In this document: positions 1 to 64,000 of the stretch, piece by piece
Position numbering within the stretch: the stretch's first letter is position 1
How the letters are laid out: each line of letters opens with the position of its first letter
Source: Solirubrobacteraceae bacterium
Lineage (GTDB): Bacteria > Actinomycetota > Thermoleophilia > Solirubrobacterales > Solirubrobacteraceae
Direction: 5' to 3'
Assembly (NCBI GenBank): GCA_035995645.1
Contig: DASYKG010000082.1
Location: 14,205 to 78,204, forward strand
Length of the DNA: 64,000 nucleotides
The notes under the pieces: generated by a model
The model's input: the letters and a program-made list of their open reading frames with translations, nothing else
What the model was told of the DNA's origin: nothing
Databases searched by the model: none
Position numbers and translations under genes: made by a program

Positions 1-834
1 GTCCGCGGTGTCCGGCGAGCGCTGCTCGTCCTGCGAATCGCCCGCACCGGCGGGCGCATCATTCTCGCCGGCGGGCGCATCGTCCTCGCCGGAATCGCCC
101 CGAGCAGCCTCGCCCTCGCCCTCGTCCTCGCTCTCGCCCGGGGCCGCGCGCGCCTCGGGTGTCTCGACGGCCTCTACGGCGGCCTCGTCCAGCGGCGACT
201 GCAGCGAGGTCGAGGCGACGTCGCCCTGCTCGCCTTCGGTGAAGACCTCGTCGGCGGCCTCGCCGGCGTCGGCCTTACCGGCCAGGACGGCTTTGGAGGG
301 AGCCATCATCATCGTCATGTTGCGCCCTTCCTGAATCGGGCGCTGCTCGACGACACCGAGCTCGGCGAGCTCCTCGGCAAGGCGGTCGAGGATCGCCGTG
401 CCGCGCTCCGGGTGAGTCACCTCGCGCCCGCGGAACATGATCGTCACCTTGACCTTGTCCTTGTGGCGCAGGAAGCGCTCGACGTGGTGCTTCTTGGTGT
501 CGTAGTCGTGCTCGGCGATCTTCGGGCGGAACTTGATCTCGCGCACGGTGATCTGCTGCTGGTGCTTGCGCGCCTGCTTGACCTTCTGCGCCTGCTCGTA
601 CTTGTACTTGGAGTAGTCGAGCACGCGGCACACCGGCGGGCGCGCCTCGGGGGCGACCTCCACGAGGTCGAGGTCGCGCTCTTGGGCGAACGTGAGAGCG
701 TCGGGCGTCTTCAGCACGCCGACCTGGTTGCCCTCGTCGTCGATCAGCCGAACCTCGGGCACGCGTATGCGCTCGTTGATCCTCGTCGTGTCCCGCTCTG
801 GCGGGCGCCGGTCGAACCTGCGGGGAACCGGCAC
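1..834 (-). CDS. infC: Translation initiation factor IF-3 with long acidic C-terminal tail (3' end outside window)
   Basis: Hand translation from GTG at 834: ...[22 protein letters not shown]...KYKYEQAQK...[17 protein letters not shown]...[12 protein letters not shown]. No stop before base 1; directly downstream of thrS. Confidence 0.95.
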
Positions 835-867
835 TAGCTATCCGTGTGAACGCGAGTCAAGCGGCTG

Positions 868-2859
868 CTAGGCGTCGCGCTCTGATGTTTTGCGGGGCTT
901 CAACGCGGGGGAGTATAGCTGTCCCTGCAGGCTCTTGGAGAACTCTTTCACCGTCGCCGAGCCAGCATCCGCGCCGTGATGCTCGCGCACCGACACCGCC
1001 TGCTGGCTCTGCTCGCGCTCGCCCACGACGAGCATGTACGGCACCTTGCGCAACTCCGCCTCGCGGATCTTTCGCCCGACCGACTCGTTGCGATCGTCGA
1101 GCTCCACGCGCACGCCATCGGCGCGCAGCTCGTCGCGCACGCCCGCGGCGTAGTCGTTGAAGCGATCGGATACCGGCAGCACGATCGCCTGCAGCGGCGC
1201 CAGCCACAGCGGCAGCTCGCCGCCGTAGTGCTCGAGCAGGATGCCGATGAAGCGCTCGAAGGAGCCGAGCAGCGCGCGGTGGATCATCACCGGGCGGTGC
1301 TCGGCGTTGTCGGCGCCCGTGTACAGCAGGTCGAAGCGCTCGGGCATCGAGTAGTCCAGCTGCACTGTTCCCAACTGCCACGAACGTCCGAGCGAATCGG
1401 TCATGTGCAGGTCGATCTTCGGCCCGTAGAAGGCGCCGTCGCCGGGATTGAGTTCGTAGGGAAGGCCCTCTGACGCGAGCGCTCCGGCGAGCGCGGCCTC
1501 GGCGCGGTCCCACATCTCGTCTGAGCCGATTCGCTGCTCGGGCCGTGTCGAGAGCTCCAGGCGCGGCTCGAAGCCGAACAGGCGGTACAGGTCAAAGCCG
1601 AAGCGCAGGCACTGCACGACCTCTGACTCGACCTGCTCGTCGGTGCAGAAGATGTGCGCGTCGTCCTGGGTGATGTGGCGCACGCGCAGCAGTCCGTGCA
1701 GCACGCCGCTGGCCTCGTGGCGGTGCACGAGACCGGCCTCTGAGTAGCGCACGGGAAGGTCGCGGTAGGAGTGGCGCTCGTCGTTGTAGATCTGGATGTG
1801 CGCCGGGCAGTTCATCGGCTTCAGCCCCATCGGGCGATCCTCGACGTCGGTGAAGTACATGTTGTCCTTGTACTTGTCCCAGTGCCCGGACTGCTTCCAC
1901 AGCTCGACGTCGTAGAGGATCGGCGTTTTCACCTCGCGATAGCCGCGCGCGAGGTTCTCCGATCGCCACAGCTCGCTCAGCGCGTTCCAGATCGCCATGC
2001 CGGCGGGCTTCCAGAAAGGGCTCCCGGGCGAGAGCTCGGAGAACATGAACAGTCCGAGCTCACGGCCGAGCTTTCGGTGGTCTCGGGCCTTGGCCAGCTC
2101 GATGCGCTCCAGGTGCTGCTCGAGTTCCTGCTTGGAGAAGAAGGCCGTCCCGTAGATGCGTGTGAGCATCGTGCGCTCGGAGTCCCCGCGCCAGTATGCC
2201 CCGGCAACCGACTGCAGCTTGAATGCGCCGATCGACTTGGTGCTCGGCGCGTGCGGCCCGCGGCAGAGATCGGTGAAGGCGCCATTGGTGTACAGCGAGA
2301 CGCTCTGCAGCGGGCGCTCGGCCGGCGCGTTCTCGACGAGGTCGTCGATCAGCTCGACCTTGTAATCCTGCGCCTCGGCGGCGAAGCGCCGGCGAGCCTC
2401 GGCCGGCGAGACCTCGCGCCGCTGGAAGGGCTCGGCGGCCTTCGCGTGCTCGCGCATGCGAGCTTCGATCTGCGGGAAGTCGGCCTCGGAGATCGTCACC
2501 CCGGCGGGGAACTCGAAGTCGTAGTAGAAGCCGTCGGCGATCGGCGGGCCGATCGAGATCTTCACGGCGCCGTAGAGCTCGAGCACGGCCTCCGCGAGCA
2601 CGTGCGCGGCATCGTGGCGGATCAGCTGCAGCGCCTTCTCGCCGTCCTTCTTGGTGACGATCGCCAGGGACGCGCCGTCGGCGAGCGGGCGCGAGAGATC
2701 GCGCAGCTCGGCCTCCTCGCCCCCCTCCGGGTGGCTCACCTCGACGGCCAACGCCGCGCGCGCGAGGCCTGGACCGATCGCCGCGGCAGCGTCGGCGCCG
2801 GTCGCGCCGTCGGGCAGCTCCAGCGCATTGCCGTCGGGAAGTGTCACGGTGACCGCCAT
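868..2859 (-). CDS. thrS: Threonine--tRNA ligase
   Basis: TGS N-terminus, RHDAAH, DLCRGPH, ARDHRKLG, LKPMNCP, FYGPKID, HRALLGSFERF; thrS-infC synteny. Confidence 0.98.
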   Translation of the reverse strand: MAVTVTLPDGNALELPDGATGADAAAAIGPGLARAALAVEVSHPEGGEEAELRDLSRPLADGASLAIVTKKDGEKALQLIRHDAAHVLAEAVLELYGAVKISIGPPIADGFYYDFEFPAGVTISEADFPQIEARMREHAKAAEPFQRREVSPAEARRRFAAEAQDYKVELIDDLVENAPAERPLQSVSLYTNGAFTDLCRGPHAPSTKSIGAFKLQSVAGAYWRGDSERTMLTRIYGTAFFSKQELEQHLERIELAKARDHRKLGRELGLFMFSELSPGSPFWKPAGMAIWNALSELWRSENLARGYREVKTPILYDVELWKQSGHWDKYKDNMYFTDVEDRPMGLKPMNCPAHIQIYNDERHSYRDLPVRYSEAGLVHRHEASGVLHGLLRVRHITQDDAHIFCTDEQVESEVVQCLRFGFDLYRLFGFEPRLELSTRPEQRIGSDEMWDRAEAALAGALASEGLPYELNPGDGAFYGPKIDLHMTDSLGRSWQLGTVQLDYSMPERFDLLYTGADNAEHRPVMIHRALLGSFERFIGILLEHYGGELPLWLAPLQAIVLPVSDRFNDYAAGVRDELRADGVRVELDDRNESVGRKIREAELRKVPYMLVVGEREQSQQAVSVREHHGADAGSATVKEFSKSLQGQLYSPALKPRKTSERDA

Positions 2860-2982
2860 TCAGCGGTGCAGGCTATCCGCCACGTGCGGCGCAGCGTCGA
2901 CCACGCACGCCAGCGGTTCGATTCGAGCGCCAATTGAAAAACACCTATGCAGACTATCGTCTGCATCTGCGAAGATCACAGC

Positions 2983-3420
2983 ATGACTGACCGCGGGCAG
3001 GCCCAGATAACGATCTCCCTCTCACCGACGCAGGTCGACTCGGTCGTGCGCGCTGCTTCGCACGGCCAGGCGCCGAGCATCGCGGCGCTGGTCGCCAGCT
3101 CACTCGCACGCCCGCGCGGCAACACCAACGGCAACGGCAACGGCGCATCACCGGCGCCGTCGGGCAGCGGCCGGGCAGATGCGGGAGCCGACGCGGTAAC
3201 CGACGACGTCGACGATCCGCGCCTGTCGCGCTCGCTGCTGCGCGGCTTCGCGCTGCTCGCCGGCTTCGGCCCCGACGGCGGCGAGCGCGGAATCGTCGAG
3301 CTGGCGCACGAGCTCGGCATGAGCCCGAGCACGGCGCACCGCTACGCGCTCACGCTTGTCGAGCTCGGGCTGCTGGAGCGCTGCCCGAGAACGCGCAAGT
3401 ACCGTCTGCCGGCCCTGTAG
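2983..3420 (+). CDS. IclR-type HTH protein (C-terminal HTH only, no effector domain)
   Basis: SRSLLRGFALLAGF...GIVELAHELGMSPSTAHRYALTLVELGLLE. Confidence 0.75.
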   Translation: MTDRGQAQITISLSPTQVDSVVRAASHGQAPSIAALVASSLARPRGNTNGNGNGASPAPSGSGRADAGADAVTDDVDDPRLSRSLLRGFALLAGFGPDGGERGIVELAHELGMSPSTAHRYALTLVELGLLERCPRTRKYRLPAL

Positions 3421-3493
3421 CGCCTCGCAGCGATGTGCCGCGCGACTCCCGGCTGTCCGGCCGAGAGGCGCGCGTCCGGCGGATCGATTCGCT

Positions 3494-4186
3494 TCAGGCG
3501 GGCGCGCGCAGCAGCTCGGGCCCCTCGGCGTCGGGATCGGGCTTGTTGACGGCCGGATTGGCCGGTGAGGCGGACAGGCGCGACTCGTCCAGCGCCCCGC
3601 ACAGCGCGAGCGCTTCGTCGGCGTCGAGGCTGTCGTCGAGCCATGCCTGCTGCGCTGCGCGATCGGCGAGGATCACCGGCATGCGGTCGTGTATCGCCGC
3701 GGCCACGCGGTTGGGCGCGGCGTCGCACGTCAACAGCGCGACGCTCTGCAGCCACTCGCCGTCGACCTTCGCCGGCGTCCACAGCGCGGCGAAGGCGAAG
3801 GGAACGCCGCCGTCGACGCGGAACAGAAAGGGCTGGCGTGGCGCGTCGCGTCGCTCGGGTTTGAGCCACTCGTAGTAGCCGTCGGCGATCTGCAGCGCGC
3901 GCCGCGAGCCCTTCGGTATGAGCGCGCGATAGGCGGGCCTGCTGGTGACCGTCTCCAGCTTGGCGTTGATCATCTTGTAGGCGCCCTTGAGATCGTGCGC
4001 CCACGGGGGAATCAGCCCCCAGCGCAGCAGGCGCGCCTCCGGCTCGCCCTTGGGCGAGACGATCGCGAGCACCTCTTCGCTCGGCGCGATGTTGTAGCGG
4101 TGCGTGCCCGTCTCGCCGGGGAACGGCACCTTGAAGCGTTCGTTGAGTTCCTGCAGCCCGGCCGTGTTGGTGTAGCGACCGCACAC
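3494..4186 (-). CDS. SOS response-associated peptidase (SRAP/YedK family)
   Basis: GTG start gives the (M)CGRY N-terminus; RYNIAPS, LRWGLIP, INAK, ADGYYEW, IHDRMPVIL. Confidence 0.93.
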   Translation of the reverse strand: MCGRYTNTAGLQELNERFKVPFPGETGTHRYNIAPSEEVLAIVSPKGEPEARLLRWGLIPPWAHDLKGAYKMINAKLETVTSRPAYRALIPKGSRRALQIADGYYEWLKPERRDAPRQPFLFRVDGGVPFAFAALWTPAKVDGEWLQSVALLTCDAAPNRVAAAIHDRMPVILADRAAQQAWLDDSLDADEALALCGALDESRLSASPANPAVNKPDPDAEGPELLRAPA

Positions 4187-4283
4187 GCGCTCAGAATAGG
4201 CGCATGGCAAAGCGCGCCGGAGAGGCCCCGCAGGATGCGGGGCCTCTCGCGCAATCGAGGCGAGCCGTGCGGGCTGTTCCCAG

Positions 4284-5087
4284 CTAGCCGGTTTCGACCT
4301 TGAACAGCGGCTGGTCGCCAGCCCAGCAGCCAGCGTCGAGCCGGAACGTGCCCGTGCCCGTGAGCCCGTTGTCGCAGTAGGCCCCCGTCCATGTCGAGTT
4401 GAGGTAGGCGTCTTCGGGCTGCGGCTGCGAGCCGACGGTCGGCGTTCCCGTGAGACCCAGGTTCAGCGAGTCGTACGGACCGCCCGCGGGCGTTTTGGAA
4501 CGTTGCGGTTCCGCGCCGAAGTCGCTCGTGTTGTAAGCGACGCTGATGATCGCCTGGCTGGGAAGCGAGACGCCCTTCAGCACGAACGCGATCTTGAACA
4601 GCTTGCCGTGGAAGCAGCTGCCGGCGCGATACCAGCCTCCGTTGCCAGGGCACTTAGTCGCGTTGGCCGACGGCCGGTAGGGCATCTTGAACGTCCTCGT
4701 CAGCGACGCGATCTGTGTACCGACCGTATTGCCGAGTCCGACGGTGTAGATGTGCAGCGTCACGGGCCATTCGAATTTTGCGCCCGCGGCAGTCACGCAC
4801 GAACCGTCTTCGGCCCCTCCGCTTTCACACGCCCAGCTGCTCAGCGCGACGCTCACCTTCGTCGTCGCGGCGCTGGCGCCGGCGAACTGCACCTCGCTAC
4901 CGGCCTCCGACGTGGAGGTCGCCTCGAACGCCTGAGACGGCACATTGCCGGGCAGCGGACTCGGAATGTCGTTGTAGATCACGGTGCCGCTGGCGCTCGC
5001 GCCACCGGCCATGACAGCCAGAACGGCGGCCGTCGCGAGAAGCGCAGCGGCCAGCTTGCCTGCGCGCGCGGGAATCCTTCCAGTCAT
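4284..5087 (-). CDS. Secreted hypothetical protein
   Basis: Signal peptide (KLAAALLATAAVLAVMAGGASA); Gly/Thr/Cys-rich mature part; family not recognised. Confidence 0.7.
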   Translation of the reverse strand: MTGRIPARAGKLAAALLATAAVLAVMAGGASASGTVIYNDIPSPLPGNVPSQAFEATSTSEAGSEVQFAGASAATTKVSVALSSWACESGGAEDGSCVTAAGAKFEWPVTLHIYTVGLGNTVGTQIASLTRTFKMPYRPSANATKCPGNGGWYRAGSCFHGKLFKIAFVLKGVSLPSQAIISVAYNTSDFGAEPQRSKTPAGGPYDSLNLGLTGTPTVGSQPQPEDAYLNSTWTGAYCDNGLTGTGTFRLDAGCWAGDQPLFKVETG

Positions 5088-5306
5088 GTTGTCTCCATTC
5101 GTCTCTCTGTCCCGCCGACCGACGGCCGTTGGGAATGTGAGCCCCTCCGGGGGCCGTCGAGACGAAAGCCACGTTGGATCGGTGAGTTGTCCCTCCCCGT
5201 GCACCCGCCACCGTCACGCGGCGTGTTGCCCCCCATTGCAGCCCCCGTATCGACGCGGACGGTAATCGCCGCCGTCTTGATTGTCAACCCCCCCGCGCCG
5301 CTTGCG

Positions 5307-5954
5307 CTACTGGGCCGTTTGACGCGGCTCGCGCCACATGCGCCACTGCGCGGGCGCGCCGCGCCCGACCGTGAATTCCTCGGTCACGGCGAATCCGTGG
5401 CGTTCGTACAGCGCCCTGTTGCGCGGCGAGGAAGCCTCGAGAAAGGCCGCCACGCGCTCGCGGTCACAGCGCTGCAGGACGGGCGCCAGCAGCGCGCCGC
5501 CGAGCCCGCGGCCCTGCCACGGCGGATCGACGCCGAGGAAAGGCAGGTAGTAGTGCGGGGCGTGAGCCGGCTCGGCAGGGTGCCCGGATTCGAGCACGGT
5601 CAGCGCGCGCAGCACGCGCGGGGAGTGTCGGGCGAAGACCGCGAGCATCGACGGCAGCAGGCGCAGCTGCTCGACGACCCCGTGCTTCCAGCGCCCCGGC
5701 GGCTCCCACACGGCGACCCCGGCGACGCCGGCCGTCGTGAACGTCTGCTGCTCGGCCAGCCACACTCGGCGCAGGAACAGCTCGAAGCCGCGGCTGAGGA
5801 TCTTCATGCGGCGCACGTCGCCGCGCAGCACCCACGTGAAGACGGGATCGTCGAAGAACGCGCGCGCGAGCACGCCGGCCATCGCCGCGGCCTGCGCGTC
5901 GGGCGCCTTGCGCACCGTCGCCGCCTCCTCGCCGGCCGTTGCAATGTCGACCAT
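5307..5954 (-). CDS. GNAT family N-acetyltransferase
   Basis: LARAFFDDP, YYLPFLGVDPPWQGRGLGGALL, LEASSPRNRALYERHGF; GAGGAG SD before ATG 5954. Confidence 0.92.
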   Translation of the reverse strand: MVDIATAGEEAATVRKAPDAQAAAMAGVLARAFFDDPVFTWVLRGDVRRMKILSRGFELFLRRVWLAEQQTFTTAGVAGVAVWEPPGRWKHGVVEQLRLLPSMLAVFARHSPRVLRALTVLESGHPAEPAHAPHYYLPFLGVDPPWQGRGLGGALLAPVLQRCDRERVAAFLEASSPRNRALYERHGFAVTEEFTVGRGAPAQWRMWREPRQTAQ

Positions 5955-5964
5955 CGCAGGCTCC

Positions 5965-6399
5965 TCACGCATCGCGTTCGACAGCCGCCAGCGAGCGCTC
6001 GATCGAGCGCGTCAGCGACGCGCTGACGAGCGGCGCGAGGCCGGGGATCGGCGAGGCGATGCGGATGTCGTAGACGAAGTGCGTTCCGCCGCCGGCGGGT
6101 GTGAACTCCATCGTGCCCACGTGGCCGCGAAGCGGGCTGCCCTTGGTGATGCGATAGACGATGCGCTGCGGCGCGACGAACTCGGTGACCGTCTCCTCAA
6201 ACGGCGGCAGCGGGCCGATCTGCAGCCGGCGCAGCGAGCCGACGCCGTTGCGCTCGCCGTCGCCGTCGCGCAAGCGCGTGATCTTCGCGCCGAACACGGC
6301 GGCGAGGTTCTCGTGCTCGGCGAGGTGGGCGAAGATGCGCTCGGGCGGCTTTGCGAAGTCGTGCTCGATGTGCACATGGCGGGCCCGCACGCAATGCAC
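5965..6399 (-). CDS. SRPBCC family protein (start uncertain)
   Basis: PPERIFAHLAEHENL, GVGSLRRL, EETVTEFVAPQRIVYRI. Confidence 0.8.
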   Translation of the reverse strand: MHCVRARHVHIEHDFAKPPERIFAHLAEHENLAAVFGAKITRLRDGDGERNGVGSLRRLQIGPLPPFEETVTEFVAPQRIVYRITKGSPLRGHVGTMEFTPAGGGTHFVYDIRIASPIPGLAPLVSASLTRSIERSLAAVERDA

Positions 6400-6442
6400 C
6401 CTACTCCCACGCGCCGGCCGCCCGCGCGCCCGCGCGCGGCGC

Positions 6443-7300
6443 TCACACCGGCTCCGGCGCCTCGAGCGCCTGCAGGTGCTCGAGCACGCGCTCGACCCAT
6501 TCCTCGGAGACCTCGTCGGCCTGCACGGACAGCCGCGGCGCGCCGATCTGCAGGTCCTCGGGAGCGGCGATGCCGAGGTGCTCGAGCACGCTGCGCACGA
6601 CCGCGTCGGTGCTCTGCGCGAGCTCCTCGTATGTGACCTTCAGCGGCTCGTAGCCGAGACCGAGGAAGTACGCATCCCACGAGGCGTCGTGCGCGGTGAG
6701 CTGGCGCATCAGGTAGTTGATCGCACGGAAGGAGAAGACCGGCTCCGGGGCGCGCGCGTGACCCCCGTCGTCGCTTGCTTCGGCGTCGCGCCGCCACGCC
6801 TGCGTCTGCACGGCCTTCCACAGCGAGACCGCCTGGCGGACCTTGTCGCGGCGCGTGATCTGCACGTAGCGAAGCCCCGGAAAGGCGCGCGCCAGCAGGT
6901 CGGGCAGCGAGCGGCCCGCGTTGCCGTCGATGCCGCGCAGCAGCTCGGCGAAGTCGCCGAGGTAGCCCCACATGAGCTTGGCGCCGAACACGCCGTTGGG
7001 CGTCGTGCCCTCTGTGAGCGCCCACTGCAAGTACTGGTCGTAGGTCTCCGGACGCCACAGCGGGTTGGGCTTGGGCGCGCCCTCGAACATCTCGCGGAAG
7101 GCCAGGCGTTCGACGATGTTGGGGTGCCTATCGGGGTCGAAGTACTCGTGCGGGCGGCGCGGCACCCCCGAGCGCCGCAGCGCCTCGAAGTACTCCTGCG
7201 GGCGCCCCGCCAGGCCCGTCCGGTCGAGCTCGTGGCAGAGTAGTGTGCTGCCGCTTCGCGGCGTCGCACAGACCAGATAGGAGAGCATCGGCTTCATCAC
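6443..7300 (-). CDS. Stf0-family (trehalose 2-sulfotransferase-like) sulfotransferase
   Basis: PAPS-binding YLVCATPRSGSTLLC, PQEYF, TPNGVFGAKLMW, RRDKVRQAVSLWKAVQT. Confidence 0.88.
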   Translation of the reverse strand: MMKPMLSYLVCATPRSGSTLLCHELDRTGLAGRPQEYFEALRRSGVPRRPHEYFDPDRHPNIVERLAFREMFEGAPKPNPLWRPETYDQYLQWALTEGTTPNGVFGAKLMWGYLGDFAELLRGIDGNAGRSLPDLLARAFPGLRYVQITRRDKVRQAVSLWKAVQTQAWRRDAEASDDGGHARAPEPVFSFRAINYLMRQLTAHDASWDAYFLGLGYEPLKVTYEELAQSTDAVVRSVLEHLGIAAPEDLQIGAPRLSVQADEVSEEWVERVLEHLQALEAPEPV

Positions 7301-7325
7301 GCAGAAGCGGTTAGTCAGTCAACCG

Positions 7326-7353
7326 ATCATATAAATGATTTTTAATAATTATT
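7326..7353. promoter_or_regulatory. AT-rich divergent promoter with two palindromes (candidate operator)
   Basis: ATCAT-ATAA-ATGAT at 7326-7339 and perfect AATAATTATT at 7344-7353, between the divergent sulfotransferase and sulfatase. Confidence 0.5.
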
Positions 7354-7363
7354 TGAGAAGAAG

Positions 7364-8668
7364 ATGAACGCCCGGCCGAACATCCTCTACCTGCACTCGC
7401 ACGACACGGGGCGCTACATCCAGCCCTACGGCGAGCAGGTGCCGATGCCCAACGTGCAGGCGCTGGCCGACCGCGGCGTGCTGTTCCGCGAGGCCTTCTG
7501 CGCCGCGCCGACGTGCTCGGCCAGCCGCGCGTGCCTGCTCACCGGGCAGTACGGGCAGAGCAACGGCATGCTCGGTCTGGCCCATCGCGGATGGTCGCTG
7601 CGCGACTACAGCCATCACATCGTGCATACCCTGCGCGACGTCGGGTACACCTCGACGCTGATCGGCGAGCAGCACATCTCCAAGGACCCGCAGGCGATCG
7701 GCTACGACGAGGTCGTCAAGGTGCCGACCTCGCACGTGCAGGCGGTGGCCCCGCTGGCGATGGACGTGCTGCGCCGCGAGCGCGACAAGCCGCTATTTCT
7801 TTCCGTCGGCTTCTTCGAGACCCACCGCGAATTCCTCGGGCCGGGCTCGCTGCGAGACGTGCACTTCTCAAAGCCGCCGAACAACCTGCCGGACGCGCCA
7901 CAGGTGCGCGCGGACGTGGCCGCCTTCAAGGCCAGCGCGCGATCGCTCGACCACGGCGTCGGCGTGGTGCTCAACGCGCTCGACGGCGAGGGGCTGACCG
8001 ACGACACGCTGGTGATCTTCACGACCGACCACGGCATGCCGTTTCCCGGCGCCAAGGCGACGCTGTATGACCGCGGGCTGGGCGTCATGCTGATCCTCAG
8101 CGGCCCGGAACCGTTCGGCGGCGGGCGCGTGCACGACGGCCTCGTCTCGCACATCGACCTGTACCCGACGATCTGCGACCACCTGGGCATCGAGCGCCCG
8201 CCGTTTCTGCAGGGCGTGTCGCTGATGGCGCTGCTGCGCGGCGAGGTCGCGCAGGCGCGCGAGGAGATCTTCGCCGGCTCGACGTGGCACGCCGCGTATG
8301 AGCCCCAGCGCGCGGTGCGTACGACGCGCCACAAGTACATCCGCCGCTGGGGCGAGCGGCGCACGCCGGTCCTGGCGAACACCGACGATGGGCCGAGCAA
8401 GGACCTGCTGCTGGCGGGCGGCTGGGCCGAGCGCGAGATCGCCAAAGAGCAGCTGTACGACCTGCTGTTCGACCCAAACGAGGCCAACAACCTTCTAGAT
8501 GATGTCGGCTACGCCGACGTGCTCGCGGATCTGCGAGGACGGCTGCAGACGTGGATGAGCGACACCGACGACCCGCTGCTCGCCGGGCACGTCGACGCGC
8601 CGCCGGGCGTCGAGATCAACCTGCCCGATCAGCTGTCGGCGAGCGAACCGACGACGCGCATCGGCTGA
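7364..8668 (+). CDS. Sulfatase
   Basis: RPNILYLHSHD, CAAPTCSASRACLLTG (CxAxR), FTTDHG, LYDLLFDPNEANN. Confidence 0.92.
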   Translation: MNARPNILYLHSHDTGRYIQPYGEQVPMPNVQALADRGVLFREAFCAAPTCSASRACLLTGQYGQSNGMLGLAHRGWSLRDYSHHIVHTLRDVGYTSTLIGEQHISKDPQAIGYDEVVKVPTSHVQAVAPLAMDVLRRERDKPLFLSVGFFETHREFLGPGSLRDVHFSKPPNNLPDAPQVRADVAAFKASARSLDHGVGVVLNALDGEGLTDDTLVIFTTDHGMPFPGAKATLYDRGLGVMLILSGPEPFGGGRVHDGLVSHIDLYPTICDHLGIERPPFLQGVSLMALLRGEVAQAREEIFAGSTWHAAYEPQRAVRTTRHKYIRRWGERRTPVLANTDDGPSKDLLLAGGWAEREIAKEQLYDLLFDPNEANNLLDDVGYADVLADLRGRLQTWMSDTDDPLLAGHVDAPPGVEINLPDQLSASEPTTRIG

Positions 8669-8696
8669 GCGCCCGTCGCGGGCGGCTCGTGGCGGG

Positions 8697-9596
8697 CTAC
8701 GGCACGAGGATCAGCTTGCCGCGCGTGTGCCCGGCCTCGCTGAGCTCGTGCGCCTTGGCAACTTCGTCGAGCGGGAACGTGCCGGCGATCTCCGCGGCGA
8801 TCTCGCCGGAGGCGACGAGTGCGGCGATCTCCGCGAGTTGCCGTGCGTCGGGGCTCATGATCAGCAACTCCGCGCGCGCCCCGCGCTCGGCGGCCTCAGC
8901 CTCGGGCGGCGCCCCGGCGATGACGACGATCACGCCGCCCTCACGCACCGCCGGCACGAGCGTCGCGGTCGTCTCGCCGCCGACGGTGTCGAACACGACG
9001 TCGGCGTCGCTGACGACATCGGCGACGTCCTGCGCGTTGTAGTCGACGTACTCGTCGGCGCCCAGCGCGAGCACGTACTCGCGGTTGCGCGCCGAGCCGG
9101 TACCGATCACGCGCGCGCCGGCATGCTTGCCGAACTGCACCGCGAGGTGGCCGACGCCGCCGGCGGCGCCGGCGACGAGCAGCGTCTGGCCGCTCTGCAG
9201 GGCACCGCGGTCGAACAGCGCCTGCCAGGCCGTCAGTCCGGCAACGGGCAGCGCGGCGGCCTGCTCGTGACTGACATCCGCCGGCTTCTTGGCGATCGCC
9301 TGCGCGGGTGAGACGGCGAACTCGGCGTATCCGCCGTGGGGTGCGAAGCCGAACACGTCGTCGCCCTCCGCGAAGCCCTCTGCGCGCGACTGCTGAACGG
9401 TGCCGGAGATGTCGTTGCCGAGCACCGCCGGCAGGTCCTTCGGCGAGAGCCCGCGGCGGAACTTCCAGTCGATCGGGTTGATCGATGCCGCGCGCACTGC
9501 GATCAGCACCTCGCCGTCGCCCGGCTGTGGCGTGGGAACCTCCTCGACGCGCAGCACCTCTGGGCCTCCGGTCTCGCTGAGCAGCACTGCACGCAT
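8697..9596 (-). CDS. NADP-dependent oxidoreductase (MDR/quinone oxidoreductase family)
   Basis: AASINPIDWK, LVAGAAGGVGHLAVQ, GHTRGKLIL. Confidence 0.9.
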   Translation of the reverse strand: MRAVLLSETGGPEVLRVEEVPTPQPGDGEVLIAVRAASINPIDWKFRRGLSPKDLPAVLGNDISGTVQQSRAEGFAEGDDVFGFAPHGGYAEFAVSPAQAIAKKPADVSHEQAAALPVAGLTAWQALFDRGALQSGQTLLVAGAAGGVGHLAVQFGKHAGARVIGTGSARNREYVLALGADEYVDYNAQDVADVVSDADVVFDTVGGETTATLVPAVREGGVIVVIAGAPPEAEAAERGARAELLIMSPDARQLAEIAALVASGEIAAEIAGTFPLDEVAKAHELSEAGHTRGKLILVP

Positions 9597-9675
9597 CGCT
9601 TCCTCCTGGAAATAGGACTGCGGTCCAGCGAGTCTAGTCGCGGATCCCAGCCGCGCGGCGCGGCCTAGCGTCGCC

Positions 9676-10341
9676 CTACCGCGGGTCCGCGCGGTCGAGG
9701 TTCCAGTGGCGCGAGACCGAGCACAGCCGCAGCCACGGCTCGTCGTCGTCGCCGCCGTCGCGCGCCTGACGGGGGCGCGCGATCATGTAGAAGCGGGTGA
9801 TCGTGCGCTGGCCGCCCTCGTGGTCGCCGTAGAGCAGGTCGACGCTCAGCGGCCCCCCCGTGGCGATCGCCTCGCGCACCGGCGCGTAGAGGTCGTCCTC
9901 GGAGTCGCGCAGCGCGGCCTGCCAGAAGCTGACGTCTCCGGCGGGCACGTACAGGTCGCGCGTCTGCGTGCGGAAGTCGCCGATGTCCGGATGCGGATCG
10001 TCCAGGCCGGCGCGCCGCGGCCACAGATGCCAGCCGTGCAGCACGGCGATGCCGGAGGCGACGTTGCGCAGCGGCATCGCGAGATAGATGTTGCCTTCGG
10101 CCTCCTGCGCCACGGCCAGCCCGCCGGGCAGCGCGACCCAGTGATCGTCGCCATAGCCGACCTTCTGCGTCGGGTCCTGCGGGCGCGCGTTGAACAGCAC
10201 CGGTCGCAGGCCGACCTTCAGCGACTGCTCGGAGATGCGCGCCGCGCGGTTGGCCGAGCGCGTGGCGGAGAACGTCGCGACCGCCAGCACGAGCGTGCCG
10301 CCGGCCGTCGCCAGCGAGGCGATCGTGCCCGTGTCGGCCAT
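9676..10341 (-). CDS. Hypothetical protein with N-terminal hydrophobic segment
   Basis: Host-like codon usage; ATAGGTLVLAVATF hydrophobic N-terminus. Confidence 0.65.
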   Translation of the reverse strand: MADTGTIASLATAGGTLVLAVATFSATRSANRAARISEQSLKVGLRPVLFNARPQDPTQKVGYGDDHWVALPGGLAVAQEAEGNIYLAMPLRNVASGIAVLHGWHLWPRRAGLDDPHPDIGDFRTQTRDLYVPAGDVSFWQAALRDSEDDLYAPVREAIATGGPLSVDLLYGDHEGGQRTITRFYMIARPRQARDGGDDDEPWLRLCSVSRHWNLDRADPR

Positions 10342-10358
10342 CGCCGGAGGCTAGCGAT

Positions 10359-11252
10359 TTGCCGCGCCACCGCACGGGTTTCGCGCAGGCGTCGCGCCTC
10401 CGGTCTCACGCGCCGCCGGAGCCGGTGTGCCTTAATCGACGCGTGGCGGCGAACAGCGGGCCAAGGCAGCAGGGATCGTCCTCGCCGGCTGCGCTCGCGC
10501 GTCGGCTGCGCGACCCCGGCGAACGCATCTGGCTGGGCGTCGATCTGCTGATCGTCGCGTGGCTGATCTGGCTGTTCGACGCGATCAACAACCTCGCGCC
10601 CGTGCGCCAGCAGGTGGCCGAGCGAAACGGCGAGCGCGTGCTCGACCTGGAGCGTTCGCTGCACCTGGACCCCGAGCACGCGCTCGACACGTGGCTCGCC
10701 CGCCACAACGAGCTCAGCCAGGTGGTCGTGTTCTGGTATGAAAACGTGCACATCGTCGTCACGCTCGCGGTGTACGTGTTGCTGTGGTGGCGCCGCGCCG
10801 ACCTGCTCTGCGTGATGCGCTGGACGCTCGTGATCGTCAACCTGATCGCGCTCGCCGTCTTCTGGGCCTTTCCCGTCGCGCCACCGCGGATGCTCTCCGG
10901 CGCCTACGTCGACGTGGTCGCGCGCGTCGAGCACCTGCCCGTGTGGCAGTTCGGCGCCACGGCGCTGAACTCCAACCAGCTGTGCTCGCTGCCCTCGCTG
11001 CACATCGCCTGGGCGACGTGGTGCTCGATCGCCGTGTGGCACATGACGCAGCGCCGCTGGCTGCGCGCGATCGCCGTCGTGTACCCGCTGCTGACCACGT
11101 TCGCCGTGATGGCCACGGGCAACCACTTCCTCGCAGACGCCGTCGCCGGCGCGGGGGTCACCGGGGCGGTGTTCTTCGCGCTCACCCGCACGCCGATTCG
11201 CGGCTGGCTGGGCTGGCGGGCGCGTGTGGTCGGCGAGACTGCCGCGGCCTAG
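10359..11252 (+). CDS. PAP2 / inositol-phosphorylceramide synthase-like membrane protein (start uncertain)
   Basis: FPVAPPRML, LPSLHIAWA, ATGNHFLADA; several TM helices. Confidence 0.85.
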   Translation: MPRHRTGFAQASRLRSHAPPEPVCLNRRVAANSGPRQQGSSSPAALARRLRDPGERIWLGVDLLIVAWLIWLFDAINNLAPVRQQVAERNGERVLDLERSLHLDPEHALDTWLARHNELSQVVVFWYENVHIVVTLAVYVLLWWRRADLLCVMRWTLVIVNLIALAVFWAFPVAPPRMLSGAYVDVVARVEHLPVWQFGATALNSNQLCSLPSLHIAWATWCSIAVWHMTQRRWLRAIAVVYPLLTTFAVMATGNHFLADAVAGAGVTGAVFFALTRTPIRGWLGWRARVVGETAAA

Positions 11253-11989
11253 CGTCCACCGGCGACCGACCACTGGATCTGCCCGAGCCCGGGGAAGCCC
11301 AGCGCGGCAGCCGTCGCACCCGTCAGGTCCCACTCGCGCCCGGCGATGTACGGGCCGCGGTCGATCACCGGCACCGTCAGGCTGCGCCCGGCGTACGTGA
11401 ACGTGACCAGCGTGCCGCAAGGCGCCGTCTTGTGCGCGACCCCTAGCTGTTCGCGGCCGAGCACGCCGCCGCACGCCAGCCCGAGGCCGTAGTCGGTGAA
11501 CACCGACGCCACGCTCACCTGCATCCCCGCCCTCGGCTCCGAGGACCACGGCAGCAGCCCCGCCAAGCTGGCCGCCGCCGCGCTGAGCGCACGCTGGTGT
11601 TCTTCGCGATGGATCGCGTCCAGCTGAGCGAGCTCGCTGCGCACCTGCGCGTCCGAAGGCGCGCCCGGCGCCGGGCGAAACGCCGCCGGGACCGGGTGAG
11701 CCGGCGGCACGTTGCCGGGCGCTCGCTGCGCCGACGAGGTGGTCTGCGGCGAAGGTGATGGGGTCGGCGGTGAGGCCTTTGCGGCGGTCGGCGGGGCCTT
11801 TGCGGCGGTCGGCGCGCTTGCGCCGCCGGGCGGCGGGTCGTTCGCTTGTGCGGTCGTCAGCGAAGACCGCCGGTGGGGCCCCGTGTCGGCCGGGGACGAT
11901 GCGCCGCAGCCGGCGGCGACTGCAGCGACCAGCGCGATCGTGGATGCGGCTGCCGCTGCGGCAATGCTCGGACGCCGCGATCGGTGCAT
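11249..11989 (-). CDS. RlpA-like (DPBB) lipoprotein
   Basis: Lipobox-like AVAAGC; C-terminal VAHKTAPCGT...VPVIDRGPY...REWDLT. Confidence 0.8.
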   Translation of the reverse strand: MHRSRRPSIAAAAAASTIALVAAVAAGCGASSPADTGPHRRSSLTTAQANDPPPGGASAPTAAKAPPTAAKASPPTPSPSPQTTSSAQRAPGNVPPAHPVPAAFRPAPGAPSDAQVRSELAQLDAIHREEHQRALSAAAASLAGLLPWSSEPRAGMQVSVASVFTDYGLGLACGGVLGREQLGVAHKTAPCGTLVTFTYAGRSLTVPVIDRGPYIAGREWDLTGATAAALGFPGLGQIQWSVAGGR

Positions 11990-12041
11990 CGAGGCATTAT
12001 CGGGGGCTGACGTGCTGGACGATGCAGGCCTGGCGCAGTGC

Positions 12042-12830
12042 TCATCGCCCGCTGAAGTTCGCCTCTCGTCGCTCGATGAAACTCATCATGCCCTCCTGGG
12101 CGTCCGCGGTGCCGATGAGCTCAATGAGCCGGGTACGTAGAGCGGCGCCGGCGATCTCTTCGCCGTCGCGCATCGCTTGTTGGGCCGAGGCGATCGTCGC
12201 TTTCACCCCGAGTGGTGCCTGCGCGCTGATGCGCTGCGCGAGTGAGACGGCGCGTTGGAGCTGTGTGCCAGGCTGGACGATCTCTTGGATCAGCCCGAGG
12301 CGCATCGCCTCGGTGGCGTCGAACTCATCACCGGTCAGCAGCCAACGCATCGCGTTGCCCCAGCCCGCTTCACGCGGCAGCCGGTAGGTCGCTCCGCCGA
12401 GCGGGAAGATCCCGCGCTGGACCTCGATCTGCGCGAAACGCGTATCTGAGGCTGCGATCCGGACGTCTGCGGCGAGCAAGAGCTCGATCCCGATCGTCAG
12501 GCACCAGCCGTGGGCGACGGCGATCAGCGGCGTCGTGCGTACGGGCCCCGTCGTGGCCACGGGGTTGAGCTCATCGCTCGCCCAGTCGCGCTCTCCCGCC
12601 GCGATTTGGGGCAGCACATCAGCGAGGTCAAGGCCCGCGGTGAAGTGCTCGCCGTGGGCGAAGAGCACACCGCAGCGCAGCTCCGCGTCGCACTCGAGCC
12701 GGTGGTAGGCCTTGCCGAGCTGTTGAAGCATGTCGGTGGTAAAGGCGTTGCGCTTGGTGGGCCGGTTCAGGCCGATCATGAGAAGGTGTCCGTCGCGCTC
12801 AACCGTGACGAGCGGCTCGGCCCCGCTCAT
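12042..12830 (-). CDS. Enoyl-CoA hydratase/crotonase family protein
   Basis: LNRPTKRNAF, FTAGLDL, GIELLLAADVR, EVQRGIFPLGG; ATGA overlap with upstream ADH. Confidence 0.92.
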   Translation of the reverse strand: MSGAEPLVTVERDGHLLMIGLNRPTKRNAFTTDMLQQLGKAYHRLECDAELRCGVLFAHGEHFTAGLDLADVLPQIAAGERDWASDELNPVATTGPVRTTPLIAVAHGWCLTIGIELLLAADVRIAASDTRFAQIEVQRGIFPLGGATYRLPREAGWGNAMRWLLTGDEFDATEAMRLGLIQEIVQPGTQLQRAVSLAQRISAQAPLGVKATIASAQQAMRDGEEIAGAALRTRLIELIGTADAQEGMMSFIERREANFSGR

Positions 12831-13879
12831 CGGCTCGCTGGCTTTCCCGCGGACACTCCAACGGGCTCCGCCACGAAGACGGGCTTTGAGCCTGCGCTCA
12901 GCATCTCGTCGGCCATGTCGAATGCCAGCAGGTCTGTTCTGATGAGCTCCGGGTTGATCCGTCCGCTGGAGAGCAGACGCAGCACCGCCGGGATGTCGGG
13001 GCGCGCGTTGCACAGTGAGCTACGGAAATGCACGCACTTCAAATGCATCGCCAGCAGCGGCATTGGAACTTCGTTGAAGTGGAAGGCCATGCTCTCGCAG
13101 TGCCCGCCCGGCCCGGTCGCGAGGACGGCGTTGCGCAGGGCGGTCCTCGAGTCCGTTGCGTTGAGCGTGATCTCGTATTCATGCTCGTCTGGTGAGAAGT
13201 CCTCAAGCATGCTCGTCTCGACTCCCAGGGTGTCGGCGAGCCCGAGGCGCATGGGATCGCGGTCCACGTAGCGGACGCGTCGCGCCCCGCACGCTCTGGC
13301 GATATCGGCCGCGAGCAGTCCGGTCGCGCAGGTGCTCATGATCAGCACGTCTGAACCCGGACGCTCCTCCAGATGGGGGACGATCGTGCGCCACGCATCG
13401 GTGAGGTTGTCGCCCGCCGAGACTGCTTGAAGCGGGGTCACGCCGTGCGGCAGGGGCACGAGTGAGTGTGCGGCGAACGGGACCCGGATGAGCTCTGAGA
13501 ACATGCCGCCGTAGTCACGCCCGAACGGCGTCCCGTAGCCCGCCTGGCCGTCGGTGGTGGCGACGCGACAGAACAGTGGCATCCCGCGGGCGCAGCGGTC
13601 ACAGGAGCCGCAGGAGATGTGGTAGGGGATCACGACCAGCTCGCCCGGGGCGACGTTCGTCACGGCGCTCCCGACTTCGGTGATTTCGCCCACGCCCTCA
13701 TGGCCGATCGGGTAGGGCTGCTCGGTGCCCGGTAGCGCACCGCGGATCACCGCCTGATCGAGGTCGCAGGTCGTCACGGCGACCGGACGCACGAGGGCGT
13801 CGGTCGCGGCTTCGAGTGTCGGAGCTGGGTCATCGCGCCATTCCAAGCCCCCGGCTCCGTCGTAGTACAGCGCGCGCAT
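12827..13879 (-). CDS. Zinc-dependent alcohol dehydrogenase family protein
   Basis: TCDLD, IGHEGVG, CGSCDRCARGMPLFC. Confidence 0.9.
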   Translation of the reverse strand: MRALYYDGAGGLEWRDDPAPTLEAATDALVRPVAVTTCDLDQAVIRGALPGTEQPYPIGHEGVGEITEVGSAVTNVAPGELVVIPYHISCGSCDRCARGMPLFCRVATTDGQAGYGTPFGRDYGGMFSELIRVPFAAHSLVPLPHGVTPLQAVSAGDNLTDAWRTIVPHLEERPGSDVLIMSTCATGLLAADIARACGARRVRYVDRDPMRLGLADTLGVETSMLEDFSPDEHEYEITLNATDSRTALRNAVLATGPGGHCESMAFHFNEVPMPLLAMHLKCVHFRSSLCNARPDIPAVLRLLSSGRINPELIRTDLLAFDMADEMLSAGSKPVFVAEPVGVSAGKPASR

Positions 13880-13883
13880 GGCG

Positions 13884-14438
13884 TCAGGCAGCCGAGGCGG
13901 CCGGCTGCGCGGGTCGCAGCGGAGAGCGCCGTTCGACGAGCTTCACGTGTCCACTCTCGACGTCGTAGACGGCTCCTGTGACCGACAGTGTGTCCGGGAT
14001 TAGCGGGTTGGCTGCGAGCGCGTCGATGTCGACGCGCACCGCTGCATATGGGTCCGTCACTGCCTTGCCGTCGAGCTCCTCGACAGTACAGCCGAGAAAT
14101 GCGGCGAGTCCGTCCTGGTGGTCGGCGCCTGTGAAATGGGTGATGCCGCAGTCGGTGTGCTGCATGAGGATCAGCTCAAACGAAGCGTCGCCTGCACCCA
14201 CAGCGGCCCCCGTGGCCTGCAGGAACAGAAGCTGTTGCAGGACGATCGGCGAGATTCGCCCGGCCGCGGCGCGTACCACGGCGGCGTCTCCCAGCTCGAG
14301 GCCGAGCACCTGTGCGGGGTCGACGCGTGGGTCGGGACAGGAGACGACGCAGGCCCGCAGCCGCGGGATGGTCTGCGCGGGCTCGTGGTGCTCTGCATAT
14401 CGCTTGTTGCGCCTTAGAAGCTCGTCAACGGAGTTCAT
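13884..14438 (-). CDS. Beta-class carbonic anhydrase
   Basis: VVSCPDPRV (CxDxR) and QHTDCG (HxxC); AAGGAG SD before ATG. Confidence 0.88.
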   Translation of the reverse strand: MNSVDELLRRNKRYAEHHEPAQTIPRLRACVVSCPDPRVDPAQVLGLELGDAAVVRAAAGRISPIVLQQLLFLQATGAAVGAGDASFELILMQHTDCGITHFTGADHQDGLAAFLGCTVEELDGKAVTDPYAAVRVDIDALAANPLIPDTLSVTGAVYDVESGHVKLVERRSPLRPAQPAASAA

Positions 14439-14487
14439 TTCTCCCTTTTCGTTCTGAGTTGGTAGCAACGGATGCCCGCCTAACTTG

Positions 14488-14525
14488 CGTAACGCAGATA
14501 CTTATAATTGCATAGTATCGTTACG
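14488..14525. promoter_or_regulatory. Imperfect inverted repeat (candidate TetR operator) enclosing a TATAAT -10 element
   Basis: CGTAAC-gca-GATACT-TATAATtgcat-AGTATC-GTTACG between divergent carbonic anhydrase and tetR. Confidence 0.6.
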
Positions 14526-14533
14526 AATGTCAA

Positions 14534-15100
14534 ATGCCGACCCAGGATGAGAGAAACAGGACGACCCGTAGCGCGCTGACGAGCGCGGCTCGTTCACTGT
14601 TCGCCGAGCGGGGATTTGCGGGGGTGTCGGTTGCCGAGATCGCGAGGAGCGCAGGCGTGACCACGGGGGCCCTCTACCACCAGTTCGGCAGCAAGCAGGA
14701 GCTGTTCAAGGCCGTGTACTCCGAGCTCGTGAACGGCGTCGCGGCACAGGTACTCAGGGCGCGCGAGCGCAGTGGCGAGCCGACGCTGCTCGGCGACTGT
14801 GAGGCGTACGTGGCGGCATGCGCGGACCCGGCGTTCAACCGCATCACGATCGACGGCCCGGCTGTGATCGGCTGGGATGAGATCCTCGACGAGGCACAGT
14901 CGATGATCAACACCAGCCTCATCGAAGCGAGGAGCCGCGGCGAACTGGCAGAGGCGCCGGTGGCGCCGCTCGCGCGCATGCTGGCGGCGGCGCTGAAGGA
15001 GGCGGCCGTCATCATCGCGACTGCCGATCATCCCGCTGAGGCGCGCCGGGCAGCACTGGATAGCTCGCGCAAACTGATCAGCGGCCTGCTGATCGTTTGA
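14534..15100 (+). CDS. TetR/AcrR family regulator
   Basis: AARSLFAERGFAGVSVAEIARSAGVTTGALYHQFGSKQELF. Confidence 0.93.
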   Translation: MPTQDERNRTTRSALTSAARSLFAERGFAGVSVAEIARSAGVTTGALYHQFGSKQELFKAVYSELVNGVAAQVLRARERSGEPTLLGDCEAYVAACADPAFNRITIDGPAVIGWDEILDEAQSMINTSLIEARSRGELAEAPVAPLARMLAAALKEAAVIIATADHPAEARRAALDSSRKLISGLLIV

Positions 15101-15254
15101 CGGTTTCAGGTCCGAAACCGGACTGGCGTAGGCGCCGATCAGGTTGGGCCGACCCGCGCGCTCAACGACATCGAGCAGCGCGAGCTCGACGAACGAATTC
15201 AGGAGTTGCGCTCGCTCAGCGGCGAGGGTGCTCGACCGTGCGAACGGGCGCTGG

Positions 15255-15345
15255 TCCCTCGAGGTCTGGGGCACGCACCTACTCCCGCCCCTCGGGAGCT
15301 ATCAACTGCGGGAGATCACACCGGCCCTCGTCCGAGCCTTCTTCA
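15255..15345 (+). pseudogene. Tyrosine integrase core-binding (SAM-like) domain remnant; boundaries approximate
   Basis: THLLPPLGSYQLREITPALVRAFF resembles the integrase N-terminal motif; no start and no catalytic domain. Confidence 0.5.
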
Positions 15346-15440
15346 GCGAGTGCGCTCAGCAGCGCGGCGATCTGGACCGCCGGGATCGACGTCTTGAACT
15401 TGGAACGCCGCTGCACGCGCTCGAGCTCGGCCTTGAGGCG
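15340..15440 (-). pseudogene. PIN-domain toxin fragment; boundaries approximate
   Basis: LKAELERVQRRSKFKTSIPAVQIAALLSAL resembles the middle of PIN-family TA toxins. Confidence 0.35.
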
Positions 15441-15484
15441 CACTCGTGTTCCAAGACGCACAAAGCCGCCTTACGCGGTTTGTT

Positions 15485-15519
15485 ATGGGCGATACTAGTT
15501 TGGGGCGATACTAGTTTGG
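15485..15519 (-). repeat. 16-bp tandem duplication containing the tRNA-Val 3' end (candidate att remnant)
   Basis: GGCGATACTAGTTTGG x2 (15488-15503, 15504-15519); ATGGGCGATACT (15485-15496) is the reverse complement of 31848-31859. Confidence 0.55.
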
Positions 15520-15609
15520 AAAGGTGCGAAAGTTGGCTTGGTAGAGCCGAACGCGGGATTACCTGCGAACCCTCGCCGACGCAGATGACAGCGCGCTCCT
15601 TCCGAGCCT

Positions 15610-16030
15610 GCCGTCAGCCGAGGCTCGTGAGGAACTCGCGCGGCGTCATGATCGGCGGGCGCGGGTCGCTGAGCTCGGTGAGATGCGTGTCGCCGGACAC
15701 GATGCAGTCGGCATCGACTGCCCGCGCGAGGGCGACCAGATAGTCGTCGTCTGGATCGGGCGCTCGCGCGTGCCTCCGGCTCAGCGGCCGAAACGCCCTT
15801 TTCGGAGAGCGTGCTCAGCAAGCGTCGATCTGGACCACGGGGACCGATCCCCTGAACCTTGGGCGGCCGAAGTGCTCGCTTGAGTTCAGCGAGCAGAGGG
15901 CTCAAATCACGTCGAGCTGGGAGGCGGCCCACCGTTTGGGAATCTGCGCGGGCCTTCCGGTCGGCGCGAACAGCGCAGACACACATAGACGTTGACGTGG
16001 AGAACTACCGTCGCACTCAGCGACGTGAGG
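15610..16030 (-). pseudogene. PIN-family TA toxin, multiply frameshifted; boundaries approximate
   Basis: Fragments in three frames: VVLHVNVYV / SALFAPTGRPAQI / SPLLAELKRALRPPK / DPDDDYLVALARAVDADCIVSGDTHL...IMTPREFL. Confidence 0.75.
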
Positions 16031-16152
16031 CATGCTGCTCTCGGATCTTGGCGTCGTCGAGGCGAAACTGAGTTCAGGTCGGGTTTGCGCCACAAAGCTC
16101 GGTTCGCTGGCTAACGGCGCGCGTGAAGCCCGCGAAGCAAACGCTCCGGAAA

Positions 16153-16177
16153 GCCTCGCTGGCCCGAACAGCGAGGC
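16153..16177 (-). terminator. Hairpin downstream of the giant gene (possible terminator)
   Basis: GCCTCGCTG-gcccgaa-CAGCGAGGC, 9-bp stem. Confidence 0.35.
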
Positions 16178-16353
16178 GCGGCTCCTTCCGCACGAGCCCT
16201 TCGTCTTTCAGACCGGTCGAGGTCTCCAGTGCGGCTTTCGGCCAACGATGCCTTCGTCGCGCCGGGCATGGAGCGCGCTTGCCCCAATCCGTCTCGCCGC
16301 TAAGTTCCTCGAACCACGAACCGCAACAAAAATCCTGGCGGGGAACAGCCGCA

Positions 16354-19300
16354 TCAGCCTTCGAGCATACTGCGATGCGCGAGTATGAGCCGCTCGCTGA
16401 AGTCCAGCGCGGCGCCGAGCGGTTCTTCACCGACCCAGGCGATCAGCTTGACGGGTTCTTCGCCCACGAACGCGTCGGGAACCTGTGCATATTCCCTCAG
16501 CTTTTCGCGCTTCCTCGCCCCTTGTCCTGCCACGACGATGACACCAGCATCGAAGTTGATCAAGTAGCTTCGCGCGAGCCTATTCGCAGGTCTGATCGTG
16601 CCGATAGCGCCACCTTCGAGCCTTATCGCGGGCTGCGTGCCGCAGTGAATTGTCGCAATCAGCCCTGCAAGCCCATGCCCGCTTGGGGAATTGGGCGCGG
16701 GCCCCAGCTCGTAGCCGAAGTGGCGCTTTCGTTCGACGTAGCCCAGCCTGTCTTCGCTCGGCATGAAACGCACCTCGCCCGGGATGATCCCCGACTGGCA
16801 CCGAGCGTTGCTCGGTCTCACGCGACAGCCCATCAACACTACGTTCGCCTGAACGCTGGTTTCGAGGACCTCGCCGCTGCTCGTGAGCTTCTTGCAACTG
16901 AGTTTGTGGTTACGCACGCGCATCACCACGGGTCCACCTGAGCCGGTGAAGCCAATCGGGAACAGTCCGCATTCCTGTTTGCCTTTGCTCTTCTTGCAGT
17001 AGCCGGTCCAACGAGGCGCGCGTGACTGCTGCCGAACGGCCAGGATTGCCGGCTCCGTGACCGCTTCGCCTTGCGAGTTTGAGAAGACGGCGTGGAACCG
17101 ATCGCCGGATTCTGCGACCGCCACATGTCCGAGGACGAGCGAGTACGAGGTCGCGCCGATTATATCGGCGTACGCCCCGCCGGCGTGGGATCGCTGCCAG
17201 CGGACAACCGGAACCGGATTGCCTTCGGCGCCGGCGGTGAAGACCGCCTGCACACCATCTGGGACGGTCACATCTTTAGGCTGCAGCTTGATGTTCGGGG
17301 CCGCGAGGGCCTTTCCGATCTCGATGCCTTCGCTGCGCTCGGTGCTGTGGCCGACTTCGTTGCTCGCCGTCACCTCGCACCAGATTTTGTGCGATGCATC
17401 GGCCGATGAGACCAGATAGTCCTCGCCGGTGGTGCCGGTCGGGGTGCCGTCGCGATCCCAGATGACGGCGTAAGTCGGCGATGGATATCCGGCCCACCGA
17501 CCCTTGTCGCACGTCAGATGTGCGCCGACTTCGGCCTGCCCTTGGATCGCTGGTGCACTTGTCGCGTTCGGCGCTTCGGTCACGAACACTGGTGCGCCGA
17601 CCGTCGTGTTCGTGCGCCCGTCGCCGGTCTTGACGATCAGCGTCGGCCTGTATTCCCCGCCGTGCTTGTACACGTGCGGGGTACTCGAACCGGAAGCCGT
17701 GGTGCCGTCGCCGAACTGCCATTCGTAGGTCAACGCACGACCTTCCGGATCGACCGATTCACCGCCGTTGAATTCGACTAGATACGGTGCGCCGCTGCGC
17801 TGCGACGGGTTGCTGAAGACGGCTTGGGGATTCTTATCGTGATGCGGCGTGACCGTCGTGTCGAGCGACACCTGCTCGCCGCTCGGAGCAAGCTGCTTGC
17901 CAACCGCTTCGACTTCCCATTCGCCGGGTTCCGGGTCGGGGATCGTGTAGGTCTCAGATGTGCCGGTGAGACTGTGTTCGACACCGGCCGGAATGTTTCC
18001 CCGGTCGATCGTCGTGCCGTTCGGCGCCTTGAACCGCAGTTCGACATCGCTTCCAGGCCACCGAACCACTCCGTTCAGCGCGGCGTCGAGGTCGGTCACC
18101 ACCGCCTTCTCGGTGAGGTTCTCCCCCGTGTGCAGGTTCTGGCTCGTTCCCTGCGGATTGGCGATCTCTTCCTCCAGGGCTTCCGCCATCGCTTCCTGCC
18201 CCCCTTTGTTCGGGTGGAAGGATTCGACCAGGCCACGTGGGCCAATCGGCGAGATTATCGGGTTGAAGAACGAATCCGGCGCGCCTTGGCACACGTCGTG
18301 GCCGTTGAAGCGCCGGCGTCCGTTGTAGTCGTTCGGGTTGACGAATTCGGCGCCCGCGGCGTGAGCGGCAGCTTCGATTTCGGCGTTCACGTCTTCAACC
18401 GTTTCATGCCAGTATTCGATGTCCGTGCCGCTGATGAGATCGCAGGTGAGCTTCGTCGAGAGCCCCGGCGCTCGTTCAGGGAATATCTCGGGGTAGCCCA
18501 TGACGATCACGCGAGGGTGGCCGGAAGTCTTGGCGATCGCTTCGTAGATGCCTTTCAGTCGTGAGCGCAGCCCCGGCATCAGAGCAGCGACGACCGGTGC
18601 CGCGGCGGCCTTGCAAGGAGGCAGCAGGTCGACCTCGGGGATGTTCACAACACGATCGACGATGCAGCCGATCAGGAAGTCTGCGAAGTAAACGTCGTTG
18701 CCGCCCATCGACAGGGTAACCAGGTTCGACCCCGGTGCGATCTCTTCCGATTGCGCCTTCGTGTTGCTCTCCTGGGGCGACCAGAAGGCACCCGTCTTCG
18801 CCCCGCTGCACGCCTTGAAGTTGAGGACTTCCAAGTTGTGCGTACGTTTCGCCGCGATCTTGAGGTAGGCCGATTCTTCCGAGCGGTGACAACTGTTTTC
18901 TCCCGGGTTTTCGCCGCGCGTTTCCGGCTCGAACGGCGGGTTGCCCTCGCCCGAGCTGAAGGAGTCGCCGAGGCCCGTCGCACGGCACCCGCCGAGGCTG
19001 TCGACGGCCGTCGTAGGCGAGGCCGTGACCGCGCCTTCTTCGCTTTCTACGGTCAGGGTGTAGGGCGCGACCTCGCCCTGCGTCGAGGTGCCCGCGAACG
19101 AGGCAGTGGCGAGGTTGCCCGTCAACGAGCCGCCGCTTAGGGTCGTTCCGTTGATCACGCCGGCCCATTTCTTGAGCGGGAAGTCCGGGTCTGTGAACGT
19201 GGCTGTCCCGGCGACGGCGCTGCTCCCGCATTCAGATTCGTCGGCCACCTGGATGTGCGGGTACTCCCCGGGGGTCACCTGATCGCTCCCGATCATCGGA

Positions 19301-22300
19301 TGGACCATCGTCCACCTGCCGTTGACGAGCGAGCTGACGGCGAAGTAGCTCTGCGGATCCGACGGAGCGTCCCTGACCACAGCCTTCGTGCTGCCCAGCT
19401 GTTGCGCAGTCGCATCAGGTGTGTTCGGGAAATCGGTTTCTCGATCTGGTGTCTTGAAGACCTTGTATGCGGTAGCGCCGGGGACGGGGTCCCATTCGAG
19501 CGCAATCGCGCTTGCGTTGCGGCGGTGCCCTTTGATCGTGGGCGTTTCCCCAAGGCTGAGGACGCGGTCGTGAGTGACCAGCGAAGGGTGCAGTTCGACG
19601 TCGCCGCCGACCTTCTGGATGAAGGAACGCTTGAGGTCGACTTCTCCGGTTGCTTCTGGCACAAGGATGAATTCGCCGCTCCAAAAAGTCTCGCCCGGCC
19701 CTATTTCGCGCGTCGCGTAGGCGTTCTGCTGCGCGGGCTGCTCGATGTAGCCGTGTCGCCCTCGTTTCAGGAGTTCTATTTGGGGGTCGTAGACAGGCAC
19801 GTCGGCGACGTCCTTCATCCCCACCTTGACGTGGAATGGATAGCTGTCTTTTAGCTGCTTGTCCACGTCGACTGTCAGCTGTATCGCCGATGCGCCCCAC
19901 ACGTGGATCGGCGTCGTCGTCGCGGCGCTGAGGTTGAGGATTCGCCCGAACGGTTCGAGGCTGGCGGCATACGTCGCCGCGACGTTGTATTCGCCTTCGG
20001 TATCACCGCGCAGCACCCATTGCGCCGTCGCGCTCCCTTCGCCGGGGATGTCGGGCAGGCTCTGCGTGTAGGCCTGCTTGACGGCCGTCGGCGCAAGGCT
20101 CATTCCTCCCGGCACCGAGATCGTGGCGTGCCCGCCTGAGAGCGTAAACGGCGCGGGGGCGAGGTTGTCGACGATCATGCTGACGCTGAAGAATTCCTTC
20201 AGCCAGCTCGCCCTGAAGGGGATCACCAACGAGGAGAGGATCGGGGCTTCCGCGCCAGGCACAAACGTGACTGTCGTGAAGATCGTCGCTCCGCCCGCGT
20301 GCCATACACAAGTCGTCTTGCCGTCACAGCTACCACCGACGAAGCCTCCGCCGCCAATATAGCCTCCGAAGGCTCCCGCACCTCCACCAACGCCACCACC
20401 ACCGCCGCCCGCCGGCGCGAAGGGAACGACATTGATGTGCACGTCGAATTCGTAGACGTGCCTGTTCGCCGGGTCATTCGGATCGATGCCGGCGTCTTCG
20501 ATTTCCTTGAGGTTCATCAAGTGAGACGTAACGTGGGCCGTCGCGGTGTTGCCGGGCTTCAATTCGACCGTGCCTGCCCCTTCGTGGCCTTGGACGAGAG
20601 CGTGGGTGGCGGTCGGGATGTAGCTGGGCTTGTAAACGTAAGCCTCGTATTCGCCGTCGCCCAGCCCGTACAGATGTGCCTTGCCGTCAGCTCCGGAGAT
20701 GCCGCGGACGCGCGTGCCGTCGCCCAGGATCACGAGCACTTCCGCGCCTTCGAGCGGCGAGCCGCCCGATTCGACGTCCTCGACGTACCCTTCGCCACCC
20801 GGCTTCGGCAAAACGTGGATCGTCACCGAGGTCGAGTCGTGCCGCCCGGGAGCGCTGACGGTGAGGATCGCTTTGTAGTCACCGGGCGCTGCGTACGCGT
20901 GTTCGACGGTGCCACCGTCCGCTTCTTCACCATCGCCGAAGTTCCAACGGTAGCCCGCTATGCCGCGCAGCGGGCGAGAGTCTTCGCCGTCGAGCGTTAT
21001 CTTTTCGCCGGAGATCACGGTCTGGTCTTCCCCCGCCTTGGCCTTTAGCGGTTCGGGCAGCGTGACCGTGATCGTGCGCGTGATCACCACGTGTTCGTGA
21101 CCATCAGTCACGTCCAACCGCATCTCATAGACACCCGGTTCGTCGTAGGTGTGTTGGAACGATTTCGCAGGCAGTACGCCGCTCGCGCTGCTGCCGTCGC
21201 CGAATTGCAGCTGGTAGCCGAGACCGTCTTCGTCGGGGTCGGCCGCTTCGATCGTGGCGGTCGTCGTCAGCGGTGCCGGACCGGAATCGCCTGCTACCTG
21301 CAACGACGCGGTGGGCGGGCGGTTGACGATCGTGAAGGCGGCTTCGACGACCGGCGAGACGTTGCCGGCGGGGTCAATAGCTCGCACCTTGAAGCGATGT
21401 TCGCCGTTGGCGAATTCTTCGGCGAAGAAGTTCTCCCCGCCACAGTCGTGCCATTCGCCTTCGTCGACCGCGCACTGCATTTCCCCTGCCTCTGAGGATT
21501 CGTAGCCGAAGCCGAGGTTGCCGCTGTGCAGCGGTTCGCTCGGAGCTTTGGTGAGCGTCGCGATCGGTGGCGTCGTATCAAGGTCGAACTTCCGCGAGAC
21601 CGCAGGGGCTTCGGCCTGACCGAATCCGTTGACGGCGCGGACGAACAGCGTGTGTTCGCCGTCGGGCAGCCCCTCGAGCGTGAGCGGGCTCATGCATGGC
21701 GCGAAGTCGCCTTCGCTGTCCACCGAGCATTCGAGGCTCCCTTCTTCGGTGGCCGAGAAGACGAAGGGCCCTGCCGCACGAGTGCGGGGACCCGGCGCTT
21801 CAATGATCGAAGCTTCGATCCGCGCTTTCGCGCTGATCGGTGCGGTCGGGTCGGAGGTCGCGGCTTCACCGGTGCCAGCGGCGTTGCTCGCGGTTTCGCG
21901 CACGCGCAGCTCAAGGCCGACATCGGCATGCGCCACCTCGTAGCCGCTGCTCGTAGCTCCTTCGATCGCTTCGCAGGCTTCGCCGTGGGAGTCGCAGCGC
22001 AGCCAGCGGTATGCTCGACCCATCGGTTCGTTGCTCCAGCTTCCTGGGCCGGCATGCAGCTGACCGCCCTCGTGAGGCGAGCCTTCGACCTGTGGCGGAC
22101 TGATGTTCACAGGCACGGCAACGCTTACGAGCTCGGTCGGGGCGGAGACGGCGGGCTCGCTCGCACCGCCCGCGTTGACGGCCCGCTCCGTGACGACGAT
22201 CCTGTGCCCCACGTCTGCTTCACCGAGCGTGTAGCTCTGCGCTTCGGCTCCGCCGATCAGAGTGCAGTTCTCGCCGTTCGCATCGCAGCGTTCCCATCTG

Positions 22301-25300
22301 TAGGCGAACGATTCAGGGACGTTCGTCCATTCGTCGCGCACCTCGCTCAGCGTGGCGCCCTCCACCGCCCCTCCTTCGATCTCGGGAACGTGCAAGTTCC
22401 GAGGCGGCAGTGTGATCACCACGGCCGTCGCTTCGGAGATCGCCGGGTCGCTCGTACCGCCGGCGTTGCGAGAGAGGACTTCCACGCGCAGCTCGTGACC
22501 GACGTCGGCGTGGCCCGCCTCGTAGGTTTCCGCTTCCGCGCCATCGATAGCCGCGCAACCTTCGCCGCGGCTGTCACACCGCAACCAGCGGTAGGCGTAT
22601 TCCTTCGGTTCGTTCGTCCAGGCACCTTGCGAGCTCGACAGCAGGTGGCCTTCCTGCGGGGTCCCAGTCACAAACGGCGCGCTTTCCAGCTCGGGCCGCG
22701 CCGCCACGATTACATCGGTGGGCGACGAGGCGGCTGGTTCGCTTTCTCCCCCCGCGTTCGAAGCGATCTCCTGCACGGTGATCGCGTAACCAACGTCTGC
22801 GGCGGTAAGCCTATAGCCGGGAGCTTCGGCGCCCGGGATTGGCAGGCAGCTGGTCCCGAGCGCGTCGCACCGCTGCCAGCGGTAGGCATATTCGCTCGGT
22901 TCGCCGGTCCACCCACCGTGCTTCTCGCTGAGCATCTGACCCTGCGCGGCGCTTCCTTCGACCGCCGGTGCGGCAAGGGCGTGCGGCGGGAGCGGCAGGA
23001 CCTGCGCGCTCGGTTCGGACGTTGAGGCGCCCGTACCGCCGGCGTTGCGCACCGTTACTTCGACGGCGAGCTCGTGATCGACGTCTTCGTGGACTGGTTC
23101 GTAGGAGGCGGACGTAGCGCCAGCGATCGGCGAGCATGCATCACCCTGCGCGTCGCAGCGCAGCCAGAGGTACTCGTATTTGTCGGGTTCGTTCGTCCAC
23201 GAGCCGGTCGAGCTGCTCAGTTCGTGCGCTTCCTGTGCGACCCCCGAGATCTGGGGCGCTTTGACGACGACCGGCGATGAGGCGACGACCTGCGGTGTCG
23301 GCGGGGAGGGCACGAGCTGGCTGTAGCCGCCGGCGTTGTGCGCCCTCTCGGCGACCACGGTGGTGTGCCCGACGTCCTGGCCGGTCAGCTTGTAGGTCGA
23401 CGCGTTCTGACCGGAGAGCACTGAACATTCCTTGCCCGTGGCGTCGCAGCGCTCCCACTGGTAGGTGAAGCTGTCGGGTTCGTACGTCCATTCGCCGTGA
23501 TGCTCTTCGAGCGTGCCGCCTTGCTTGGCCACGCCCGTGACCGTCGGGGGCGCGATCGTCGCGGGAACGGGCGGCACGACGACGGCGGTCGGTTTCGAAT
23601 CGGCGGGTTCGCTGAGGCCGCCGGCATTTTCGGCGCGTTCCTCGAACTCGAGCCTGTGTCCTACATCAGCCGCGATGGGCGTGTAGGCGTCTTCGTTCGC
23701 TTTGTCGATGGCCGTGCACGACGCGCCTGCGCTGTCGCAGCGCAGCCACTGCAGCTTCCTCGTCGTCGGGTGGCGCGTCCAGCTGCCGTTTTCAGCCGTC
23801 AATGCCTGACCCTGCTGGGCAAAGCCGATGATCGTCGGCACGTGGATGCTCGTCGGTGGGAGCGGTAGCACGATCGCCGTCGGCCCCGATGTCACGCCTT
23901 TGCCGGCCCCGGCCGCGTTCGTGGCGCTCTCTTCCACCTCGAGCCTGCTGCCGACGTCGGCTTCCACGGGTTCGTAGGCCTGCGCGCTCGCGCCGCCGAT
24001 CGTCTGACATCCGAGCCCTTCGCTGCTGCAGCGGATCCAGCGGTAGGTGTAACCGGTCGGTTCGTGCGTCCACGTGCCGTGCACCTCGGCGAGCTTGTGG
24101 CCTTCCTGGGCCGAGCCCGTGACGCTGGGCGAGGCGGTCGCGACCGGCGGCGGGCTGATCAGGTCTGCGTTGATTTCGCTGGTTGTCGAGCCCTGCGTGG
24201 CGCTGACCGGATCGGCTTCCAGCTGGTTGAGTCGGTGGTCGTACCACTGCACGTTGTATTCGCTCGAGAAAGGGCTGAACTCGATGCGGTAGCTGCCCGT
24301 GGGAAGGCCCTGGGCCTTGTAGGTGCCGTTCGCTCCCGTCGCTGTCGATGTCGCATAGCTGCCGGTTTCTGCGTTGAGGACGTAGACGTTGATGCCGGAC
24401 AGCGCCGCTTTGCTGTTTGCGCTGCGCACGATGCCCGTGACGATCGCGCCTGTCGCGAGCGATGCGTCGATCCCGCCAGTCGTCGCGCCGAGCACAACCG
24501 CGACGTGTTGCCCTTCGGCGGCGTTGCGCTTGCCGGAATAGTACTGCCCGGCGTAGTTGAAACCGGCGTTTTCGAAATACACCGTGTATTCACCGGCAAG
24601 CAAGGCGGCGATCGTGTAACGGCCTTTCGCATCCGTGCGCCCGCAGTAGCTTTCAAATTCGCCGATTCGAGTGGCGCAGGCACGGATCTTTTCAATCGGG
24701 CCGCCGCCGGCCTGCGCGGTGACGGTCCCGGAGACCTCGCCGCCGAGCTGCATCGGGGCATTGATTCCGGCCACCGTTTCCCCTTCGTTCACTTCCAGTT
24801 GCTGAGCTTCCGAGGAGCGCGTCTTGCCCGGATACCACTGCAGCAGGTAGTTGAGCGCGTTTTCGAAGGGCGAGCGGAACTCGACCGCGTACTTGCCGGT
24901 GACCAAGCCCGCGAGCGTGTATGTGCCGTCGGCCGCCGAGCGAACGCAACCCGCGTAGATGAAGCCTTCGCGCATGGCACAGACTTCGATTCCAGCGAGG
25001 GGCGTGCTGCCGCCCGCGTCGGTGACCCTGCCCGTGACTTCGCCTCGCTGTCGCACAACCGCATCGATCGCAGACGTGCTCTCCCCTGCCGTCACCGACA
25101 CGGAATCGGCGTCTTCGAGGTTGTGCTCGCCGTTGTAGAAGGCTTCCGTGTAGGAGTAGAGCGAGAAGCTCACCTTGTACTGGCCGCTACCTAGGCCTAC
25201 GATCGTGTAAGCGCCGTGACTGTCGCTGTACGCGCAAAGCTGACGTTCTACTTCCGCCATCGCGTGTGCGCACGCGAGCACGTTGGACAGAGGCGTGCCG

Positions 25301-28095
25301 CCCGCATGGGACGTCACGTGACCGCTGATCGCGCCGCCCGGTTGCATCGCCGCGTCGATGCCGGAGGCGGCGCTTCCGAGGGCCACCGTTACCGGCTTCG
25401 CGGCCGCTAGCGTCGCAGCGCCTTCGAAGTACTGGCGGATGTAGTTCCCCGTGTTGTACTGCGGCTGGAAGCTGAGCTTGTATTCACCCGCCGGCAGGCC
25501 CTTGATCGCGTAGCTGCCATCCGCGGCGCTGAAGCCACAACGCTCGATCCCTTCGGCAACGGGAAGTGCGCACGCTTCAATCGAGCCAAGCCCGGAGCTC
25601 GTGCTCGCGTTCTTGACCGTGCCCGTGACGGCCCCGCCGAGAACGAGGTCCTCGTCGATCCCGCTCGTGGTCGCGCCAACCGCCACCGAGACCGGCTGGC
25701 TTTCCGCGAAGTTATCCGCGTCGTGGTAATAGCGCGAGAGATAGCCGCCACCGTAGTCGCTGAAATTAACCATGTACGCCCCGGCTTCCAGCCCGCCCAC
25801 GTGATAATGGCCTTCGCTGTCGGTGTGGCCGCAGGCGTGTGTTTCCGCTTCTGCCGAGTCCGCGCACACATCCACGCCGACGATCGGCGCGGCAGTGATC
25901 GCGTCGCGCGCCGTGCCGCTGATCGTGCTACCGCGCTGCAGGGGGGCGTTTACTTCGGACACCGCCCCTTCGTCCGGAACGGCGACGAGATCCGCTTCCG
26001 CGAGCCTACGCCTGCCCTCGTAGAACTGCTTGAGATGAACGTTGTCCTGCGGAAAGAAGGAAACCCTGTATTCGCCGGTCGGAAGGCCTGAGAGCGCGTA
26101 ATGCCCGCTGCTGTTGGTGTACGTCGAGTAGAAGCCGCCGTTGCTCAGCTGAGCTTGCACCTGCACACTCTGCACGCTGGCCCCGGACGTCGCGTCGGTG
26201 ACGGTACCATTGATCTGGCCGCCCGTCTTGAGCGCGGCGTCGATCCCGCTCGTGGTTGCCGGCGCGCCAACGGTCATTGTTTCGGCTTCCGTCGCAGTCG
26301 CGGCTCCGCGGTAGTACTGCGCGAGGTAAGAACCGACGTTCGGGGAGAACTGCACGCGGTATTCGCCTGAAGGGAGGGGGCGGATCGCGTAGTGGCCTGC
26401 CGCGTTCGTCTGCGCACACAGCCCCGGGAAGGACGTGATGTTGACGGCGCAAACGTTCACCGCGGCGAGCGGCGCGCCCGACGTCTTGCTGGTAACGGTG
26501 CCTTCGATCACGCCGCCCAGGACCAGCGCCGCGTCGACTCCTTGGGTCGTCCCGCCGGCCGTGACGGCGACACCGGCGGTCGAGGTCGCGACGTGCTGGC
26601 CGTCAACGGGATTGAAGTTGACGGTGTAAGTGCCTGTCGCGAGCCGCTGGACGGTGTAGCTCCCGTCGCTCGCAGTGCTCGCACACGATACGAACCCGCC
26701 CGCGAGCGGCGAGGCGCAGACGCTGACATGTTGGAGCGGCTGACCGGTGATTGACTCTGTGACGGCGCCGGTCATGCGGGCGCCCGTCTGCAGTTCCGCG
26801 TCCACGTGCTGCGTCGGCGATTCCGCTTTGACGGACAGCGGTTGTGCCTGCTGGAAGACGTCGGTGCTCTCGAAGTACTGTGGGATGTAGTTCCAGGAGC
26901 TTACGAATGACGGCCGGAACTCGACTACGTATTCGCTCGCGGCGAGGCCTTCGATCACATACGTGCCGTCGTGGCGCGTGGTCGTGCAAACCTGGTCGTA
27001 CTGATAGGAGACAGGCAGCGCGCATACTTCGATCGCTTCGAGGGCTTCGTGCCCGGACGCTGACGTGACGGCGCCTTCCAGCTTTCCCCCCGGAGACAGG
27101 ACGCCGTCGATGCCGCCGAGTGCGTTGGTAGCGCTCACTTCGACCGGTGTGCCTTCGGCGTACCTCGCCGAGACGTAATTGCCGCTGCCCTGGAAATACA
27201 CGTCGTAGAAGCCGCTTGCGAGCGACCCGATCCTGTAGCTGCCGTCGGTGTGCGTGCGGACGCAGTGCAAGTAGCTGTTGCCTTCGACTTCCCTGGCGCA
27301 CACCTGAATCGAACCGAGCGGATCGCCGGTGTCCTTCGCGGTGACCTTGCCTTCGATCTCGGCCGCCGGATCGAGCGCAGCGTCAATTCCAGCCACGGTC
27401 TTGCCCGCCACGACTTCGAGGGCTTGCGCATCTTCTTCGTTCGGCGCGCCGCCGTAGAACTGGGTCAGGTAGCTGAGCGGACCTTCCGCGGAGGTGGAGA
27501 ACTCGATGGCGTACTTGCCGGCGGCCAAACCGGTAAGCATGTAGCCGCCGCCCGCCCCGCTTTCCACGCACCGCCCTCGCGGCCCGATCGCGCAGACCTC
27601 AACCCCTTCGAGCCCTTTCGCGGTGACCTTGTCGCTGACGTGCCCGGTGACCCTGCCGCCAAGCTGGAGCTGCACGTCGATCCCTTTGGTCGTGGCGCCT
27701 TCCGCGACGAGCACGCTCTGTGCTTCTTCGTATTCGAAGCCCCCGTAGTACTGGGACAGGAGGTTCAGAGAACTTTCTTCCGGAACGAAGAAGTAGACGA
27801 GATAGGACCCTCCAGGCAAAGACGCAATCGAGTATTCGCCGTGGGGACCGGAGGTCACGCACGGTTCCCCCGGCACCCCCCCCTCGCGCGGCTCGGCGCA
27901 GACTTCAACGCCTTCAACGCCTTCATGCGTCGCCGCGGACGCCACAGTGCCGACGATCTGCCCTGGCGAGGCAGACGCGGCAGGCGCAGCCGTCCAAGTA
28001 GCCGCGATTGCAACGAGCGAAAGCGCAATAGTGACGACGACGCGCAGCCGACGCGCAGTGCTTCGAGCCAATACCCGCAAACGGCGCCTCTCCAC
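16354..28095 (-). CDS. Giant secreted multidomain protein (3913 aa): 13 carboxypeptidase-regulatory/CnaB-like repeats, 8 Ig-like repeats, PKD domains, SGNH/GDSL hydrolase
   Basis: Signal peptide ending AASA; repeats counted by eye in the translation; SGNH blocks GDSFSSGEG, GGNDV, FHPN; PKD motifs YRWNFGDG and YEWQFGDG. Confidence 0.88.
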   Translation of the reverse strand: MERRRLRVLARSTARRLRVVVTIALSLVAIAATWTAAPAASASPGQIVGTVASAATHEGVEGVEVCAEPREGGVPGEPCVTSGPHGEYSIASLPGGSYLVYFFVPEESSLNLLSQYYGGFEYEEAQSVLVAEGATTKGIDVQLQLGGRVTGHVSDKVTAKGLEGVEVCAIGPRGRCVESGAGGGYMLTGLAAGKYAIEFSTSAEGPLSYLTQFYGGAPNEEDAQALEVVAGKTVAGIDAALDPAAEIEGKVTAKDTGDPLGSIQVCAREVEGNSYLHCVRTHTDGSYRIGSLASGFYDVYFQGSGNYVSARYAEGTPVEVSATNALGGIDGVLSPGGKLEGAVTSASGHEALEAIEVCALPVSYQYDQVCTTTRHDGTYVIEGLAASEYVVEFRPSFVSSWNYIPQYFESTDVFQQAQPLSVKAESPTQHVDAELQTGARMTGAVTESITGQPLQHVSVCASPLAGGFVSCASTASDGSYTVQRLATGTYTVNFNPVDGQHVATSTAGVAVTAGGTTQGVDAALVLGGVIEGTVTSKTSGAPLAAVNVCAVNITSFPGLCAQTNAAGHYAIRPLPSGEYRVQFSPNVGSYLAQYYRGAATATEAETMTVGAPATTSGIDAALKTGGQINGTVTDATSGASVQSVQVQAQLSNGGFYSTYTNSSGHYALSGLPTGEYRVSFFPQDNVHLKQFYEGRRRLAEADLVAVPDEGAVSEVNAPLQRGSTISGTARDAITAAPIVGVDVCADSAEAETHACGHTDSEGHYHVGGLEAGAYMVNFSDYGGGYLSRYYHDADNFAESQPVSVAVGATTSGIDEDLVLGGAVTGTVKNASTSSGLGSIEACALPVAEGIERCGFSAADGSYAIKGLPAGEYKLSFQPQYNTGNYIRQYFEGAATLAAAKPVTVALGSAASGIDAAMQPGGAISGHVTSHAGGTPLSNVLACAHAMAEVERQLCAYSDSHGAYTIVGLGSGQYKVSFSLYSYTEAFYNGEHNLEDADSVSVTAGESTSAIDAVVRQRGEVTGRVTDAGGSTPLAGIEVCAMREGFIYAGCVRSAADGTYTLAGLVTGKYAVEFRSPFENALNYLLQWYPGKTRSSEAQQLEVNEGETVAGINAPMQLGGEVSGTVTAQAGGGPIEKIRACATRIGEFESYCGRTDAKGRYTIAALLAGEYTVYFENAGFNYAGQYYSGKRNAAEGQHVAVVLGATTGGIDASLATGAIVTGIVRSANSKAALSGINVYVLNAETGSYATSTATGANGTYKAQGLPTGSYRIEFSPFSSEYNVQWYDHRLNQLEADPVSATQGSTTSEINADLISPPPVATASPSVTGSAQEGHKLAEVHGTWTHEPTGYTYRWIRCSSEGLGCQTIGGASAQAYEPVEADVGSRLEVEESATNAAGAGKGVTSGPTAIVLPLPPTSIHVPTIIGFAQQGQALTAENGSWTRHPTTRKLQWLRCDSAGASCTAIDKANEDAYTPIAADVGHRLEFEERAENAGGLSEPADSKPTAVVVPPVPATIAPPTVTGVAKQGGTLEEHHGEWTYEPDSFTYQWERCDATGKECSVLSGQNASTYKLTGQDVGHTTVVAERAHNAGGYSQLVPSPPTPQVVASSPVVVKAPQISGVAQEAHELSSSTGSWTNEPDKYEYLWLRCDAQGDACSPIAGATSASYEPVHEDVDHELAVEVTVRNAGGTGASTSEPSAQVLPLPPHALAAPAVEGSAAQGQMLSEKHGGWTGEPSEYAYRWQRCDALGTSCLPIPGAEAPGYRLTAADVGYAITVQEIASNAGGESEPAASSPTDVIVAARPELESAPFVTGTPQEGHLLSSSQGAWTNEPKEYAYRWLRCDSRGEGCAAIDGAEAETYEAGHADVGHELRVEVLSRNAGGTSDPAISEATAVVITLPPRNLHVPEIEGGAVEGATLSEVRDEWTNVPESFAYRWERCDANGENCTLIGGAEAQSYTLGEADVGHRIVVTERAVNAGGASEPAVSAPTELVSVAVPVNISPPQVEGSPHEGGQLHAGPGSWSNEPMGRAYRWLRCDSHGEACEAIEGATSSGYEVAHADVGLELRVRETASNAAGTGEAATSDPTAPISAKARIEASIIEAPGPRTRAAGPFVFSATEEGSLECSVDSEGDFAPCMSPLTLEGLPDGEHTLFVRAVNGFGQAEAPAVSRKFDLDTTPPIATLTKAPSEPLHSGNLGFGYESSEAGEMQCAVDEGEWHDCGGENFFAEEFANGEHRFKVRAIDPAGNVSPVVEAAFTIVNRPPTASLQVAGDSGPAPLTTTATIEAADPDEDGLGYQLQFGDGSSASGVLPAKSFQHTYDEPGVYEMRLDVTDGHEHVVITRTITVTLPEPLKAKAGEDQTVISGEKITLDGEDSRPLRGIAGYRWNFGDGEEADGGTVEHAYAAPGDYKAILTVSAPGRHDSTSVTIHVLPKPGGEGYVEDVESGGSPLEGAEVLVILGDGTRVRGISGADGKAHLYGLGDGEYEAYVYKPSYIPTATHALVQGHEGAGTVELKPGNTATAHVTSHLMNLKEIEDAGIDPNDPANRHVYEFDVHINVVPFAPAGGGGGGVGGGAGAFGGYIGGGGFVGGSCDGKTTCVWHAGGATIFTTVTFVPGAEAPILSSLVIPFRASWLKEFFSVSMIVDNLAPAPFTLSGGHATISVPGGMSLAPTAVKQAYTQSLPDIPGEGSATAQWVLRGDTEGEYNVAATYAASLEPFGRILNLSAATTTPIHVWGASAIQLTVDVDKQLKDSYPFHVKVGMKDVADVPVYDPQIELLKRGRHGYIEQPAQQNAYATREIGPGETFWSGEFILVPEATGEVDLKRSFIQKVGGDVELHPSLVTHDRVLSLGETPTIKGHRRNASAIALEWDPVPGATAYKVFKTPDRETDFPNTPDATAQQLGSTKAVVRDAPSDPQSYFAVSSLVNGRWTMVHPMIGSDQVTPGEYPHIQVADESECGSSAVAGTATFTDPDFPLKKWAGVINGTTLSGGSLTGNLATASFAGTSTQGEVAPYTLTVESEEGAVTASPTTAVDSLGGCRATGLGDSFSSGEGNPPFEPETRGENPGENSCHRSEESAYLKIAAKRTHNLEVLNFKACSGAKTGAFWSPQESNTKAQSEEIAPGSNLVTLSMGGNDVYFADFLIGCIVDRVVNIPEVDLLPPCKAAAAPVVAALMPGLRSRLKGIYEAIAKTSGHPRVIVMGYPEIFPERAPGLSTKLTCDLISGTDIEYWHETVEDVNAEIEAAAHAAGAEFVNPNDYNGRRRFNGHDVCQGAPDSFFNPIISPIGPRGLVESFHPNKGGQEAMAEALEEEIANPQGTSQNLHTGENLTEKAVVTDLDAALNGVVRWPGSDVELRFKAPNGTTIDRGNIPAGVEHSLTGTSETYTIPDPEPGEWEVEAVGKQLAPSGEQVSLDTTVTPHHDKNPQAVFSNPSQRSGAPYLVEFNGGESVDPEGRALTYEWQFGDGTTASGSSTPHVYKHGGEYRPTLIVKTGDGRTNTTVGAPVFVTEAPNATSAPAIQGQAEVGAHLTCDKGRWAGYPSPTYAVIWDRDGTPTGTTGEDYLVSSADASHKIWCEVTASNEVGHSTERSEGIEIGKALAAPNIKLQPKDVTVPDGVQAVFTAGAEGNPVPVVRWQRSHAGGAYADIIGATSYSLVLGHVAVAESGDRFHAVFSNSQGEAVTEPAILAVRQQSRAPRWTGYCKKSKGKQECGLFPIGFTGSGGPVVMRVRNHKLSCKKLTSSGEVLETSVQANVVLMGCRVRPSNARCQSGIIPGEVRFMPSEDRLGYVERKRHFGYELGPAPNSPSGHGLAGLIATIHCGTQPAIRLEGGAIGTIRPANRLARSYLINFDAGVIVVAGQGARKREKLREYAQVPDAFVGEEPVKLIAWVGEEPLGAALDFSERLILAHRSMLEG

Positions 28096-28499
28096 TCCAG
28101 CCCCCAGTCTCGACGACCTGTCAGCGCGGCACCATACCTAAAATGGAATAAGTCTGTCTAGTCGAACTTGCTGTGACCGCGCATGGCGGCGACGGGTGCA
28201 CTTAGCTCGTGGCCGGATCCCTGTCGTCACGAATGCTCCCGAGCCCGACGCAAGTAGGTCGCGCCACAGCGTCAGGGGTGCGTCGCAATCTCGCTCTCGC
28301 GTGGGAGGCGTCCGGGTTGCTGCTCAACGAGACGCTCGAGTTGAACGAAAAGCGTGTGAGAGCGATCGTTACCAGCGCCATGAGCGACAAGCTCAGGTGC
28401 TTGCCGGGCAAGTCAGGCGTGCGCGAGGGCGCGCATCTGACTCACCGGGTGACGCCCAAGACGACTCAACGTCGCGTAGGACGAGGCGTGCCCATGCGT

Positions 28500-28717
28500 T
28501 CAGGGCGCGACGCTGACAGGCACGCGACCCGTTAGTCGATCGATCACGCCGCGGCGCAACGGCACCAACAGCAGCCCGGTGTCCTCTCCCCCGAGGACGG
28601 TCGCCTGCCCTTCGAGCTGTTCCTGCGCCGAGTGTGGCTGGCCGAGCAGCCGAGATCATCGTCGCTACGCGACGCCGCCATGAACAGCTCATCAGTCTTG
28701 TCGGTGATCTCGCTCAT
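28500..28717 (-). pseudogene. Small ORF (candidate antitoxin) frameshifted by a 41-bp insert
   Basis: ATG overlaps the upstream TGA (ATGA). Removing 28610-28650 gives an open 58-aa frame MSEITDKTDELF...DDLGQATVLGG...VSVAP. Confidence 0.5.
28610..28650. repeat. 41-bp exact inverted copy of 5747-5787 (inside the GNAT gene)
   Basis: CTTCGAGCTGTTCCTGCGCCGAGTGTGGCTGGCCGAGCAGC is the exact reverse complement of 5747-5787; identity stops on both sides. Confidence 0.95.
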
Positions 28718-29023
28718 TGCACATGCTCCTAGCCATGAACGATATCGCGCCACTCGCGCAGCAGCTTGAGTTCGGCGACGTGCATCACGTCATTTACAGG
28801 ACCATGCGTGACGGTGGGAGATTGCTTCTCCAGGCCGACGTATGCGTGCTCGTGGTGCTCGCCCGGACCGTGGGCATTGTCGAATGTGCGCACCGTGCAC
28901 CAGCGACCGTCCCGCAATACGAGGAGCACGATCGCGTACTCGACCGGGTGCTCGCTCGAACGCTCTACCCACGAGTTGCACGTCGGAACCCAAGAAGCGA
29001 CGTCGAGTCCGGTCCTTCGGCAT
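28714..29023 (-). pseudogene. DUF7718/TumE-like small protein (possible TA toxin) with frameshift and premature stop
   Basis: MPKDRTRRRFLGSDVQLV (+1 G) VERSSEHPVEYAIVLL...RTFDNAHG...HHEH. TAG at 28729 lies four codons before a TGA coupled to the next gene. Family name from memory. Confidence 0.5.
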
Positions 29024-29033
29024 CTTTGAGCCG

Positions 29034-29372
29034 TCACGTCGTCTCTGAGGCGAGCGGTCGGCTGCTACCACCCGACCCAAAGGCCGCCTCCACAAACACC
29101 GACTCGTGCGCGCTCGGCGAGTAGTCCGCGTAGCGCTGCGTCGTTTCGATGTCCCGATGCCCCATCCAGTCCTGCAAGGTCCGCATGGGCACACCAGCGC
29201 CAGCCATCGCCGTACCGAACGTGTGGCGCAGATCGTGGAAGCGATGCGACTGCTCAAGCTGCGCGGCCTTGAGCACCCGGCGGAAGCGGCGCAGGATAGC
29301 CGCCTTGTCGAGCGGCGCCGCCGTGTGAGGATCAGCGAACACGAGAGCATCGCCACTGCTCTCCCCCGCCGC
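29034..29372 (-). pseudogene. Tyrosine integrase B, C-terminal fragment only
   Basis: LVFADP, RFHDLRHTFGT, WMGHRDIETTQRY; no upstream half. Confidence 0.88.
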
Positions 29373-29377
29373 GCGGC

Positions 29378-30169
29378 GCTGGACACCTTCGACGCCGCCG
29401 ACCTGCTCGCGTTCCGCCAGGAGCTCGTCGACGCAAAGCGTGCGCGAGCACGGTCAACCACTACCGCCGCGTCGTCCGCGGCGTCTTCGGAACCAGCCCG
29501 AGCAGCCCTGCGCTCGCCTGGCCCTGGATGACCCACAAGGTCGAGAGCGAGGGCAAGCTGCGCTTCTACACACCCGCGCAGGTCCGCAGGCTGATCGCCA
29601 AGGCCCACACGAACATGGACGCTGCGATCTACACGCTCGCAACCGAGGCTGGGCTGCGTCTGTCGGAGATCCGCGGGCTGAAGGTCGCGAACGTCGACTT
29701 CGAGGTCGGCGTGCTTCGCTTCGAGGACGGCTACACCACCAGCGGCGGGCAGGCCGGCAACAAGGGCAGGCGTGTGCGCTCCGTCCCGATGAGTGCCAAC
29801 GTGAGAGCCGCGCTCTGGCCGTTCTGCAACGGCCGCCCCGCCGAGGCGCTCGTGTTCGAACACGAGCGCAAGCCCGGCGAGCCGATCTGCGGCATCTCGA
29901 TCTGCTGGCGGTTCCTCAGCGCCTCCAAGAAAGCCGGGCTGCCGAAGCTTCGCCTGCACGACCTGCGCCACAGCTTCGGCACCCAGGCGATCCGCGTGTT
30001 CAAGATCCACGAGGTACAGCGGATGATGGGCCACCGCCACATCACCACGACCGAACGCTACCTGCACTACTCGCCCGACCCCGACGGAGCCGCCAAGCTC
30101 AGCGCGCTGTGGGCAGATCCCGGCGGCGGCGAGACAGGGGACGTGGTGCCGCTTCACCGCGCGGCGTGA
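29378..30169 (+). pseudogene. Tyrosine integrase A, N-terminally truncated and frameshifted
   Basis: Catalytic GLRLSEI, LHDLRHSFGT, MGHRHITTTERY; upstream LDTFDAADLLAFRQEL (frameshift) STVNHYRRVVRG; points at tRNA-Cys. Confidence 0.88.
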
Positions 30170-30247
30170 AGACCCGATCGCGTCGCTGGAAGCTGGCGAT
30201 CCGGCCGGCGAACAGGGGAGTGGGGTGAAGGGCCGCCTGGGCCTTAC

Positions 30248-30267
30248 GGGGCGCCTATGGGGCGCCT
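30248..30267 (-). repeat. Candidate integrase arm-binding tandem repeat (tRNA-Cys side)
   Basis: AGGCGCCCCATAGGCGCCCC on the minus strand; 19/20 identical to 46241-46260 on the plus strand. Confidence 0.7.
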
Positions 30268-30339
30268 TGACCGGGGGGCACACACCGGTCGGCAGTGTCA
30301 GCCCCTCTGGATGCCCATGTTTGCAGGCGTTTCTCAAAG

Positions 30340-30410
30340 AGGCGACGACCGGAATCGAACCGGTGTAAACGGCTTTGCAGGCCGCTGCGTAGCCACTCCG
30401 CCACGTCGCC
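30340..30410 (-). tRNA. tRNA-Cys(GCA)
   Basis: GGCGACG/CGTCGCC acceptor stem, GCGGC-CTGCAAA-GCCGT anticodon arm, TTCGATT T-loop; CCA not encoded. Confidence 0.97.
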
Positions 30411-30623
30411 AGAAGCAACGCAAGGGTATCGGGCCGTGCGGGCTCGGCCGAGGTGGCGTCAACGCGTTCGCTGGAGGTCGAGCCGGCCCGGTTTCTTACG
30501 AAGCGAGCTCCTGACCGTTATCAACCTTTTCCGCTTCCGTTAGCGGCGCTTTCGCATCGCGTTAGCGCTCGCACAGCGGCTGGTCGCAGAATGGCGTGAT
30601 CCCGCAACGACCGGAGGTCAGCC

Positions 30624-31682
30624 GTGAAACGTCTATTCGCACCCGTCCCGCTCGCAGCGATGCTCGGCGCGGCCGTCGCAAGCCTGGCGGCCGTCGTCCT
30701 CAGCGGTAGCGGCGGCTCCTCGCCGGCGAAGTCCTTGACGGCGTCGAGCGACGGCATCAAGTCGACGGGAACGCGCCGGGCGGTCGCCTCGACGGCGCTC
30801 ACGGCGACTCAGATCTACAAGCAGGCCTCCGCGGGCGTCGTCGCGATCAAGGCGGTCATGTCGCAGGGCGCCGACAGCGGCACGGGCATCGTGCTCAACG
30901 ACAAGGGCCTGATCCTCACAAACGATCATGTGGTCGCGGGGGCGAGCAGCCTGACGGTCGCGGCGAAAGGCTCGTCGAGCCTGACGCGCAGCGCGACGCT
31001 CGTCGGCGAGGAAGCCAACCAAGACCTCGCGCTGATCAAAGTCGACCCGTCGGGTCTCGGCCTCAAGCCGTTGTCCCTCGCGAGCTCGAAATCGGCACAG
31101 GTCGGCGACTCGGTGTATGCGATCGGCAATCCGTACGGCCTCGACGAGACGCTCACGCGCGGCATCGTGTCGGCTCTCGGGCGCTCGATCTCGGCGCCGA
31201 ACGGAGCGAAGATCACCGGCGCGATCCAAACCGATGCGGCGCTCAACCCGGGCAACTCTGGTGGCCCGCTGCTCAACGACGAAGGCCAGGTGATCGGCGT
31301 CAACTCGCAGATCGCCAGCCAGGCCGCGAGCGTCGGTGGCTCACAGCCGGGCAGCACGGGCGTGGGCTTCGCCGTCTCCTCGGACACGGTGGCTCAGGCG
31401 GTCAAAGCGATCGAAGCCGGCACGGGCGTTTCCTCTGGATCGACCAGCCGCAGAGCAGTCCAAGGCGAAGGCGTCCAGCGAGAAGGCGAAGGCAGCGAAT
31501 CGCAGTTGCCCTTCGGCGCTCGCCAGCGCGGCGAATCGCCGGGCGGTGTTGGCGGCGAAGCCGAATCGCGTCCTGAAAACGGCGAAGGCGGCGTCGTCGG
31601 AAGCGGCGAATCGAGAGAAGGCCTCATCGGCTCGGGTGCGCCCGGTGAAAACAGCGAAGGCCAAATCGTGATGGTGCCGTGA
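30624..31682 (+). CDS. S1C (HtrA-like) serine protease without PDZ domain
   Basis: TNDHVV, DLAL, IQTDAALNPGNSGGPL; N-terminal TM/signal; Gly/Glu-rich tail. Confidence 0.92.
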   Translation: MKRLFAPVPLAAMLGAAVASLAAVVLSGSGGSSPAKSLTASSDGIKSTGTRRAVASTALTATQIYKQASAGVVAIKAVMSQGADSGTGIVLNDKGLILTNDHVVAGASSLTVAAKGSSSLTRSATLVGEEANQDLALIKVDPSGLGLKPLSLASSKSAQVGDSVYAIGNPYGLDETLTRGIVSALGRSISAPNGAKITGAIQTDAALNPGNSGGPLLNDEGQVIGVNSQIASQAASVGGSQPGSTGVGFAVSSDTVAQAVKAIEAGTGVSSGSTSRRAVQGEGVQREGEGSESQLPFGARQRGESPGGVGGEAESRPENGEGGVVGSGESREGLIGSGAPGENSEGQIVMVP

Positions 31683-31785
31683 TGGGAGGGGAGGTCGGGT
31701 TCGCCTCCGCCCGGCCTCCCTCCGCGGCGCCGAGACGCCATTCGCCCCGACGATTTGGCGTTGATACCCTTCGGGACCGATCCCA

Positions 31786-31858
31786 GGGCGATTAGCTCAG
31801 CTGGGAGAGCGCCGCCTCGACAAGGCGGAGGTCACTGGTTCGAGCCCAGTATCGCCCA
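31786..31858 (+). tRNA. tRNA-Val(GAC)
   Basis: GGGCGAT/ATCGCCC acceptor stem, CCGCC-TCGACAA-GGCGG anticodon arm, TTCGAGC T-loop. Confidence 0.97.
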
Positions 31859-31908
31859 TCGTCGGATTTGGCTCTAGGGCGGGGGACTCCCGCCTTGAAG
31901 CCCTCGGA

Positions 31909-31927
31909 TTGGTAGCAATTTGGTAGC
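31909..31927 (+). repeat. TTGGTAGC direct repeat with 11-bp period (candidate integrase arm site)
   Basis: TTGGTAGCAATTTGGTAGC about 50 bp downstream of tRNA-Val. Confidence 0.45.
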
Positions 31928-32531
31928 GAATCGTCGCGCCTCCCAAGGACTGGCACAGCAGCTCGAACTCACGACCCCTCGGGTCCAACGACGTGAGCAA
32001 CCGATCAAGCGAGGATGGGGCAAGAACGGAACTCACTACACGAACACTGGCTCGCCGAGCTGACGGACCCGTCACCTCAGCTCCAGGTCCCAACTCGCGA
32101 CATCGGCAACCAGGTCTCTCGCTGTAAACGCATCGCCACAGATCGTTCACCCGACGTGTCCTCAGCCGAAGCTGTCCCACGAGCTTGTGCAGCAGCGAAC
32201 AACCTCGACGGACTAGATGCACGAGGGCCGTGCGGCACCCCGTCGGTACTCCCAGACGCGCTTTTGAGGGTCCTCGCGTGCCGCTGCGACACAGCAATTG
32301 CTGTGTCCTCGCACTGCTGTGCATCTAGTCTGTCCGGGGCCGATGGTGCCCTGGTGTGCGCCAGCGGGCGGGCGCGGCGATGGATGGACGCGAGAGCGTG
32401 TGCGAGCGCGAAATATCGCTGGCCAAGGTTCGTCGAGAGTCGCGGCAGGCAGTGGCTCGTGGTGCCTCGGACATGGCGAGGGTCGATGGCGGCTGGTCGA
32501 TACCGCCCGGGCTCGGGACTACCGTGATCGA

Positions 32532-33154
32532 ATGAAACCACACAGCGCCTCAGAGCAGTCCGACCACGCAGGAGTGGGTCGGAAAGCTCCTTGGCCACAT
32601 ACAGCAGGAAGAAGTTCGCCGTACCTTGCAGTTCAGGGAGTGCCAGGGGCTGACCCCGGAGCAGGTCGAGGATCTGTACCAGGACACGGTGGTTGTTCTT
32701 CTGGAGCGAGCGTTTCAGAGCGAGGAGCACCTGCGCAACGCCCTGCGGTTCGGCATTCGACGTCGCGCGCTCCACGTACATCGCGGATCGGCGGCGACGC
32801 AGTGAGATCCTCTTTGAGAATGCCGCGACGATCATGCGGGTCGTCGAGGACACTCAACGGCAGACGTGGCCGGAAGAGGCCGCTCTGAAGTCCGCCGACC
32901 TGACAATCGTCAGCAACTTCGCGTCTGAACTCGACGCCCTCGAGCGGCGCGTCTTCGCCCTGATGGCGGACGGCATGGGATACCGAGCGACCGCGAGACG
33001 CCTCGGCATCTCGGTCAACAAGGCTCGTCAGGCGTACAGATCCTACGTGCGCAAGCGGCAGCGCTTCCAGCTCCTCTACGACGCGGCTCGTTCAGGTGGC
33101 CGAGGGCACCCGCGTCTCGGCCATCGGCCAAGCAACTCAGAGCAAGCGGCGTAG
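32532..33154 (+). pseudogene. Sigma-70/ECF-like sigma factor with two frameshifts
   Basis: MKPHSASEQS (fs) ...EQVEDLYQDTVVVLL...EEHLRNALRFGIRRRALHVHR (fs) DRRRRSEIL...LDALERRVFALMADGMGYRATARRLGIS. Confidence 0.65.
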
Positions 33155-33357
33155 ACGCTCAGAGTCCAGACCGGCGTCGGTGATGATCCCAGCGAGCGTG
33201 CCCCGCTTCAGTTCTCGGTGCAGCGGAACCGTTAGAGAGATGCCGCGGTCCGGGTGCTTTAGGCGGACGTGGCTACCGCGTTGTCTGGCGGCCAGCCATC
33301 TCATTCCATTGCCTTGACGAGTCGCTGGCCCGAGACGACCGGAAGAGCGTCGCTGAC
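33137..33357 (-). pseudogene. hicA: HicA toxin (start lost, internal stop, frameshift)
   Basis: LPVVSGQRLVKAME*DGW (fs) RQRGSHVRLKHP...TVPLHRELKRGTLAGIITDAGL. Confidence 0.82.
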
Positions 33358-33578
33358 GCGGGGATCGGGAACCGACGCCGGATCACGCCCGCGTCGAAGG
33401 AGCGCTCGTCTTCGCGCAGGCCGTCGACATAAAGCTCGAGGGCCTCCTTCGCGTTCGCCGTCGCCTCCTCGAGCGTGTCACCCTGGCTGTGCAGGCCCGG
33501 CAGGTCGGGGGCGTACGCGTGGGAGCCCCCCTCCTCCTGAGGAGCGAACACAAGCTCGATCTCACGGGGGTGATCCAT
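33273..33578 (-). CDS. hicB: HicB antitoxin (probable stop loss; reads through into hicA)
   Basis: EEGGSHAYAPDLPGLHSQGDTLEEATANAKEALELY. Confidence 0.85.
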   Translation of the reverse strand: MDHPREIELVFAPQEEGGSHAYAPDLPGLHSQGDTLEEATANAKEALELYVDGLREDERSFDAGVIRRRFPIPASATLFRSSRASDSSRQWNEMAGRQTTR

Positions 33579-33698
33579 GACTAAAGGATATCGGGCGATC
33601 ATGCGGTGGCTGGCCTCCGGTTCGACGCACCGCGAACTCCGAACCCGACGTCGAAGCTCGCCCCGGCACCCGTCCATCTCGTTCAGGAACGCCGAAAA

Positions 33699-34666
33699 CT
33701 AACGGCCCATCGCCGCTGCGAGGTCAGTAGGCAGCGACGGCGGATTCTGGCTGTGCAGCATCCGATGGCAGGTCGCACAGACGATCGCAAAGTCGGTGAG
33801 CGGGTTGAGACTACGAGTCTCCGGGCCGAGCAGATGGAATGGCGTCAGATGATGGACGTCGACCGCGCGCCTGCCCATTGCCCCAAACTCCTCCGCGTAG
33901 TTCCGTCCGCAGACCTCGCAGCCGTACCCGCGAAGTTCCTTCGCGCGCCTTGCGATCGCGCCGTTCCGCCCCTCGGCGCGCCAGTGCCAGGCGTAGTGAC
34001 GACGCTCATTGCCGGCGAGCGACGAGGCGTTGAGACGATCCTCCGTTTCGTCGAGGTTCGCCACGTCGACGCCATCAGTCACCGCGTCCGACAAGCGCAA
34101 GAATTGGTTGAGCTTGGCCACAAGCACGCCGTCGTCCGGGATCTCGTTCACGGCTATGAACTCCGCCGCGACGTTCGCAACTTCATAGTCACGCGTCCGT
34201 GACGACTGGCCGACGAGACGAAGCGCGCCCACCTCAAGACCCTGAAGATCCGTCGCCGGGATGAACGTGCGCATGCGATCAGCGCCAACAAGCAGCATGT
34301 CACGCTTTCTCACCCCCCGTGCTGGCTGTGCTTCCATGATCGCCTGGATGAGCGACAAATAGACGCCGGAGCCATCTCTCTATGGAACAGGAATACCGGG
34401 TAATGCCCGTGCTGGGCGCTGTCGGCCACCCGAAGGTCAAAGACGGCTACCCAGGGCGTCTCTGACCACGTAGCTTGGCCGACGCTTCCGCGCACGAGAT
34501 ACGTATCGTCAACCGTCGTCCGAAGCACCTCGGGTAGCTCGTGGACGATTACGTGATGCAGTGGATCGGCGGCACTGACCCTTGGCGTGCTCCGCACCTG
34601 GCCCGTCAAAATGCATGCCGCTCGCAAGCGGTCGGAGAGCGGCGCCAAGCTATCTGCGGTTGCCAT
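33699..34666 (-). pseudogene. DUF3578-like N-terminus fused to McrA-like HNH endonuclease, split by a frameshift at 34375-34381
   Basis: YLVRGSVGQATWSETPWVAVFD...YPVFLFHR then DGSGVYLSLIQ in another frame; C-terminal CEVCG...VHH...CATCHRMLH. Confidence 0.7.
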
Positions 34667-34715
34667 AGCGCGCAGCCTATGCGACTGAGTGCCCTTCTCG
34701 CGCTTTTCGCTTCGT

Positions 34716-35738
34716 TCAGGAATTCTGCAGCGCGACCTGCGCTGACCGGTCCGGCAGCAGCCGACCGTCTGCGTCTGGGTGGACTCCACACACCACGAGC
34801 TGCGCACCAACGGGGAGGGCATCGACGTCGAGGCCCGCGTCGCTCAGGCGACGAATCACCACGGTGCCGTCGTGACTACCGCTAGCCTCCTCAAGCCACA
34901 CCGTCAGCCCGCCGGCTGCACTGCTTTCGGCCCTGGCGACACGGCCTCGGACGGCGCCGCGCGTCCAACTCGGCGAGATTGCCTCCCAAAACGCCGGGCA
35001 TTGGGGGGCGAACGAGCAAAATCGGCACGTGACCTCGCCGGCGTTCGCCGGCGGCACAGTTCCCGTGAGAGCCTGGTAGCCGACTAGTGATTCGACCGCC
35101 TCGTCGGCGACCCTTTCGCACGTCCCAGACTCGATGCTGACGGACACAGGTGGTCCACCGAAGCGCAGCAACACACCGCTCTCCGGCCATCGGCCAGAGC
35201 GGTCGTGCTCCAAGACTGCGTATAGCTGCAATTGGACCTGGAAGTGCGGGATAACCTCGCCGTCCTCATCGACCGTACGCCCGGTCTTGTAGTCAACTAT
35301 GACGTGTAGTCGCTCGGAGTCGATGATCAAGTCGACGACGCCGTGGATGGCGCCCTCTCTCGCGTTGAGCGCTTCCTCGCTGAGCGTGACAGCGCCGGGC
35401 CCAGCCTCGCTCGTCAGCTCGAGTATGCGGGCCACGATTCGTCTCAACCGTGCGACTGCGACACGGACGCCCCGCACCTCACGACCTGGAGCCTGCCTCT
35501 CCAGTTCCCCCACAAAGCGCTCCTCAACGAGCCAGGCGGCGTCCTCTCCCACAAGCTCTCCAAGCCTGATGCACTCGGCCAGCGCGACGTGTAGAGAGTC
35601 GCCGATAATCTGAGCGTCCGCCTTTGCCGCCGACTTCTCTGCATGTTGCTTGAATGCGACTCTGAGGGGGCATTCCGCGAGGTCTTTCAGTCGCGACGGC
35701 GAGACGGAGTTCAGAGCTAGAGCCTTCGGCAGGGTCAT
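34716..35738 (-). CDS. PD-(D/E)XK nuclease, Cas4/AddB-like with four-Cys cluster
   Basis: ECPLR, GVVDLII, VDYKTG, QLQLYA, CRFCSFAPQC; ATGA-coupled to the helicase. Confidence 0.88.
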   Translation of the reverse strand: MTLPKALALNSVSPSRLKDLAECPLRVAFKQHAEKSAAKADAQIIGDSLHVALAECIRLGELVGEDAAWLVEERFVGELERQAPGREVRGVRVAVARLRRIVARILELTSEAGPGAVTLSEEALNAREGAIHGVVDLIIDSERLHVIVDYKTGRTVDEDGEVIPHFQVQLQLYAVLEHDRSGRWPESGVLLRFGGPPVSVSIESGTCERVADEAVESLVGYQALTGTVPPANAGEVTCRFCSFAPQCPAFWEAISPSWTRGAVRGRVARAESSAAGGLTVWLEEASGSHDGTVVIRRLSDAGLDVDALPVGAQLVVCGVHPDADGRLLPDRSAQVALQNS

Positions 35739-38700
35739 CCGCCTGCTGCGATCTTGCCGGGCCGACGCAGCAGGTCGAACGACGAGACAATCTCAAGGGA
35801 CCCCAAGCCGCTCACTAGGGCACGATCCTCGGCGTCAGCCGCCGCAAGTGAAAGCCTATTCGACCAGAAGCTTTCGTCAGGATTCTCCATTGGGTGGTTC
35901 ACCAGGATCGAGCGACCATAAAACCGGATGAGCCATACATCGCCGTCTAGCTGCTCACACTCAGCGTCAAACGCGGTCGCGAAGGCACGAGCAACGTCGG
36001 CCTCCATCTCGGCCCAGCGACTAGTGTCGAGGTCCCTCCCCCGAGCGAGGTCGACCCAGTCTCGTGCCAACCGCCAGTCGAGCAGCGCGTGGTAGGCCTG
36101 GTTCTCGTACGCCCGGAGGCAGCCATAGCAGGACGAGTCGCATCGGTGACGCTCTTCGTCCTCAAGCTCTGTTAGGTAGGCACCGGTGGACTCGATGAGC
36201 TTGGTTAGCTCGGAGTGGCTGCCGAGGTGCGTGCAGTACCCCGCGCCGTTCTCAAGCGCATCCGCGAGGAATATCCACCCGCGCGCCGCCTGTCCGGGAC
36301 GCGGCTCGAACCACAACCCGACCCGCAGCTCCCGACCCTGGACGTCGAGCTGTCGCGCTGCCGCTTCGCGGACCAGGAACCCGGCCGAGTAGAGCGTCGC
36401 CCGGGCGGCTACGCCGGACTCGAGCCGCGATGGGTCAAGCAGGAGCTTTGAAGGCACGTCGACAGGCGAGAGGAGCAGCGTATCCGTGCGGAACCTCGAA
36501 CCGAGTGCGACGGTAACGGTTGCATCGTCTCGAAGGTCTGGAATCCGGTATTGCCGAGCGCTGGCTTCCTTTAGGTCAACGGAGAACCACCCGTTGATGT
36601 TGCTATTGACGGCTGGCGCCAAGCGAAAGCCAGCACCACTGTTGTCGTTCAACACGTAGAGGTAGTCTGCACCGACTCTCGCTTCCAGGTTGTCTACCTC
36701 GACAACTCGCGAGACCGCGCCTGGCACCAATCGGCCACCGGATGCCGCCGGTCTCCACTCGAACTGGCCGTCGTAGTTGCGCGGCCGCATATCCGTAATG
36801 AAGCCTTCGGGCTGCCTCAGTGTGATGGGACCGAAGCGCGGATCCGTCTCGCCGCAGACCGGACACGCCTGTGGCGCCCCCTCCGCGAGTGGCTCGACGT
36901 GCAGACAGGCGCGGCAGTAAAGAAGTTCCTCCTGTGGTCCGAGCGGATCCTCGTGATACTGCCATCGTCCACCGTAGAGCTCCCAGGCGCCGATGCCGAC
37001 CGCGGTATGGACCGCCTTGTCCTTCGGCGTCTCGGCACCCGGCGCGAACTGACTAACGGCGATCTCGATGTCCCGATCGATCACACCCTTGGGTGGCAAG
37101 GATCGTCCTTTCGGGTAGTCGTGATACAGGTATCGCACACGGGTCGGAAAACCGAACATTGGGAGCAAGCCACCCTCGGCCAGTGCCTGGCTAAGGTCGG
37201 CGTCCGCGTGATTCGCCTCGGCGATTTGGTCGACCGCGTCGAGCATGTCCGTGCCGGTCCAGGCCATCAGCGTTGCGGCCTGAGACTCAAGGTCGCTCCC
37301 CTCGAGCAGCGCCGCGACAGCCGCCTGGATCGCTGCGGCGTGGGTGCTGACCCAATCACGCACGAAGCTGCCGTGACCGCGTCCACCGCCTTGGGCGCGC
37401 CACCTGCCGCACGCACCAAACTGACCGTGCACATTAGAACCGAGTTCGACTTCGTCCTCGAGGCTTAGCTGCCAAAATGCCTGGCGCAATACCTCGCTTG
37501 CAAGGACACGTTGCAGGATCTCCGGGCGCGACAGATCGATGTATGGCGCCGGAGGCGGGTCACCCGTGATCTTCTCCGGGTGATCGAAGTAATAGTCGTC
37601 ATGACTCCGCCCACGGCAGACCGTCAACGCGAGCGCAAGTGGGTCACCTCGGCGTCCCGCCCGGCCAACCCGCTGCTGGTAGTTGAAGCGCATGGGCGGC
37701 ATGTTGGCCATCATCACGCCGCGCAGTGCGCCAATGTCGACGCCAACCTCCATGGTCGTGGTAACGGAGAGCAAATCGATCGCAGTGACCAACTCCTGCT
37801 CGTCATTCAAGAAGACGCCCTGAAACGCGCGCTGGCGCCGAGCGGACTCATCGCGTCCGGTTTGTCCGGTCAGCTCCTCGCAGTGAAGTCGAAAGGGGTC
37901 GCCGGCCTCGGTCGCCAACCATGCGTAATAGTTTTCCCCGGTCGCGGTCCGCGACACCGGATCGCCGAGTGGTCGGTTGCAGTAGGTACAAATTCCGCCA
38001 GCTGAGTGCAGATGCACCCGGCTACAGTTGTCGCATCGCCACTGCAGTTGACCGCCCGGCTTGATCCACAGTGCGTGGCGCTCAAGCAGCCAGCTTTGGA
38101 GTTGGTCCCCGAGACTCGAGCTTAGGCGCTCAATGAGCACCTCCTGCGGGACTCCGTGCCGATCGCCGACAGCCGTCAACCACCGCCGCAAATAGCCTGG
38201 CGGCGCATCGTTTGGGTTTCTCAGGCCGGTGAACCGCCGCCGCTGGCCCAGGATCCGCAGTGCGCCGGCGACGACGTCCGCGAACGCGTCCTCTGACATG
38301 CCGGGAGGCGTGCTCAGCCTGAGCGCCGGATCGGGTGCAGTGTGTGCGAGGCTGATCGACTCGATATCGCGGCTGCTCCCGGAGAACATCGAGTTCACGA
38401 TTTCCTCGAGCATGGCTGTGTCGATCTCCTCGCGCAGTTCGACCGCCTCCTGATCAAGTTCGGCCTGCGGCTTAGCTCGAGGCGGCGACACGTTCCAGTC
38501 GTAGATGGTGTGCCACGGGTGTTCGCGACCGCTTCCATATCCGCTCAGGCTGTAGGTGGGGCCAGCTGGGTTGATCCCGAGGCGGAGCAGCGCGCGGGCC
38601 GCCTCTCGCTGGAGGCTAGGCAGCTGTGTCGCCCCCGAGGAAAGGCGGACTAGCGCTCGTTGCGCTAGGTCCAGGTCCGAGAGCTCAAGCGGAAACCCTC

Positions 38701-41110
38701 GCGCGTAGTCCTCAATGAACCCGACATACTCCGGCTCCTCTGCGCGCAGCCAAAGCAGTGCCTGCCGGGCCTCCTGGCTCGTATTCTCTCCCCGCGCGCT
38801 CGCGAGCGCGAGGTCTACTCTCGATTGGGCCCCTGTTTCGCGCAGAACTGTCGTCACGACGAGCTGGCGCACGAGATCGCGGTAGTGCGATACCTCCAAG
38901 CCAGCGGATAGCTTTGCGGCATCCATCCGGCTGTCAGAGAACAGGACGAGTTTGCGGTTATCGTCCATATGTCTCAGCAGTTGGTCGCCTAGCACCTGGT
39001 TGGCCTTTTCGAATCCCATCCCCATGCTCCTGATTGAAGAGCGCGTGCGGGCGCGATCCTCGACAGACCGTTCGGTCCGGCCAGACCAACGTCGCTCTGA
39101 TTCATCTCCGCAGCTTGGGCAAAAAATCGGCATCGAGTTGATTTGATCGAGCTGGAGGGCCTCTGGATCCGCCCCGTTCACCCCTTGAACGTGAAACGTC
39201 CAGCCGGTGTACCCCTGAGCGCGGTTCTCGACCTGCCCAACGTGGGGCTCGTAGACGGACTTCCGGAACCCAAAGTGGTAGGCACCGCGGTTCCAGTGAG
39301 GGTTGGCGTAGGGAACCTCGGGGTCCTCACGCTGTGGCCAGTACAGCATGTAGGTGGTGGCATTCTGACCGAGCCGGGCCCGCTCAGGGATGCCCTCCAA
39401 ATCGGGGGAGTCCGGGAACAACTGCCACGAGAGCGAGTCCGGGTCCTGGGTGTAGTAGCCGCCGAGAAATACGTCCCCGCACGTCTCGCAGTAGAGGAAC
39501 TCGAGGACCCGCGCGCCGCAGTGATCGCAGTGATACCGCGGCTGGTCATAGAGTCGCCCGATATTCCGGCGAGCCTCGCTCTGGCCTGGTATGCAGTCCC
39601 CATTGGAGCATGCCCAGACCCCGAGCACGGTTCGCACAAACAGATGTCCGCGGACACGCCCGCCGGCCCGCCCTACGGAGTCCACCAGCCCATAGACGGC
39701 CTGGTTCCGCACCTCGCGGTCGTGCTCGCCAGGCATCAGCCGCTCGCCAATATGATCGATGCTGCGGGCGGCGGGGCGCCCGTCGTCTGCTACGCACGCA
39801 CGGTCGAGCGCGGAGCCAAGCCTGAGTGCTTGCGCTAGCGCCGTAGCCGCCTCGGCAGAAGCCCCGCTGATCTCACTCAGCTGGTCTACGTATGGCGTTA
39901 GGTCCTCGGGTCCCAGCTCGGCCTCCAGTGGCTCTCCCGGCCAAATATCGAATCGGTCAATCGGCTGCGCGAAGAAGCCCTCGATAAACCGCTTGTCTCG
40001 CTGCCCGTCCAGCGAAGCGCTAGTCGCGAGCACGCGGAGCTTCTCTGGTCTGCGGATCAGGTCGAGGCGATGCAGCAAATTCCGAAGCAAATAGGCGACC
40101 TCGCTGCCCTGAGTTCCGCGATACATGTGAAGCTCGTCAATCACCAGCGTGAAGACGCTGTCATCCAAATCGAGCCACGCACGAGTCGCCTCAAAGACGT
40201 TGGTGTCGCGCTGCCGCCGCAACAGGATGTTCAGCATCGAGTAGTTGGTAATAAGCAGATCCGGCGGCGCATCCTGAATGTCCCAGCGGCTTCGCATCTC
40301 TGCTCCGTCAAGGCGGGGGATGTATAGCGACACGTCCTGGTTCCGGACTGGGTTATCCGCTTCGAGCTGAATCGCCCGCGCAGACGCAGCGGCGGCCTCA
40401 CTGAGCTGCCCACGGAGCTGGTTCACCGCAGACTCCGTGGCGGGGCTCCCGGTGCCGGGCGTTTGGCTTGTGTAGCGACCGAAGTAAAAGCGATGCCCTG
40501 GCCGCTCGGCCTCGAACCACTGCCTTGCGGTTGGACCGTCGAGGGCTCGGCGGAGGCGCACCATCTGATCCTCCACCAACGCATTCATCGGGTAGAGGAT
40601 CAACGCCCGCACGGCCTTCGGGCGGCCCGGGCCTTCCTCGCGCTGCGAGTGCCAGGTCTCTTTGCCGGTCCACCAGTCGTCGCCGACGGGGGCCGGGTCA
40701 GTCCACCCCGTCGACTCGGCAACCAGCTGCGCGAGGATCGGTAGGAGAAACGACTCGGTCTTACCCGAGCCTGTTCCTGCGGTCACTACCGAGCACCTGC
40801 CGGCGATCGCGGAGCGCAACATCTGCTGCTGATGAAGACGGAGCGACGGCGCTCCCGCCATCAGGCCGGCAGCGACGAAGTCGGCAAGCTCCGACGGTGC
40901 GCCAGCGTCGATCAGTCCTTGGCGGACATCGCCCGAGGCGCTCTTCCACTCCCTTATCGGCTCAACGTATGGCTGTCGCCACGCGACGCCGTCCGTATCC
41001 AGTATCTCGCGTCTTTCTGTCTCGAGCTCGGTGCTACGAAGGCCGAACGGGGTGTCGTAGTACCGGAACAGGCCGGATCTAAGAGATTCGAAGATGGAGT
41101 CGAGTTTCAT
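35735..41110 (-). CDS. DEAD/DEAH helicase with DUF1998 (DruE-like), 1791 aa
   Basis: AGTGSGKTESF, IDELH, ATSAS, TTTMEVGVDIG, QRVGRAGRRG; C-terminal CDSSCYGCLRAYEN. Confidence 0.92.
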   Translation of the reverse strand: MKLDSIFESLRSGLFRYYDTPFGLRSTELETERREILDTDGVAWRQPYVEPIREWKSASGDVRQGLIDAGAPSELADFVAAGLMAGAPSLRLHQQQMLRSAIAGRCSVVTAGTGSGKTESFLLPILAQLVAESTGWTDPAPVGDDWWTGKETWHSQREEGPGRPKAVRALILYPMNALVEDQMVRLRRALDGPTARQWFEAERPGHRFYFGRYTSQTPGTGSPATESAVNQLRGQLSEAAAASARAIQLEADNPVRNQDVSLYIPRLDGAEMRSRWDIQDAPPDLLITNYSMLNILLRRQRDTNVFEATRAWLDLDDSVFTLVIDELHMYRGTQGSEVAYLLRNLLHRLDLIRRPEKLRVLATSASLDGQRDKRFIEGFFAQPIDRFDIWPGEPLEAELGPEDLTPYVDQLSEISGASAEAATALAQALRLGSALDRACVADDGRPAARSIDHIGERLMPGEHDREVRNQAVYGLVDSVGRAGGRVRGHLFVRTVLGVWACSNGDCIPGQSEARRNIGRLYDQPRYHCDHCGARVLEFLYCETCGDVFLGGYYTQDPDSLSWQLFPDSPDLEGIPERARLGQNATTYMLYWPQREDPEVPYANPHWNRGAYHFGFRKSVYEPHVGQVENRAQGYTGWTFHVQGVNGADPEALQLDQINSMPIFCPSCGDESERRWSGRTERSVEDRARTRSSIRSMGMGFEKANQVLGDQLLRHMDDNRKLVLFSDSRMDAAKLSAGLEVSHYRDLVRQLVVTTVLRETGAQSRVDLALASARGENTSQEARQALLWLRAEEPEYVGFIEDYARGFPLELSDLDLAQRALVRLSSGATQLPSLQREAARALLRLGINPAGPTYSLSGYGSGREHPWHTIYDWNVSPPRAKPQAELDQEAVELREEIDTAMLEEIVNSMFSGSSRDIESISLAHTAPDPALRLSTPPGMSEDAFADVVAGALRILGQRRRFTGLRNPNDAPPGYLRRWLTAVGDRHGVPQEVLIERLSSSLGDQLQSWLLERHALWIKPGGQLQWRCDNCSRVHLHSAGGICTYCNRPLGDPVSRTATGENYYAWLATEAGDPFRLHCEELTGQTGRDESARRQRAFQGVFLNDEQELVTAIDLLSVTTTMEVGVDIGALRGVMMANMPPMRFNYQQRVGRAGRRGDPLALALTVCRGRSHDDYYFDHPEKITGDPPPAPYIDLSRPEILQRVLASEVLRQAFWQLSLEDEVELGSNVHGQFGACGRWRAQGGGRGHGSFVRDWVSTHAAAIQAAVAALLEGSDLESQAATLMAWTGTDMLDAVDQIAEANHADADLSQALAEGGLLPMFGFPTRVRYLYHDYPKGRSLPPKGVIDRDIEIAVSQFAPGAETPKDKAVHTAVGIGAWELYGGRWQYHEDPLGPQEELLYCRACLHVEPLAEGAPQACPVCGETDPRFGPITLRQPEGFITDMRPRNYDGQFEWRPAASGGRLVPGAVSRVVEVDNLEARVGADYLYVLNDNSGAGFRLAPAVNSNINGWFSVDLKEASARQYRIPDLRDDATVTVALGSRFRTDTLLLSPVDVPSKLLLDPSRLESGVAARATLYSAGFLVREAAARQLDVQGRELRVGLWFEPRPGQAARGWIFLADALENGAGYCTHLGSHSELTKLIESTGAYLTELEDEERHRCDSSCYGCLRAYENQAYHALLDWRLARDWVDLARGRDLDTSRWAEMEADVARAFATAFDAECEQLDGDVWLIRFYGRSILVNHPMENPDESFWSNRLSLAAADAEDRALVSGLGSLEIVSSFDLLRRPGKIAAGG

Positions 41111-42000
41111 TGCGTTGAGATGCGCCCCAGTTCCTGCTCTAGCGATTCGGCGATCCTAACCGCCAGCCACTCGGGTACGTTCACGTAAATGATGTCCCCG
41201 TGATCGTTCCAACCCGGGCGCAGCCCGCTGCATAGCGCGGACGCCCGCGCGTGCAGTACGGGCAACGGCAGCATCCAGGGCGCGAAGAGCGTGCCGTTCG
41301 TGCCATCGGGCTGCCAGTAGAGCAAGTCGGCGGCTCCGAGGCGACGAGCCTCCGCCCAAGTCCCCACCGCCAGATCGACCTTGTAGCGTGCCCCATCATC
41401 GTCAGCGAACTGCATGCGCCGTGGCCCGGCCACGTCGTAGAGATACAGCCCCGGGTCGGTGTCGCCATCAACGCGCACGAAATTCTCGTCGAGATCGAAG
41501 CGCTCAACTCCGTAGTAAATGGCCATCGGAGGCTCGAGATATGGCCGCAGCATCGCGTCAAGCGGTGGCAAGACATCGGCCAGTCGCCCGGCAACCGAGT
41601 GGGCGAACGGCAGCTCGAATTGGCTAGCCAGACGCTCTAGCGCTTGCTCGGAGTCCGAAGCGACGAAGCACGCATCCGGCGCAGCGTGCTGGGTGCGGAG
41701 GTCCACGAAGATATCCGGCTCCTCAAGAGAGTTGAGTGACGTCGTCAGCCGGGCTGTTCTTGCGCCCACGACGAGACCGTAGCCAGCTGCGTCCGGAAGC
41801 AGCGTGACCGTGGGGCGCACCGCGCCCCAGCGTGCCCCGGGCCAGTCCACCTCGAGGTGGCCTAGTGCCGACATGACCCTGAGGGTCCGGAGCGCAGGCA
41901 CTTCCTCGCCGGTCGCCCAGGCATGGGCGCTCTCGAAGTCCGCAAGGGTGCCGGACCCCCGCTCCGCCGTCCAGTGGAGTAGCTGCTCAAACCCATTCAT
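41107..42000 (-). CDS. Hypothetical protein (DruG position)
   Basis: ATGA overlaps at both ends; LSALGHLEVDW-like motif; no recognisable catalytic motif. Confidence 0.75.
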   Translation of the reverse strand: MNGFEQLLHWTAERGSGTLADFESAHAWATGEEVPALRTLRVMSALGHLEVDWPGARWGAVRPTVTLLPDAAGYGLVVGARTARLTTSLNSLEEPDIFVDLRTQHAAPDACFVASDSEQALERLASQFELPFAHSVAGRLADVLPPLDAMLRPYLEPPMAIYYGVERFDLDENFVRVDGDTDPGLYLYDVAGPRRMQFADDDGARYKVDLAVGTWAEARRLGAADLLYWQPDGTNGTLFAPWMLPLPVLHARASALCSGLRPGWNDHGDIIYVNVPEWLAVRIAESLEQELGRISTQ

Positions 42001-44051
42001 CAGGCGCCGCACTCGCTCTGGAGGAGCTCTGCCGCGGCCTGGTAGTCGTCCCAAAGCTCTGGATCGCCCTCGGCCAGCTCTGCCGCAAGCAGCAGACGGA
42101 CCCAATCTGAGGCATCGTCATCAGCCGCCAGATCGCCGGGCGGAAGACTGGCCCGCGCCCGTGCCTTGAGCTCACCGGATGGCCAGCGCTCGACTGAGTA
42201 CTGAACGGGGAACTCTGCCCAGGCCTCGTAGAGGTGTCCCGTCAATCCTTGCTCAACCATCCACGCCGGCATCGCCGGCTTCGTAACTGAGACAAGCTCT
42301 CCAGAATGCCGACCGAGCAGCCATGCTTGTTCGGCGTGGCGTCGCAGCAACACTGGCGCCTCCCCCCAGCGATCGTCGGCGCCGCCCACATCCGGCCCGG
42401 CCACGACGATCGCAGTGTCGTTGGCGTCCTCAATTCGAGCCAATACGCGGTGAGCAGAGAGTTGGCCGCCCTTGTCGCGCTCAATCACGTGTCCAGGCTG
42501 GGCGTGCGCCGGCGGAATGACCAGGTGAGATTCAACCATCCGGACGGTGCGGGTAATCACGCCCCCGTAGTCGACGACGTGGGAAGCCGCGTCATCCTTC
42601 GATAGGTGGTCGGCAAGTCTGACTTTGTCCGCCCGATTGCTGATCTGCCGGCCGTCCAGCGCGAGCCAGAGCGTATCCTCGGTCGTCGGGGGCAGCCAGA
42701 CGTCCGGCGCGCCGCCGCTCAGGTAGCTGCCGGCCAGAGCAAGCGGAAGCCCGCCGCGGAGCGCGAACCGATGCTTCAATGTCGGGCGGCGGCCCGCAAG
42801 TGCTCCTTCGAGTACCTCGTCGCCCTGCAAGACGATGTCGCCGTACAAACTCCACGCAGCAAAAGTGCCGGGCGCTCGCTGCGCCGTGATCGGCTCCGTG
42901 CTCCAGCGCTCCAGCTGCTGCCGCACCTGGTCCGCCGCGGACGGTGCGGCCAGAACAAAATGCCTTTCGCCCGGCACAAAAGCGCTTACCGACGCCCATC
43001 CTCCCAGCTCCTCATCTAGCTGCAGCACGTGGACCTCGCTGCCGGGAAAAGTGAGGCGGCATGTCTCATCGCCCAGCATTCCACCGCGCAGCAAGTACCG
43101 CGGGTCGCTGCCCCCAACAACGAAGACGCCATCGTCGACAGCTGCCGAGCATGTCGCTCCGCCAAGCTGTCCGGCGACGCGATCTGGATAGCCGTCGGGC
43201 TGCAGCGCTTGGAGCGACACGCTGCCCGGCCTCCGCAGTCGCACCACCACGCGCAGCGCGGCAGCTCGAGTGCTCGTCCGATCGAAGCGCGTGCCATCCC
43301 AGTGGTGAGCGTATGCCCCGAGGATGCGGCCAAGGGTCGGCCAGAATTGCTCATCCTCGAGCAGGCGGTTCGCCCCAGCACTTAATGACTCCTCGGGGGC
43401 CCAAGCGCGGAAATACAGAACGAGGACGTCCTCATCGACCGCCTCGTCAGGATCGAGCTGAATCCAGTGGAAGAAGTCATCGAGGCGCCTGACGTCCGAC
43501 CCGAGGAACAGCGTTTGTGATAACGGTCGCCCGATATGTGTAAACGGAGCGTTCTCAATGACGGTAGAGATGCCTCGCGAACCTCCGAGCCGTTCGTCGA
43601 GCCACCAGCTGTAAACGCTCCAGAGATAGTCGAGTGAATCGCCGAAGCCGCTCGGAGTGCCCGGCTCGGCGATCCCGAGGAGACTCCGAAGCTGAGCGTA
43701 GTAGTTGTTAGGTGCGTAGTTCCCGGTGCCCATGCGTGTGGCCGCGAGAACGCAAACCGCAAGGAGATCCAGGAACGGCGGCGATCCGACGCCGCCGTCG
43801 AGCTTCCACCGGCGACCTTCGCGCTCAATCCGGTGGAAGTAACCATTGTGATTGCCAGGTAACCCGAGTCGACGCCGTACCGTCTCCAGGACCGAGTCGA
43901 CGGCATCGTCCGCCTCTCCGCTGAAGATGTCGCCGAGCACCTCCTCGTCAATGAAGAAGAGCACAGGCAAACCCGCGGACCGCTCCGTAAAGAAACGGCC
44001 CTCCAGGGCACGACACCAATCCTCGCGAGTCCAGCTCGTAGTGCTCCCCAT
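42000..44051 (-). CDS. Hypothetical protein (DruF position; start could be as far up as 44132)
   Basis: Long open frame (710 aa from 44132); PPFLDLLAVCVLAATRM...NYYAQL...HIGRPLSQ; coupled to the next gene. Confidence 0.78.
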   Translation of the reverse strand: MGSTTSWTREDWCRALEGRFFTERSAGLPVLFFIDEEVLGDIFSGEADDAVDSVLETVRRRLGLPGNHNGYFHRIEREGRRWKLDGGVGSPPFLDLLAVCVLAATRMGTGNYAPNNYYAQLRSLLGIAEPGTPSGFGDSLDYLWSVYSWWLDERLGGSRGISTVIENAPFTHIGRPLSQTLFLGSDVRRLDDFFHWIQLDPDEAVDEDVLVLYFRAWAPEESLSAGANRLLEDEQFWPTLGRILGAYAHHWDGTRFDRTSTRAAALRVVVRLRRPGSVSLQALQPDGYPDRVAGQLGGATCSAAVDDGVFVVGGSDPRYLLRGGMLGDETCRLTFPGSEVHVLQLDEELGGWASVSAFVPGERHFVLAAPSAADQVRQQLERWSTEPITAQRAPGTFAAWSLYGDIVLQGDEVLEGALAGRRPTLKHRFALRGGLPLALAGSYLSGGAPDVWLPPTTEDTLWLALDGRQISNRADKVRLADHLSKDDAASHVVDYGGVITRTVRMVESHLVIPPAHAQPGHVIERDKGGQLSAHRVLARIEDANDTAIVVAGPDVGGADDRWGEAPVLLRRHAEQAWLLGRHSGELVSVTKPAMPAWMVEQGLTGHLYEAWAEFPVQYSVERWPSGELKARARASLPPGDLAADDDASDWVRLLLAAELAEGDPELWDDYQAAAELLQSECGA

Positions 44052-44233
44052 TCCAAGCGTCGATGAGACTGCCGTCAGGCTAAGGCAACGATTTGGCCTC
44101 GGCGTTTTGGGACTTCTCGTGGCAATGTACACGGACTAAGGAACGGACTCGTCCCACTACTCGCCACCGGATCGATGCCGAGGCGTTGGCGGGGGCCCGC
44201 CTGCCAAGTGATGTGTCCAGAGCGGTGATCCGG

Positions 44234-44665
44234 CTAGGACTGAGCGGCGTGGACCTCACCGAGCACTCGGTCCGCGACCTCGTGAGTGGGCTCGTGCTCC
44301 CATGCGTGTATCACGCGCCAGCCAGCGTGCGCGAGCACGGCGTCGACGCGGCGGTCCCGGGCGATGTTGCGCTTCAGCTTGGGCTCCCAATAGCCGACGT
44401 TGCGGGCCGGGACATTGCCGTGTACTGGGCACGAATGCCAGAAGCACCCGTCGATGAAGACAGCGATCCGCCATCGCGTAAACACCACGTCTGCACGCAC
44501 TCGAAGATCGTCAAGCCGAATGGGATAATCAACTCGAAACCGAGCCCCTCGCGCATGGAGCATTGATCTGAGCGCGCGCTCCGGCCGAGTATCCCGACGA
44601 CGGTTGCGGCGCATCCTTGCCGACACGGCTGAGTCGAGGGGCTCAGGGTAGGAGACCGCGCCCAC
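44234..44665 (-). CDS. vsr: Very short patch repair endonuclease
   Basis: SARMRRNRRRDTRPE, RADVVF, IDGCFWHSCP, WEPKLKRNIARD, WEHE. Confidence 0.93.
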   Translation of the reverse strand: MGAVSYPEPLDSAVSARMRRNRRRDTRPERALRSMLHARGARFRVDYPIRLDDLRVRADVVFTRWRIAVFIDGCFWHSCPVHGNVPARNVGYWEPKLKRNIARDRRVDAVLAHAGWRVIHAWEHEPTHEVADRVLGEVHAAQS

Positions 44666-45916
44666 TCAGCGTCCCTCGAGCGGCGCCACGACCCTGCGGG
44701 GGGATGGGCCTCGCCCAGCCCCCGGGTGATCGGCATGCTGTGCTCGTCGCTCGAGGTATTGGGCAGGTACCGGCGCGAACTGCTCCGGAGGTGGGCAGTC
44801 GTCGCGCGCTTTGGGCACAAGTGGGACTCGGGGAGATAGCGCCTGTCCGAACACCTCGCGTCGAATCTGCAGCCCGAGCGCCTCGCCTACTGGCGGCGGA
44901 ACGGCATTGCCAACCTGGCGGTGCGCCGACGCCGCGTTTCCCGCGAACGACCACTCCTCTGGGAAGCACTGAAGCCTTGCCAGCTCGTCGATCCCGAGGC
45001 GCCGACTCCGCCAGTGGAAAGGTCCTGTCGCCGGGCCGGCCTGAGCCTGGATCGTCCACGAAGGTCGCGCCTTCGCTAGCTTCAGGAGGAAGCTCCAGTA
45101 GCGCGTACGCCATCCGAACAGAGGCTCGCCGGTGCCGCGAGGCGTGTGATGCAAATAGTTACATCCCTCTGGGATGCTCGGCAGCAGTTCAGCCCAAACG
45201 CCACGCGGCCGAAGTGCCGGATCGAACTCAGGGTCATCGAGATGTCCGATCGCGTCCCACGCGGTCATGTATCTCTCGACCGCCGCACTGCCGTTGGCTG
45301 CTCTCGCCGCGGGCCCGTGCGTCGCAGCCGGTCTGCTCAGACCCGAGCCATCGCGTGCGGCAAAGACGAAAACTCGCTCCCGATGTTGGGGGATCCCGTA
45401 ATCCGCGGCGTCAACAAGAAGCAGGTATGGCTCGTACGCGGTGCCATTGCGCCGATTGATGCGCGCAAGGGAACTTCGCAATACATCGAGACCCTCGTAC
45501 GGCTGCGTGACGCGCTTCCTCGCTGCCGTAATGCCCTTGACGTTCTCAAGCAACATCGCCTGCGGCAGCGTTGCCTCAAGGACACGGAAGTACGCCTCGA
45601 GTGTCCTTGCGCGGGGGTCGCGCATCCGCTTGGCAGCGTTATCGTGCCACTGCGCCGACTTCGAGAAAGGCTGGCAGGGAGGCCCACCGGCGAGTAGGAC
45701 CACCTCGCCCTTCGTTACGCCGAACGTACTGAGCACATCACTGGCGCGAAGGCCGTGAATATCGCCCGTCTGAGCCAGCGACCATTCAGCACGGTTCGTG
45801 CGAAGCGTCTGCTGACAGTCGGGATCGACCTCGATGCAGCCAGCAATCGAGAACCCTGCGCGCTCGAGCCCTACGTCGAGCCCTCCGGCACCGGTGAACA
45901 GCGAGAGAACCTTCAT
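44666..45916 (-). CDS. DNA (cytosine-5) methyltransferase (DruM position)
   Basis: Motifs FTGAGG, GGPPCQPFS, ENVKG, QHRERVF, RQVGNAVPP. Confidence 0.95.
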   Translation of the reverse strand: MKVLSLFTGAGGLDVGLERAGFSIAGCIEVDPDCQQTLRTNRAEWSLAQTGDIHGLRASDVLSTFGVTKGEVVLLAGGPPCQPFSKSAQWHDNAAKRMRDPRARTLEAYFRVLEATLPQAMLLENVKGITAARKRVTQPYEGLDVLRSSLARINRRNGTAYEPYLLLVDAADYGIPQHRERVFVFAARDGSGLSRPAATHGPAARAANGSAAVERYMTAWDAIGHLDDPEFDPALRPRGVWAELLPSIPEGCNYLHHTPRGTGEPLFGWRTRYWSFLLKLAKARPSWTIQAQAGPATGPFHWRSRRLGIDELARLQCFPEEWSFAGNAASAHRQVGNAVPPPVGEALGLQIRREVFGQALSPRVPLVPKARDDCPPPEQFAPVPAQYLERRAQHADHPGAGRGPSPRRVVAPLEGR

Positions 45917-46240
45917 CCGTGCGGGCGCGGGCAGCAACTCGTGACGTTGCCTGCCTCGCCTAGGCGTCGCAACGCATGAAGAACCAGCATCGCGGATGAA
46001 GTACAGCACTTAGGCCGGCTGGATGTATCTGGGCGCGCGACCATGTATTCCGGTGCAAACCGCCGCCGTGCCGGTCACGCCAGTCCTTCGGCCCGGGGCC
46101 AACGCTCGAGACCCGGTGCCGAGTCGTTGCTATCCCGCCCGAGATATCCGCCTGAACTAATCGCTACGAGCCGCCGCCGACCGTCCCCCTAGGCACCTGA
46201 GGCAGTCATGCTGGACCTGGGCGCGACAACTGCTTGTACC

Positions 46241-46260
46241 AGGCGCCCCACAGGCGCCCC
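46241..46260 (+). repeat. Candidate integrase arm-binding tandem repeat (distal att)
   Basis: AGGCGCCCCACAGGCGCCCC, 84 bp before the tRNA-Cys 3' copy. Confidence 0.7.
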
Positions 46261-46344
46261 AAACTACCGATTTCGAGCGTCATCTGAGGGCACCTGAGGT
46301 CCCCCAAAACCGCATAGGAAAGCCAAACACCCTTGCCAGCCTGA

Positions 46345-46387
46345 CTGCAAAGCCGTTTACACCGGTTCGATTCCGGTCGTCGCCTCT
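46345..46387 (+). mobile_element. att core: 43-bp duplicate of the tRNA-Cys 3' half, inverted relative to the tRNA
   Basis: CTGCAAAGCCGTTTACACCGGTTCGATTCCGGTCGTCGCCTCT is the reverse complement of 30338-30380. Confidence 0.93.
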
Positions 46388-46406
46388 GCCGCCAAGCAGC
46401 GACCGC

Positions 46407-48572
46407 TCACGTAGCCTGCGGCGCCTCCGTCGCCGTCCCCGTCGGCGCCTGCGACGGCGCGATACGCAACACCCGCGCCAACCCGCTCGGCATCCACCAG
46501 TTCCATCTGCCCATCAGCGCAACGAGCGCGGGCACGAGCAGCGTTCGCACGACGATTACGTCGAGCAGGATGCCGGCGGCGAGCGCCGTGGCGATCAGCC
46601 TGACGATGATGTCCGGATTCACGCTAAGCGACAGCAGGGAGAGCGCGATGATCAGCGCGGCGCACGTCACCAGGCGTCCGGTGCGGGCAAGCGCGCCGAT
46701 GACCGCCTCGCTGGTAGAGCCGGTGCGGTCGTACTCCTCGCGGATGCGCGCGAGCACGAACACCTCGTAGTCCATCGACAGCCCGAACAGGAAGGCGAAG
46801 ACGATGATCGGTATGAAATTGCGGATCGCGCCGACTGCCGGCACGCCGTAGACGAGATTGGAGCCGTGCCCTTCTTGCCAGAAGAGCACCAGGAACCCAT
46901 AGCTCGCGCCGAGTGAGATGAGGTTGAGGATGACCGCCTTGAGCGCCAGCACGACCGAGCGAAAGGCGCGTGCGAGCAGCAGGAACGTGAGCAGTGCGAG
47001 CACCGTCAACATCAGCGGGAAGTTGCCATAGACCGCGTGGTTGAAGTCGACGACCTCGGCGGTGTTGCCGCCGACTTCGACGCCGCCCGGCACGGCGGCC
47101 AGACGCGTGCGCAGCGTGGCGATCAGCGCGCGGCCCGCAGAGGTGTTGCCCTCGGCGTTGGCGACGACGCTGAGCAGGCTGTCAGAGCCTTGGCGAAACG
47201 CGGGCGTCGTCGGAGCGAGCACCGTGTAGACGCCCGGGGTTTCGCGAGCGACGCTCGCCGCCTGCGCGGCGGCGGTGCTGCCGCCGTGGACGAGTATCTG
47301 CACGGGAAAGACGACGGCGCTGGGCACGCCATCGCGCTCCAGCGTGTGCAAGGCGTCGGCAGCTGGGCCGCCGCCCGCGGCCAGCGCGTTCGCGCTCGCC
47401 TGGCCGCTGTTCATCGACAGAGCGGGCAGCGCGAGCGCGATCATGATCGCAAGCCCGGCGATGCCGGCGATCCAACGACGACGAACGACGAACCGACCCC
47501 AGCGCTCCCATGAGGGGCTCCGCGTCGTCGAGCCGCGACGAATGCGCTTGGAGTCCAATGCGGGCCCCCACGCGGCGAGCGTCACCGGCAGCAGCGTCAC
47601 CGCTGCTGCGATCGCCACCAGCGGGATCAGCATCGAGCCGGCGCCGATGCTGCGCAGGAACGGGACGGGCAGCACAAGCAGCGAGAGCAGTCCGACGGCG
47701 ACGGTGATCCCGCTGAGCACGACCGCGTGTCCGGCCGTCGTGGCGGCGGCGAGAATCGCCTGCTCGTTGTCCAGACCGCCTTCGCGCTCCTCGCGCCAGC
47801 GCGTGACGATCAGCAGCGAGTAGTCGATCGCCACACCGAGCCCGATGAACGCGACGAGATACTCCACGAGGTTGTTCACCGTGACCAGTTGCTCCAGACC
47901 GAGCACGAGCAAGAACGTCGTCAGGATTGACGGAAGCGCCATCAGCAGCGGCACGACGGCGATCGCCGAGCCGTAGACGAACGCCAGGATGATCAGCGCT
48001 CCAAGCGCGCCGATCAGCGTCTCGACGAGCACGCTCGGCCCCCCTCCCCCACCGCTGCCGCCGCCGGCCGACTGAAGTGGCTCGAATCCGGTCAATGTCA
48101 CCGATGCGCCTGCGGGCGCAGCGGCTCGCAGCGCTGGCTGCAGGCGTTGCAGCACGCCCGTCCCCAGCGGGATGTCTGGGTTTGGCATGTCGATCAGCGC
48201 CCACGTCGTGCGCCCGTCGCGCGAGACGAGCTTGGGGTCGTGCGTGGTCGCGAAGTCGGCGACGCCGACGTGTCCCGCGCGATTTGCCGCGGCGAAGGTG
48301 CGGGCGGCGATCGCCTGGCCAGTTGCCATCGCCATCGTCTGCCCCGCGGGCAGTCGCAGCACGGCGATCGCCGGCTGCTCGTTTCCGTCCAGGCCGAAGC
48401 GCTTGGCGATATGCGAGTTGGCTTCCGAACCGGGCGTTCCGGGCGTGGCGACAGAGTGGGAGAACCCACTTGTGGCTGAGGAGGCGGTTATTCCCCCGAC
48501 GACCGTCAGCACGATCCAAGCGAGTACGACGAGGCGGCGATGGTTGAGTGCGAAGCGCGTGATTTTTGTCAT
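46407..48572 (-). CDS. MMPL (RND) family transporter
   Basis: GLGVAIDYSLL, AGHAVVLSG, FGLSMDYEVF, TGRLVTCAA; about 12 TM helices. Confidence 0.93.
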   Translation of the reverse strand: MTKITRFALNHRRLVVLAWIVLTVVGGITASSATSGFSHSVATPGTPGSEANSHIAKRFGLDGNEQPAIAVLRLPAGQTMAMATGQAIAARTFAAANRAGHVGVADFATTHDPKLVSRDGRTTWALIDMPNPDIPLGTGVLQRLQPALRAAAPAGASVTLTGFEPLQSAGGGSGGGGGPSVLVETLIGALGALIILAFVYGSAIAVVPLLMALPSILTTFLLVLGLEQLVTVNNLVEYLVAFIGLGVAIDYSLLIVTRWREEREGGLDNEQAILAAATTAGHAVVLSGITVAVGLLSLLVLPVPFLRSIGAGSMLIPLVAIAAAVTLLPVTLAAWGPALDSKRIRRGSTTRSPSWERWGRFVVRRRWIAGIAGLAIMIALALPALSMNSGQASANALAAGGGPAADALHTLERDGVPSAVVFPVQILVHGGSTAAAQAASVARETPGVYTVLAPTTPAFRQGSDSLLSVVANAEGNTSAGRALIATLRTRLAAVPGGVEVGGNTAEVVDFNHAVYGNFPLMLTVLALLTFLLLARAFRSVVLALKAVILNLISLGASYGFLVLFWQEGHGSNLVYGVPAVGAIRNFIPIIVFAFLFGLSMDYEVFVLARIREEYDRTGSTSEAVIGALARTGRLVTCAALIIALSLLSLSVNPDIIVRLIATALAAGILLDVIVVRTLLVPALVALMGRWNWWMPSGLARVLRIAPSQAPTGTATEAPQAT

Positions 48573-48749
48573 GCCGGCAAGCTAAACGCCGCCGATGGGC
48601 CTGTCGTCGGCCGCGAGAACCCAATTCACCTAGACCGCGAGGAGCAGGCAGCTCGCCCATGCGGACGCCCGCGCGTACTCCTGCAGAGGGATGGCGCGAG
48701 CGTCCGCCAAGCCGATGCCCGTCACCACGGCGATCGTTACAGTCGAAAC

Positions 48750-49916
48750 ATGAGCAGGCTCGACCGTGCCCGACAGCTGGAGCGCGCGCTTGGCGAGGCG
48801 CCCGAGCGCGACGTCGTGATGGCACTCGCGGCGTTCGCCGGCCTGCTGCTCGACGCGAATTTGAACTGGCGCAGCGCCGGCGTGGACGTCGCCGCCGTGG
48901 CCCTGGCCGCGGCGACCGCGCTGCCGCTCGTCGTGCGGCGCGGTCACCCGCTTGGCGTGCTCGTCGTCGTCACCGCAGGGCTGTTGGCGTGCTTGGCCGT
49001 GTTCCATCCCAACAACGCCGCAGTGGCCGTCGTGATGCTCGCCATCTTCACCGTTGGTCTGCAGGGCCGCCGTTTGCGCTCGCTGCTGGTCGGAGCGGCG
49101 ATGGCCCCCGTTGTCGCCGCTGCAGTCGTGATAACCAGCGACGCCAATCTCGAGCCCGGCCCGACGCTCGCGCGCCTGGCCCTGCTGCTTGCGGCGCTGG
49201 CCGCGGGCGACGCTTGGCGCGGGCGACGCGCGCTGATGCAGGCTGCGGCCGAGGAGACCAGGCGGGAGCAGGACGCCGCGGCTATCCACCGCTTCGACGA
49301 GGAGCGCCTGCGCCTGGCGCACGAGCTCCACGACACGGTCGCCCACACGCTGGTGGGAATCAACACGCGAGCCGCCGCGGCGGTGCATCTTCAGCGACGC
49401 GGGGCGGACGAGAACTTCGACGCGCTTGAGGAGATCAGGCGCAGCTCGGCCGATGCGCTGGCAGAGCTCCGGTCGACGTTGAAGGTCCTGCGGCCGGCCG
49501 CCGGCGACGCACCGCTGAGACCGGCGCAGAGCCTCGCCGACCTGCAGGAGCTGGTCGACGGGGTGGGCGGCGCCGGACTGGACATCGATCTGCAGCTGAC
49601 CGCAAACCCGCTGCAGCTTCCCACGGCGACCGCTCACGGCGCGTACCGCATCGTGCAGGAGAGCCTGACGAACGTGTTGCGTCACGCAAGCGCCACGCAC
49701 GCCCTGGTGCGCGTCGCGCTGGTCGACGACCTGCTCACCGTGGAAGTCCTCGACGACGGCCACGCGCCCGGTCACGATCACGCCACACCCGGCCAGGGAC
49801 TTCAGGGCATGGCCGAGCGGGCTGCTGCGCTCGGGGGGCGTTGCGAGGCCGGTGCGGCTGCCGGCGGCGGTTGGCGAGTCCGTGCGAGCCTTCCGGCGAG
49901 AATGGCGCACGCATGA
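48750..49916 (+). CDS. Sensor histidine kinase (HisKA_3)
   Basis: RLAHELHDTVAH, YRIVQESLTNVLRHA, DDG, GLQGMAERA. Confidence 0.93.
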   Translation: MSRLDRARQLERALGEAPERDVVMALAAFAGLLLDANLNWRSAGVDVAAVALAAATALPLVVRRGHPLGVLVVVTAGLLACLAVFHPNNAAVAVVMLAIFTVGLQGRRLRSLLVGAAMAPVVAAAVVITSDANLEPGPTLARLALLLAALAAGDAWRGRRALMQAAAEETRREQDAAAIHRFDEERLRLAHELHDTVAHTLVGINTRAAAAVHLQRRGADENFDALEEIRRSSADALAELRSTLKVLRPAAGDAPLRPAQSLADLQELVDGVGGAGLDIDLQLTANPLQLPTATAHGAYRIVQESLTNVLRHASATHALVRVALVDDLLTVEVLDDGHAPGHDHATPGQGLQGMAERAAALGGRCEAGAAAGGGWRVRASLPARMAHA

Positions 49917-50623
49917 CCGACGCCCCGAACCTGCGGGTCCTCGTCGCAGACGATCACGCGCTCGTCCGTCACGGCTTTCGCTCGATCCTCACCGGCGAGG
50001 AGGACATCGACGTTATCGAGGAAGCGAACGACGGCCGCGCCGCCGTGGCGATCGCGGCCAGAGAGCGGCCGGACGTGGTGCTGATGGACATTCGCATGCC
50101 GGAGCTGGACGGGATCGAGGCGACGCGTCTGATCACGGCCAGTCCCCAGCTCGAGGACACCAGGGTGATCGTGCTGACGACCTTCGACTTGGACGAGTAC
50201 GTCTTTGGCGCGCTGCGCGCCGGCGCGAGCGGCTTCCTGCTGAAGGGCGTGGAGCCCGCGCAACTGGTCGACGCGGTGCGCACGGTCGCAGGCGGCGAGG
50301 CGCTGCTCGAGCCCAGCGCCACACGGCGGTTGATCGAGGCTTACACCGCCGGCGCGCCCAACCGGCGCGATGGCCCGGTCGCCCTGCCGGATGACCTGAC
50401 AACACGCGAGACCGAGCTGCTCGCCTTGATCGCCGAGGGATCGACCAATGCGGAGATCGCCGAACGGCTGATCATCAGTCCGCTGACGGTGAAGTCACAC
50501 GTCTCGCGCATCCTCGCGAAGATGTCCGCGCGCGACCGCACCCAACTGGTCGTGATGGCCTACGAGAGCGGGCTCGTCGTCCCGCGGCGAACGAGCGAGC
50601 CATCGATACCCACGGAGGACTGA
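49913..50623 (+). CDS. NarL/LuxR response regulator
   Basis: VADDHALVR, LMDIRMP, GASGFLLK, C-terminal HTH TVKSHVSRIL. Confidence 0.95.
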   Translation: MTDAPNLRVLVADDHALVRHGFRSILTGEEDIDVIEEANDGRAAVAIAARERPDVVLMDIRMPELDGIEATRLITASPQLEDTRVIVLTTFDLDEYVFGALRAGASGFLLKGVEPAQLVDAVRTVAGGEALLEPSATRRLIEAYTAGAPNRRDGPVALPDDLTTRETELLALIAEGSTNAEIAERLIISPLTVKSHVSRILAKMSARDRTQLVVMAYESGLVVPRRTSEPSIPTED

Positions 50624-50625
50624 GC

Positions 50626-51477
50626 ATGCGACTGGTCACATACGAGCACGGCGACGGTGCGACCGGCGGCATCCTGATCGGCGACGGCATCGTCCCGGCC
50701 GCGGCACTCGACGTGCCGGCACGCTCGGTGCGCGGGCTGCTGGCCTCGCTCGACGCGGACGGCTTGGCCGAGCTCGGCGTGCGCGCCGCGGACGCCGGCG
50801 AGCGCATCGCAGTGAGCACCGTGAACCTGCTCGCCCCCGTCCCGGACCCCGAGAAGATCATCTGCCTCGGCCTCAACTACCGCGATCACGCCAAGGAGGC
50901 CGGCCAGGAGATCCCGGCGGCGCCGATGTGGTTTGCCAAGTTCGCCAACTCGCTGATCGGCAGCGGCCGGGAGATCGTGCTCCCGGCGGCATACCCCCAC
51001 CACGTCGATTACGAGGCAGAGCTCGCCGTGGTGATCGGACGCGCCGCACACCGCGTGGATGCGGCGGACGCGATGCGATACGTCGCGGGTGCGATGCCCT
51101 TCAACGACGTCAGCGCGCGCGACCTGCAATTCGAGAACCCGCTGTGGACGTCCGGCAAGGCCATCGACACGTTCGCGCCCTGCGGACCAGCGCTCGTGAC
51201 GCTCGAGGAGGTCGGCGACCTCGGCTCGCTCGGCCTACGCACGCGCGTCAACGGCGAGGTCGTGCAGGAGGGCAACACGCGCGAGCAGATCTTCGGCGTC
51301 GCCGAGACCGTCGCGTGGCTTTCGCGCACGATGACGCTGCTGCCGGGTGACATCATCGCCACCGGCACGCCGTCGGGCGTCGGCGCGAGCCGCAACAGCT
51401 TTCTCCAGGCCGGGGACACGATCGAGGTCGAAGTCGACGGGCTCGGCGCCGTCATCAGCCCAGTCCGTCGCGAGTAG
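50626..51477 (+). CDS. Fumarylacetoacetate hydrolase family protein
   Basis: KIICLGLNYRDH, DYEAEL, NDVSARD, GKAIDTF, ATGTPSGVG. Confidence 0.93.
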   Translation: MRLVTYEHGDGATGGILIGDGIVPAAALDVPARSVRGLLASLDADGLAELGVRAADAGERIAVSTVNLLAPVPDPEKIICLGLNYRDHAKEAGQEIPAAPMWFAKFANSLIGSGREIVLPAAYPHHVDYEAELAVVIGRAAHRVDAADAMRYVAGAMPFNDVSARDLQFENPLWTSGKAIDTFAPCGPALVTLEEVGDLGSLGLRTRVNGEVVQEGNTREQIFGVAETVAWLSRTMTLLPGDIIATGTPSGVGASRNSFLQAGDTIEVEVDGLGAVISPVRRE

Positions 51478-51545
51478 ACCTCGGGCTGCTGGCAGCCAGC
51501 GCGCCCGGCGCTCATCGCCGGCGGACCGCGCGATACTCCGCAGGC

Positions 51546-52295
51546 ATGCTGCGCCTGATCACGATCCCCATCAGCCACTACTGCGAAAAGGCGCGCTGGA
51601 GCCTCGCGCGGGCGGGCATCGCATATCGCGAGGAGCGCCACGTGCAGGGCATCCACCGCCTGGCCGCACGGCGCGCGGGCGGTGGCTCGACGGTCCCCGT
51701 GCTGGTGACCCCCGACGGCGCGATCGGCGAGTCGGACGAGATCCTCGCATGGGTAGATCGCCGCACGTCGCCCGAGCGCCGGCTGTTTCCGCAAGAGCCC
51801 GCGGCACGCCACGAGGTCGCGCGGCTGTGCGCGCGCTTTGACGAGCAGCTCGGGCCGAAGGGCCGGCGGCTGATGTACGTGCACCTGTTCGAGGACAGGC
51901 CGCTTGCGCTGCGCTTCAACAACGCGGGCGTGCCGGCGTGGGAGGACCGCGCGATGCGCGTCGGCTGGCCGCTGATCGAGCGCGTTATCAGCCGCGTGCT
52001 GGACATCCGCCCGGGCATCGAGGTCGCCGACGAGGCCGACGTGTGGCGCGAGCTGGATTTCGTCGCAGGGCTACTCGCGGACGGCCGCCCGCACCTGTGC
52101 GGGGAGCGCTTCACTGCCGCCGACCTGACGTTCGCGGCGCTGTCGTCGGCGATCGTCGTGCCGCCGTCATACGGCGTGGAGCTGCCCCAGCCAGAGGCGA
52201 TGCAGGCGCCGCTCGCCTCGCTGGTCAGACGTGCGCGCGCGCATCCGGCCGGCGCGTACGCGCTTTCGCTGTTCGCGCGGCGCGAGCAGCTGTGA
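51546..52295 (+). CDS. Glutathione S-transferase family protein
   Basis: SHYCEKARWSL, TVPVL, ESDEI, FTAADLTFAAL. Confidence 0.88.
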   Translation: MLRLITIPISHYCEKARWSLARAGIAYREERHVQGIHRLAARRAGGGSTVPVLVTPDGAIGESDEILAWVDRRTSPERRLFPQEPAARHEVARLCARFDEQLGPKGRRLMYVHLFEDRPLALRFNNAGVPAWEDRAMRVGWPLIERVISRVLDIRPGIEVADEADVWRELDFVAGLLADGRPHLCGERFTAADLTFAALSSAIVVPPSYGVELPQPEAMQAPLASLVRRARAHPAGAYALSLFARREQL

Positions 52296-52317
52296 GCGCC
52301 CGAGCGCTGAAAGCGGC

Positions 52318-53325
52318 TCAGCCGGCGCTCGTGCGGGCGGCGATCCGCTCGCGCTGGGGCTCGACGGTGTACTTCGGATCGCGCGCGGAGGCCATGCCGC
52401 CCTCGAACAGCCCGAAGCGCGTGAGCGCTGAGCCCGCCAGCAGCGCCGCCCCGCTGAGCGCTGCCGCCAGACGGCTGCGGCGGGCGAGCGTCGCGCTGCC
52501 AAGGGCGCCGGCGGCGGTCAGCGCCTTGGCGGCCTTCAGGCGCTTGCCGGCGCTGCCATCGTGAAGCGCCTGCGCGACCATGCCGAGGCGACGCTCCATC
52601 AGCTGCTCGGCGACGAGCTCGCCGGCGGCGCCGAGCACGGCCATGCGTCGCGCTGGCGCGGCCTCTGACGACGGCGCGGCGATCAGCGCGAAACCCGCTC
52701 CGGCGCTGGCGGCGGAGCCGACGAACACGAACGGCAGCTCGCGATGGCCGCCGTGCCACGCGGGTACAGCGGTGTTGGCGATCAGCGCGCCCGTGTAGGA
52801 GGCCACGCCGGCGCCGAGCACACCGGCACCGAGCGCCGCCGCGCGTCCGGCGCGCGGCGCGATGCCGAGCACGTCGCTGCCCGCGGCGATCCCGTTGAGC
52901 GGTCCGTATGCGCCGAGCAGCCACGAGCCGACGCTCATCGGCGAGGTCGGCTTGAACACGCGCAGCATGTTCAAGAAGCGCCCCGGGCGCCCGAGGTCGT
53001 GCACGAGCGCGACGAGCGAGGCGCCGAGCGCCGCGGAAGCGCACAGCTTGCAGCGACGGGCCAGTCGCGGGCGCCCGGACAGCTCGCCGCCGGCCGCGAG
53101 GATCGAGCTAGCGCCGGCCAGGCCGCCGGCGAACAGGTAGCCGGCGATGTCGCGCTCCTCCCACACGGGCAGGTTGATGATCGGTTTGCCGTAGTAGGAG
53201 GACCCCGGGTGATCTTCTGCGGGGCGCTCTCCCCTGCGCTGCTTGCCGTCGTGCGACCACGTGCGCGCTTCGCGATCGGGGCGCACGCCCTGCAGGCCGT
53301 CGCGCGTGACCGCCGCTTCGCTCAC
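52318..53325 (-). CDS. NrfD/PsrC-family membrane anchor subunit
   Basis: SYYGKPII..PVW, IAGYLFAGG, HDLGRPGRF, PTSPMSVGSW, YTGALIANTAVPAW; GTGA overlap. Confidence 0.88.
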   Translation of the reverse strand: MSEAAVTRDGLQGVRPDREARTWSHDGKQRRGERPAEDHPGSSYYGKPIINLPVWEERDIAGYLFAGGLAGASSILAAGGELSGRPRLARRCKLCASAALGASLVALVHDLGRPGRFLNMLRVFKPTSPMSVGSWLLGAYGPLNGIAAGSDVLGIAPRAGRAAALGAGVLGAGVASYTGALIANTAVPAWHGGHRELPFVFVGSAASAGAGFALIAAPSSEAAPARRMAVLGAAGELVAEQLMERRLGMVAQALHDGSAGKRLKAAKALTAAGALGSATLARRSRLAAALSGAALLAGSALTRFGLFEGGMASARDPKYTVEPQRERIAARTSAG

Positions 53326-54266
53326 CGGCGTGCCCCGGCGAAGGACGCTGCGGCGCCGGCGAGCAGTGCGCCGGCGGCGAGGCCGACGTTGCGCCACATG
53401 CGCGGCAGGTCGCGCGTGGTGACGACCGGGTCCGGCGGCAGTCCGTAGACCTCGGGCTCGTCGAGCAGCAGGAAGAAGGCCCCGTCGCCGCCCACCCCGT
53501 CGTCGGGGCTCTCGCCATAGAGCCGCGCCTGCACGACTCCCGCCTGCTGCAGCTGCTCGACGCGCCCGGCCGCGCGCACGCGCAGCTCGTCGAGCTCGCC
53601 GAACTGGATCGAGTTGGTCGGGCAGGCCTTTGCGCAGGCGGGCTCCTGGCCGACGCCGAGGCGGTCGTAGCAGAGCGTGCACTTGAAGATCCGCCCGTCC
53701 TCCTCGCGCTTGTCGAGCACGCCGTACGGGCATGCCGGCACGCAGTAGCCGCAGCCGTTGCAGATGTCCTGCTGCACGACGACGGTGCCGAACTCGCTGC
53801 GGAAGATCGCGCCGGTAGGGCACACGTCAAGGCAGGCGGCGTGCGTGCAGTGCTTGCACACGTCGGAGGCCATCAGCCAGCGAAAGCCGTCGTTGCCCTC
53901 CTCGCCGGCTGCGGGCGCGCGCTGGAAGTTGGGCTGATGTTCGCCGACGGGCACGCGCTGCTCGACGAAGGCGACGTGGCGCCACGTGTTGGCGTCGAGG
54001 CCGCCGGAGTTGTCGTGCGACATCCCCGTCCAGTTCAGCCCGTCCTCGGGCACTCCGTTCCACTCCTTGCAGGCGACCTCGCACGCCTTGCAGCCGATGC
54101 ACAACGTCGTGTCGGTGAAGAATCCCATGCGCGGCGGGTGCTCTGACCAACCCGAGCTGCCCGCCGGCTCACCGCTCTCGAGCAGGATGTTCAGCAGATC
54201 CTCGCCGCCGGCGCCTGCGCGTACCGCTGCGTCTGCGCCGTCTGCAGAGTCGGCGTACGCGCTCAC
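53322..54266 (-). CDS. Formate dehydrogenase iron-sulfur (beta) subunit
   Basis: CIGCKACEVAC, CKHC..AACLDVCP, CNGCGYCVPACP, KCTLC...PACAKACP. Confidence 0.93.
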   Translation of the reverse strand: MSAYADSADGADAAVRAGAGGEDLLNILLESGEPAGSSGWSEHPPRMGFFTDTTLCIGCKACEVACKEWNGVPEDGLNWTGMSHDNSGGLDANTWRHVAFVEQRVPVGEHQPNFQRAPAAGEEGNDGFRWLMASDVCKHCTHAACLDVCPTGAIFRSEFGTVVVQQDICNGCGYCVPACPYGVLDKREEDGRIFKCTLCYDRLGVGQEPACAKACPTNSIQFGELDELRVRAAGRVEQLQQAGVVQARLYGESPDDGVGGDGAFFLLLDEPEVYGLPPDPVVTTRDLPRMWRNVGLAAGALLAGAAASFAGARR

Positions 54267-57200
54267 GGCCTCATCCCGGTCTGCGCGGTGATGCCCGCGC
54301 GCTGGCGGTACTCGCGCACGAGCTGCACGCGCGCCTCGCCGCGCGGGCGTCGGCCAGGCTGGATGTCGACGCTCAGCGCCTTGACCTCCTGGATGTGCGA
54401 GCTGGGGTCGAGCGCCATCGAGGACAGCTCATTCATCGAGTCCCCTTTCGCGTAGCCGTTGGCGCCCCAGTGGTAGGGCAGGCCAATCTGGTGGATCGTG
54501 CGTCCCTCGATCTGCAGCGGGGTCATGCGATCGGTGACCATCACGCGCGCCTCCACCGCTCCGCGCGCGCTGACGAGCGTCGCCCAGCCGGCGTGCTCGA
54601 GCTCACGCTCCTCGGCGAGCTCCGGGGAGACCTCGCAGAAGAACTCCGGCTGCAGCTCGGCGAGGTACGGCGTCCAGCGCGACATGCCACCGGCGGTGAA
54701 GTGCTCGGTCAGGCGGTAGGTCGTGACGACGAAGGGGAACACACCCGCCCCAGGCTCGTCGGGATCGGGGTGGTAGCGGTTGTTCTCGTGCTCGTAGACC
54801 TGGCGCGCGGGGTTTCGCTGGCGGCTCGGGTACACCGTGTTGGCCACCGGCGAGTCCTGCGGCTCGTAGTGCGTCGGCAGCGGACCGTCGGCGACGCCCG
54901 CGGGCGCGAACAGCCAGCCACGGCCGTCGGCCTGCATGATGAACGGCGTGTTGCCGGCGATCGCCGCGGGGCCGGCGGCGTCGTCGGGCGGGCGGTAGTC
55001 CGGTGGCTTGTCGGCCTCGAAGTCGGGTGTGTCGTGGCCGGTCCACTTCTTCTTCTCCGCGTCCCACCAGACGAGCGCCTTGCGCTCGCTCCACGGCTTG
55101 CCCTCGGGGTCGGCGGAGGCGCGGTTGTAAAGGATGCGACGGTTGGCCGGCCACGCCCACGCCCACTCCCCCCCGGTCCAATTCTGCTCGCGCGCTGGCT
55201 TGCGCCGCGCGGTCTGGTTGACGCCTTCGGCATAGCAGCCGCAGTAGATCCAGCAGCCGCAGGATGTAGTCCCGTCGTCCTTCAGTTCGGTGTACGTCGA
55301 GAGCATCTCCCCATCGGCGTTCCAGCCGTTGATCTCCGCGAGGACGGCGTTGGCGTCGGGGTCTTCGTGCTCGCCCTCGGTGGGGTAGTCCCACGTGAGC
55401 TCAAGCACGGGCCGATCGCGCTCCTCCTGCGAGCCGGCGAGGCGCTCGCGGACGCGCTTGCCCAGCTGATGGATGAACCACAGGTCGCTGCGCTGCTCAT
55501 CCTTGGGCTCCTGCGCCTTGTGGTGCCACTGCAGCATCCGCTGGGTGTTGGTGAACGTGCCGTCCTTCTCGATGTGCGCGGCGGCGGGGAAGAAGAAGAC
55601 CTCGGTGGCGATCTCCTCGGTACGCATCTCACCGGATTCGATCTCCGGCCCGTCCTTCCACCAGGTCGCGCTCTCGATCAGCGAGAAGTCGCGCACGACG
55701 AGCCAGTCGAGCTTTGACATGCCCAGGCGCTGCATGCGCGTGTTGGCCGAGCCGACGGCGGGATTCTCGCCGAACAGGAAGTAGCCCTTGACGGTGCCCT
55801 TGATCTGCTCCATTACGGTGTCGTACGTGCTGTGGCTGCCGGTCAGGCGGGGCAGGTAATCGAAGCGATAGTCGTTCTCCGCGGTCGCCGCGGCGCCCCA
55901 CCAGGCCTTTAGCATGCTGACCGTGTAGTCGCGCATGTTCCCCCAGAACCCGCGGCGCGCGGAGCTGCCGGCGATGAACTTGTCGAGGGTCTCGTGGCGG
56001 TGCGCGTGGGGCATCGGGATGTAGCCGGGAAGCGTGTCGAACAGCGTCGGGATGTCGCTCGAGCCCTGGATCGAGGCGTGCCCGCGCATCGCCATCACCC
56101 CGCCGCCGGGCCGGCCCATGTTGCCGAGCAGCAGCTGCAGGATCGACGCCGCACGGATGTATTGGGAGCCGATCGTGTGCTGCGTCCAGCCGACGCCGTG
56201 CACGAACGCGGTCGTGCGCTCGCGTCCAGAGTTCTCGACGAACAGCTCGCATGTCTTTGCGAACACGTCCTGCGGCACCCCGCACACGCGTTCGACCATC
56301 TCCGGCGTGTACTGCGCGTAGTGGCGCTTGAGGATCTGCCAGACGCAGCGCGGGTGCTGCAGCGTGGGGTCGAGCTTCGGGTGACCGCGAGCGGCATCGG
56401 TATCGCGGCCCTCGCTCTCCTCGGCGAGCGCCTCGACGTTGCCCTCCTGGTCGCGCTGTCCGGCAGCGGCGGCGACGAACGCCCCCTCGTACTGCCAGCT
56501 CGACGGATCATAGCCGCGCTTCTCCTCGTCGAAGCCCGAGAACAGGCCGTCCGCGCCGACGTCCTCGAAGTCCTCGCCGACGATCGTCGGCGCGTTGGTG
56601 TATGCGAGCACGTACTCGCGAAAGTCCGACTCGGTGCTGAGCACGTGGTTGATGATGCCGCCGAGGAAGGCAATGTCGGTGCCGGCGCGCAGCGGCACGA
56701 ACATGTCTGCGAGCGCGCTCGTGCGGCTGTAGTGCGGATCGACGTGGATCACCGTCGCGCCACGCGCCTTGGCCTCCATCACCCACTGGAAGGCGACAGG
56801 GTGGGCCTCGGCCATGTTCGAGCCCTCGAGCACGATCAGGTCGGAGTTCTGCAGGTCCCCGGGCAGCGTGCTGGAGGCGCCGCGACCGAAGGACGTGCCG
56901 AGGCCGACGACCGTCGAGCTGTGACAGACGCGTGCCTGGTTCTCGATCTGCACGATTCCCGACGCGGTGAGGAACTTCTTTATTAGATAGTTCTCCTCGT
57001 TGTCGAGTGTGGCTCCGCCGAGGGCCGCGATGCTCATGCAGCGCCGCGTGCGCTCGCCTTCGCTTTCCCACTCCCAGCCCTCGCCGCGGGTCTGCACGAA
57101 TTTGTCGGCGACCATGTCCATCGCCGTCTGCAGGTCCAGCCGCTCCCAGTCGCTGGCGTGCGGCGGGCGGTACAGGACGAAACGTTCGCGCGACTCGCCG

Positions 57201-57490
57201 GTCGTCAGCTGCAGCGTCGCCGAGCCCTTCGGGCACAGCCGACCGCGGCTGTGAGGAGCGTCGGGGTCGCCCTCGATCTGCACGACCCTGCCGTCCTTGA
57301 CGAACACGTTCTGCGCGCAGCCGACGGCGCAGTAGGGACACACCGACTTGACCACGCGATCGGCGTCGGCCGTGCGTGGGCGCAGCGCTTCTGTCGCCTG
57401 CGACTTGACGGCCGCCCCGCGCCCGAGGCTGTCCTGCCCGCGCAGCTGGCGCAGCACGGGCCAGCGCGCCGCCGAGGGAAGACGCGCCAC
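54263..57490 (-). CDS. Formate dehydrogenase alpha subunit (FdnG/FdoG-like; Cys at the Sec position; no Tat signal)
   Basis: CPYCAVGC, LCPKG, NQARVCHSST, RGHASIQGSSD; C-terminal molybdopterin dinucleotide-binding domain. Confidence 0.93.
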   Translation of the reverse strand: MARLPSAARWPVLRQLRGQDSLGRGAAVKSQATEALRPRTADADRVVKSVCPYCAVGCAQNVFVKDGRVVQIEGDPDAPHSRGRLCPKGSATLQLTTGESRERFVLYRPPHASDWERLDLQTAMDMVADKFVQTRGEGWEWESEGERTRRCMSIAALGGATLDNEENYLIKKFLTASGIVQIENQARVCHSSTVVGLGTSFGRGASSTLPGDLQNSDLIVLEGSNMAEAHPVAFQWVMEAKARGATVIHVDPHYSRTSALADMFVPLRAGTDIAFLGGIINHVLSTESDFREYVLAYTNAPTIVGEDFEDVGADGLFSGFDEEKRGYDPSSWQYEGAFVAAAAGQRDQEGNVEALAEESEGRDTDAARGHPKLDPTLQHPRCVWQILKRHYAQYTPEMVERVCGVPQDVFAKTCELFVENSGRERTTAFVHGVGWTQHTIGSQYIRAASILQLLLGNMGRPGGGVMAMRGHASIQGSSDIPTLFDTLPGYIPMPHAHRHETLDKFIAGSSARRGFWGNMRDYTVSMLKAWWGAAATAENDYRFDYLPRLTGSHSTYDTVMEQIKGTVKGYFLFGENPAVGSANTRMQRLGMSKLDWLVVRDFSLIESATWWKDGPEIESGEMRTEEIATEVFFFPAAAHIEKDGTFTNTQRMLQWHHKAQEPKDEQRSDLWFIHQLGKRVRERLAGSQEERDRPVLELTWDYPTEGEHEDPDANAVLAEINGWNADGEMLSTYTELKDDGTTSCGCWIYCGCYAEGVNQTARRKPAREQNWTGGEWAWAWPANRRILYNRASADPEGKPWSERKALVWWDAEKKKWTGHDTPDFEADKPPDYRPPDDAAGPAAIAGNTPFIMQADGRGWLFAPAGVADGPLPTHYEPQDSPVANTVYPSRQRNPARQVYEHENNRYHPDPDEPGAGVFPFVVTTYRLTEHFTAGGMSRWTPYLAELQPEFFCEVSPELAEERELEHAGWATLVSARGAVEARVMVTDRMTPLQIEGRTIHQIGLPYHWGANGYAKGDSMNELSSMALDPSSHIQEVKALSVDIQPGRRPRGEARVQLVREYRQRAGITAQTGMRP

Positions 57491-57492
57491 GC

Positions 57493-57777
57493 TCAGGATC
57501 CCGCCTGCAGCTCGCGAGCCGCGCGCTCGTGCACCCAATCGATCACCGACTGCTTGCGCGTCGGGTTGAACGGCGGCGGGTTGACGAGCTGCTGGGAGCT
57601 GCCGGGGAGCACGGGCTTGCTCGCAAGCTCCTGCGGCGTCGGCGCGTCGCTGCCGTCGGCCGGCAGGCCGGTGGCGATCATGAAGGCCTGCCCCGGCGGG
57701 ATGTGCAGGGCGCGGCCGGCTGTCTCGTAAGAGTGTCCGGCTTGGAGCAGCTCGAGAACCTGCGCGCGGGTCGCCAC
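57493..57777 (-). CDS. Small hypothetical protein coupled to fdh
   Basis: VATRAQVLELLQAGHSYETAGRALHIPPGQAFMIATG, HTH-like. Confidence 0.65.
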   Translation of the reverse strand: MATRAQVLELLQAGHSYETAGRALHIPPGQAFMIATGLPADGSDAPTPQELASKPVLPGSSQQLVNPPPFNPTRKQSVIDWVHERAARELQAGS

Positions 57778-57837
57778 GGGCCTCCTATACCCCCGGCGCG
57801 ACGCCGCGAATCGCGTCAGCACCCTTCTTCGCCAGCC

Positions 57838-58704
57838 TCATCGCCCGCTCCCGGATGCGACGGGCGGGGCGGTGTCGCCGACGCGCTGCGGGGAGCCGCT
57901 GACGCGTTGCGAGCCGGCGTAGACGTTTATGCGCCCGCGCCGAGCGAAGCCGCACAACGTCAGGCCGCGCTCCTGCGCGAGCTCGACGGCGAGCGACGTG
58001 GGCGCCCCCACGCCGACGAGCACGGGGGCGCCTGCGACGGCGGCCTTCTGCACGAGCTCGAAGGACAGGCGCCCGCTGACGCACAGGAGCGCTTGGTTCA
58101 GTGGCATGCCTCGCTGCCGCAGTGCCCAGCCGACGACCTTGTCCATGGCGTTGTGGCGCCCGACGTCCTCGCGCATGCACAGCAGCTCGCCGGCGGCGTC
58201 GAACAGCCCTGTCGCATGCAGGGCACCCGTGCGCGCGAAGCCCGGCTGCACCAGGCGATCGGGCAGGTCGGCGAGCAACGCGCGCGAGACGCGTGGTCCT
58301 GAGCTGAGCGGATCGCAGTGCACGGCGACCTCCTCGATCGCGCCCTTGCCGCAGACGCCGCACGAGGATGTGGTGTAGAAACGCCGCGCGGGCAGGTTGC
58401 GTGTCAGCGGACCGCGCACCTCGATCGCGTTGGCCGCGAGATCGTCGCTGGGCGTCGCCTCGGCCACCTCGGCGATCAACCCCTCGCCATAGAGGAAGCC
58501 GAGTGCCAGCTCCTCGTCGTGGCCGGGCGTGCGCATGGTGACCGCGACCGGCTCGCCGTCGACGCGGATCTCCAGCGGTTCCTCGACCGCGACGACGTCG
58601 CGGGCCCCGTCCCTGAGCACGTGCCTGACGGCGAGGTGGGACTCCACCTCCGGCAGCGGGGCGTCCGCTTGCTGCTGTGTCGCCGTGACGTCGTGTGCGC
58701 GCAT
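57838..58704 (-). CDS. fdhD: Formate dehydrogenase accessory sulfurtransferase
   Basis: EEPLEIR, MRTPGHDEELALGF, SSCGVCGK, REDVGRHNAMDKV, SGRLSFELVQKA. Confidence 0.95.
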   Translation of the reverse strand: MRAHDVTATQQQADAPLPEVESHLAVRHVLRDGARDVVAVEEPLEIRVDGEPVAVTMRTPGHDEELALGFLYGEGLIAEVAEATPSDDLAANAIEVRGPLTRNLPARRFYTTSSCGVCGKGAIEEVAVHCDPLSSGPRVSRALLADLPDRLVQPGFARTGALHATGLFDAAGELLCMREDVGRHNAMDKVVGWALRQRGMPLNQALLCVSGRLSFELVQKAAVAGAPVLVGVGAPTSLAVELAQERGLTLCGFARRGRINVYAGSQRVSGSPQRVGDTAPPVASGSGR

Positions 58705-58780
58705 CGCTCGTCGTCGTCAAGATTAGCGCTGCGGGCATCACGGTTTGCGCACGGCGCGGATCTGGGAATATGCCTATGCA

Positions 58781-59179
58781 GTGCCCAGGCAAAAGGACAT
58801 GTCCCTCGGCGAGGCGGCCGCCGCGATCGGCGTGAGCGTCGACACGCTGCGCCGCTGGGACGCCGCGGGCAAGCTGCGCAGCCATCGCGACGAGCGAAAC
58901 CGCCGCCGCGTCAGCGCCGCGGAGGTCGTGCGACTGTCTGACCGCCCGAAGCGCCACCGCACGCAAAGCCGTGGCTCGGCGCGCAATCGCATGACCGGGG
59001 TCGTGCGCTCGGTGGAGGTCGGCGGCGTGATGGCGCTCGTGGAGATCGAGGCCGGTCCGTACTTGCTGACGGCGGCGGTCACGCGCGATTCCGTCGGCGA
59101 GCTCGGGCTCGCGCAGGGTGTGCGCTGCACGGCCGTCGTCAAGGCGACCTCGGTGATGGTCGAGCGCGAGCAGCGATGA
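58781..59179 (+). CDS. MerR-type HTH plus TOBE molybdate-binding protein
   Basis: AAAAIGVSVDTLRRW, SARNRMTGVV, AVVKATSVMV. Confidence 0.9.
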   Translation: MPRQKDMSLGEAAAAIGVSVDTLRRWDAAGKLRSHRDERNRRRVSAAEVVRLSDRPKRHRTQSRGSARNRMTGVVRSVEVGGVMALVEIEAGPYLLTAAVTRDSVGELGLAQGVRCTAVVKATSVMVEREQR

Positions 59180-59949
59180 GACGGCCGCTGGCACCGGCGG
59201 CGCTGGGCGCGATCGTGTGCGCGCTCGCGCTGAGCGCTTGCGGCGGCTCGAAGCCGCGGCTGCGCGTATCGGCGGCGGCGTCGCTGCACCAGGCGTTCAC
59301 GCAATACGCAGCTGGCTTTCAGCCGGCGGACGTGCGCTTCTCCTTCGCGGGCTCGGACGCTCTGGCGGCGCAGATCGAGCAGGGAGCGAAGCCCGACGTG
59401 TTCGCCTCGGCCAACATGACGCTGCCGGCCAGGCTGTTCGTCGAGGGACTCGTGCGCCGCCCGGTTCAATTCGCGGCGAACAGGCTCGTGCTCGCCGTTC
59501 CCCGCGACTCGTCGATCGCAAGCCTGGCGCAGGCCGAGCGCCCGGGAGTGACGATCGCCGCAGGCACCGCGACCGTGCCCGTCGGCTCCTACACCGCGAC
59601 GGTGATCTCGCGGCTGCCGGCTGCGCAGCGCCGGCTGCTTGAGGCGAACGTCCGCGATCGCGAGCCCGACGTGACGGGCATCGTCGGCAAGCTCACCGAG
59701 GGAGCCGTCGGCGCCGGCTTCGTCTATGCGACCGATGCGCTTGCCACGCACGGCGCCGTGCGCGCGATACAGCTGCCTGCAGCACTGCAGCCGCGCGTCG
59801 GCTACGCCGTGGCGGTGGTGCGCGGCAGCGCGCATCTGCGCCAGGCCCGCGCCTTCGTCGCCGGCCTGCTGCGCGGCGCGGGGCGGGCGGACCTGCGCGC
59901 AAACGGCTTTCTCGTAGCAGCCATCCCTCCCCCTGCGTCCGGCGGGTGA
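59176..59949 (+). CDS. modA: Molybdate ABC transporter substrate-binding lipoprotein
   Basis: Lipobox LSAC, SAAASL, FAGSDALAAQIEQGAKPDVFASA, VPVGSY, FVYATD. Confidence 0.92.
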   Translation: MRRPLAPAALGAIVCALALSACGGSKPRLRVSAAASLHQAFTQYAAGFQPADVRFSFAGSDALAAQIEQGAKPDVFASANMTLPARLFVEGLVRRPVQFAANRLVLAVPRDSSIASLAQAERPGVTIAAGTATVPVGSYTATVISRLPAAQRRLLEANVRDREPDVTGIVGKLTEGAVGAGFVYATDALATHGAVRAIQLPAALQPRVGYAVAVVRGSAHLRQARAFVAGLLRGAGRADLRANGFLVAAIPPPASGG

Positions 59950-60803
59950 CCGCTCCGGCGCACGCCGGGCCGCTCCTCGGCGAGCCGCACGGCTCGCTCG
60001 CGCGCAGCCTGGTGCGTCGGTGGTGGTTCTCCGTGGCGATGGGCGTGAGCATCGCCATCGCGCTGGCTTTCCTAACGGTCCCTGTGGTGGCGATCTTCGT
60101 CGACGTCTCCCCGACTCGCCTGCTGTCGAGCCTCGGCAGCTCACAGAGCCTGCAGGCCCTGCGGCTGAGCCTGGAGACGAGCGCGATCGCGGTCGCAACG
60201 ATCGTGCTCGTGGGCACGCCCGCCGCTTACCTGCTGGCCACGCGCCGGTTTCGCGGCCAGGCGCTCGTGCTCACGCTGATCGAGCTGCCGCTGGTGCTGC
60301 CGCCGGCGGTCGCCGGCATCGGCCTGCTCGCCTCGCTCGGTCCGCACGGGCTGCTCGGCGGAGCGCTGGCTGCCGCGCACGTCCAGCTCGTGCTGCAGAC
60401 GGCCGGCGTCGTCGTCGCGCTGGCGTTCGTCTCGGCGCCGCTGTACCTGCGTCAGGCGCACGCCGCCTTCGGCGGCGTGCAGCGCGAGCACATCGAGGGC
60501 GCGCTGGCGCTTGGCATTCGCCGCCCGGCGGTGTTCCTGCACATCGCGATTCCGATCGCCCGCCCGGCGCTGCTGGCTGGGCTGGCGCTGGCCTGGGGAC
60601 GCGCGCTGGGCGAGTTCGGCGCGACATTGATGTTCGCCGGCTCCTTTCAAGGGATCACGCAGACGATCCCCCTGGCGATCTACGACGAGTTCTCCAGCGA
60701 CTTCCCCGCGGCGCTGGCGTTGTCGGCGCTGCTGGTCGCCGTCTCCGCCGCGGTGCTGCTGACGATCAAGCTGCTGTGGACACCCAGTCAGCCGCCGCTT
60801 TAG
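59946..60803 (+). CDS. modB: Molybdate ABC transporter permease
   Basis: LPLVLPPAVAGIGLL, WGRALGEFGATLMFAG, TIPLAIY. Confidence 0.92.
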   Translation: MTAPAHAGPLLGEPHGSLARSLVRRWWFSVAMGVSIAIALAFLTVPVVAIFVDVSPTRLLSSLGSSQSLQALRLSLETSAIAVATIVLVGTPAAYLLATRRFRGQALVLTLIELPLVLPPAVAGIGLLASLGPHGLLGGALAAAHVQLVLQTAGVVVALAFVSAPLYLRQAHAAFGGVQREHIEGALALGIRRPAVFLHIAIPIARPALLAGLALAWGRALGEFGATLMFAGSFQGITQTIPLAIYDEFSSDFPAALALSALLVAVSAAVLLTIKLLWTPSQPPL

Positions 60804-60846
60804 GAGATCGGGAACGTCCCCGCTCGGCGAGCCCGCTGGGCGAGGG

Positions 60847-60987
60847 CTAGAAGCGCCGCCGCCTGCGCCTGTGTCCGAACAGGCCGCCGAGAGGCAGCAG
60901 GAAGAAGAGGGGCAGGAACAGGACATGGCCGCCTGAGACGGCGAAGATCAACGCGGCAAGCGCCAGCCCGAGCAGCGCGAAGCGCAT
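60847..60987 (-). CDS. 46-aa small membrane protein (absent from the ORF track)
   Basis: MRFALLGLALAALIFAVSGGHVLFLPLFFLLPLGGLFGHRRRRRF; two hydrophobic segments and a basic tail. Confidence 0.6.
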   Translation of the reverse strand: MRFALLGLALAALIFAVSGGHVLFLPLFFLLPLGGLFGHRRRRRRF

Positions 60988-61012
60988 CTACGTCGACTCG
61001 TCAGACGGCTCG

Positions 61013-61237
61013 TCAGTCATCGGCTTTCTCCTCCCCGAGCTCCTCATCCGGCGGAACGCCGACGTCGTCGGGTGGAGCGGGGTGCGATGTCTGACCTGGA
61101 TTGCCCGACGGCGCAAGCTTCGGGGTCGCTTGTGCATTGCGCGCTCCCTCGCCACCCGCGCCCGCGGCCTGTTCGTCGACTTCGGCGTCGTCGCCGCTCT
61201 CCGGGGGGCGACCCGGGTCCTCGTCTTTGCCAAACAT
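61013..61237 (-). CDS. Small acidic hypothetical protein
   Basis: GAGGAG SD upstream; Asp/Glu/Pro-rich, 74 aa. Confidence 0.5.
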   Translation of the reverse strand: MFGKDEDPGRPPESGDDAEVDEQAAGAGGEGARNAQATPKLAPSGNPGQTSHPAPPDDVGVPPDEELGEEKADD

Positions 61238-61426
61238 GGCTCCTCCTCGGTCGATCTTCTCTCATGCGCGCACCTCGACGTCCGCCTATCGTCGGCCGGT
61301 GCCGCGACGATCCCACAGCCATTTGAGCGTCACGAGCTCGAATACTTTTTTGAACATGAACTCTCCTTTCCTCAATCGGAGAGTTACCCGCCGTCGCGCC
61401 GCCGAAGCACGATCCGATCGAGGCCG

Positions 61427-61828
61427 CTAGGGAGTGGCGGTTTCCGAGCCAGCGTGGTCCGGCGGCTCGGTGACGAAGATCTCGACGATGCGATCGGGGT
61501 CGAACAGCACTTGGCTGTGATAACTGACCACCTTTCGCCCGAGCACGTCCTCGACCCGGCGGATGAGCTCAGGCGCGATCACAGATTGGAAACGGAGGCG
61601 GTAATCGCGGACCGTGTCGTGTTCGCCTCCCCGGAGCATCGTCTGCTCGCTGCGGGTCAACCCGCCACTCATGGTGCAGAAGACGTACTCGTCGCAAAAG
61701 TAAGTCTTCGCATGCGTAGGGCCGCGACCAAAGAGCTCCTTCGTCGCCTTCACCACGACGTGCGAAACGACAGCCTGAGGCGAAAGCCCTGGGCTCCCCT
61801 CCTTCGCGGCGAGGTCGTCGTCGATCAC
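61427..61828 (-). CDS. DUF2294 family protein
   Basis: KELFGRGPTHAKTY, GGLTRSEQTM, VEDVLGRKVVSYHSQV..DPD...EIF. Confidence 0.85.
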   Translation of the reverse strand: MIDDDLAAKEGSPGLSPQAVVSHVVVKATKELFGRGPTHAKTYFCDEYVFCTMSGGLTRSEQTMLRGGEHDTVRDYRLRFQSVIAPELIRRVEDVLGRKVVSYHSQVLFDPDRIVEIFVTEPPDHAGSETATP

Positions 61829-62158
61829 AGTCAGACCCTAGCTGACTGGGCATCCCGCATACGTGCAGTCAATACGACGCTGGCTGTGTTTGCACGAGCC
61901 GACCGTTGGGTAGCGATAGGACAGGTTCGCCGGCGACAGTTTCGCGCGAACCAGTGCCAGCCAGATAGGGAATGCTCTGACGCACACCGTTGGAGAAGCC
62001 CTCTCGTTTGTTCTTCTAAAAGGGGTCGCGCGGTTCGCGCGACCTGAATCGCATGAGTACCGAGCGCCTGCAGCGCGTGATCTCGACGCCTCTGGGGCGC
62101 GGGATCTCGCCAGGCACGGACGGGCGGTGTTCGAACTTGAATCCGAGAGGAGGCAGAT

Positions 62159-62722
62159 ATGCAGCAGACAGATCAGTCACTTAGCTCAGGAGCCGATCAC
62201 GGTGGCTCGGACGCGCAGGCCAGGGCGGCCGAGGTGGCAGAACAGGCCCAGGAGAAGGCGCAGCAGGCCGCCGGACAGATGCAGGACAAGCTGCGCGAGC
62301 AGATCGATCAGCGCTCGTCGCAAGCGGCGGCGCGGATCGACGAACAGGCCTCCGACCTGCGCAGCGTCGGCGAGTCGCTGCGCGAGCAGGGCAATGAGGG
62401 ACCGGCTAAGGCCGCCGATCAGCTCGCGAAGTACGCCGAGAAGGCTGGCGGCTACCTGCGCCAGAGGGACTCACACGCGCTGCTCTGCGATGCGGAGGAC
62501 TTCGGTCGCCGCCAACCCTGGGCGGTCGCGGCGGGAGGCCTCGTGCTCGGGTTTGCCGCCTCGCGGTTTCTGAAGGCTTCAAGCAGCCAGCGTTACCTGG
62601 GTCGCTCGACCGTTCCTCAGCCCGCCGGGGTCTACTCGTCGCCTCCGGCCACGGCCGCAAACGGGATGAGCGAGTGGTCTCAGCCGAGCTCATCGGGATT
62701 CGGCTCAGGACCGGCGGTGTAG
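62159..62722 (+). CDS. Hypothetical Gln/Ala-rich helical protein
   Basis: GAGAGGAG SD; EDFGRRQPWAVAAGGLVLGFAASRFLKAS. Confidence 0.8.
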   Translation: MQQTDQSLSSGADHGGSDAQARAAEVAEQAQEKAQQAAGQMQDKLREQIDQRSSQAAARIDEQASDLRSVGESLREQGNEGPAKAADQLAKYAEKAGGYLRQRDSHALLCDAEDFGRRQPWAVAAGGLVLGFAASRFLKASSSQRYLGRSTVPQPAGVYSSPPATAANGMSEWSQPSSSGFGSGPAV

Positions 62723-62725
62723 GCG

Positions 62726-63145
62726 ATGACGCGCGAGAACATCAACGGGCTGCGCGAGCAGCCGATCGGCGAGTTGCTCAAGCAGCTCTCCGACGACCTG
62801 TCTGCGCTCGTTCGCCAAGAGCTGAAGCTCGTACAGGTGGAGATGACCGAGAAGGGCAAGAAAGCCGGCGTCGGCGTGGGAATGTTTGGGGGAGCGGGCG
62901 TGGTTGGTCTGCTCGCCCTGGGCGCGTTCACGGCGTGTCTGATCGCAGCGTTGGCGACCGGCATGGAAGTGTGGATCGCCGCGCTGATCGTGACTGTCGT
63001 CTATGCAGCGCTGGCCGGCGCACTGGCGCTGACCGCAAGGAATCGAGTCACCGAAGCAGCACCGCCGGTGCCCGAGCAAACTGTCGAAACCGTAAAGGAG
63101 GATGCGCAATGGGCCAAGACCCAGCTGCCATCAGGCAACAGATAG
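62726..63145 (+). CDS. Actinobacterial holin-like (DUF1469-type) membrane protein
   Basis: QLSDDLSALVRQELKLVQVEM, two TM helices, PVPEQTVETVKED. Confidence 0.85.
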   Translation: MTRENINGLREQPIGELLKQLSDDLSALVRQELKLVQVEMTEKGKKAGVGVGMFGGAGVVGLLALGAFTACLIAALATGMEVWIAALIVTVVYAALAGALALTARNRVTEAAPPVPEQTVETVKEDAQWAKTQLPSGNR

Positions 63146-63672
63146 AGCAAACGCGCGAGCACATGGGCGACACGGTGGATGCGCTCGGCTACAAAGCTGA
63201 CGTCCCCGCGAGGGCCAAGGACTCCGTCTCCGAGAAGGTCGACTCGCTGAGGTCGAGGATCACCGGCGTCGGCTCGCAGGTCTCCGACGCGACCCCTGAC
63301 CAGGCCGAAATCAAGCATGGTGCCGAACAGGCCGTAGGGGTGGTGCAAGCGAACCCGTTGGGACTGGCGATCGGCGCCGCGGCGATCGGCTTCCTCGCCG
63401 GGATGCTCATCCCCGGCACGAAGGTCGAGGATGAGCGCATCGGGCCAATGGCCGACCAGGTCAAGGAGCAGGCCAAGCAGTCAGGCCAGGTGGCGCTCGA
63501 CCACAGCAAGCAGATCGCTCAGGAGACCGCTGAGATTGCCGGCCAGAAGGCCCGAGAGGCTGTCGCCGAGGTCAAGGACACCGCCCAGGAGAGTGCCGAG
63601 AGTCACGCACACGAAATGAGCGAGAGCGCCAAGCAATCAGCGGAGCAGGTAAAGCGGCAGGCGACGAGTTAA
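63109..63672 (+). CDS. DUF3618 domain protein
   Basis: MGQDPAAIRQQIEQTREHMGDTVDAL; NPLGLAIGAAAIGFLAGMLIP. Confidence 0.85.
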   Translation: MGQDPAAIRQQIEQTREHMGDTVDALGYKADVPARAKDSVSEKVDSLRSRITGVGSQVSDATPDQAEIKHGAEQAVGVVQANPLGLAIGAAAIGFLAGMLIPGTKVEDERIGPMADQVKEQAKQSGQVALDHSKQIAQETAEIAGQKAREAVAEVKDTAQESAESHAHEMSESAKQSAEQVKRQATS

Positions 63673-64000
63673 ACGCGATCTCGACGAAGGGAGAGTGCTT
63701 CGAACGCGGTCGTTTGGCTCTGCCCCTCAGAACCTTCACAGACGGCATAAACGGCGCCTCTTCGGGGGTGCCGTTTGTGCGTGCGCCAGCTGATGGGCTG
63801 TCCACCTCCTCGAGCGACATGCGTAACTGAGGCGACCAGCTTGTCCCCGGCGAGACGCCGTCGCGCGACCCTCGCGACAGCGCGAACAAGTTCCTCGACG
63901 GAGCGTCACCCGCCGATGTAGGACATCTCGATCCTCGGATCGCTGCGATTCGCATGCGAATCCGCGCTCGGCTCAGAGTCGGGCTCGCCGGTCTGCTGAG

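Follow-up and report, generated by a model that had tools for sequence, protein, structure and literature searches.

How could two neighbouring tRNA genes, each with a second copy of its 3′ end at the far boundary of what appears to be an integrated island, come to have both copies in the wrong orientation? The question is raised by the window analysed here, a stretch of 64,000 nt from a Solirubrobacteraceae bacterium (contig DASYKG010000082.1), in which an intact tRNA-Cys(GCA) gene on the minus strand (30339-30410; ARAGORN; Rfam, 65 bits), a trypsin-like serine protease gene on the plus strand (30624..31682; Pfam Trypsin_2, E = 1.3e-33) and an intact tRNA-Val(GAC) gene on the plus strand (31786-31858; ARAGORN; Rfam, 64 bits) form a compact core. 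From about 14 to 47 kb the G+C content is 0.62-0.68, down from about 0.70-0.74, and it goes up again at an MMPL transporter gene (46407..48572, minus strand; Pfam MMPL, E = 3.5e-75), the first chromosomal gene to the right of the Cys island. Left of the core, the cargo assigned to a Val island is a 3913-aa open frame (16354..28095, minus strand) with repetitive Ig-like, PKD and CarboxypepD_reg domains and a GDSL lipase domain; next to it, downstream of the integrase gene int2, lie the small, conserved, DUF7718-like ORFs of the island backbone (28320..29064, minus strand), whose match to DUF7718 in Pfam is weak. Right of the core, the Cys island holds a sigma-factor-like gene (32536..33151, plus strand; Pfam Sigma70_r4_2 on its C-terminal part) that is frameshifted near 32790 and readable only by combining two frames, a HicB-like antitoxin gene (33273..33677, minus strand; Pfam HicB_lk_antitox, E = 2.6e-9) and, as cargo, a Druantia-type defence operon (34716..46009, minus strand; PADLOC and Pfam). 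The operon consists of consecutive minus-strand genes for DruK-like PD-(D/E)XK nuclease, DruE, DruL, DruF and C5 methyltransferase DruM, so that the DruE helicase and its partners are encoded together (PADLOC: DruE4, 1926 bits; DruF4, E = 2.9e-71; DruL4, E = 1.6e-54; DruK, E = 1.4e-29; DruM2, E = 1.6e-69).

The att sites of the Cys island are the clearer of the two. A perfect 43-nt copy of the 3′ half of tRNA-Cys is found at 46345-46387 on the plus strand, that is, inverted relative to the tRNA gene, so that the direct repeat of the tRNA 3′ end typical of such islands is missing. In a repeat search, the arms 30338-30380 (the 3′ 42 nt of tRNA-Cys plus one flanking nucleotide) and 46345-46387 are 43 nt long and 100% complementary; they form the longest inverted repeat within 13-49 kb, and this sequence has just two occurrences genome-wide. 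Both att arms have kept arm-type repeats: AGGCGCCCC occurs as a pair at 11-bp spacing on the integrase-proximal side (30248-30267, minus strand) and again at the distal att site (46241-46260, plus strand). In the metagenome contigs L040 and L041 the same pair stands beside tRNA-Cys; a variant, AGGCTCCCC, is present twice in the related genome G009, whose arm is homologous to the distal Cys arm of the window and has the motif TGAGGGCACCTGAG in common with it. The original prediction that the tRNA-Cys copy faces the wrong way is thus borne out by the perfect inverted pair together with its paired arms.

For tRNA-Val, the 3′ end AGTATCGCCCAT reappears inverted at 15485-15496, where the 12-mer ATGGGCGATACT is the reverse complement of 31848-31859. 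The distal att copy (15485..15519, minus strand) comprises these 12 nt and a further 10 nt at 15503-15512 inside a 16-bp tandem repeat. The shared sequence AGTATCGCCC has three occurrences, at 31848 (plus strand), 15487 (minus strand) and 15503 (minus strand), with 0.08 expected by chance, and none of 100 shuffles gave three; chance repeats were rejected as the source of the att copies. The inverted Val copy claimed at 15485 was therefore recovered, with the neighbouring 10-nt copy in addition. No direct repeat of the tRNA-Val 3′ end was found, the two copies being both inverted and short; in relatives the copies are 20-30 nt long and come with arm repeats that are missing beside the 12-nt copy of the window, and the Val copy alone is weaker evidence than the Cys copy. 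On the tRNA side, an arm running from CGTCGGATTTGGCTCTAGGGC to TTGGTAGCAATTTGGTAGC (31859..31935, plus strand) adjoins tRNA-Val, aligns with the corresponding arm of G002 and has an 86% match in G018. Repeats of TTGGTAGC, of which there are four against 0.45 expected, mark this proximal arm, with two of them inside it.

Each island is also represented by the remains of its tyrosine integrase, and the two remnants meet. The Cys-island integrase remnant int1′ (29377..30169, plus strand; Pfam Phage_integrase, PF00589, E = 1.3e-24) adjoins its target tRNA but is both truncated and frameshifted: residues 1-132 are missing, a frameshift lies near 29435-29440, and one frame of the remnant matches residues 133-152 and a second one residues 152-392, with 90-93% amino acid identity to the full-length integrases of 392-395 aa P0002, P0004 and P0005. 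Of the Val-island integrase only the C-terminal 113-123 aa or so are left as int2′ (29037..29376, minus strand; PF00589 positions 89-168); about 284 N-terminal residues are gone, and what is retained is 86% identical in amino acid sequence to residues 285-407 of G002 int2. The nucleotide homology of int2′ to G002 stops at about 29377, and that of int1′ to L040 and L041 begins at 29377, which defines a sharp left breakpoint, J1, at 29376/29377, where int2′ on the minus strand abuts int1′ on the plus strand. The two genes share a strand in relatives but meet head to head in the window, and J1 joins non-equivalent positions, codon ~285 of int2 to codon 133 of int1. The left breakpoint had been placed at about 29375, and the right one between 31.9 and 33.2 kb; the latter, J2, falls within that range and could be narrowed to 31936-32287, an interval that has no gene we could recognise and is homologous to neither island type; a search there for fragments of integrase or excisionase genes returned none. 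Immediately beyond it, a palindromic element of the Cys island that resembles an operator (GACACAGCAATTGCTGTGTC; 32288..32333) is 87% identical to positions 4138-4183 of L040, where it lies ~120 bp upstream of the excisionase gene on the strand opposite to int1; in the window it has retained the ancestral orientation, that of a frame with int1 on the minus strand. Comparison with relatives did not refine J2 further, its matches being confined to the Val arm and to toxin-antitoxin paralogues, and the gene beside int1 in G009 is unrelated to the sigma-like gene of the window. A search for repeats or filler sequence at J1 and J2 yielded only a 41-bp inverted copy at 28610-28650.

Comparison with relatives provides the reference for orientation. 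Thirteen same-genus loci were scanned for tRNAs, and 11 of them have the tRNA-Cys/protease/tRNA-Val unit; in 10 of these 11 the tRNA-Cys layout is divergent, G002 having a flipped tRNA-Cys. As a housekeeping anchor for judging core orientation we used the threonyl-tRNA synthetase gene thrS (871..2859, minus strand; Pfam tRNA-synt_2b, HGTP_anticodon, tRNA_SAD and TGS), which at the nucleotide level is 77-81% identical to its counterparts in relatives, where it is found on the tRNA-Val side of the core at a distance of 13-68 kb. In seven relatives (G002, G003, G005, G008, G014, G017 and G018) thrS is on the tRNA-Val side and the protease gene is oppositely oriented, and G009 and G011 have the same relative orientation of the two genes. 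The window departs from this: the protease gene there has the same orientation as the thrS-bearing segment, and tRNA-Cys is turned towards thrS. The core thus stands in relatives the opposite way round, as had been predicted, and relatives free of an island yet with the present core orientation were looked for and did not occur. Neither the immediate left flank (ADH, carbonic anhydrase, TetR) nor the right flank (MMPL, 46.4-64 kb) helps further: the former has no synteny in relatives, and the latter is near the core in no relative examined. A G014 match to window positions 50068-50313 proved to be a paralogous LuxR-type response regulator and was set aside as synteny. Since the right flank beyond 46.4 kb is unconserved, its ancestral orientation is given by the att structure alone.

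Both island types exist elsewhere in canonical form. In G009, tRNA-Cys on the plus strand is followed by an arm, an int1 orthologue on the minus strand, ~18 kb of cargo, a second arm and a 42-bp direct copy of the tRNA end, and in L040 and L041 the orthologous Cys integrase, full-length and 90-93% identical to int1′, lies next to tRNA-Cys in the canonical local layout. In G003 and G014 the Cys core occurs once, with no integrase around the chromosomal core, so the presence of the Cys island is polymorphic among relatives. On the Val side, direct copies of AGTATCGCCCA occur 5-8 kb downstream of tRNA-Val in G002, G011, G007 and G017, whose Val islands have a near-identical integrase as well, and in G002 a full-length int2 lies within an 8-kb element with direct tRNA-Val repeats at both ends. 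L041 shows both sides at once, in the order cargo, excisionase gene, int1 (90% identity), tRNA-Cys, protease, tRNA-Val and a Val-island remnant. The remnant is homologous to window positions 28320-28770 and lies on the tRNA-Val side in the orientation expected from the ancestral arrangement proposed below; the backbone at 28320..29064 is 76% identical in nucleotides to L041 14274-14784, which there lies downstream of tRNA-Val and in the opposite orientation, and it has protein similarity to the islands of G002 and G017.

These comparisons bear on whether there is a Val island at all. A single 31-kb tRNA-Cys island could have been inverted through a chance 12-bp microhomology between 15485-15496 and the 3′ end of tRNA-Val, in line with the shortness of the Val match and its lack of the relatives' arm repeats, and with the similar G+C content on the two sides of the core. 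We regard this as exceedingly improbable and rejected it, because int2′ has 86% identity to its counterpart in the canonical tRNA-Val island of G002, the adjacent backbone is common to the Val-side elements of G002, G017 and L041, the Val arm still adjoins tRNA-Val, and the same att core forms a direct repeat in four relatives.

The present layout is most probably explained by two canonical islands that underwent an inversion and at least one deletion. Two integrative elements would each have entered the 3′ end of their own tRNA gene by tyrosine-integrase recombination and stood back to back around the three-gene chromosomal core. In the orientation of the window, the ancestral left half would have run from thrS through the Val att copy (minus strand), the giant-protein cargo, int2 (minus strand), an excisionase gene and possibly a relaxase gene to the Val arm; tRNA-Val (minus strand), the protease gene (minus strand) and tRNA-Cys (plus strand) would have followed as the core. 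The right half would have comprised a Cys arm, int1 and an excisionase gene (both on the minus strand), the operator, the sigma-like gene, HicB, Druantia and the second Cys arm, ending with the 43-bp Cys att copy (plus strand) and MMPL. An illegitimate (non-homologous) rearrangement may then have inverted about 2.6-2.9 kb, from 29377 to 31936-32287, including the 3′ part of int1, the Cys arm, tRNA-Cys, the protease gene, tRNA-Val and the Val arm. The original prediction of one inversion that would restore both layouts stands as far as the inversion goes, but the inversion by itself does not suffice. The N-terminal parts of int1 and int2, both excisionases and the relaxase were sought across the whole genome and none was found; because the missing integrase parts and the excisionases are absent genome-wide, with no reciprocal junction parts anywhere, a clean two-break inversion is ruled out and at least one deletion is required. 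Such a deletion, at one junction, would have taken the two excisionase genes, the 5′ portions of int1 and int2 and whatever stood between int2 and the Val arm. Homologous recombination between the integrase genes was rejected as the cause, since these had stood in direct orientation and the joint connects positions that do not correspond; this head-to-head joint, the inverted piece of less than 3 kb and the loss of DNA point to illegitimate recombination. As a result, both tRNAs face away from their own islands, both att pairs are inverted, neither island has a recombinase, and the cargo would be stuck.

The source being a metagenome-assembled genome (90 contigs), the orientation could also be an artefact, in which the assembly took a wrong path through the 43-bp inverted repeat and 30381-46344 is truly reversed. 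The core would then lie as in relatives, in agreement with their common orientation of thrS and core, and the Val att sites would be direct, with an attP-like arm-core-arm′ site in the Val island beside a tRNA-Cys that has no adjacent island. An independent k=31 assembly of source run X1 (Logan) spans J1 (28621-30366) and, separately, J2 together with the whole defence island (31833-46372) without differences and at a uniform depth of ~17x; its contigs end exactly inside the 43-bp repeat, so that they give no linkage across either copy and confirm neither path. The 182-kb contig, however, traverses two 43-bp and two 41-bp copies, which would imply that longer words or read pairs were used. A flipped assembly would moreover call for more events (excision, illegitimate re-insertion of the circle into int2, and deletion), and the head-to-head junction of int2′ and int1′ persists in it and itself requires an inversion relative to G002, G009 and L041. 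The attB-like and attP-like joins of the flipped form had no match in JGI metagenome contigs, a weak argument given that the source sample may be masked. An assembly flip seems to us unlikely.

Another possibility is that the same segment was flipped in the cell by an integrase. According to PMC8371274 (section 12), recombination between oppositely oriented sites on one molecule leads to inversion, and a resident attP-like Cys site acting on an inverted tRNA-Cys attB could in this way have flipped exactly 30381-46344, a segment that might still flip; the perfection of the repeat and the arm-type repeats kept at both sites would agree with this. We consider it very unlikely, since int1 is frameshifted and short of its first 132 residues, no close int1 paralogue was found in the genome (the next best integrase is 34% identical), it is hard to see how the precursor, an attP in a Val island joined to a broken int2, could have arisen simply, and the junctions J1 and J2 are outside the att cores and are left unexplained. 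Nor is there the intact cognate recombinase of a programmed invertible switch, int2 being reduced to its C-terminal third. It is similarly a long shot that the segment with tRNA-Cys, protease, tRNA-Val and Druantia is a flippable cassette between arm-flanked perfect cores. The inversion would in that case be driven in trans by an int1-family integrase of an incoming element, or by short-repeat recombination, and the locus would switch back and forth between two forms, one attL/attR and the other attP/attB-like. If true, such a cassette and the independently flipped tRNA-Cys of G002 would mark a hotspot of recurrent integrase-driven rearrangement in the genus.

With the history of two islands, one inversion and at least one deletion, the window has clear counterparts among known systems. 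It shares with tRNA-integrating islands and integrative mobilizable elements an integrase beside the tRNA, a second copy of the tRNA 3′ end at the distal boundary, arm-type repeats, low G+C content and variable cargo, and its integrases are orthologous to those of the G009 Cys and G002 Val islands (int1, 72-93% identity; int2, 86%). In those islands, however, the att pairs are direct, whereas in the window they are inverted, each tRNA is parted from its own island by the integrase remnant or arm of the other, and both integrases are truncated; the G002 Val island carries an integrase, an excisionase and a TrwC-like relaxase, of which the window lacks the last two. Cryptic or grounded prophages and islands have lost mobility through decay of the integrase or att site while keeping useful cargo. 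The window differs in that one small rearrangement appears to have disabled two neighbours, and in that the att cores are perfect. Inversions between integrated elements are reviewed in PMC8371274 (section 35) and cited in PMC5065196 for TKV2/TKV3 of Thermococcus kodakarensis and prophages of E. coli O157:H7. These resemble the window in having end points in two related elements and in affecting integrase genes, but they are large, arose when oppositely oriented elements recombined homologously and left chimeric full-length integrases, unlike the window, where the integrases were direct, the piece is less than 3 kb and DNA was lost.

Inverted att sites had been proposed to lock the islands in place. 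They may well contribute, but the first cause of the presumed immobility would be the destruction of the integrase and excisionase modules. The locus is a clean case of a known route to island fixation, and the mechanism is not new. It offers a well-resolved natural example, from a soil Solirubrobacterales genome, of horizontally acquired cargo made permanent, the fixed cargo being a complete Druantia system and an intact 3913-aa open frame for a surface-type protein. It also illustrates island domestication and provides a worked case for boundary prediction, as both islands would escape tools built to look for direct repeats downstream of a tRNA. It is plausible that the locking-in of the cargo and the decay of the toxin-antitoxin modules are connected. 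The Val island has a decayed toxin at its left end, a PIN-domain remnant (15617..15814, minus strand; Pfam PIN_3, E = 1.1e-5) that matches the C-terminal 32 profile positions only.

The tRNA-Cys(GCA) gene (30339–30410, minus strand) and the tRNA-Val(GAC) gene (31786–31858, plus strand), both called by ARAGORN and Rfam, enclose a trypsin-like protease gene, and each tRNA has a 3′-end copy inverted relative to it, as the original prediction had claimed. For tRNA-Cys this is a perfect 43-nt pair (30338–30380 and 46345–46387) comprising the 3′ half of the tRNA plus one base, which is the longest inverted repeat in 13–49 kb and occurs only in these two copies genome-wide; paired AGGCGCCCC repeats, 11 bp apart, lie beside each copy on opposite strands, roughly 70–105 nt to its left in window coordinates. 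For tRNA-Val, 15485–15496 is the reverse complement of the last 11 nt plus one base, and a further 10-nt copy follows 16 bp beyond. Chance does not account for these copies, given the perfect 43-nt match and the three occurrences of the tRNA-Val 10-mer in the window against 0.08 expected. The G+C content from about 14 to 47 kb is 0.62–0.68, compared with 0.70–0.74 in much of the flanking DNA.

The tRNA-Cys(−)/protease(+)/tRNA-Val(+) unit is conserved across the genus. In seven same-genus genomes (G002, G003, G005, G008, G014, G017 and G018) the housekeeping gene thrS (window 871–2859) lies 13–68 kb from this core on the tRNA-Val side, and in all seven the orientation of the protease relative to the thrS-bearing segment is the reverse of that in the window; in G009 and G011 thrS lies elsewhere, yet the relative orientation is that of the other relatives. 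In the window tRNA-Cys faces thrS and, with the thrS-bearing segment taken as plus, the protease is also on the plus strand. Judged by this comparison, the core is inverted in this genome, which bears out the prediction.

The relatives also carry the islands in canonical form. The Cys island of G009 runs from tRNA-Cys(+) through two AGGCTCCCC arm repeats, an int1 integrase orthologue (−) and ~18 kb of other cargo to a homologous distal arm and 42 nt that repeat the tRNA 3′ half in direct orientation. The closest full-length int1 integrases (90–93% identity, 392–395 aa) come from soil metagenome contigs, and in the metagenome contigs L040 and L041 an excisionase gene is followed by int1, an arm with two AGGCGCCCC repeats, and tRNA-Cys. 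The names that int1 homologues carry assign the organism to Solirubrobacterales. Direct AGTATCGCCCA copies occur 5–8 kb downstream of tRNA-Val in G002, G011, G007 and G017, Val-island repeats in relatives being 20–30 nt long. Besides a TrwC-like relaxase and an excisionase, the G002 Val element encodes an integrase of 407 aa, whose residues 285–407 are 86% identical to int2′, the integrase remnant of the Val island in the window. The arm of this element beside tRNA-Val (CGTCGGATTTGGCTCTAGGGC ... TTGGTAGCAATTTGGTAGC) is the same as window 31859–31935. In L041, int1 is on the tRNA-Cys side, and a 76% match to window 28320–28770 lies in reverse orientation 1.4 kb past tRNA-Val; this is the un-inverted layout demanded by the inversion model. 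In G017 (locus L033, G017:C5) copies of the tRNA-Val 3′ end lie in direct orientation at three places (1608–1618, 2771–2781 and 9233–9243), which indicates tandem or successive Val-island integrations; the int2 homologue of G017 is frameshifted.

Left of tRNA-Cys in the window, the tyrosine integrase remnant of the Cys island, int1′ (+), stands head to head against int2′ (−), a second tyrosine integrase of which the C-terminal third is left. Homology to G002 int2 at the nucleotide level extends to ~29377, and homology to the int1 elements of L040 and L041 begins at 29377. These limits place the left junction, J1, at 29376/29377, within a base or two and without filler, next to the breakpoint predicted near 29375. 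In translation, int1′ lacks everything before residue 133 (of 392) and, after a change of frame near 29435, reads on to its stop. Homologous recombination between int1 and int2 is ruled out as the source of J1, because the two genes share a strand in relatives and are here fused head to head at non-equivalent codons. On the other side, Val arm homology stops at ~31935, and 32288–32333 is 87% identical to L040 4138–4183, ~120 bp upstream of the L040 excisionase, in the orientation expected if the Cys-island DNA on its right never moved. The right junction, J2, is thus placed within 31936–32287, inside the predicted range of 31.9–33.2 kb, and the inverted piece would measure ~2.6–2.9 kb.

A clean two-break inversion should have left the N-terminal part of int2 opposite that of int1 at J2. 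Neither these N-terminal parts nor the two excisionases and the relaxase were found in the window or the rest of the genome, which rules out such an inversion alone and calls for a deletion as well. The idea that a single inversion restores the canonical layout therefore stands as to the inversion, supported by the relatives and by J1 and J2, and falls as to its sufficiency. Two histories of equal length are conceivable. In one, both integrase genes would have been broken internally, and a single deletion would then have spanned the reciprocal junction; in the other, the breaks would have lain upstream of the Cys excisionase and close to the Val arm, and J1 would have arisen from a single later deletion.

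The genome is metagenome-assembled (90 contigs). The sole run that contains the sequence has also been assembled independently at k=31, and this gave error-free contigs over 28621–30366, across J1, and over 31833–46372, covering J2 and all Cys cargo; another contig, 13.8 kb long, ends at 28639, and depth is uniform at ~17x. As expected for k=31, contigs break at the 41-bp repeat 28610–28650 and inside the 43-bp repeat, so that the joining direction of 30381–46344 is that of the original assembly. Were this segment reversed in reality, the core would have its ancestral orientation and the Cys sites would resemble attP and attB. However, the reversed form retains J1 and needs more events to explain it, and neither of its diagnostic joins was found in JGI metagenome contigs, where the source sample may be masked; we consider an assembly flip very improbable.

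With the core inverted as assembled, the islands seem to have lost their means of movement. The frameshifted int1′ lacks 132 N-terminal residues, which in its integrase family include the region ahead of the catalytic domain, int2′ is a 113–123-aa stump, and no excisionase is left. In each island the tRNA-proximal and distal att sites are now oppositely oriented, and recombination between such sites yields inversion, not excision (PMC8371274, section 12). We infer that both islands are immobile, because of the opposed att sites and, more directly, because of the broken integrases and missing excisionases. The decay fits an old event: only a remnant of a PIN domain is left, and both int1′ and a sigma-like gene are frameshifted.

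Inversions with end points inside integrated elements are already documented (PMC8371274; PMC5065196). Homologous recombination between TKV2 and TKV3 of Thermococcus kodakarensis is one example and gave chimeric integrases (PMC8371274, sections 31 and 35); in E. coli O157:H7, the inversions were mediated by prophages (cited in PMC5065196). In contrast to these cases, the window inversion would be very small, non-homologous and accompanied by a deletion, and would have disabled two adjacent tRNA islands together but left the two tRNAs and the intervening gene intact. It would represent a fresh instance of a documented event type, not a new mechanism.

Left of int2′ lie small conserved ORFs, a 3913-aa open frame (16354–28095) and the PIN remnant. 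The frame is an uninterrupted piece of island cargo with 291-bp-period repeats, and it encodes numerous Ig-like, PKD and CarboxypepD_reg domains as well as a GDSL lipase domain (near residues 3042–3301). To the right of tRNA-Val, a stretch of ~75 nt containing TTGGTAGC repeats comes first, and ~350 nt that could not be assigned separate it from a palindromic element; next are the frameshifted sigma-like gene, HicB and an HNH gene. Translated by eye, a short frame directly after HicB (33140–33292, minus strand, with GSHVRLKHPDRGISLTVPLHRELKRGTLAGIITDAGL inside) looks HicA-like and seems shortened at its N-terminus. HNH and HicB are immediately downstream of a complete five-gene Druantia operon (34716–46009; DruK, which is a DruK-like nuclease, DruE, DruL, DruF and DruM) with open frames and very strong PADLOC scores; at the right end follow the distal att copy of the Cys island and then an MMPL gene.

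Further possible rearrangements were noted. Inside the Val-island backbone, 28610–28650 repeats a chromosomal segment (5747–5787) in inverted orientation, near-perfectly over 41–44 nt; in its place the G002 homologue carries ~70 nt of other sequence. The copy may have been inserted as templated filler when a break was repaired, and would then be in keeping with earlier illegitimate recombination in the region. In G002 (locus L027, G002:C1, 10640–11085) tRNA-Cys is on the strand of tRNA-Val, flipped relative to all other relatives, and lies ~300 bp further from the protease with its native 5′ flank retained; next to the protease a second, decayed copy of this flank persists, and the flipped piece sits between GGGAG(A/G)AGTTTTGGG-like direct repeats. 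The locus seems to have been rearranged independently in G002. The Val att core of the window falls within an exact 16-bp tandem duplication (15488–15519, GGGCGATACTAGTTTG twice) that also holds the stop codon of a 133-aa ORF (15097–15498), and the arm repeats located ~100 bp inside the island in relatives are absent from this end, which suggests that it underwent an additional change.

Follow-up and report, generated by a model that had tools for sequence, protein, structure and literature searches.

A 41-nt inverted copy of an acetyltransferase gene in a soil actinobacterium genome, a probable scar of microhomology-primed templated repair

A short piece of a GNAT acetyltransferase gene in this Solirubrobacteraceae genome recurs, inverted and without a single mismatch, in a small gene of an integrase-associated element, where it has replaced ancestral sequence. 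Our data suggest that this patch is probably the scar of microhomology-primed templated repair, by which a break would have been mended without a homologous partner.

The 41-nt repeat, its donor and its support in the assembly

Within the window (the whole stretch of DNA analysed, 64 kb long and part of contig C82 of the assembly), CTTCGAGCTGTTCCTGCGCCGAGTGTGGCTGGCCGAGCAGC occupies 28610-28650 on the plus strand, and its reverse complement lies 23 kb away at 5747-5787 (41/41 identity). The exact inverted copy described in a first-pass annotation of this DNA is confirmed, and none of the 100 dinucleotide-preserving shuffles in the control for this 41-mer yielded a match. The whole assembly (90 contigs, 2.95 Mb, 69.5% G+C) contains exactly two copies, and no third site in its 90 contigs shares even a 16-mer with the sequence. 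A dispersed repeat, considered at the outset as a competing account, is ruled out by these two occurrences and by a unitig depth equal to two copies.

The 41-mer is also singular in kind. A genome-wide screen for exact repeats (28 nt or longer, flanks dissimilar, contig ends excluded) returned 19 isolated repeats, mostly tRNA 3' fragments (att-type) and tandem repeats. The others included a 34-mer in the starts of two paralogous genes (context checked), a 32-mer in paralogues that falls in a conserved MMPL-type transporter motif (by inspection), and five 28-29-mers. Across the whole assembly, the 41-mer was the sole isolated exact repeat longer than 34 nt that was neither a tRNA fragment nor a tandem repeat, and no second case like it was found among the 19 (the five 28-29-mers set aside). 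Since there is a single such event in the genome, it offers no pattern from which to generalise. A separate small duplication event was observed at C29:9470-9558, where two perfect copies of a 44-nt segment stand 1 base apart (period 45 nt).

The copy at 5747-5787 lies on the minus strand within an intact gene for a 221-aa GNAT acetyltransferase (5307-5972, minus strand; Pfam Acetyltransf_1, E=8e-9), which aligned over its full length with nine homologues from related genomes (41-53% protein identity). There it supplies the codons for (G)FELFLRRVWLAEQ. The encoded motif, FE.F.RRVWL, is kept in the GNAT homologues (GFETFIRRVWL, AFATFMRRVWL and LFEVMLRRVHL in the three closest, with one arginine invariant) and is absent from relatives of the recipient gene. 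Conservation of the motif indicates that the sequence is native to GNAT, and copying therefore ran from the GNAT gene to the small gene, as had been proposed from the window alone.

Independent support for the arrangement came from a public soil run (X1) that contains 99% of the region's sampled words and is probably the source sample. Contigs built independently from X1 at k=31, which are unable to phase both flanks across a 41-nt repeat, contained one 41-nt node with a depth of 37.8 joined to four flanks: two at the recipient locus (depths 16.8 and 17.4) and two at the GNAT locus (22.9 and 20). Each flank contig extends 30 nt into the node without branching, and these depths and unbranched flanks together indicate that the X1 reads contain the junction words at full depth. 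Among the X1 k=31 contigs, none of the ancestral allele, or of any other allele at a likeness of at least 90%, was found, and the derived allele looks fixed in the X1 population. Phasing of the flanks comes from the metagenome-assembled genome (MAG) itself, from its inferred k and from collinearity with relatives: 29 pairs of contig ends in the MAG overlap by exactly 141 nt, pointing to a final k of 141, at which single reads would have spanned the 41-nt repeat, and the donor and recipient loci are both collinear with relatives in the assembled arrangement. With these 141-nt end overlaps, the assembly graph would also allow many of the 90 contigs to be linked.

These observations bear on whether the 41-mer truly lies at 28610-28650 in a real genome. 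An assembly or library artefact might be suspected because the source is a short-read metagenome bin and because the derived junction was found in none of the public runs searched beyond X1. However, both recipient flanks are linked to the 41-mer at full depth, the depth of the node is the sum of two copies with no ancestral-allele contig beside it, the reads spanned the repeat if the final k of the MAG was 141, and both loci are collinear with relatives. We consider the artefact that the first-pass annotation had listed among its options very unlikely.

Replacement at the recipient site

The state of the recipient site before the event can be read from relatives. Our search for the module to which the recipient gene belongs covered 41 genomes, 13 of which, all in the same genus, carry it (the window's own genome included). 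The recipient alignment drew on three of these genomes and on five contigs from metagenome and genome collections, which were recovered by a pattern longer than 19 nt (three of the five are Solirubrobacterales or Solirubrobacteraceae MAGs). The segment between the conserved strings GCCTGCC and CGAGATC is 78 nt long and, a few point differences aside, the same in all eight relatives, and in the window it is the 41-mer; flanks on both sides of the segment are collinear in 8/8. The event had been described as an insertion, and alignment of the recipient with its homologues shows instead a replacement of 78 nt by 41 nt.

The junctions of this replacement can be placed exactly. The ancestral segment consists of CTTCGA, 69 nt and AGC, and that of the window of CTTCGA, 32 nt and AGC, so that 32 donor-only bases (28616-28647) stand in place of 69 ancestral ones. 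The net change of -37 nt entails a frameshift. The patch (28610-28650, plus strand) is identical to the GNAT sense strand and is bounded by a left microhomology of 6 nt (CTTCGA, 28610-28615), common to the donor and the ancestral recipient in seven of eight relatives, and by a right microhomology of 3 nt (AGC, 28648-28650) defined by the alignment with relatives. The match on the right is wider if two mismatches are allowed: over 28641-28650, the ancestral GCCGGGTAGC and the donor GCCGAGCAGC agree at 8/10 positions. The chance frequencies per position in this genome are 4.6e-4 for CTTCGA and 0.026 for AGC. The flanking homology that had been reported as absent is indeed absent on the left (9/27 matches between recipient and donor flanks, no similarity), but the two junction microhomologies had been missed, as they become visible only once the ancestral sequence is known. 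On the right, 15/27 positions agree between recipient 28651-28677 and the donor downstream flank (5720-5746), a weak similarity (post hoc P about 0.004, random genome 27-mers as reference) that may have eased the return of the copied strand.

No target-site duplication was found at the patch, in agreement with the first reading of the site, where a 69-nt deletion is present instead; nor were there terminal inverted repeats or flanking repeats. This configuration bears on CRISPR-type spacer capture, on transposable elements and on reverse-transcriptase systems such as a diversity-generating retroelement. While 41 nt is near the size of a spacer, neither Cas1 nor a reverse transcriptase (RVT_1) gave a hit in the 96%-complete assembly, the sequence has two copies only, and the site shows a deletion in place of a duplication. 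The two copies are identical, with none of the adenine-specific changes of a diversity-generating retroelement. The spacer-like capture suggested earlier thus has no support, and we give this group of explanations next to no credence.

The event is comparatively recent, since the two copies of the 41-mer do not differ at all while the recipient flanks diverge by 9-17% from the sampled relatives. The patch was seen in the window's genome and one run only and was absent in 8/8 relatives. The ancestral form was also present in two soil DNA runs (X2 and X5) and in a contig from a soil metatranscriptome, which has 62 letters between the positions corresponding to 28615 and 28641.

Sequence to the left of the patch is also altered. 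Four differences from the consensus of the relatives fall within 7 nt at 28587-28593, three of them private to the window and confined to 4 nt (28590-28593) and the fourth at 28587, placing the cluster 17-23 nt left of the left junction. The cluster turns TCCTCGCCGACAAGGA into TCCTCTCCCCCGAGGA and thereby lengthens a small inverted repeat from four to five pairs. It may reflect error-prone synthesis near the break or quasi-palindrome correction; a search for a second template for the cluster found only chance-level 12-14-mers.

A decaying element and the antisense reading

The recipient (28413-28717, minus strand) is a pseudogene, the remnant of a 113-aa gene disrupted by the frameshift of the patch and by a private CGA>TGA change at 28500-28502. 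In relative G002 the intact gene encodes MSEITDKTDELFMVASRSDDDLG-YPVDVAFVPSDEEWTDDVLWRNLIE-GQATVL...RALAHA and adjoins an intact integrase gene of 407 aa; the ancestral 113-aa protein had no match in Pfam or NCBIfam. The window's copy has lost the middle 25 codons and its frame is shifted, and the A at position 28502, which turns CGA into TGA, is private to the window (G in all relatives). Outside the patch, the window has 12 private substitutions in about 320 aligned columns (1-11 per relative). Removal of the 41-mer does open a 58-aa frame, as noted in the first-pass annotation, but this frame is not the ancestral gene (78 nt at the site and 113 aa in relatives); since a private TGA ends it and not an ancestral stop, the notion of a restored frame is misleading.

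The neighbouring genes place the recipient in an integrase-associated element, in keeping with its first description as an island ORF. Its upstream partner is a DUF7718-like gene of 102 aa (28729-29037, minus strand), which scores below the Pfam cut-off (21-23 bits versus 25). Upstream of this gene, in turn, is a C-terminal remnant (102 aa; 29034-29342, minus strand) of a tyrosine integrase that has 407 aa in G002. Homology to the G002 integrase ends near 29378, where the remnant abuts a second, oppositely oriented tyrosine integrase (29528-30169, plus strand) that is N-terminally truncated and lies next to the 3' end of a tRNA-Cys gene (30339-30410, minus strand; Rfam match). With its recipient gene reduced to a pseudogene and its integrase cut to 102 of 407 aa, this copy of the element is decaying. 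The tRNA-Cys gene is likely the integration site of an element, and was the only Rfam family found across 28100-30500.

Several further features of the region are recorded here in their own right. The join between the two integrases (29342-29528), which lies 730 nt from the patch, marks a second illegitimate junction. An exact repeat of the final 43 nt of tRNA-Cys (30338-30380) occurs at 46345-46387, 16 kb away and in inverted rather than direct orientation, with a C5 methyltransferase gene on one side and an MMPL transporter gene on the other. In G002, tRNA-Cys, the adjacent ORF and tRNA-Val all point in the same direction, and in the window tRNA-Cys is flipped; one simple inversion relative to G002 was considered and rejected, as it fails to explain the order of the tRNA-Cys, tRNA-Val and protease genes. 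Among the loci compared (L002, L004, L060, L071, L171, L189 and L240), the module of integrase, DUF7718-like gene and 113-aa gene (28400-29340 in the window) shows 80-95% DNA identity across genomes whose GNAT proteins are 40-53% identical. Many soil and peat runs contain it, genome G007 has several copies, and it looks like a small integrative element of Solirubrobacterales that may have been spreading recently.

This genomic setting also bears on the proposal that the patch is a newborn antisense regulator, in which a minus-strand transcript of the DUF7718-like and small genes would down-regulate GNAT and selection would have kept the patch. The geometry of pairing noted in the first-pass annotation is correct: the recipient genes lie on the minus strand and the patch presents GNAT sense sequence on the plus strand, so that a minus-strand transcript through it would be perfectly complementary to 41 nt of the GNAT mRNA (codons 62-75). 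The module may also be transcribed, given that a relative's ancestral copy of the small gene is present in one soil metatranscriptome. Set against this, the patch is confined to this genome and one run and is missing from every relative, it sits in a pseudogene, within a decaying element that has a truncated integrase upstream, and recency by itself would leave the two copies identical. We therefore regard a regulatory role as highly improbable; if it were true, this would be a trans-acting regulator caught at birth, with break repair as one route to such regulators.

Origin of the patch and comparison with known repair systems

The deletion at the site, the exactness of the copy and the microhomologies at its edges make templated synthesis during break repair the best fit among the four options that the first-pass annotation had set out. 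We propose that a double-strand break, or a resection gap, would have removed about 69 nt from the small gene of the already decaying element, and that one 3' end would have paired over a few bases with the GNAT gene, 23 kb away. The priming end could have been the top strand of the left end, through CTTCGA, or the bottom strand of the right end, through the complement of AGC (or of GCCGxGxAGC). After extension by about 32-35 nt on the foreign GNAT template, the end would have come free, annealed by means of the second microhomology to its broken counterpart and been sealed, leaving the 41-nt exact inverted copy, the net loss of 37 nt and the frameshift. Priming from the right end would use as template either the non-transcribed strand of GNAT or GNAT mRNA, and the lack of a reverse transcriptase hit means that an RNA template is not favoured.

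The genome encodes enzymes that could have carried out these steps. Through microhomology, the LigD primase-polymerase bridges DNA ends, which it extends in a templated manner. We found a gene for Ku (175.7 bits) and two LigD primase-polymerase domains (LigD_Prim-Pol, 296 and 294 bits), one of them in an 850-aa ORF about 2 kb from ku, and the Ku/LigD end-joining machinery, rather than another polymerase, may have been the copier. Capture of DNA at a chromosomal break by bacterial NHEJ has been shown experimentally in Sinorhizobium meliloti (PMC6379672). Other scars of illegitimate recombination lie less than 800 nt from the patch, where the integrase truncated near 29378 is fused to the second truncated integrase. 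Against templated end joining stands the location of the template, 23 kb away as opposed to the tens of bases of classical synthesis-dependent MMEJ.

Replicative template switching of the FoSTeS/MMBIR type is the close rival of this account, although we hold it to be rather less likely. A strand from a stalled or collapsed fork would prime on the GNAT locus via CTTCGA, copy about 35 nt and return via the second microhomology, thereby skipping 69 nt. It predicts the same footprint as end joining (a deletion, an inverted templated patch and microhomology at both switches), and the 15/27 similarity on the right flank could have aided the return switch. However, the required template strand is inverted and 23 kb away, too far for a switch within one fork, so that single-stranded DNA at the GNAT locus would be needed in any case. 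No direct evidence favours either process, and the footprint they share cannot be used to separate them from sequence alone.

The patch might also have been captured without copying, if a short double- or single-stranded piece of GNAT DNA, either a degradation product or DNA taken up from a sister cell, had been ligated or annealed into the break. Bacterial NHEJ does insert free DNA fragments into a chromosomal break (PMC6379672), and either orientation would be expected. Yet microhomology at both junctions fits primed synthesis or annealing and is not predicted by blunt capture, and a stable 41-nt fragment is not an obvious intermediate. Sequence alone does not tell copying apart from the ligation of a free fragment, but the paired microhomologies make ligation less likely, and we judge fragment capture improbable.

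If it did arise by microhomology-primed templated repair, as we favour, the patch would be a clean natural example, from an uncultivated soil actinobacterium, of short-patch copying from a distant gene during break repair, and so of use to researchers on bacterial end joining. Eight relatives preserve the ancestral state, which allows an exact reading of the microhomology at both junctions. The patch otherwise appears ordinary: one neutral scar, within a pseudogene, that shows no sign of function. As two perfect 41-nt inverted repeats 23 kb apart, the copies are nevertheless a possible substrate for an inversion that would split the GNAT gene. A screen of isolated exact repeats of 28-60 nt that are not tRNA, tandem or paralogue repeats could test whether such patches are linked to Ku/LigD.

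A close bacterial counterpart is NHEJ by Ku and LigD. This genome carries genes for Ku and the LigD polymerase, the process is mutagenic and yields deletions with added nucleotides, and foreign DNA ends up in the break, as seen in Sinorhizobium meliloti (PMC6379672). The products of Ku/LigD experiments are short fill-ins, non-templated additions or whole cassettes supplied from outside, whereas the patch is a copy of a distant locus; we found no report, in the literature searched, of a 32-41-nt copy taken from a remote site on the chromosome of a wild bacterium.

The patch also resembles the products of MMBIR/FoSTeS, in which switches at 2-6 nt of microhomology give a deletion with an inverted templated segment. 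These processes are usually invoked for larger, complex rearrangements in eukaryotes, whereas here there is one short patch with no change in copy number.

There is a further likeness in form to the templated (filler) insertions of eukaryotes, those of synthesis-dependent MMEJ and those of the polymerase-theta type, a literature that includes work on Agrobacterium T-DNA junctions. The shared traits are a deletion at the site, an exact copy from elsewhere in the genome with either orientation allowed, microhomology of a few bases at each junction and no target-site duplication. Unlike those insertions, the patch occurs in a bacterium, which has no polymerase theta and in which the primase-polymerase domain of LigD is the candidate polymerase, and its template is 23 kb from the break, where theirs would be found within tens of bases. 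In its footprint, the patch belongs to a known class of repair products that is well documented in eukaryotes.

Follow-up and report, generated by a model that had tools for sequence, protein, structure and literature searches.

A probable Druantia type IV operon with a coupled Cas4-like nuclease on an immobile island of a Solirubrobacteraceae genome

Druantia type II is outlined as DruM-DruF-DruG-DruE (Doron et al. 2018, as cited in PMC8565338) and corresponds to the 'type IV CoCoNuT' of Bell et al. 2025 (PMC12458937), where an inactivated Vsr-like domain is predicted for Druantia types I and II only. Biochemistry and structures of type III (DruH-DruE) are outlined in 2026 preprints (10.64898/2026.05.13.724313, 10.64898/2026.05.12.722862, 10.64898/2026.05.13.724758), the first and last of which describe its DruE as unwinding from ssDNA and forked DNA. 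Type IV was defined as DruE, DruF and DruL, with no DruM, by Payne et al. (2021, NAR 49:10868, PMC8565338), whose assays covered Zorya III, Hachiman II and Lamassu II and left out Druantia IV; Loeff et al. 2026 recovered it as a DruE clade with 18% of loci. Our literature search found no experimental test of any Druantia type IV system. Class 2 of DISARM, a further relevant system, is made up of DrmA/B/C plus the C5-MTase DrmMII.

The window, i.e., the whole analysed stretch of 64,000 nucleotides from a Solirubrobacteraceae bacterium, contains six intact minus-strand genes spanning 34716-45916. We consider it very probable that 44051-34716 encodes a full anti-phage operon of Druantia type IV (DruF4-DruL4-DruE4) with an accessory DruK, translationally coupled and placed on a horizontally acquired, immobile island, and that the MTase-Vsr pair is a separate, exchangeable cassette. 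The features are the following:

45916..44666, minus strand: MTase, C5 cytosine DNA methyltransferase, 416 aa, ATG start, sharing its own unit with Vsr
44665..44234, minus strand: Vsr, very-short-patch (T:G mismatch) repair endonuclease, 143 aa, GTG start
44052..44233, minus strand: intergenic gap Vsr/DruF4, 182 nt, lying between MTase-Vsr and the coupled four-gene Druantia block
44051..42000, minus strand: DruF4, 683 aa, accessory protein
42000..41107, minus strand: DruL4, 297 aa, type IV signature accessory protein
41110..35735, minus strand: DruE4, 1791 aa, YprA/MrfA-like helicase (SF2, DExH) carrying Zn-rich insertions and, at its C-terminus, an MZB/DUF1998 domain
35738..34716, minus strand: DruK, 340 aa, Cas4/AddB/Dna2-type PD-(D/E)XK nuclease with a four-Cys (Fe-S type) motif
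33699..34666, minus strand: frameshifted MrcB_N/ADAM + HNH gene, 49 nt downstream of DruK
46345..46386, plus strand: perfect 42-nt repeat of the tRNA-Cys 3' part, an att-like remnant where the island borders the host
29034-29453, minus strand: partial tyrosine integrase
29300-30169, plus strand: partial tyrosine integrase
30339-30410, minus strand: intact tRNA-Cys, a called tRNA gene

The first-pass annotation had described the four genes from 44051 to 34716 as unbroken amid decaying neighbours, and both parts of this description stood: in a profile search all six proteins match their family profiles over almost the full length, so the genes are intact, and the decaying neighbours are the two partial tyrosine integrases and the frameshifted MrcB_N-HNH gene. 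Vsr abuts the MTase as had been noticed, with the TGA stop directly followed by the GTG start (CTGA|GTG). The proposed chaining of the genes from 44051 to 34716 by ATGA overlaps was correct for DruL4/DruE4 and for the helicase-nuclease junction DruE4/DruK, each a 4-nt overlap, but not for DruF4/DruL4, where a 1-nt TGATG overlap is found. The 182-nt gap between Vsr and DruF4, in which the search for a consensus promoter or terminator gave nothing above chance, therefore uncouples the MTase-Vsr pair from the other four genes.

The best-scoring, full-length PADLOC matches of these four are DruE4, DruF4, DruL4 and DruK. The membership in Druantia claimed by the first-pass annotation is thus supported, whereas its subtype, an extended type II with the order DruM-F-G-E, is wrong: a DruF homologue is present, but the third gene is DruL4, with no match to the DruG profile among the six proteins in the PADLOC search, and the helicase scores 1926 bits with DruE4 versus 1674 bits with DruE2. 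The annotation had rightly called its DruF and DruG assignments positional. The core is the published type IV with a catalogued accessory nuclease, known to us from a PADLOC-DB profile name and an accession number adjoining those of the DruE4, DruF4 and DruL4 profiles. Since the HMMs match a defined subtype along with a profile already named DruK (1.4e-29), the outcome that the annotation itself had set against novelty, the claim of novelty is refuted. The locus is a good example of an already catalogued family. As Payne et al. exclude DruM, either the adjacent MTase is no part of type IV or their definition should be wider.

The DruE4 profile alignment covers 8-1820 of 1829 positions, and the protein has DEAD, Helicase_C and MZB/DUF1998 domains. 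Walker A G112-T118, DELH 325-328, motif VI Q1145-R1154 and the MZB cysteines 1657/1661/1664 are invariant in 12 homologues. The closest solved structure is 9wae_A ('Helicase', 2.7e-171), and 9tu7 matches at 1.8e-44.

DruF4 matches its own profile over the full length (2.7e-71) and DruF2 nearly as well (5.3e-70), and Pfam and NCBIfam searches gave no match. In its AF2 model (pLDDT 80.7), a helical domain at the N-terminus is combined with beta-sandwich domains, and a fold search gave no PDB neighbour (best E 0.12). DruL4 matches across its full length (1.1e-54), matches weakly the C-terminal third of long DruF2 profiles as well, and is fused to DruF4 in about nine relatives; its model (pLDDT 96.5) shows a winged-helix-like N-terminus and two alpha/beta domains, again with no PDB neighbour in the fold search (best E 0.46).

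The nuclease had been recognised beforehand as a Cas4/AddB-like four-Cys PD-(D/E)XK enzyme, which is confirmed by PDDEXK_1 (78 bits) and by the cysteine pattern C23 plus C238-x2-C241-x5-C247. After DruK, the next PADLOC match is Cas4, and structure-profile matches include Cas4 4ic1, Dna2 5eaw and AdnB 6ppu. D136, D149-x-K151, Q169xxxY173 and C238/C241/C247 are invariant in 20 orthologues, and C23 is nearly so.

In our survey of 80 DruE4 loci, all from other genomes, DruF4 was present in 77 and DruL4 in 78. The co-occurrence of the nuclease with DruE homologues, proposed earlier as a check, was observed in 20 of 79 loci with DruK directly after DruE4, scattered across deep clades of the DruE4 tree. 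Of 61 well-flanked relatives, 32 had a C5-MTase within 5 kb, mostly accompanied by Vsr and in many cases by a REase, and about 19 had no DNA MTase of any kind at this distance. Six further metagenomic DruK-bearing loci were examined, five with a C5-MTase near DruK; in the sixth (L086) the contig end truncates the gene after DruK.

The operon is horizontally acquired and sits on a now immobile island. The foreign origin is supported by the lack of a DruE4 homologue among the 30 relatives searched, 18 of the same genus, by the low-GC island, where GC drops from ~70% to 63-65% over roughly 12-47 kb, by the integrase fragments and by the tRNA-Cys repeat, whose 42-nt copy is inverted relative to the intact gene. 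MrcB_N (1.3e-16) is read in one frame of the frameshifted gene, and HNH in the following frame; because relative L085 has an intact 298-aa MrcB_N-HNH orthologue in the same position after DruK (64% and 57% identity), the frameshift can be placed between 34358 and 34375. This was likely a seventh gene of the cassette, now inactive. MrcB_N is a methyl-cytosine-binding domain, and the frameshifted MrcB_N-HNH gene is the only candidate partner nuclease for the MTase here.

The MTase itself matches PF00145 (168 bits) and TIGR00675 (136 bits, cutoff 100.65) and carries motifs I, IV (PCQ), VI, VIII and X (FTGAGG, PCQ, ENV, QHRER, GNAVPP). It resembles DruM, yet generic type II MTase profiles fit equally well (DruM2 3e-69, MTase_II 1.6e-64). 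Vsr is supported by TIGR00632 (131.5 bits, cutoff 97.85), PF03852 (61 bits) and the PADLOC profile (1.6e-17). Vsr beside a C5-MTase is the ordinary Dcm-Vsr pairing, and it accompanies the C5-MTase in 21 of 47 MTase-bearing relatives. The MTases are not co-inherited with the helicase: the closest Druantia relatives share 71-74% identity in DruE4 but only 28-34% in the MTase, which also varies in position and strand.

On another view, MTase-Vsr, perhaps with the broken MrcB_N-HNH gene, is a separate decayed restriction-modification or type IV restriction cassette brought in by island accretion and functionally unlinked to Druantia. The stacking of systems is common in defence islands, the MTase has a transcription unit of its own, the MTases of close relatives are unrelated, and complete M-R-V or M-R cassettes occupy the equivalent place elsewhere (SacI-like in L001 and L087, NaeI family in seven loci, EcoRV-like in L088). 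Yet the pairing is uneven: a C5-MTase lies within 5 kb of 12 of 13 DruK-bearing operons versus 20 of 48 without DruK (Fisher p = 0.0013, uncorrected for phylogeny), modification genes at DruK-bearing loci are almost exclusively of the C5 class, and both here and in L057 the Druantia operon is flanked by the M-V genes on one side and a nuclease gene on the other, an arrangement that simple side-by-side accretion would hardly produce. We regard complete independence as possible but rather doubtful.

The opposite reading, which follows the first-pass annotation, joins all six genes into one RM/DISARM-like variant of type II, with the MTase as DruM, an obligatory subunit that marks self, and a helicase-nuclease attacking unmethylated DNA. 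It gains from the DruM2 match, from the near-equal DruF2 score and from the 12 of 13 loci set against a very low genomic background, as any PF00145 gene occurs in only 23 of 101 same-class genomes; the repeated independent gain of differing C5-MTases likewise argues for selection on the pairing. N6 MTases lie near ten MTase-less Streptomyces loci, types I and II are said to bear MTase modules, and a host m6A mark has been reported for type I (10.1101/2024.04.14.589459). However, it is opposed by DruL4 in the place of DruG, by the separate and variably placed MTase unit, by the generic MTase profiles scoring on a par with DruM2, and by the ~19 MTase-less loci. In at least 15 of 44 MTase-bearing loci, the MTase has a neighbour that is a recognisable or likely type II REase (NaeI family, SacI-like and REase_II among them), and one relative's MTase belongs to an Hma system. 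Furthermore, with a sequence-specific mark that differs from one close relative to the next, the effector would have to recognise 5mC whatever the context, and no reader domain was seen in DruF4, DruL4, DruE4 or DruK. We therefore find the one-system reading unlikely. The pair at this locus, where a conventional restriction enzyme is absent, is best interpreted as a cassette for modification or restriction-modification that habitually accompanies the DruK-bearing form of type IV.

A DNA-repair role (MrfA/YprA-MrfB-like, or AddAB/AdnAB-like end processing) could be suspected from the YprA/MrfA-like core and MZB of DruE4 (6znp, 2.7e-10) and from the kinship of DruK with AdnB, Dna2 and AddB nuclease domains, but it is highly improbable given that repair helicases are ~750 aa long and branch separately (Bell et al. 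2025, PMC12458937), that DruE4 matches defence profiles over its full length, that all 30 relatives lack the operon, whose low-GC island also contains integrase remnants and RM-type genes, and that related loci are patchy over several phyla.

For the type IV operon with DruK, homology suggests a likely mechanism. DruE4 would act as an ATP-driven SF2 helicase loading on exposed ssDNA stretches, on forks or on ends of phage DNA that enters the cell or replicates, as demonstrated for type III DruE. No recognisable nuclease domain was found in DruE4 after MZB; DruK would supply DNA degradation in trans, coupled to the helicase, and DruF4 and DruL4, with their novel folds and the winged-helix-like N-terminus of the latter, may serve as sensor or adaptor subunits. 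The MTase would methylate host cytosines and Vsr mend T:G mismatches arising from 5mC deamination; the pair may either mark self DNA for Druantia or be a leftover type II restriction-modification system working alongside.

Compared with DISARM class 2, the locus shares the DUF1998/MZB helicase family, a C5-MTase and an RM-like logic proposed for both, but its accessory proteins are others: the PADLOC profiles gave only weak DrmA matches (1e-10) and no match to DrmB, DrmC or DrmE among the six proteins. With Cas4, AddB, AdnB and Dna2, DruK has in common the D...DxK...QxxxY motifs and the C...CxxCx5C four-Cys cluster, but it falls under the trusted cutoff of the Cas4 family TIGR00372 (34.9 bits versus 65), lacks a CRISPR context, has at its C-terminus an additional domain of ~90 aa, and is coupled to DruE4. 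Type III shares the homologous helicase core with Zn-rich insertions and MZB seen in 9wae and 9tu7, and probably the trigger (ssDNA, forks or ends), whereas it involves no host methylation; the present locus has no DruH, its DruE4 is ~300 aa shorter without the two C-terminal PLD-like domains, and a separate Cas4-like DruK accompanies DruF and DruL. Features common to type II are the C5-MTase, a homologue of DruF and a DruE of close kinship, but DruL4 takes the place of DruG, DruE4 is the better-scoring helicase profile, the coupled operon does not include the MTase, and fold searches found no McrB/CnuB-like fold for DruF4 or DruL4. From the published type IV it differs by a C5-MTase within 5 kb and by DruK, which the paper of Payne et al. 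does not mention, while it agrees with type IV in the three core families, the tightly coupled F-L-E order and, as in a quarter of its relatives, DruK after DruE4.

The six genes between 34716 and 45916 are minus-strand open reading frames that lie exactly where the first-pass annotation had placed them:

45916-44666, minus strand, C5-methyltransferase (MTase)
44665-44234, minus strand, Vsr
44051-42000, minus strand, DruF4, 683 aa
42000-41107, minus strand, DruL4, 297 aa
41110-35735, minus strand, DruE4 helicase, 1791 aa
35738-34716, minus strand, DruK nuclease, 340 aa

The GTG start of the Vsr gene directly follows the MTase stop, so the abutment reported earlier holds, and 182 nt separate Vsr from DruF4. 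The four remaining genes had been described as chained by ATGA overlaps; this is true of the last two junctions, which overlap by 4 nt, whereas DruF4 and DruL4 are joined by a 1-nt TGATG overlap. Given the 182-nt gap and this overlap pattern, we distinguish two units, an MTase-Vsr pair and a four-gene operon, and not a single six-gene chain. All six proteins align with family profiles almost end to end and are therefore intact. Between 33.2 and 46.45 kb, a search for promoters and terminators yielded nothing above chance.

The Dru profiles of PADLOC match the core genes and thus uphold the assignment to Druantia, but not to type II as had been proposed. Among all DruE profiles the helicase scored highest with DruE4 (PDLC00051, 1926 bits, 5-1788 versus 8-1820 of 1829) and lower with DruE2 (1674 bits). 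The 683-aa protein, encoded upstream of the helicase and coupled to it via DruL4, matched DruF4 over its full length (PDLC00052, 2.7e-71) and DruF2 about equally (5.3e-70). The 297-aa protein, taken for DruG from its position, is instead matched by DruL4 (PDLC00057, 1.1e-54, profile positions 4-307 of 309), and at E<=0.01 none of the six proteins hit a DruG profile. Judged by these profiles, the operon core is Druantia type IV, not type II, and the locus is an intact new member of it that carries DruK. In Pfam and NCBIfam the helicase has DEAD, Helicase_C and MZB domains, and DruF4 and DruL4 have no match. The helicase Walker A (G112-T118), DELH (325-328), motif VI (1145-1154) and MZB cysteines are invariant in 12 homologues with identity as low as 43%.

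The nuclease is best matched by the PADLOC profile DruK (1.4e-29), with Cas4 profiles next, and reaches 78 bits with PDDEXK_1 (cutoff 22); a profile of the nuclease itself also finds Cas4 (4ic1), Dna2 and AdnB among solved structures. Residues D136, D149, K151, Q169, Y173, C238, C241 and C247, including the motifs D149-x-K151 and Q169xxxY173, are invariant among 20 orthologues, and C23 is kept in at least 90% of them. The earlier label of a four-cysteine Cas4/AddB-like nuclease is borne out by these motifs and structural matches, and DruK is predicted to be a PD-(D/E)XK nuclease of this type, putatively of the Fe-S kind. The MTase matches DruM2 (3e-69) about as well as the generic MTase_II profile (1.6e-64), exceeds the curated cutoff (TIGR00675, 136.4 bits, cutoff 100.65; PF00145, 168 bits) and carries catalytic motifs I, IV (PCQ), VI, VIII and X. 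The Vsr protein matches the PADLOC Vsr profile and lies above the curated cutoffs of TIGR00632 (131.5 bits, cutoff 97.85) and PF03852 (61 bits, cutoff 27).

For comparison, 80 DruE4 loci were collected from one-genome-per-species contigs with flanks of up to 10 kb per side, and their ORFs in six frames were searched with phmmer and locally rebuilt HMMs. Of these loci, 77 contain DruF4 and 78 DruL4, and in about nine the two are fused. Single fused ORFs of ~1030-1135 aa occur in loci L003, L027, L044, L054, L059, L066, L067, L072 and L074. The C-terminus of the long DruF2 profiles aligns weakly with DruL4, in agreement with these fusions; by this evidence DruL resembles a C-terminal piece of DruF that has become a gene of its own. 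The structure predicted for DruL4 (pLDDT 96.5) has a winged-helix-like N-terminus, and that of DruF4 reached pLDDT 80.7. Foldseek found no significant neighbour in the PDB for either (best E 0.46 for DruL4, 0.12 for DruF4); a McrB/CnuB-like or nuclease fold was absent from these matches, and profile searches of the two proteins against PDB sequences were empty. Both models are confident but have no structural neighbours, and no known fold can be assigned to DruF or DruL of type IV, a catalogued and widely distributed system.

The operon resides on an island with the following features:

30339-30410, minus strand, tRNA-Cys
46345-46386, plus strand, 42-nt perfect copy of the tRNA-Cys 3' portion, at the island/host border
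29034-29453, minus strand, and 29300-30169, plus strand, partial tyrosine integrases overlapping back to back beside tRNA-Cys

The window has a G+C content of ~70%, with a 63-65% stretch at ~12 to 47 kb. The 42-nt copy ends 20 nt short of the host MMPL gene, and its orientation is opposite to that of the intact tRNA-Cys, at a distance of 16 kb. The surroundings of the operon also include a tRNA-Val, a HicB-like gene and an HTH gene. No DruE4 homologue was found in 30 relatives, 18 of them of the same genus, and together with the partial integrases and the inverted tRNA-Cys copy this identifies the island as foreign, rearranged and, because both integrase genes are partial, immobile. A search for direct repeats bounding it gave short repeats at chance level only. 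A one-inversion model was not supported, as the integrase N-terminal fragment it predicts at 31.8-32.9 kb, near tRNA-Val, was not found. The Druantia operon is the sole intact large unit on the island. The same low-GC stretch holds a 3927-aa ORF (16354-28137, minus strand), probably a giant surface protein given its many CarboxypepD_reg, PKD, SdrD_B and Ig-like repeats and a GDSL/SGNH lipase domain. In two related loci (L085, 14126-21020; L087, 1-438), the operon's close relatives have conjugative-element genes as neighbours (for a TrwC relaxase, a TraG/T4CP coupling protein, a ParB-like protein and Replic_Relax), which suggests transfer by integrative conjugative elements.

Immediately after DruK, the operon is followed by a broken gene:

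33699-34666, minus strand, MrcB_N/ADAM-HNH gene, 49 nt downstream of DruK, frameshifted

Its first part matches MrcB_N/DUF3578 (1.3e-16), the methylcytosine-binding 'ADAM' domain of E. coli McrB (PMC11090510), and its second part, in another frame, has an HNH motif. The metagenome locus L085 carries at the same position an intact 298-aa orthologue, to which the two halves are 64% and 57% identical, followed by Vsr and a C5-MTase unrelated to that of the window. The comparison places a single frameshift between 34358 and 34375, and the gene is inactive in this genome. It was inherited with the operon, and the MTase was not. Since the intact gene coexists with a C5-MTase in L085, the idea of a forced conflict between MrcB_N-HNH and cytosine methylation is weakened. 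As a general component of the system the gene was rejected, being found after DruK in L085 only; other HNH proteins occur in some related loci and do not form one family.

As to the co-occurrence of the nuclease with DruE homologues, 20 of the 79 loci that could be evaluated have DruK immediately after DruE4. In the DruE4 tree they are scattered among deep branches (Chloroflexota, Paenibacillus, Thermoleophilia, Acidimicrobiia, Pirellula and many Actinomycetes), a pattern resembling ancient presence followed by several losses. Of the 61 loci flanked by 5 kb or more on each side, 32 have a C5-MTase within 5 kb of the operon, i.e., 12/13 loci with DruK versus 20/48 without it (Fisher p = 0.0013, not corrected for phylogeny). 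A PF00145 gene lies near DruK in five of six further metagenomic DruK loci; in the sixth (L086) the contig ends within the gene after DruK. The C5-MTase background is very low: of 101 genomes from the same class, just 23 have any PF00145 gene. An MTase-Vsr cassette is typical of the DruK-bearing form of type IV. A C5-MTase is missing from 29 loci, and ten of these, which all belong to one Streptomyces clade, have N6_Mtase genes 0.6-5 kb upstream, and the published statement that type IV lacks DruM seems to mirror this clade and not the whole family. In these ten (L024, L031, L034, L036, L037, L061, L063, L065, L070 and L076), which lack DruK and C5-MTase, one or two genes for ~700-980 aa proteins lie upstream of DruF4, represented by L024:1279-3552 (N6_Mtase, PF02384).

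We argue that the methylase is a separate, exchangeable module, because its position and strand vary, close relatives differ in it and restriction enzymes (REases) adjoin it. The MTase lies freely upstream or downstream of the operon, on either strand. DruE4 of L001 and L085 is 71% and 74% identical to that of the window, against 34% and 28% for the MTases; compared in pairs, MTases have a median identity of 31%. A Mantel test of MTase versus DruE4 gave r 0.53, driven by near-identical Streptomyces loci; co-inheritance was rejected, as the closest relatives show MTase replacement. At least 15 of the 44 loci with an MTase have a recognisable or likely type II REase next to it, including NaeI family enzymes in seven loci (PF09126, 3.9e-110), SacI-like enzymes in MTase-REase-Vsr cassettes of L001 and L087, REase_II in L080 (1.5e-83), an EcoRV-like enzyme in L088 and HNH REase_II-like proteins. 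The MTase has Vsr as its neighbour in 21 of 47 loci, and such pairing with a C5-MTase is the ordinary Dcm-Vsr partnership. The 5mC cassettes at DruK-bearing type IV loci are repeatedly replaced and almost never lost. In L005 (7404-10844) the C5-MTase follows DruK and belongs to a Hma system stacked on Druantia IV, since the HmaC AAA+ ATPase gene (2.2e-168) comes next.

In the window there is no conventional REase; between MTase, Vsr and DruF4 there is no space for one, the MMPL gene is next upstream, and the only nuclease gene near this group is the frameshifted MrcB_N-HNH. The Geodermatophilus locus L057 has a C5-MTase and Vsr upstream of DruF4 (3998-5865) and a NaeI-family REase gene overlapping the DruK end (15482-16516), so that its Druantia operon is nested inside a restriction-modification (RM) system. 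In the window, MTase-Vsr, the four-gene operon and a nuclease gene are arranged likewise. We considered that the cassette is a self-mark read by the Druantia system, as the first-pass annotation had supposed, or a cooperating RM system whose cuts are entry sites for DruE4; the data fit both roles alike. An independent RM system adjacent by chance is disfavoured, because C5 cassettes are near-universal at DruK-bearing loci and the operon is nested in L057. We therefore favour a real association of DruK-bearing type IV with 5mC cassettes.

The DruE of type III, an SF2 helicase, acts on ssDNA, forked DNA (2026 preprints 10.64898/2026.05.13.724758 and 10.64898/2026.05.13.724313) or 5'-overhang junctions; together with DruH it clears phage DNA while the cell is not killed. 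DruE4 shares its helicase core (9wae, 2.7e-171; 9tu7, 1.8e-44) but is ~300 aa shorter and, with just ~125 residues after MZB, lacks PLD-like domains. By analogy, DruE4 may unwind invading DNA and the translationally coupled, Cas4/Dna2-like DruK may degrade the displaced strands, with DruF4 and DruL4 as a possible sensor or adaptor. It is conceivable, though we consider it rather doubtful, that DruK-bearing type IV and the 5mC modification/restriction cassettes, which consist of an MTase with or without Vsr and with or without an REase or a methyl-C-reader-HNH, are one undescribed functional unit. Restriction cuts could then give ends or overhangs for DruE4 loading, followed by degradation by DruK, or 5mC could gate the helicase-nuclease whatever the sequence context. 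The documented association of DruK-bearing type IV operons with 5mC cassettes raises a concrete, testable question on the cooperation of restriction with a helicase-nuclease and is the most useful outcome of our analysis; the window locus, compact, intact and with all catalytic motifs kept, would suit cloning.

The novelty claim, which HMM matches to a defined subtype including the nuclease were to overturn, does not stand, as DruK is already in PADLOC-DB. Its profile accessions (PDLC00058-60) directly follow those of DruE4, DruF4 and DruL4, hence its association with type IV is already familiar to the curators. The discovery is thus modest, both extras stressed earlier being already modelled or ordinary. 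Our literature searches found no paper on 'DruK' and no experiment on any type IV member. DISARM has the core DrmA, DrmB (DUF1998) and DrmC, whereas here there are weak local DrmA matches (1e-10) and neither DrmB nor DrmC. Type II RM systems have an REase beside the MTase, as do relatives of the locus; the window has no conventional one, and its single nearby nuclease gene is the frameshifted MrcB_N-HNH. Type II Druantia (Doron 2018) has DruG, which is absent here, a DruM within the operon, and a DruE2-class helicase with DruF2. The window MTase scores well with DruM2 (3e-69, against 1.6e-64 for MTase_II) but is in a separate unit and not co-inherited with DruE; of the other two, DruE2 scores lower than DruE4 here (1674 versus 1926 bits) and DruF2 about as high as DruF4. 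Type IV forms one of four DruE clades with 18% of loci (Loeff et al. 2026) and was defined by DruE, DruF and DruL without DruM and DruG, with 168 instances in 11 phyla and an 8.6-kb DruF-DruL-DruE example from Streptomyces pratensis (Payne et al. 2021, PMC8565338). The window shares the DruE4-class helicase, the adjoining DruF4 and DruL in place of DruG, and differs in a DruM2-like C5-MTase (3e-69) upstream, beyond Vsr and 182 nt. Since a C5-MTase is near about half of the relatives too, the description of type IV as lacking DruM seems too narrow, and the window locus still belongs to the family. The survey corrects the published picture in that C5 methylases, often in full RM and Vsr cassettes, accompany nearly all DruK-bearing operons.
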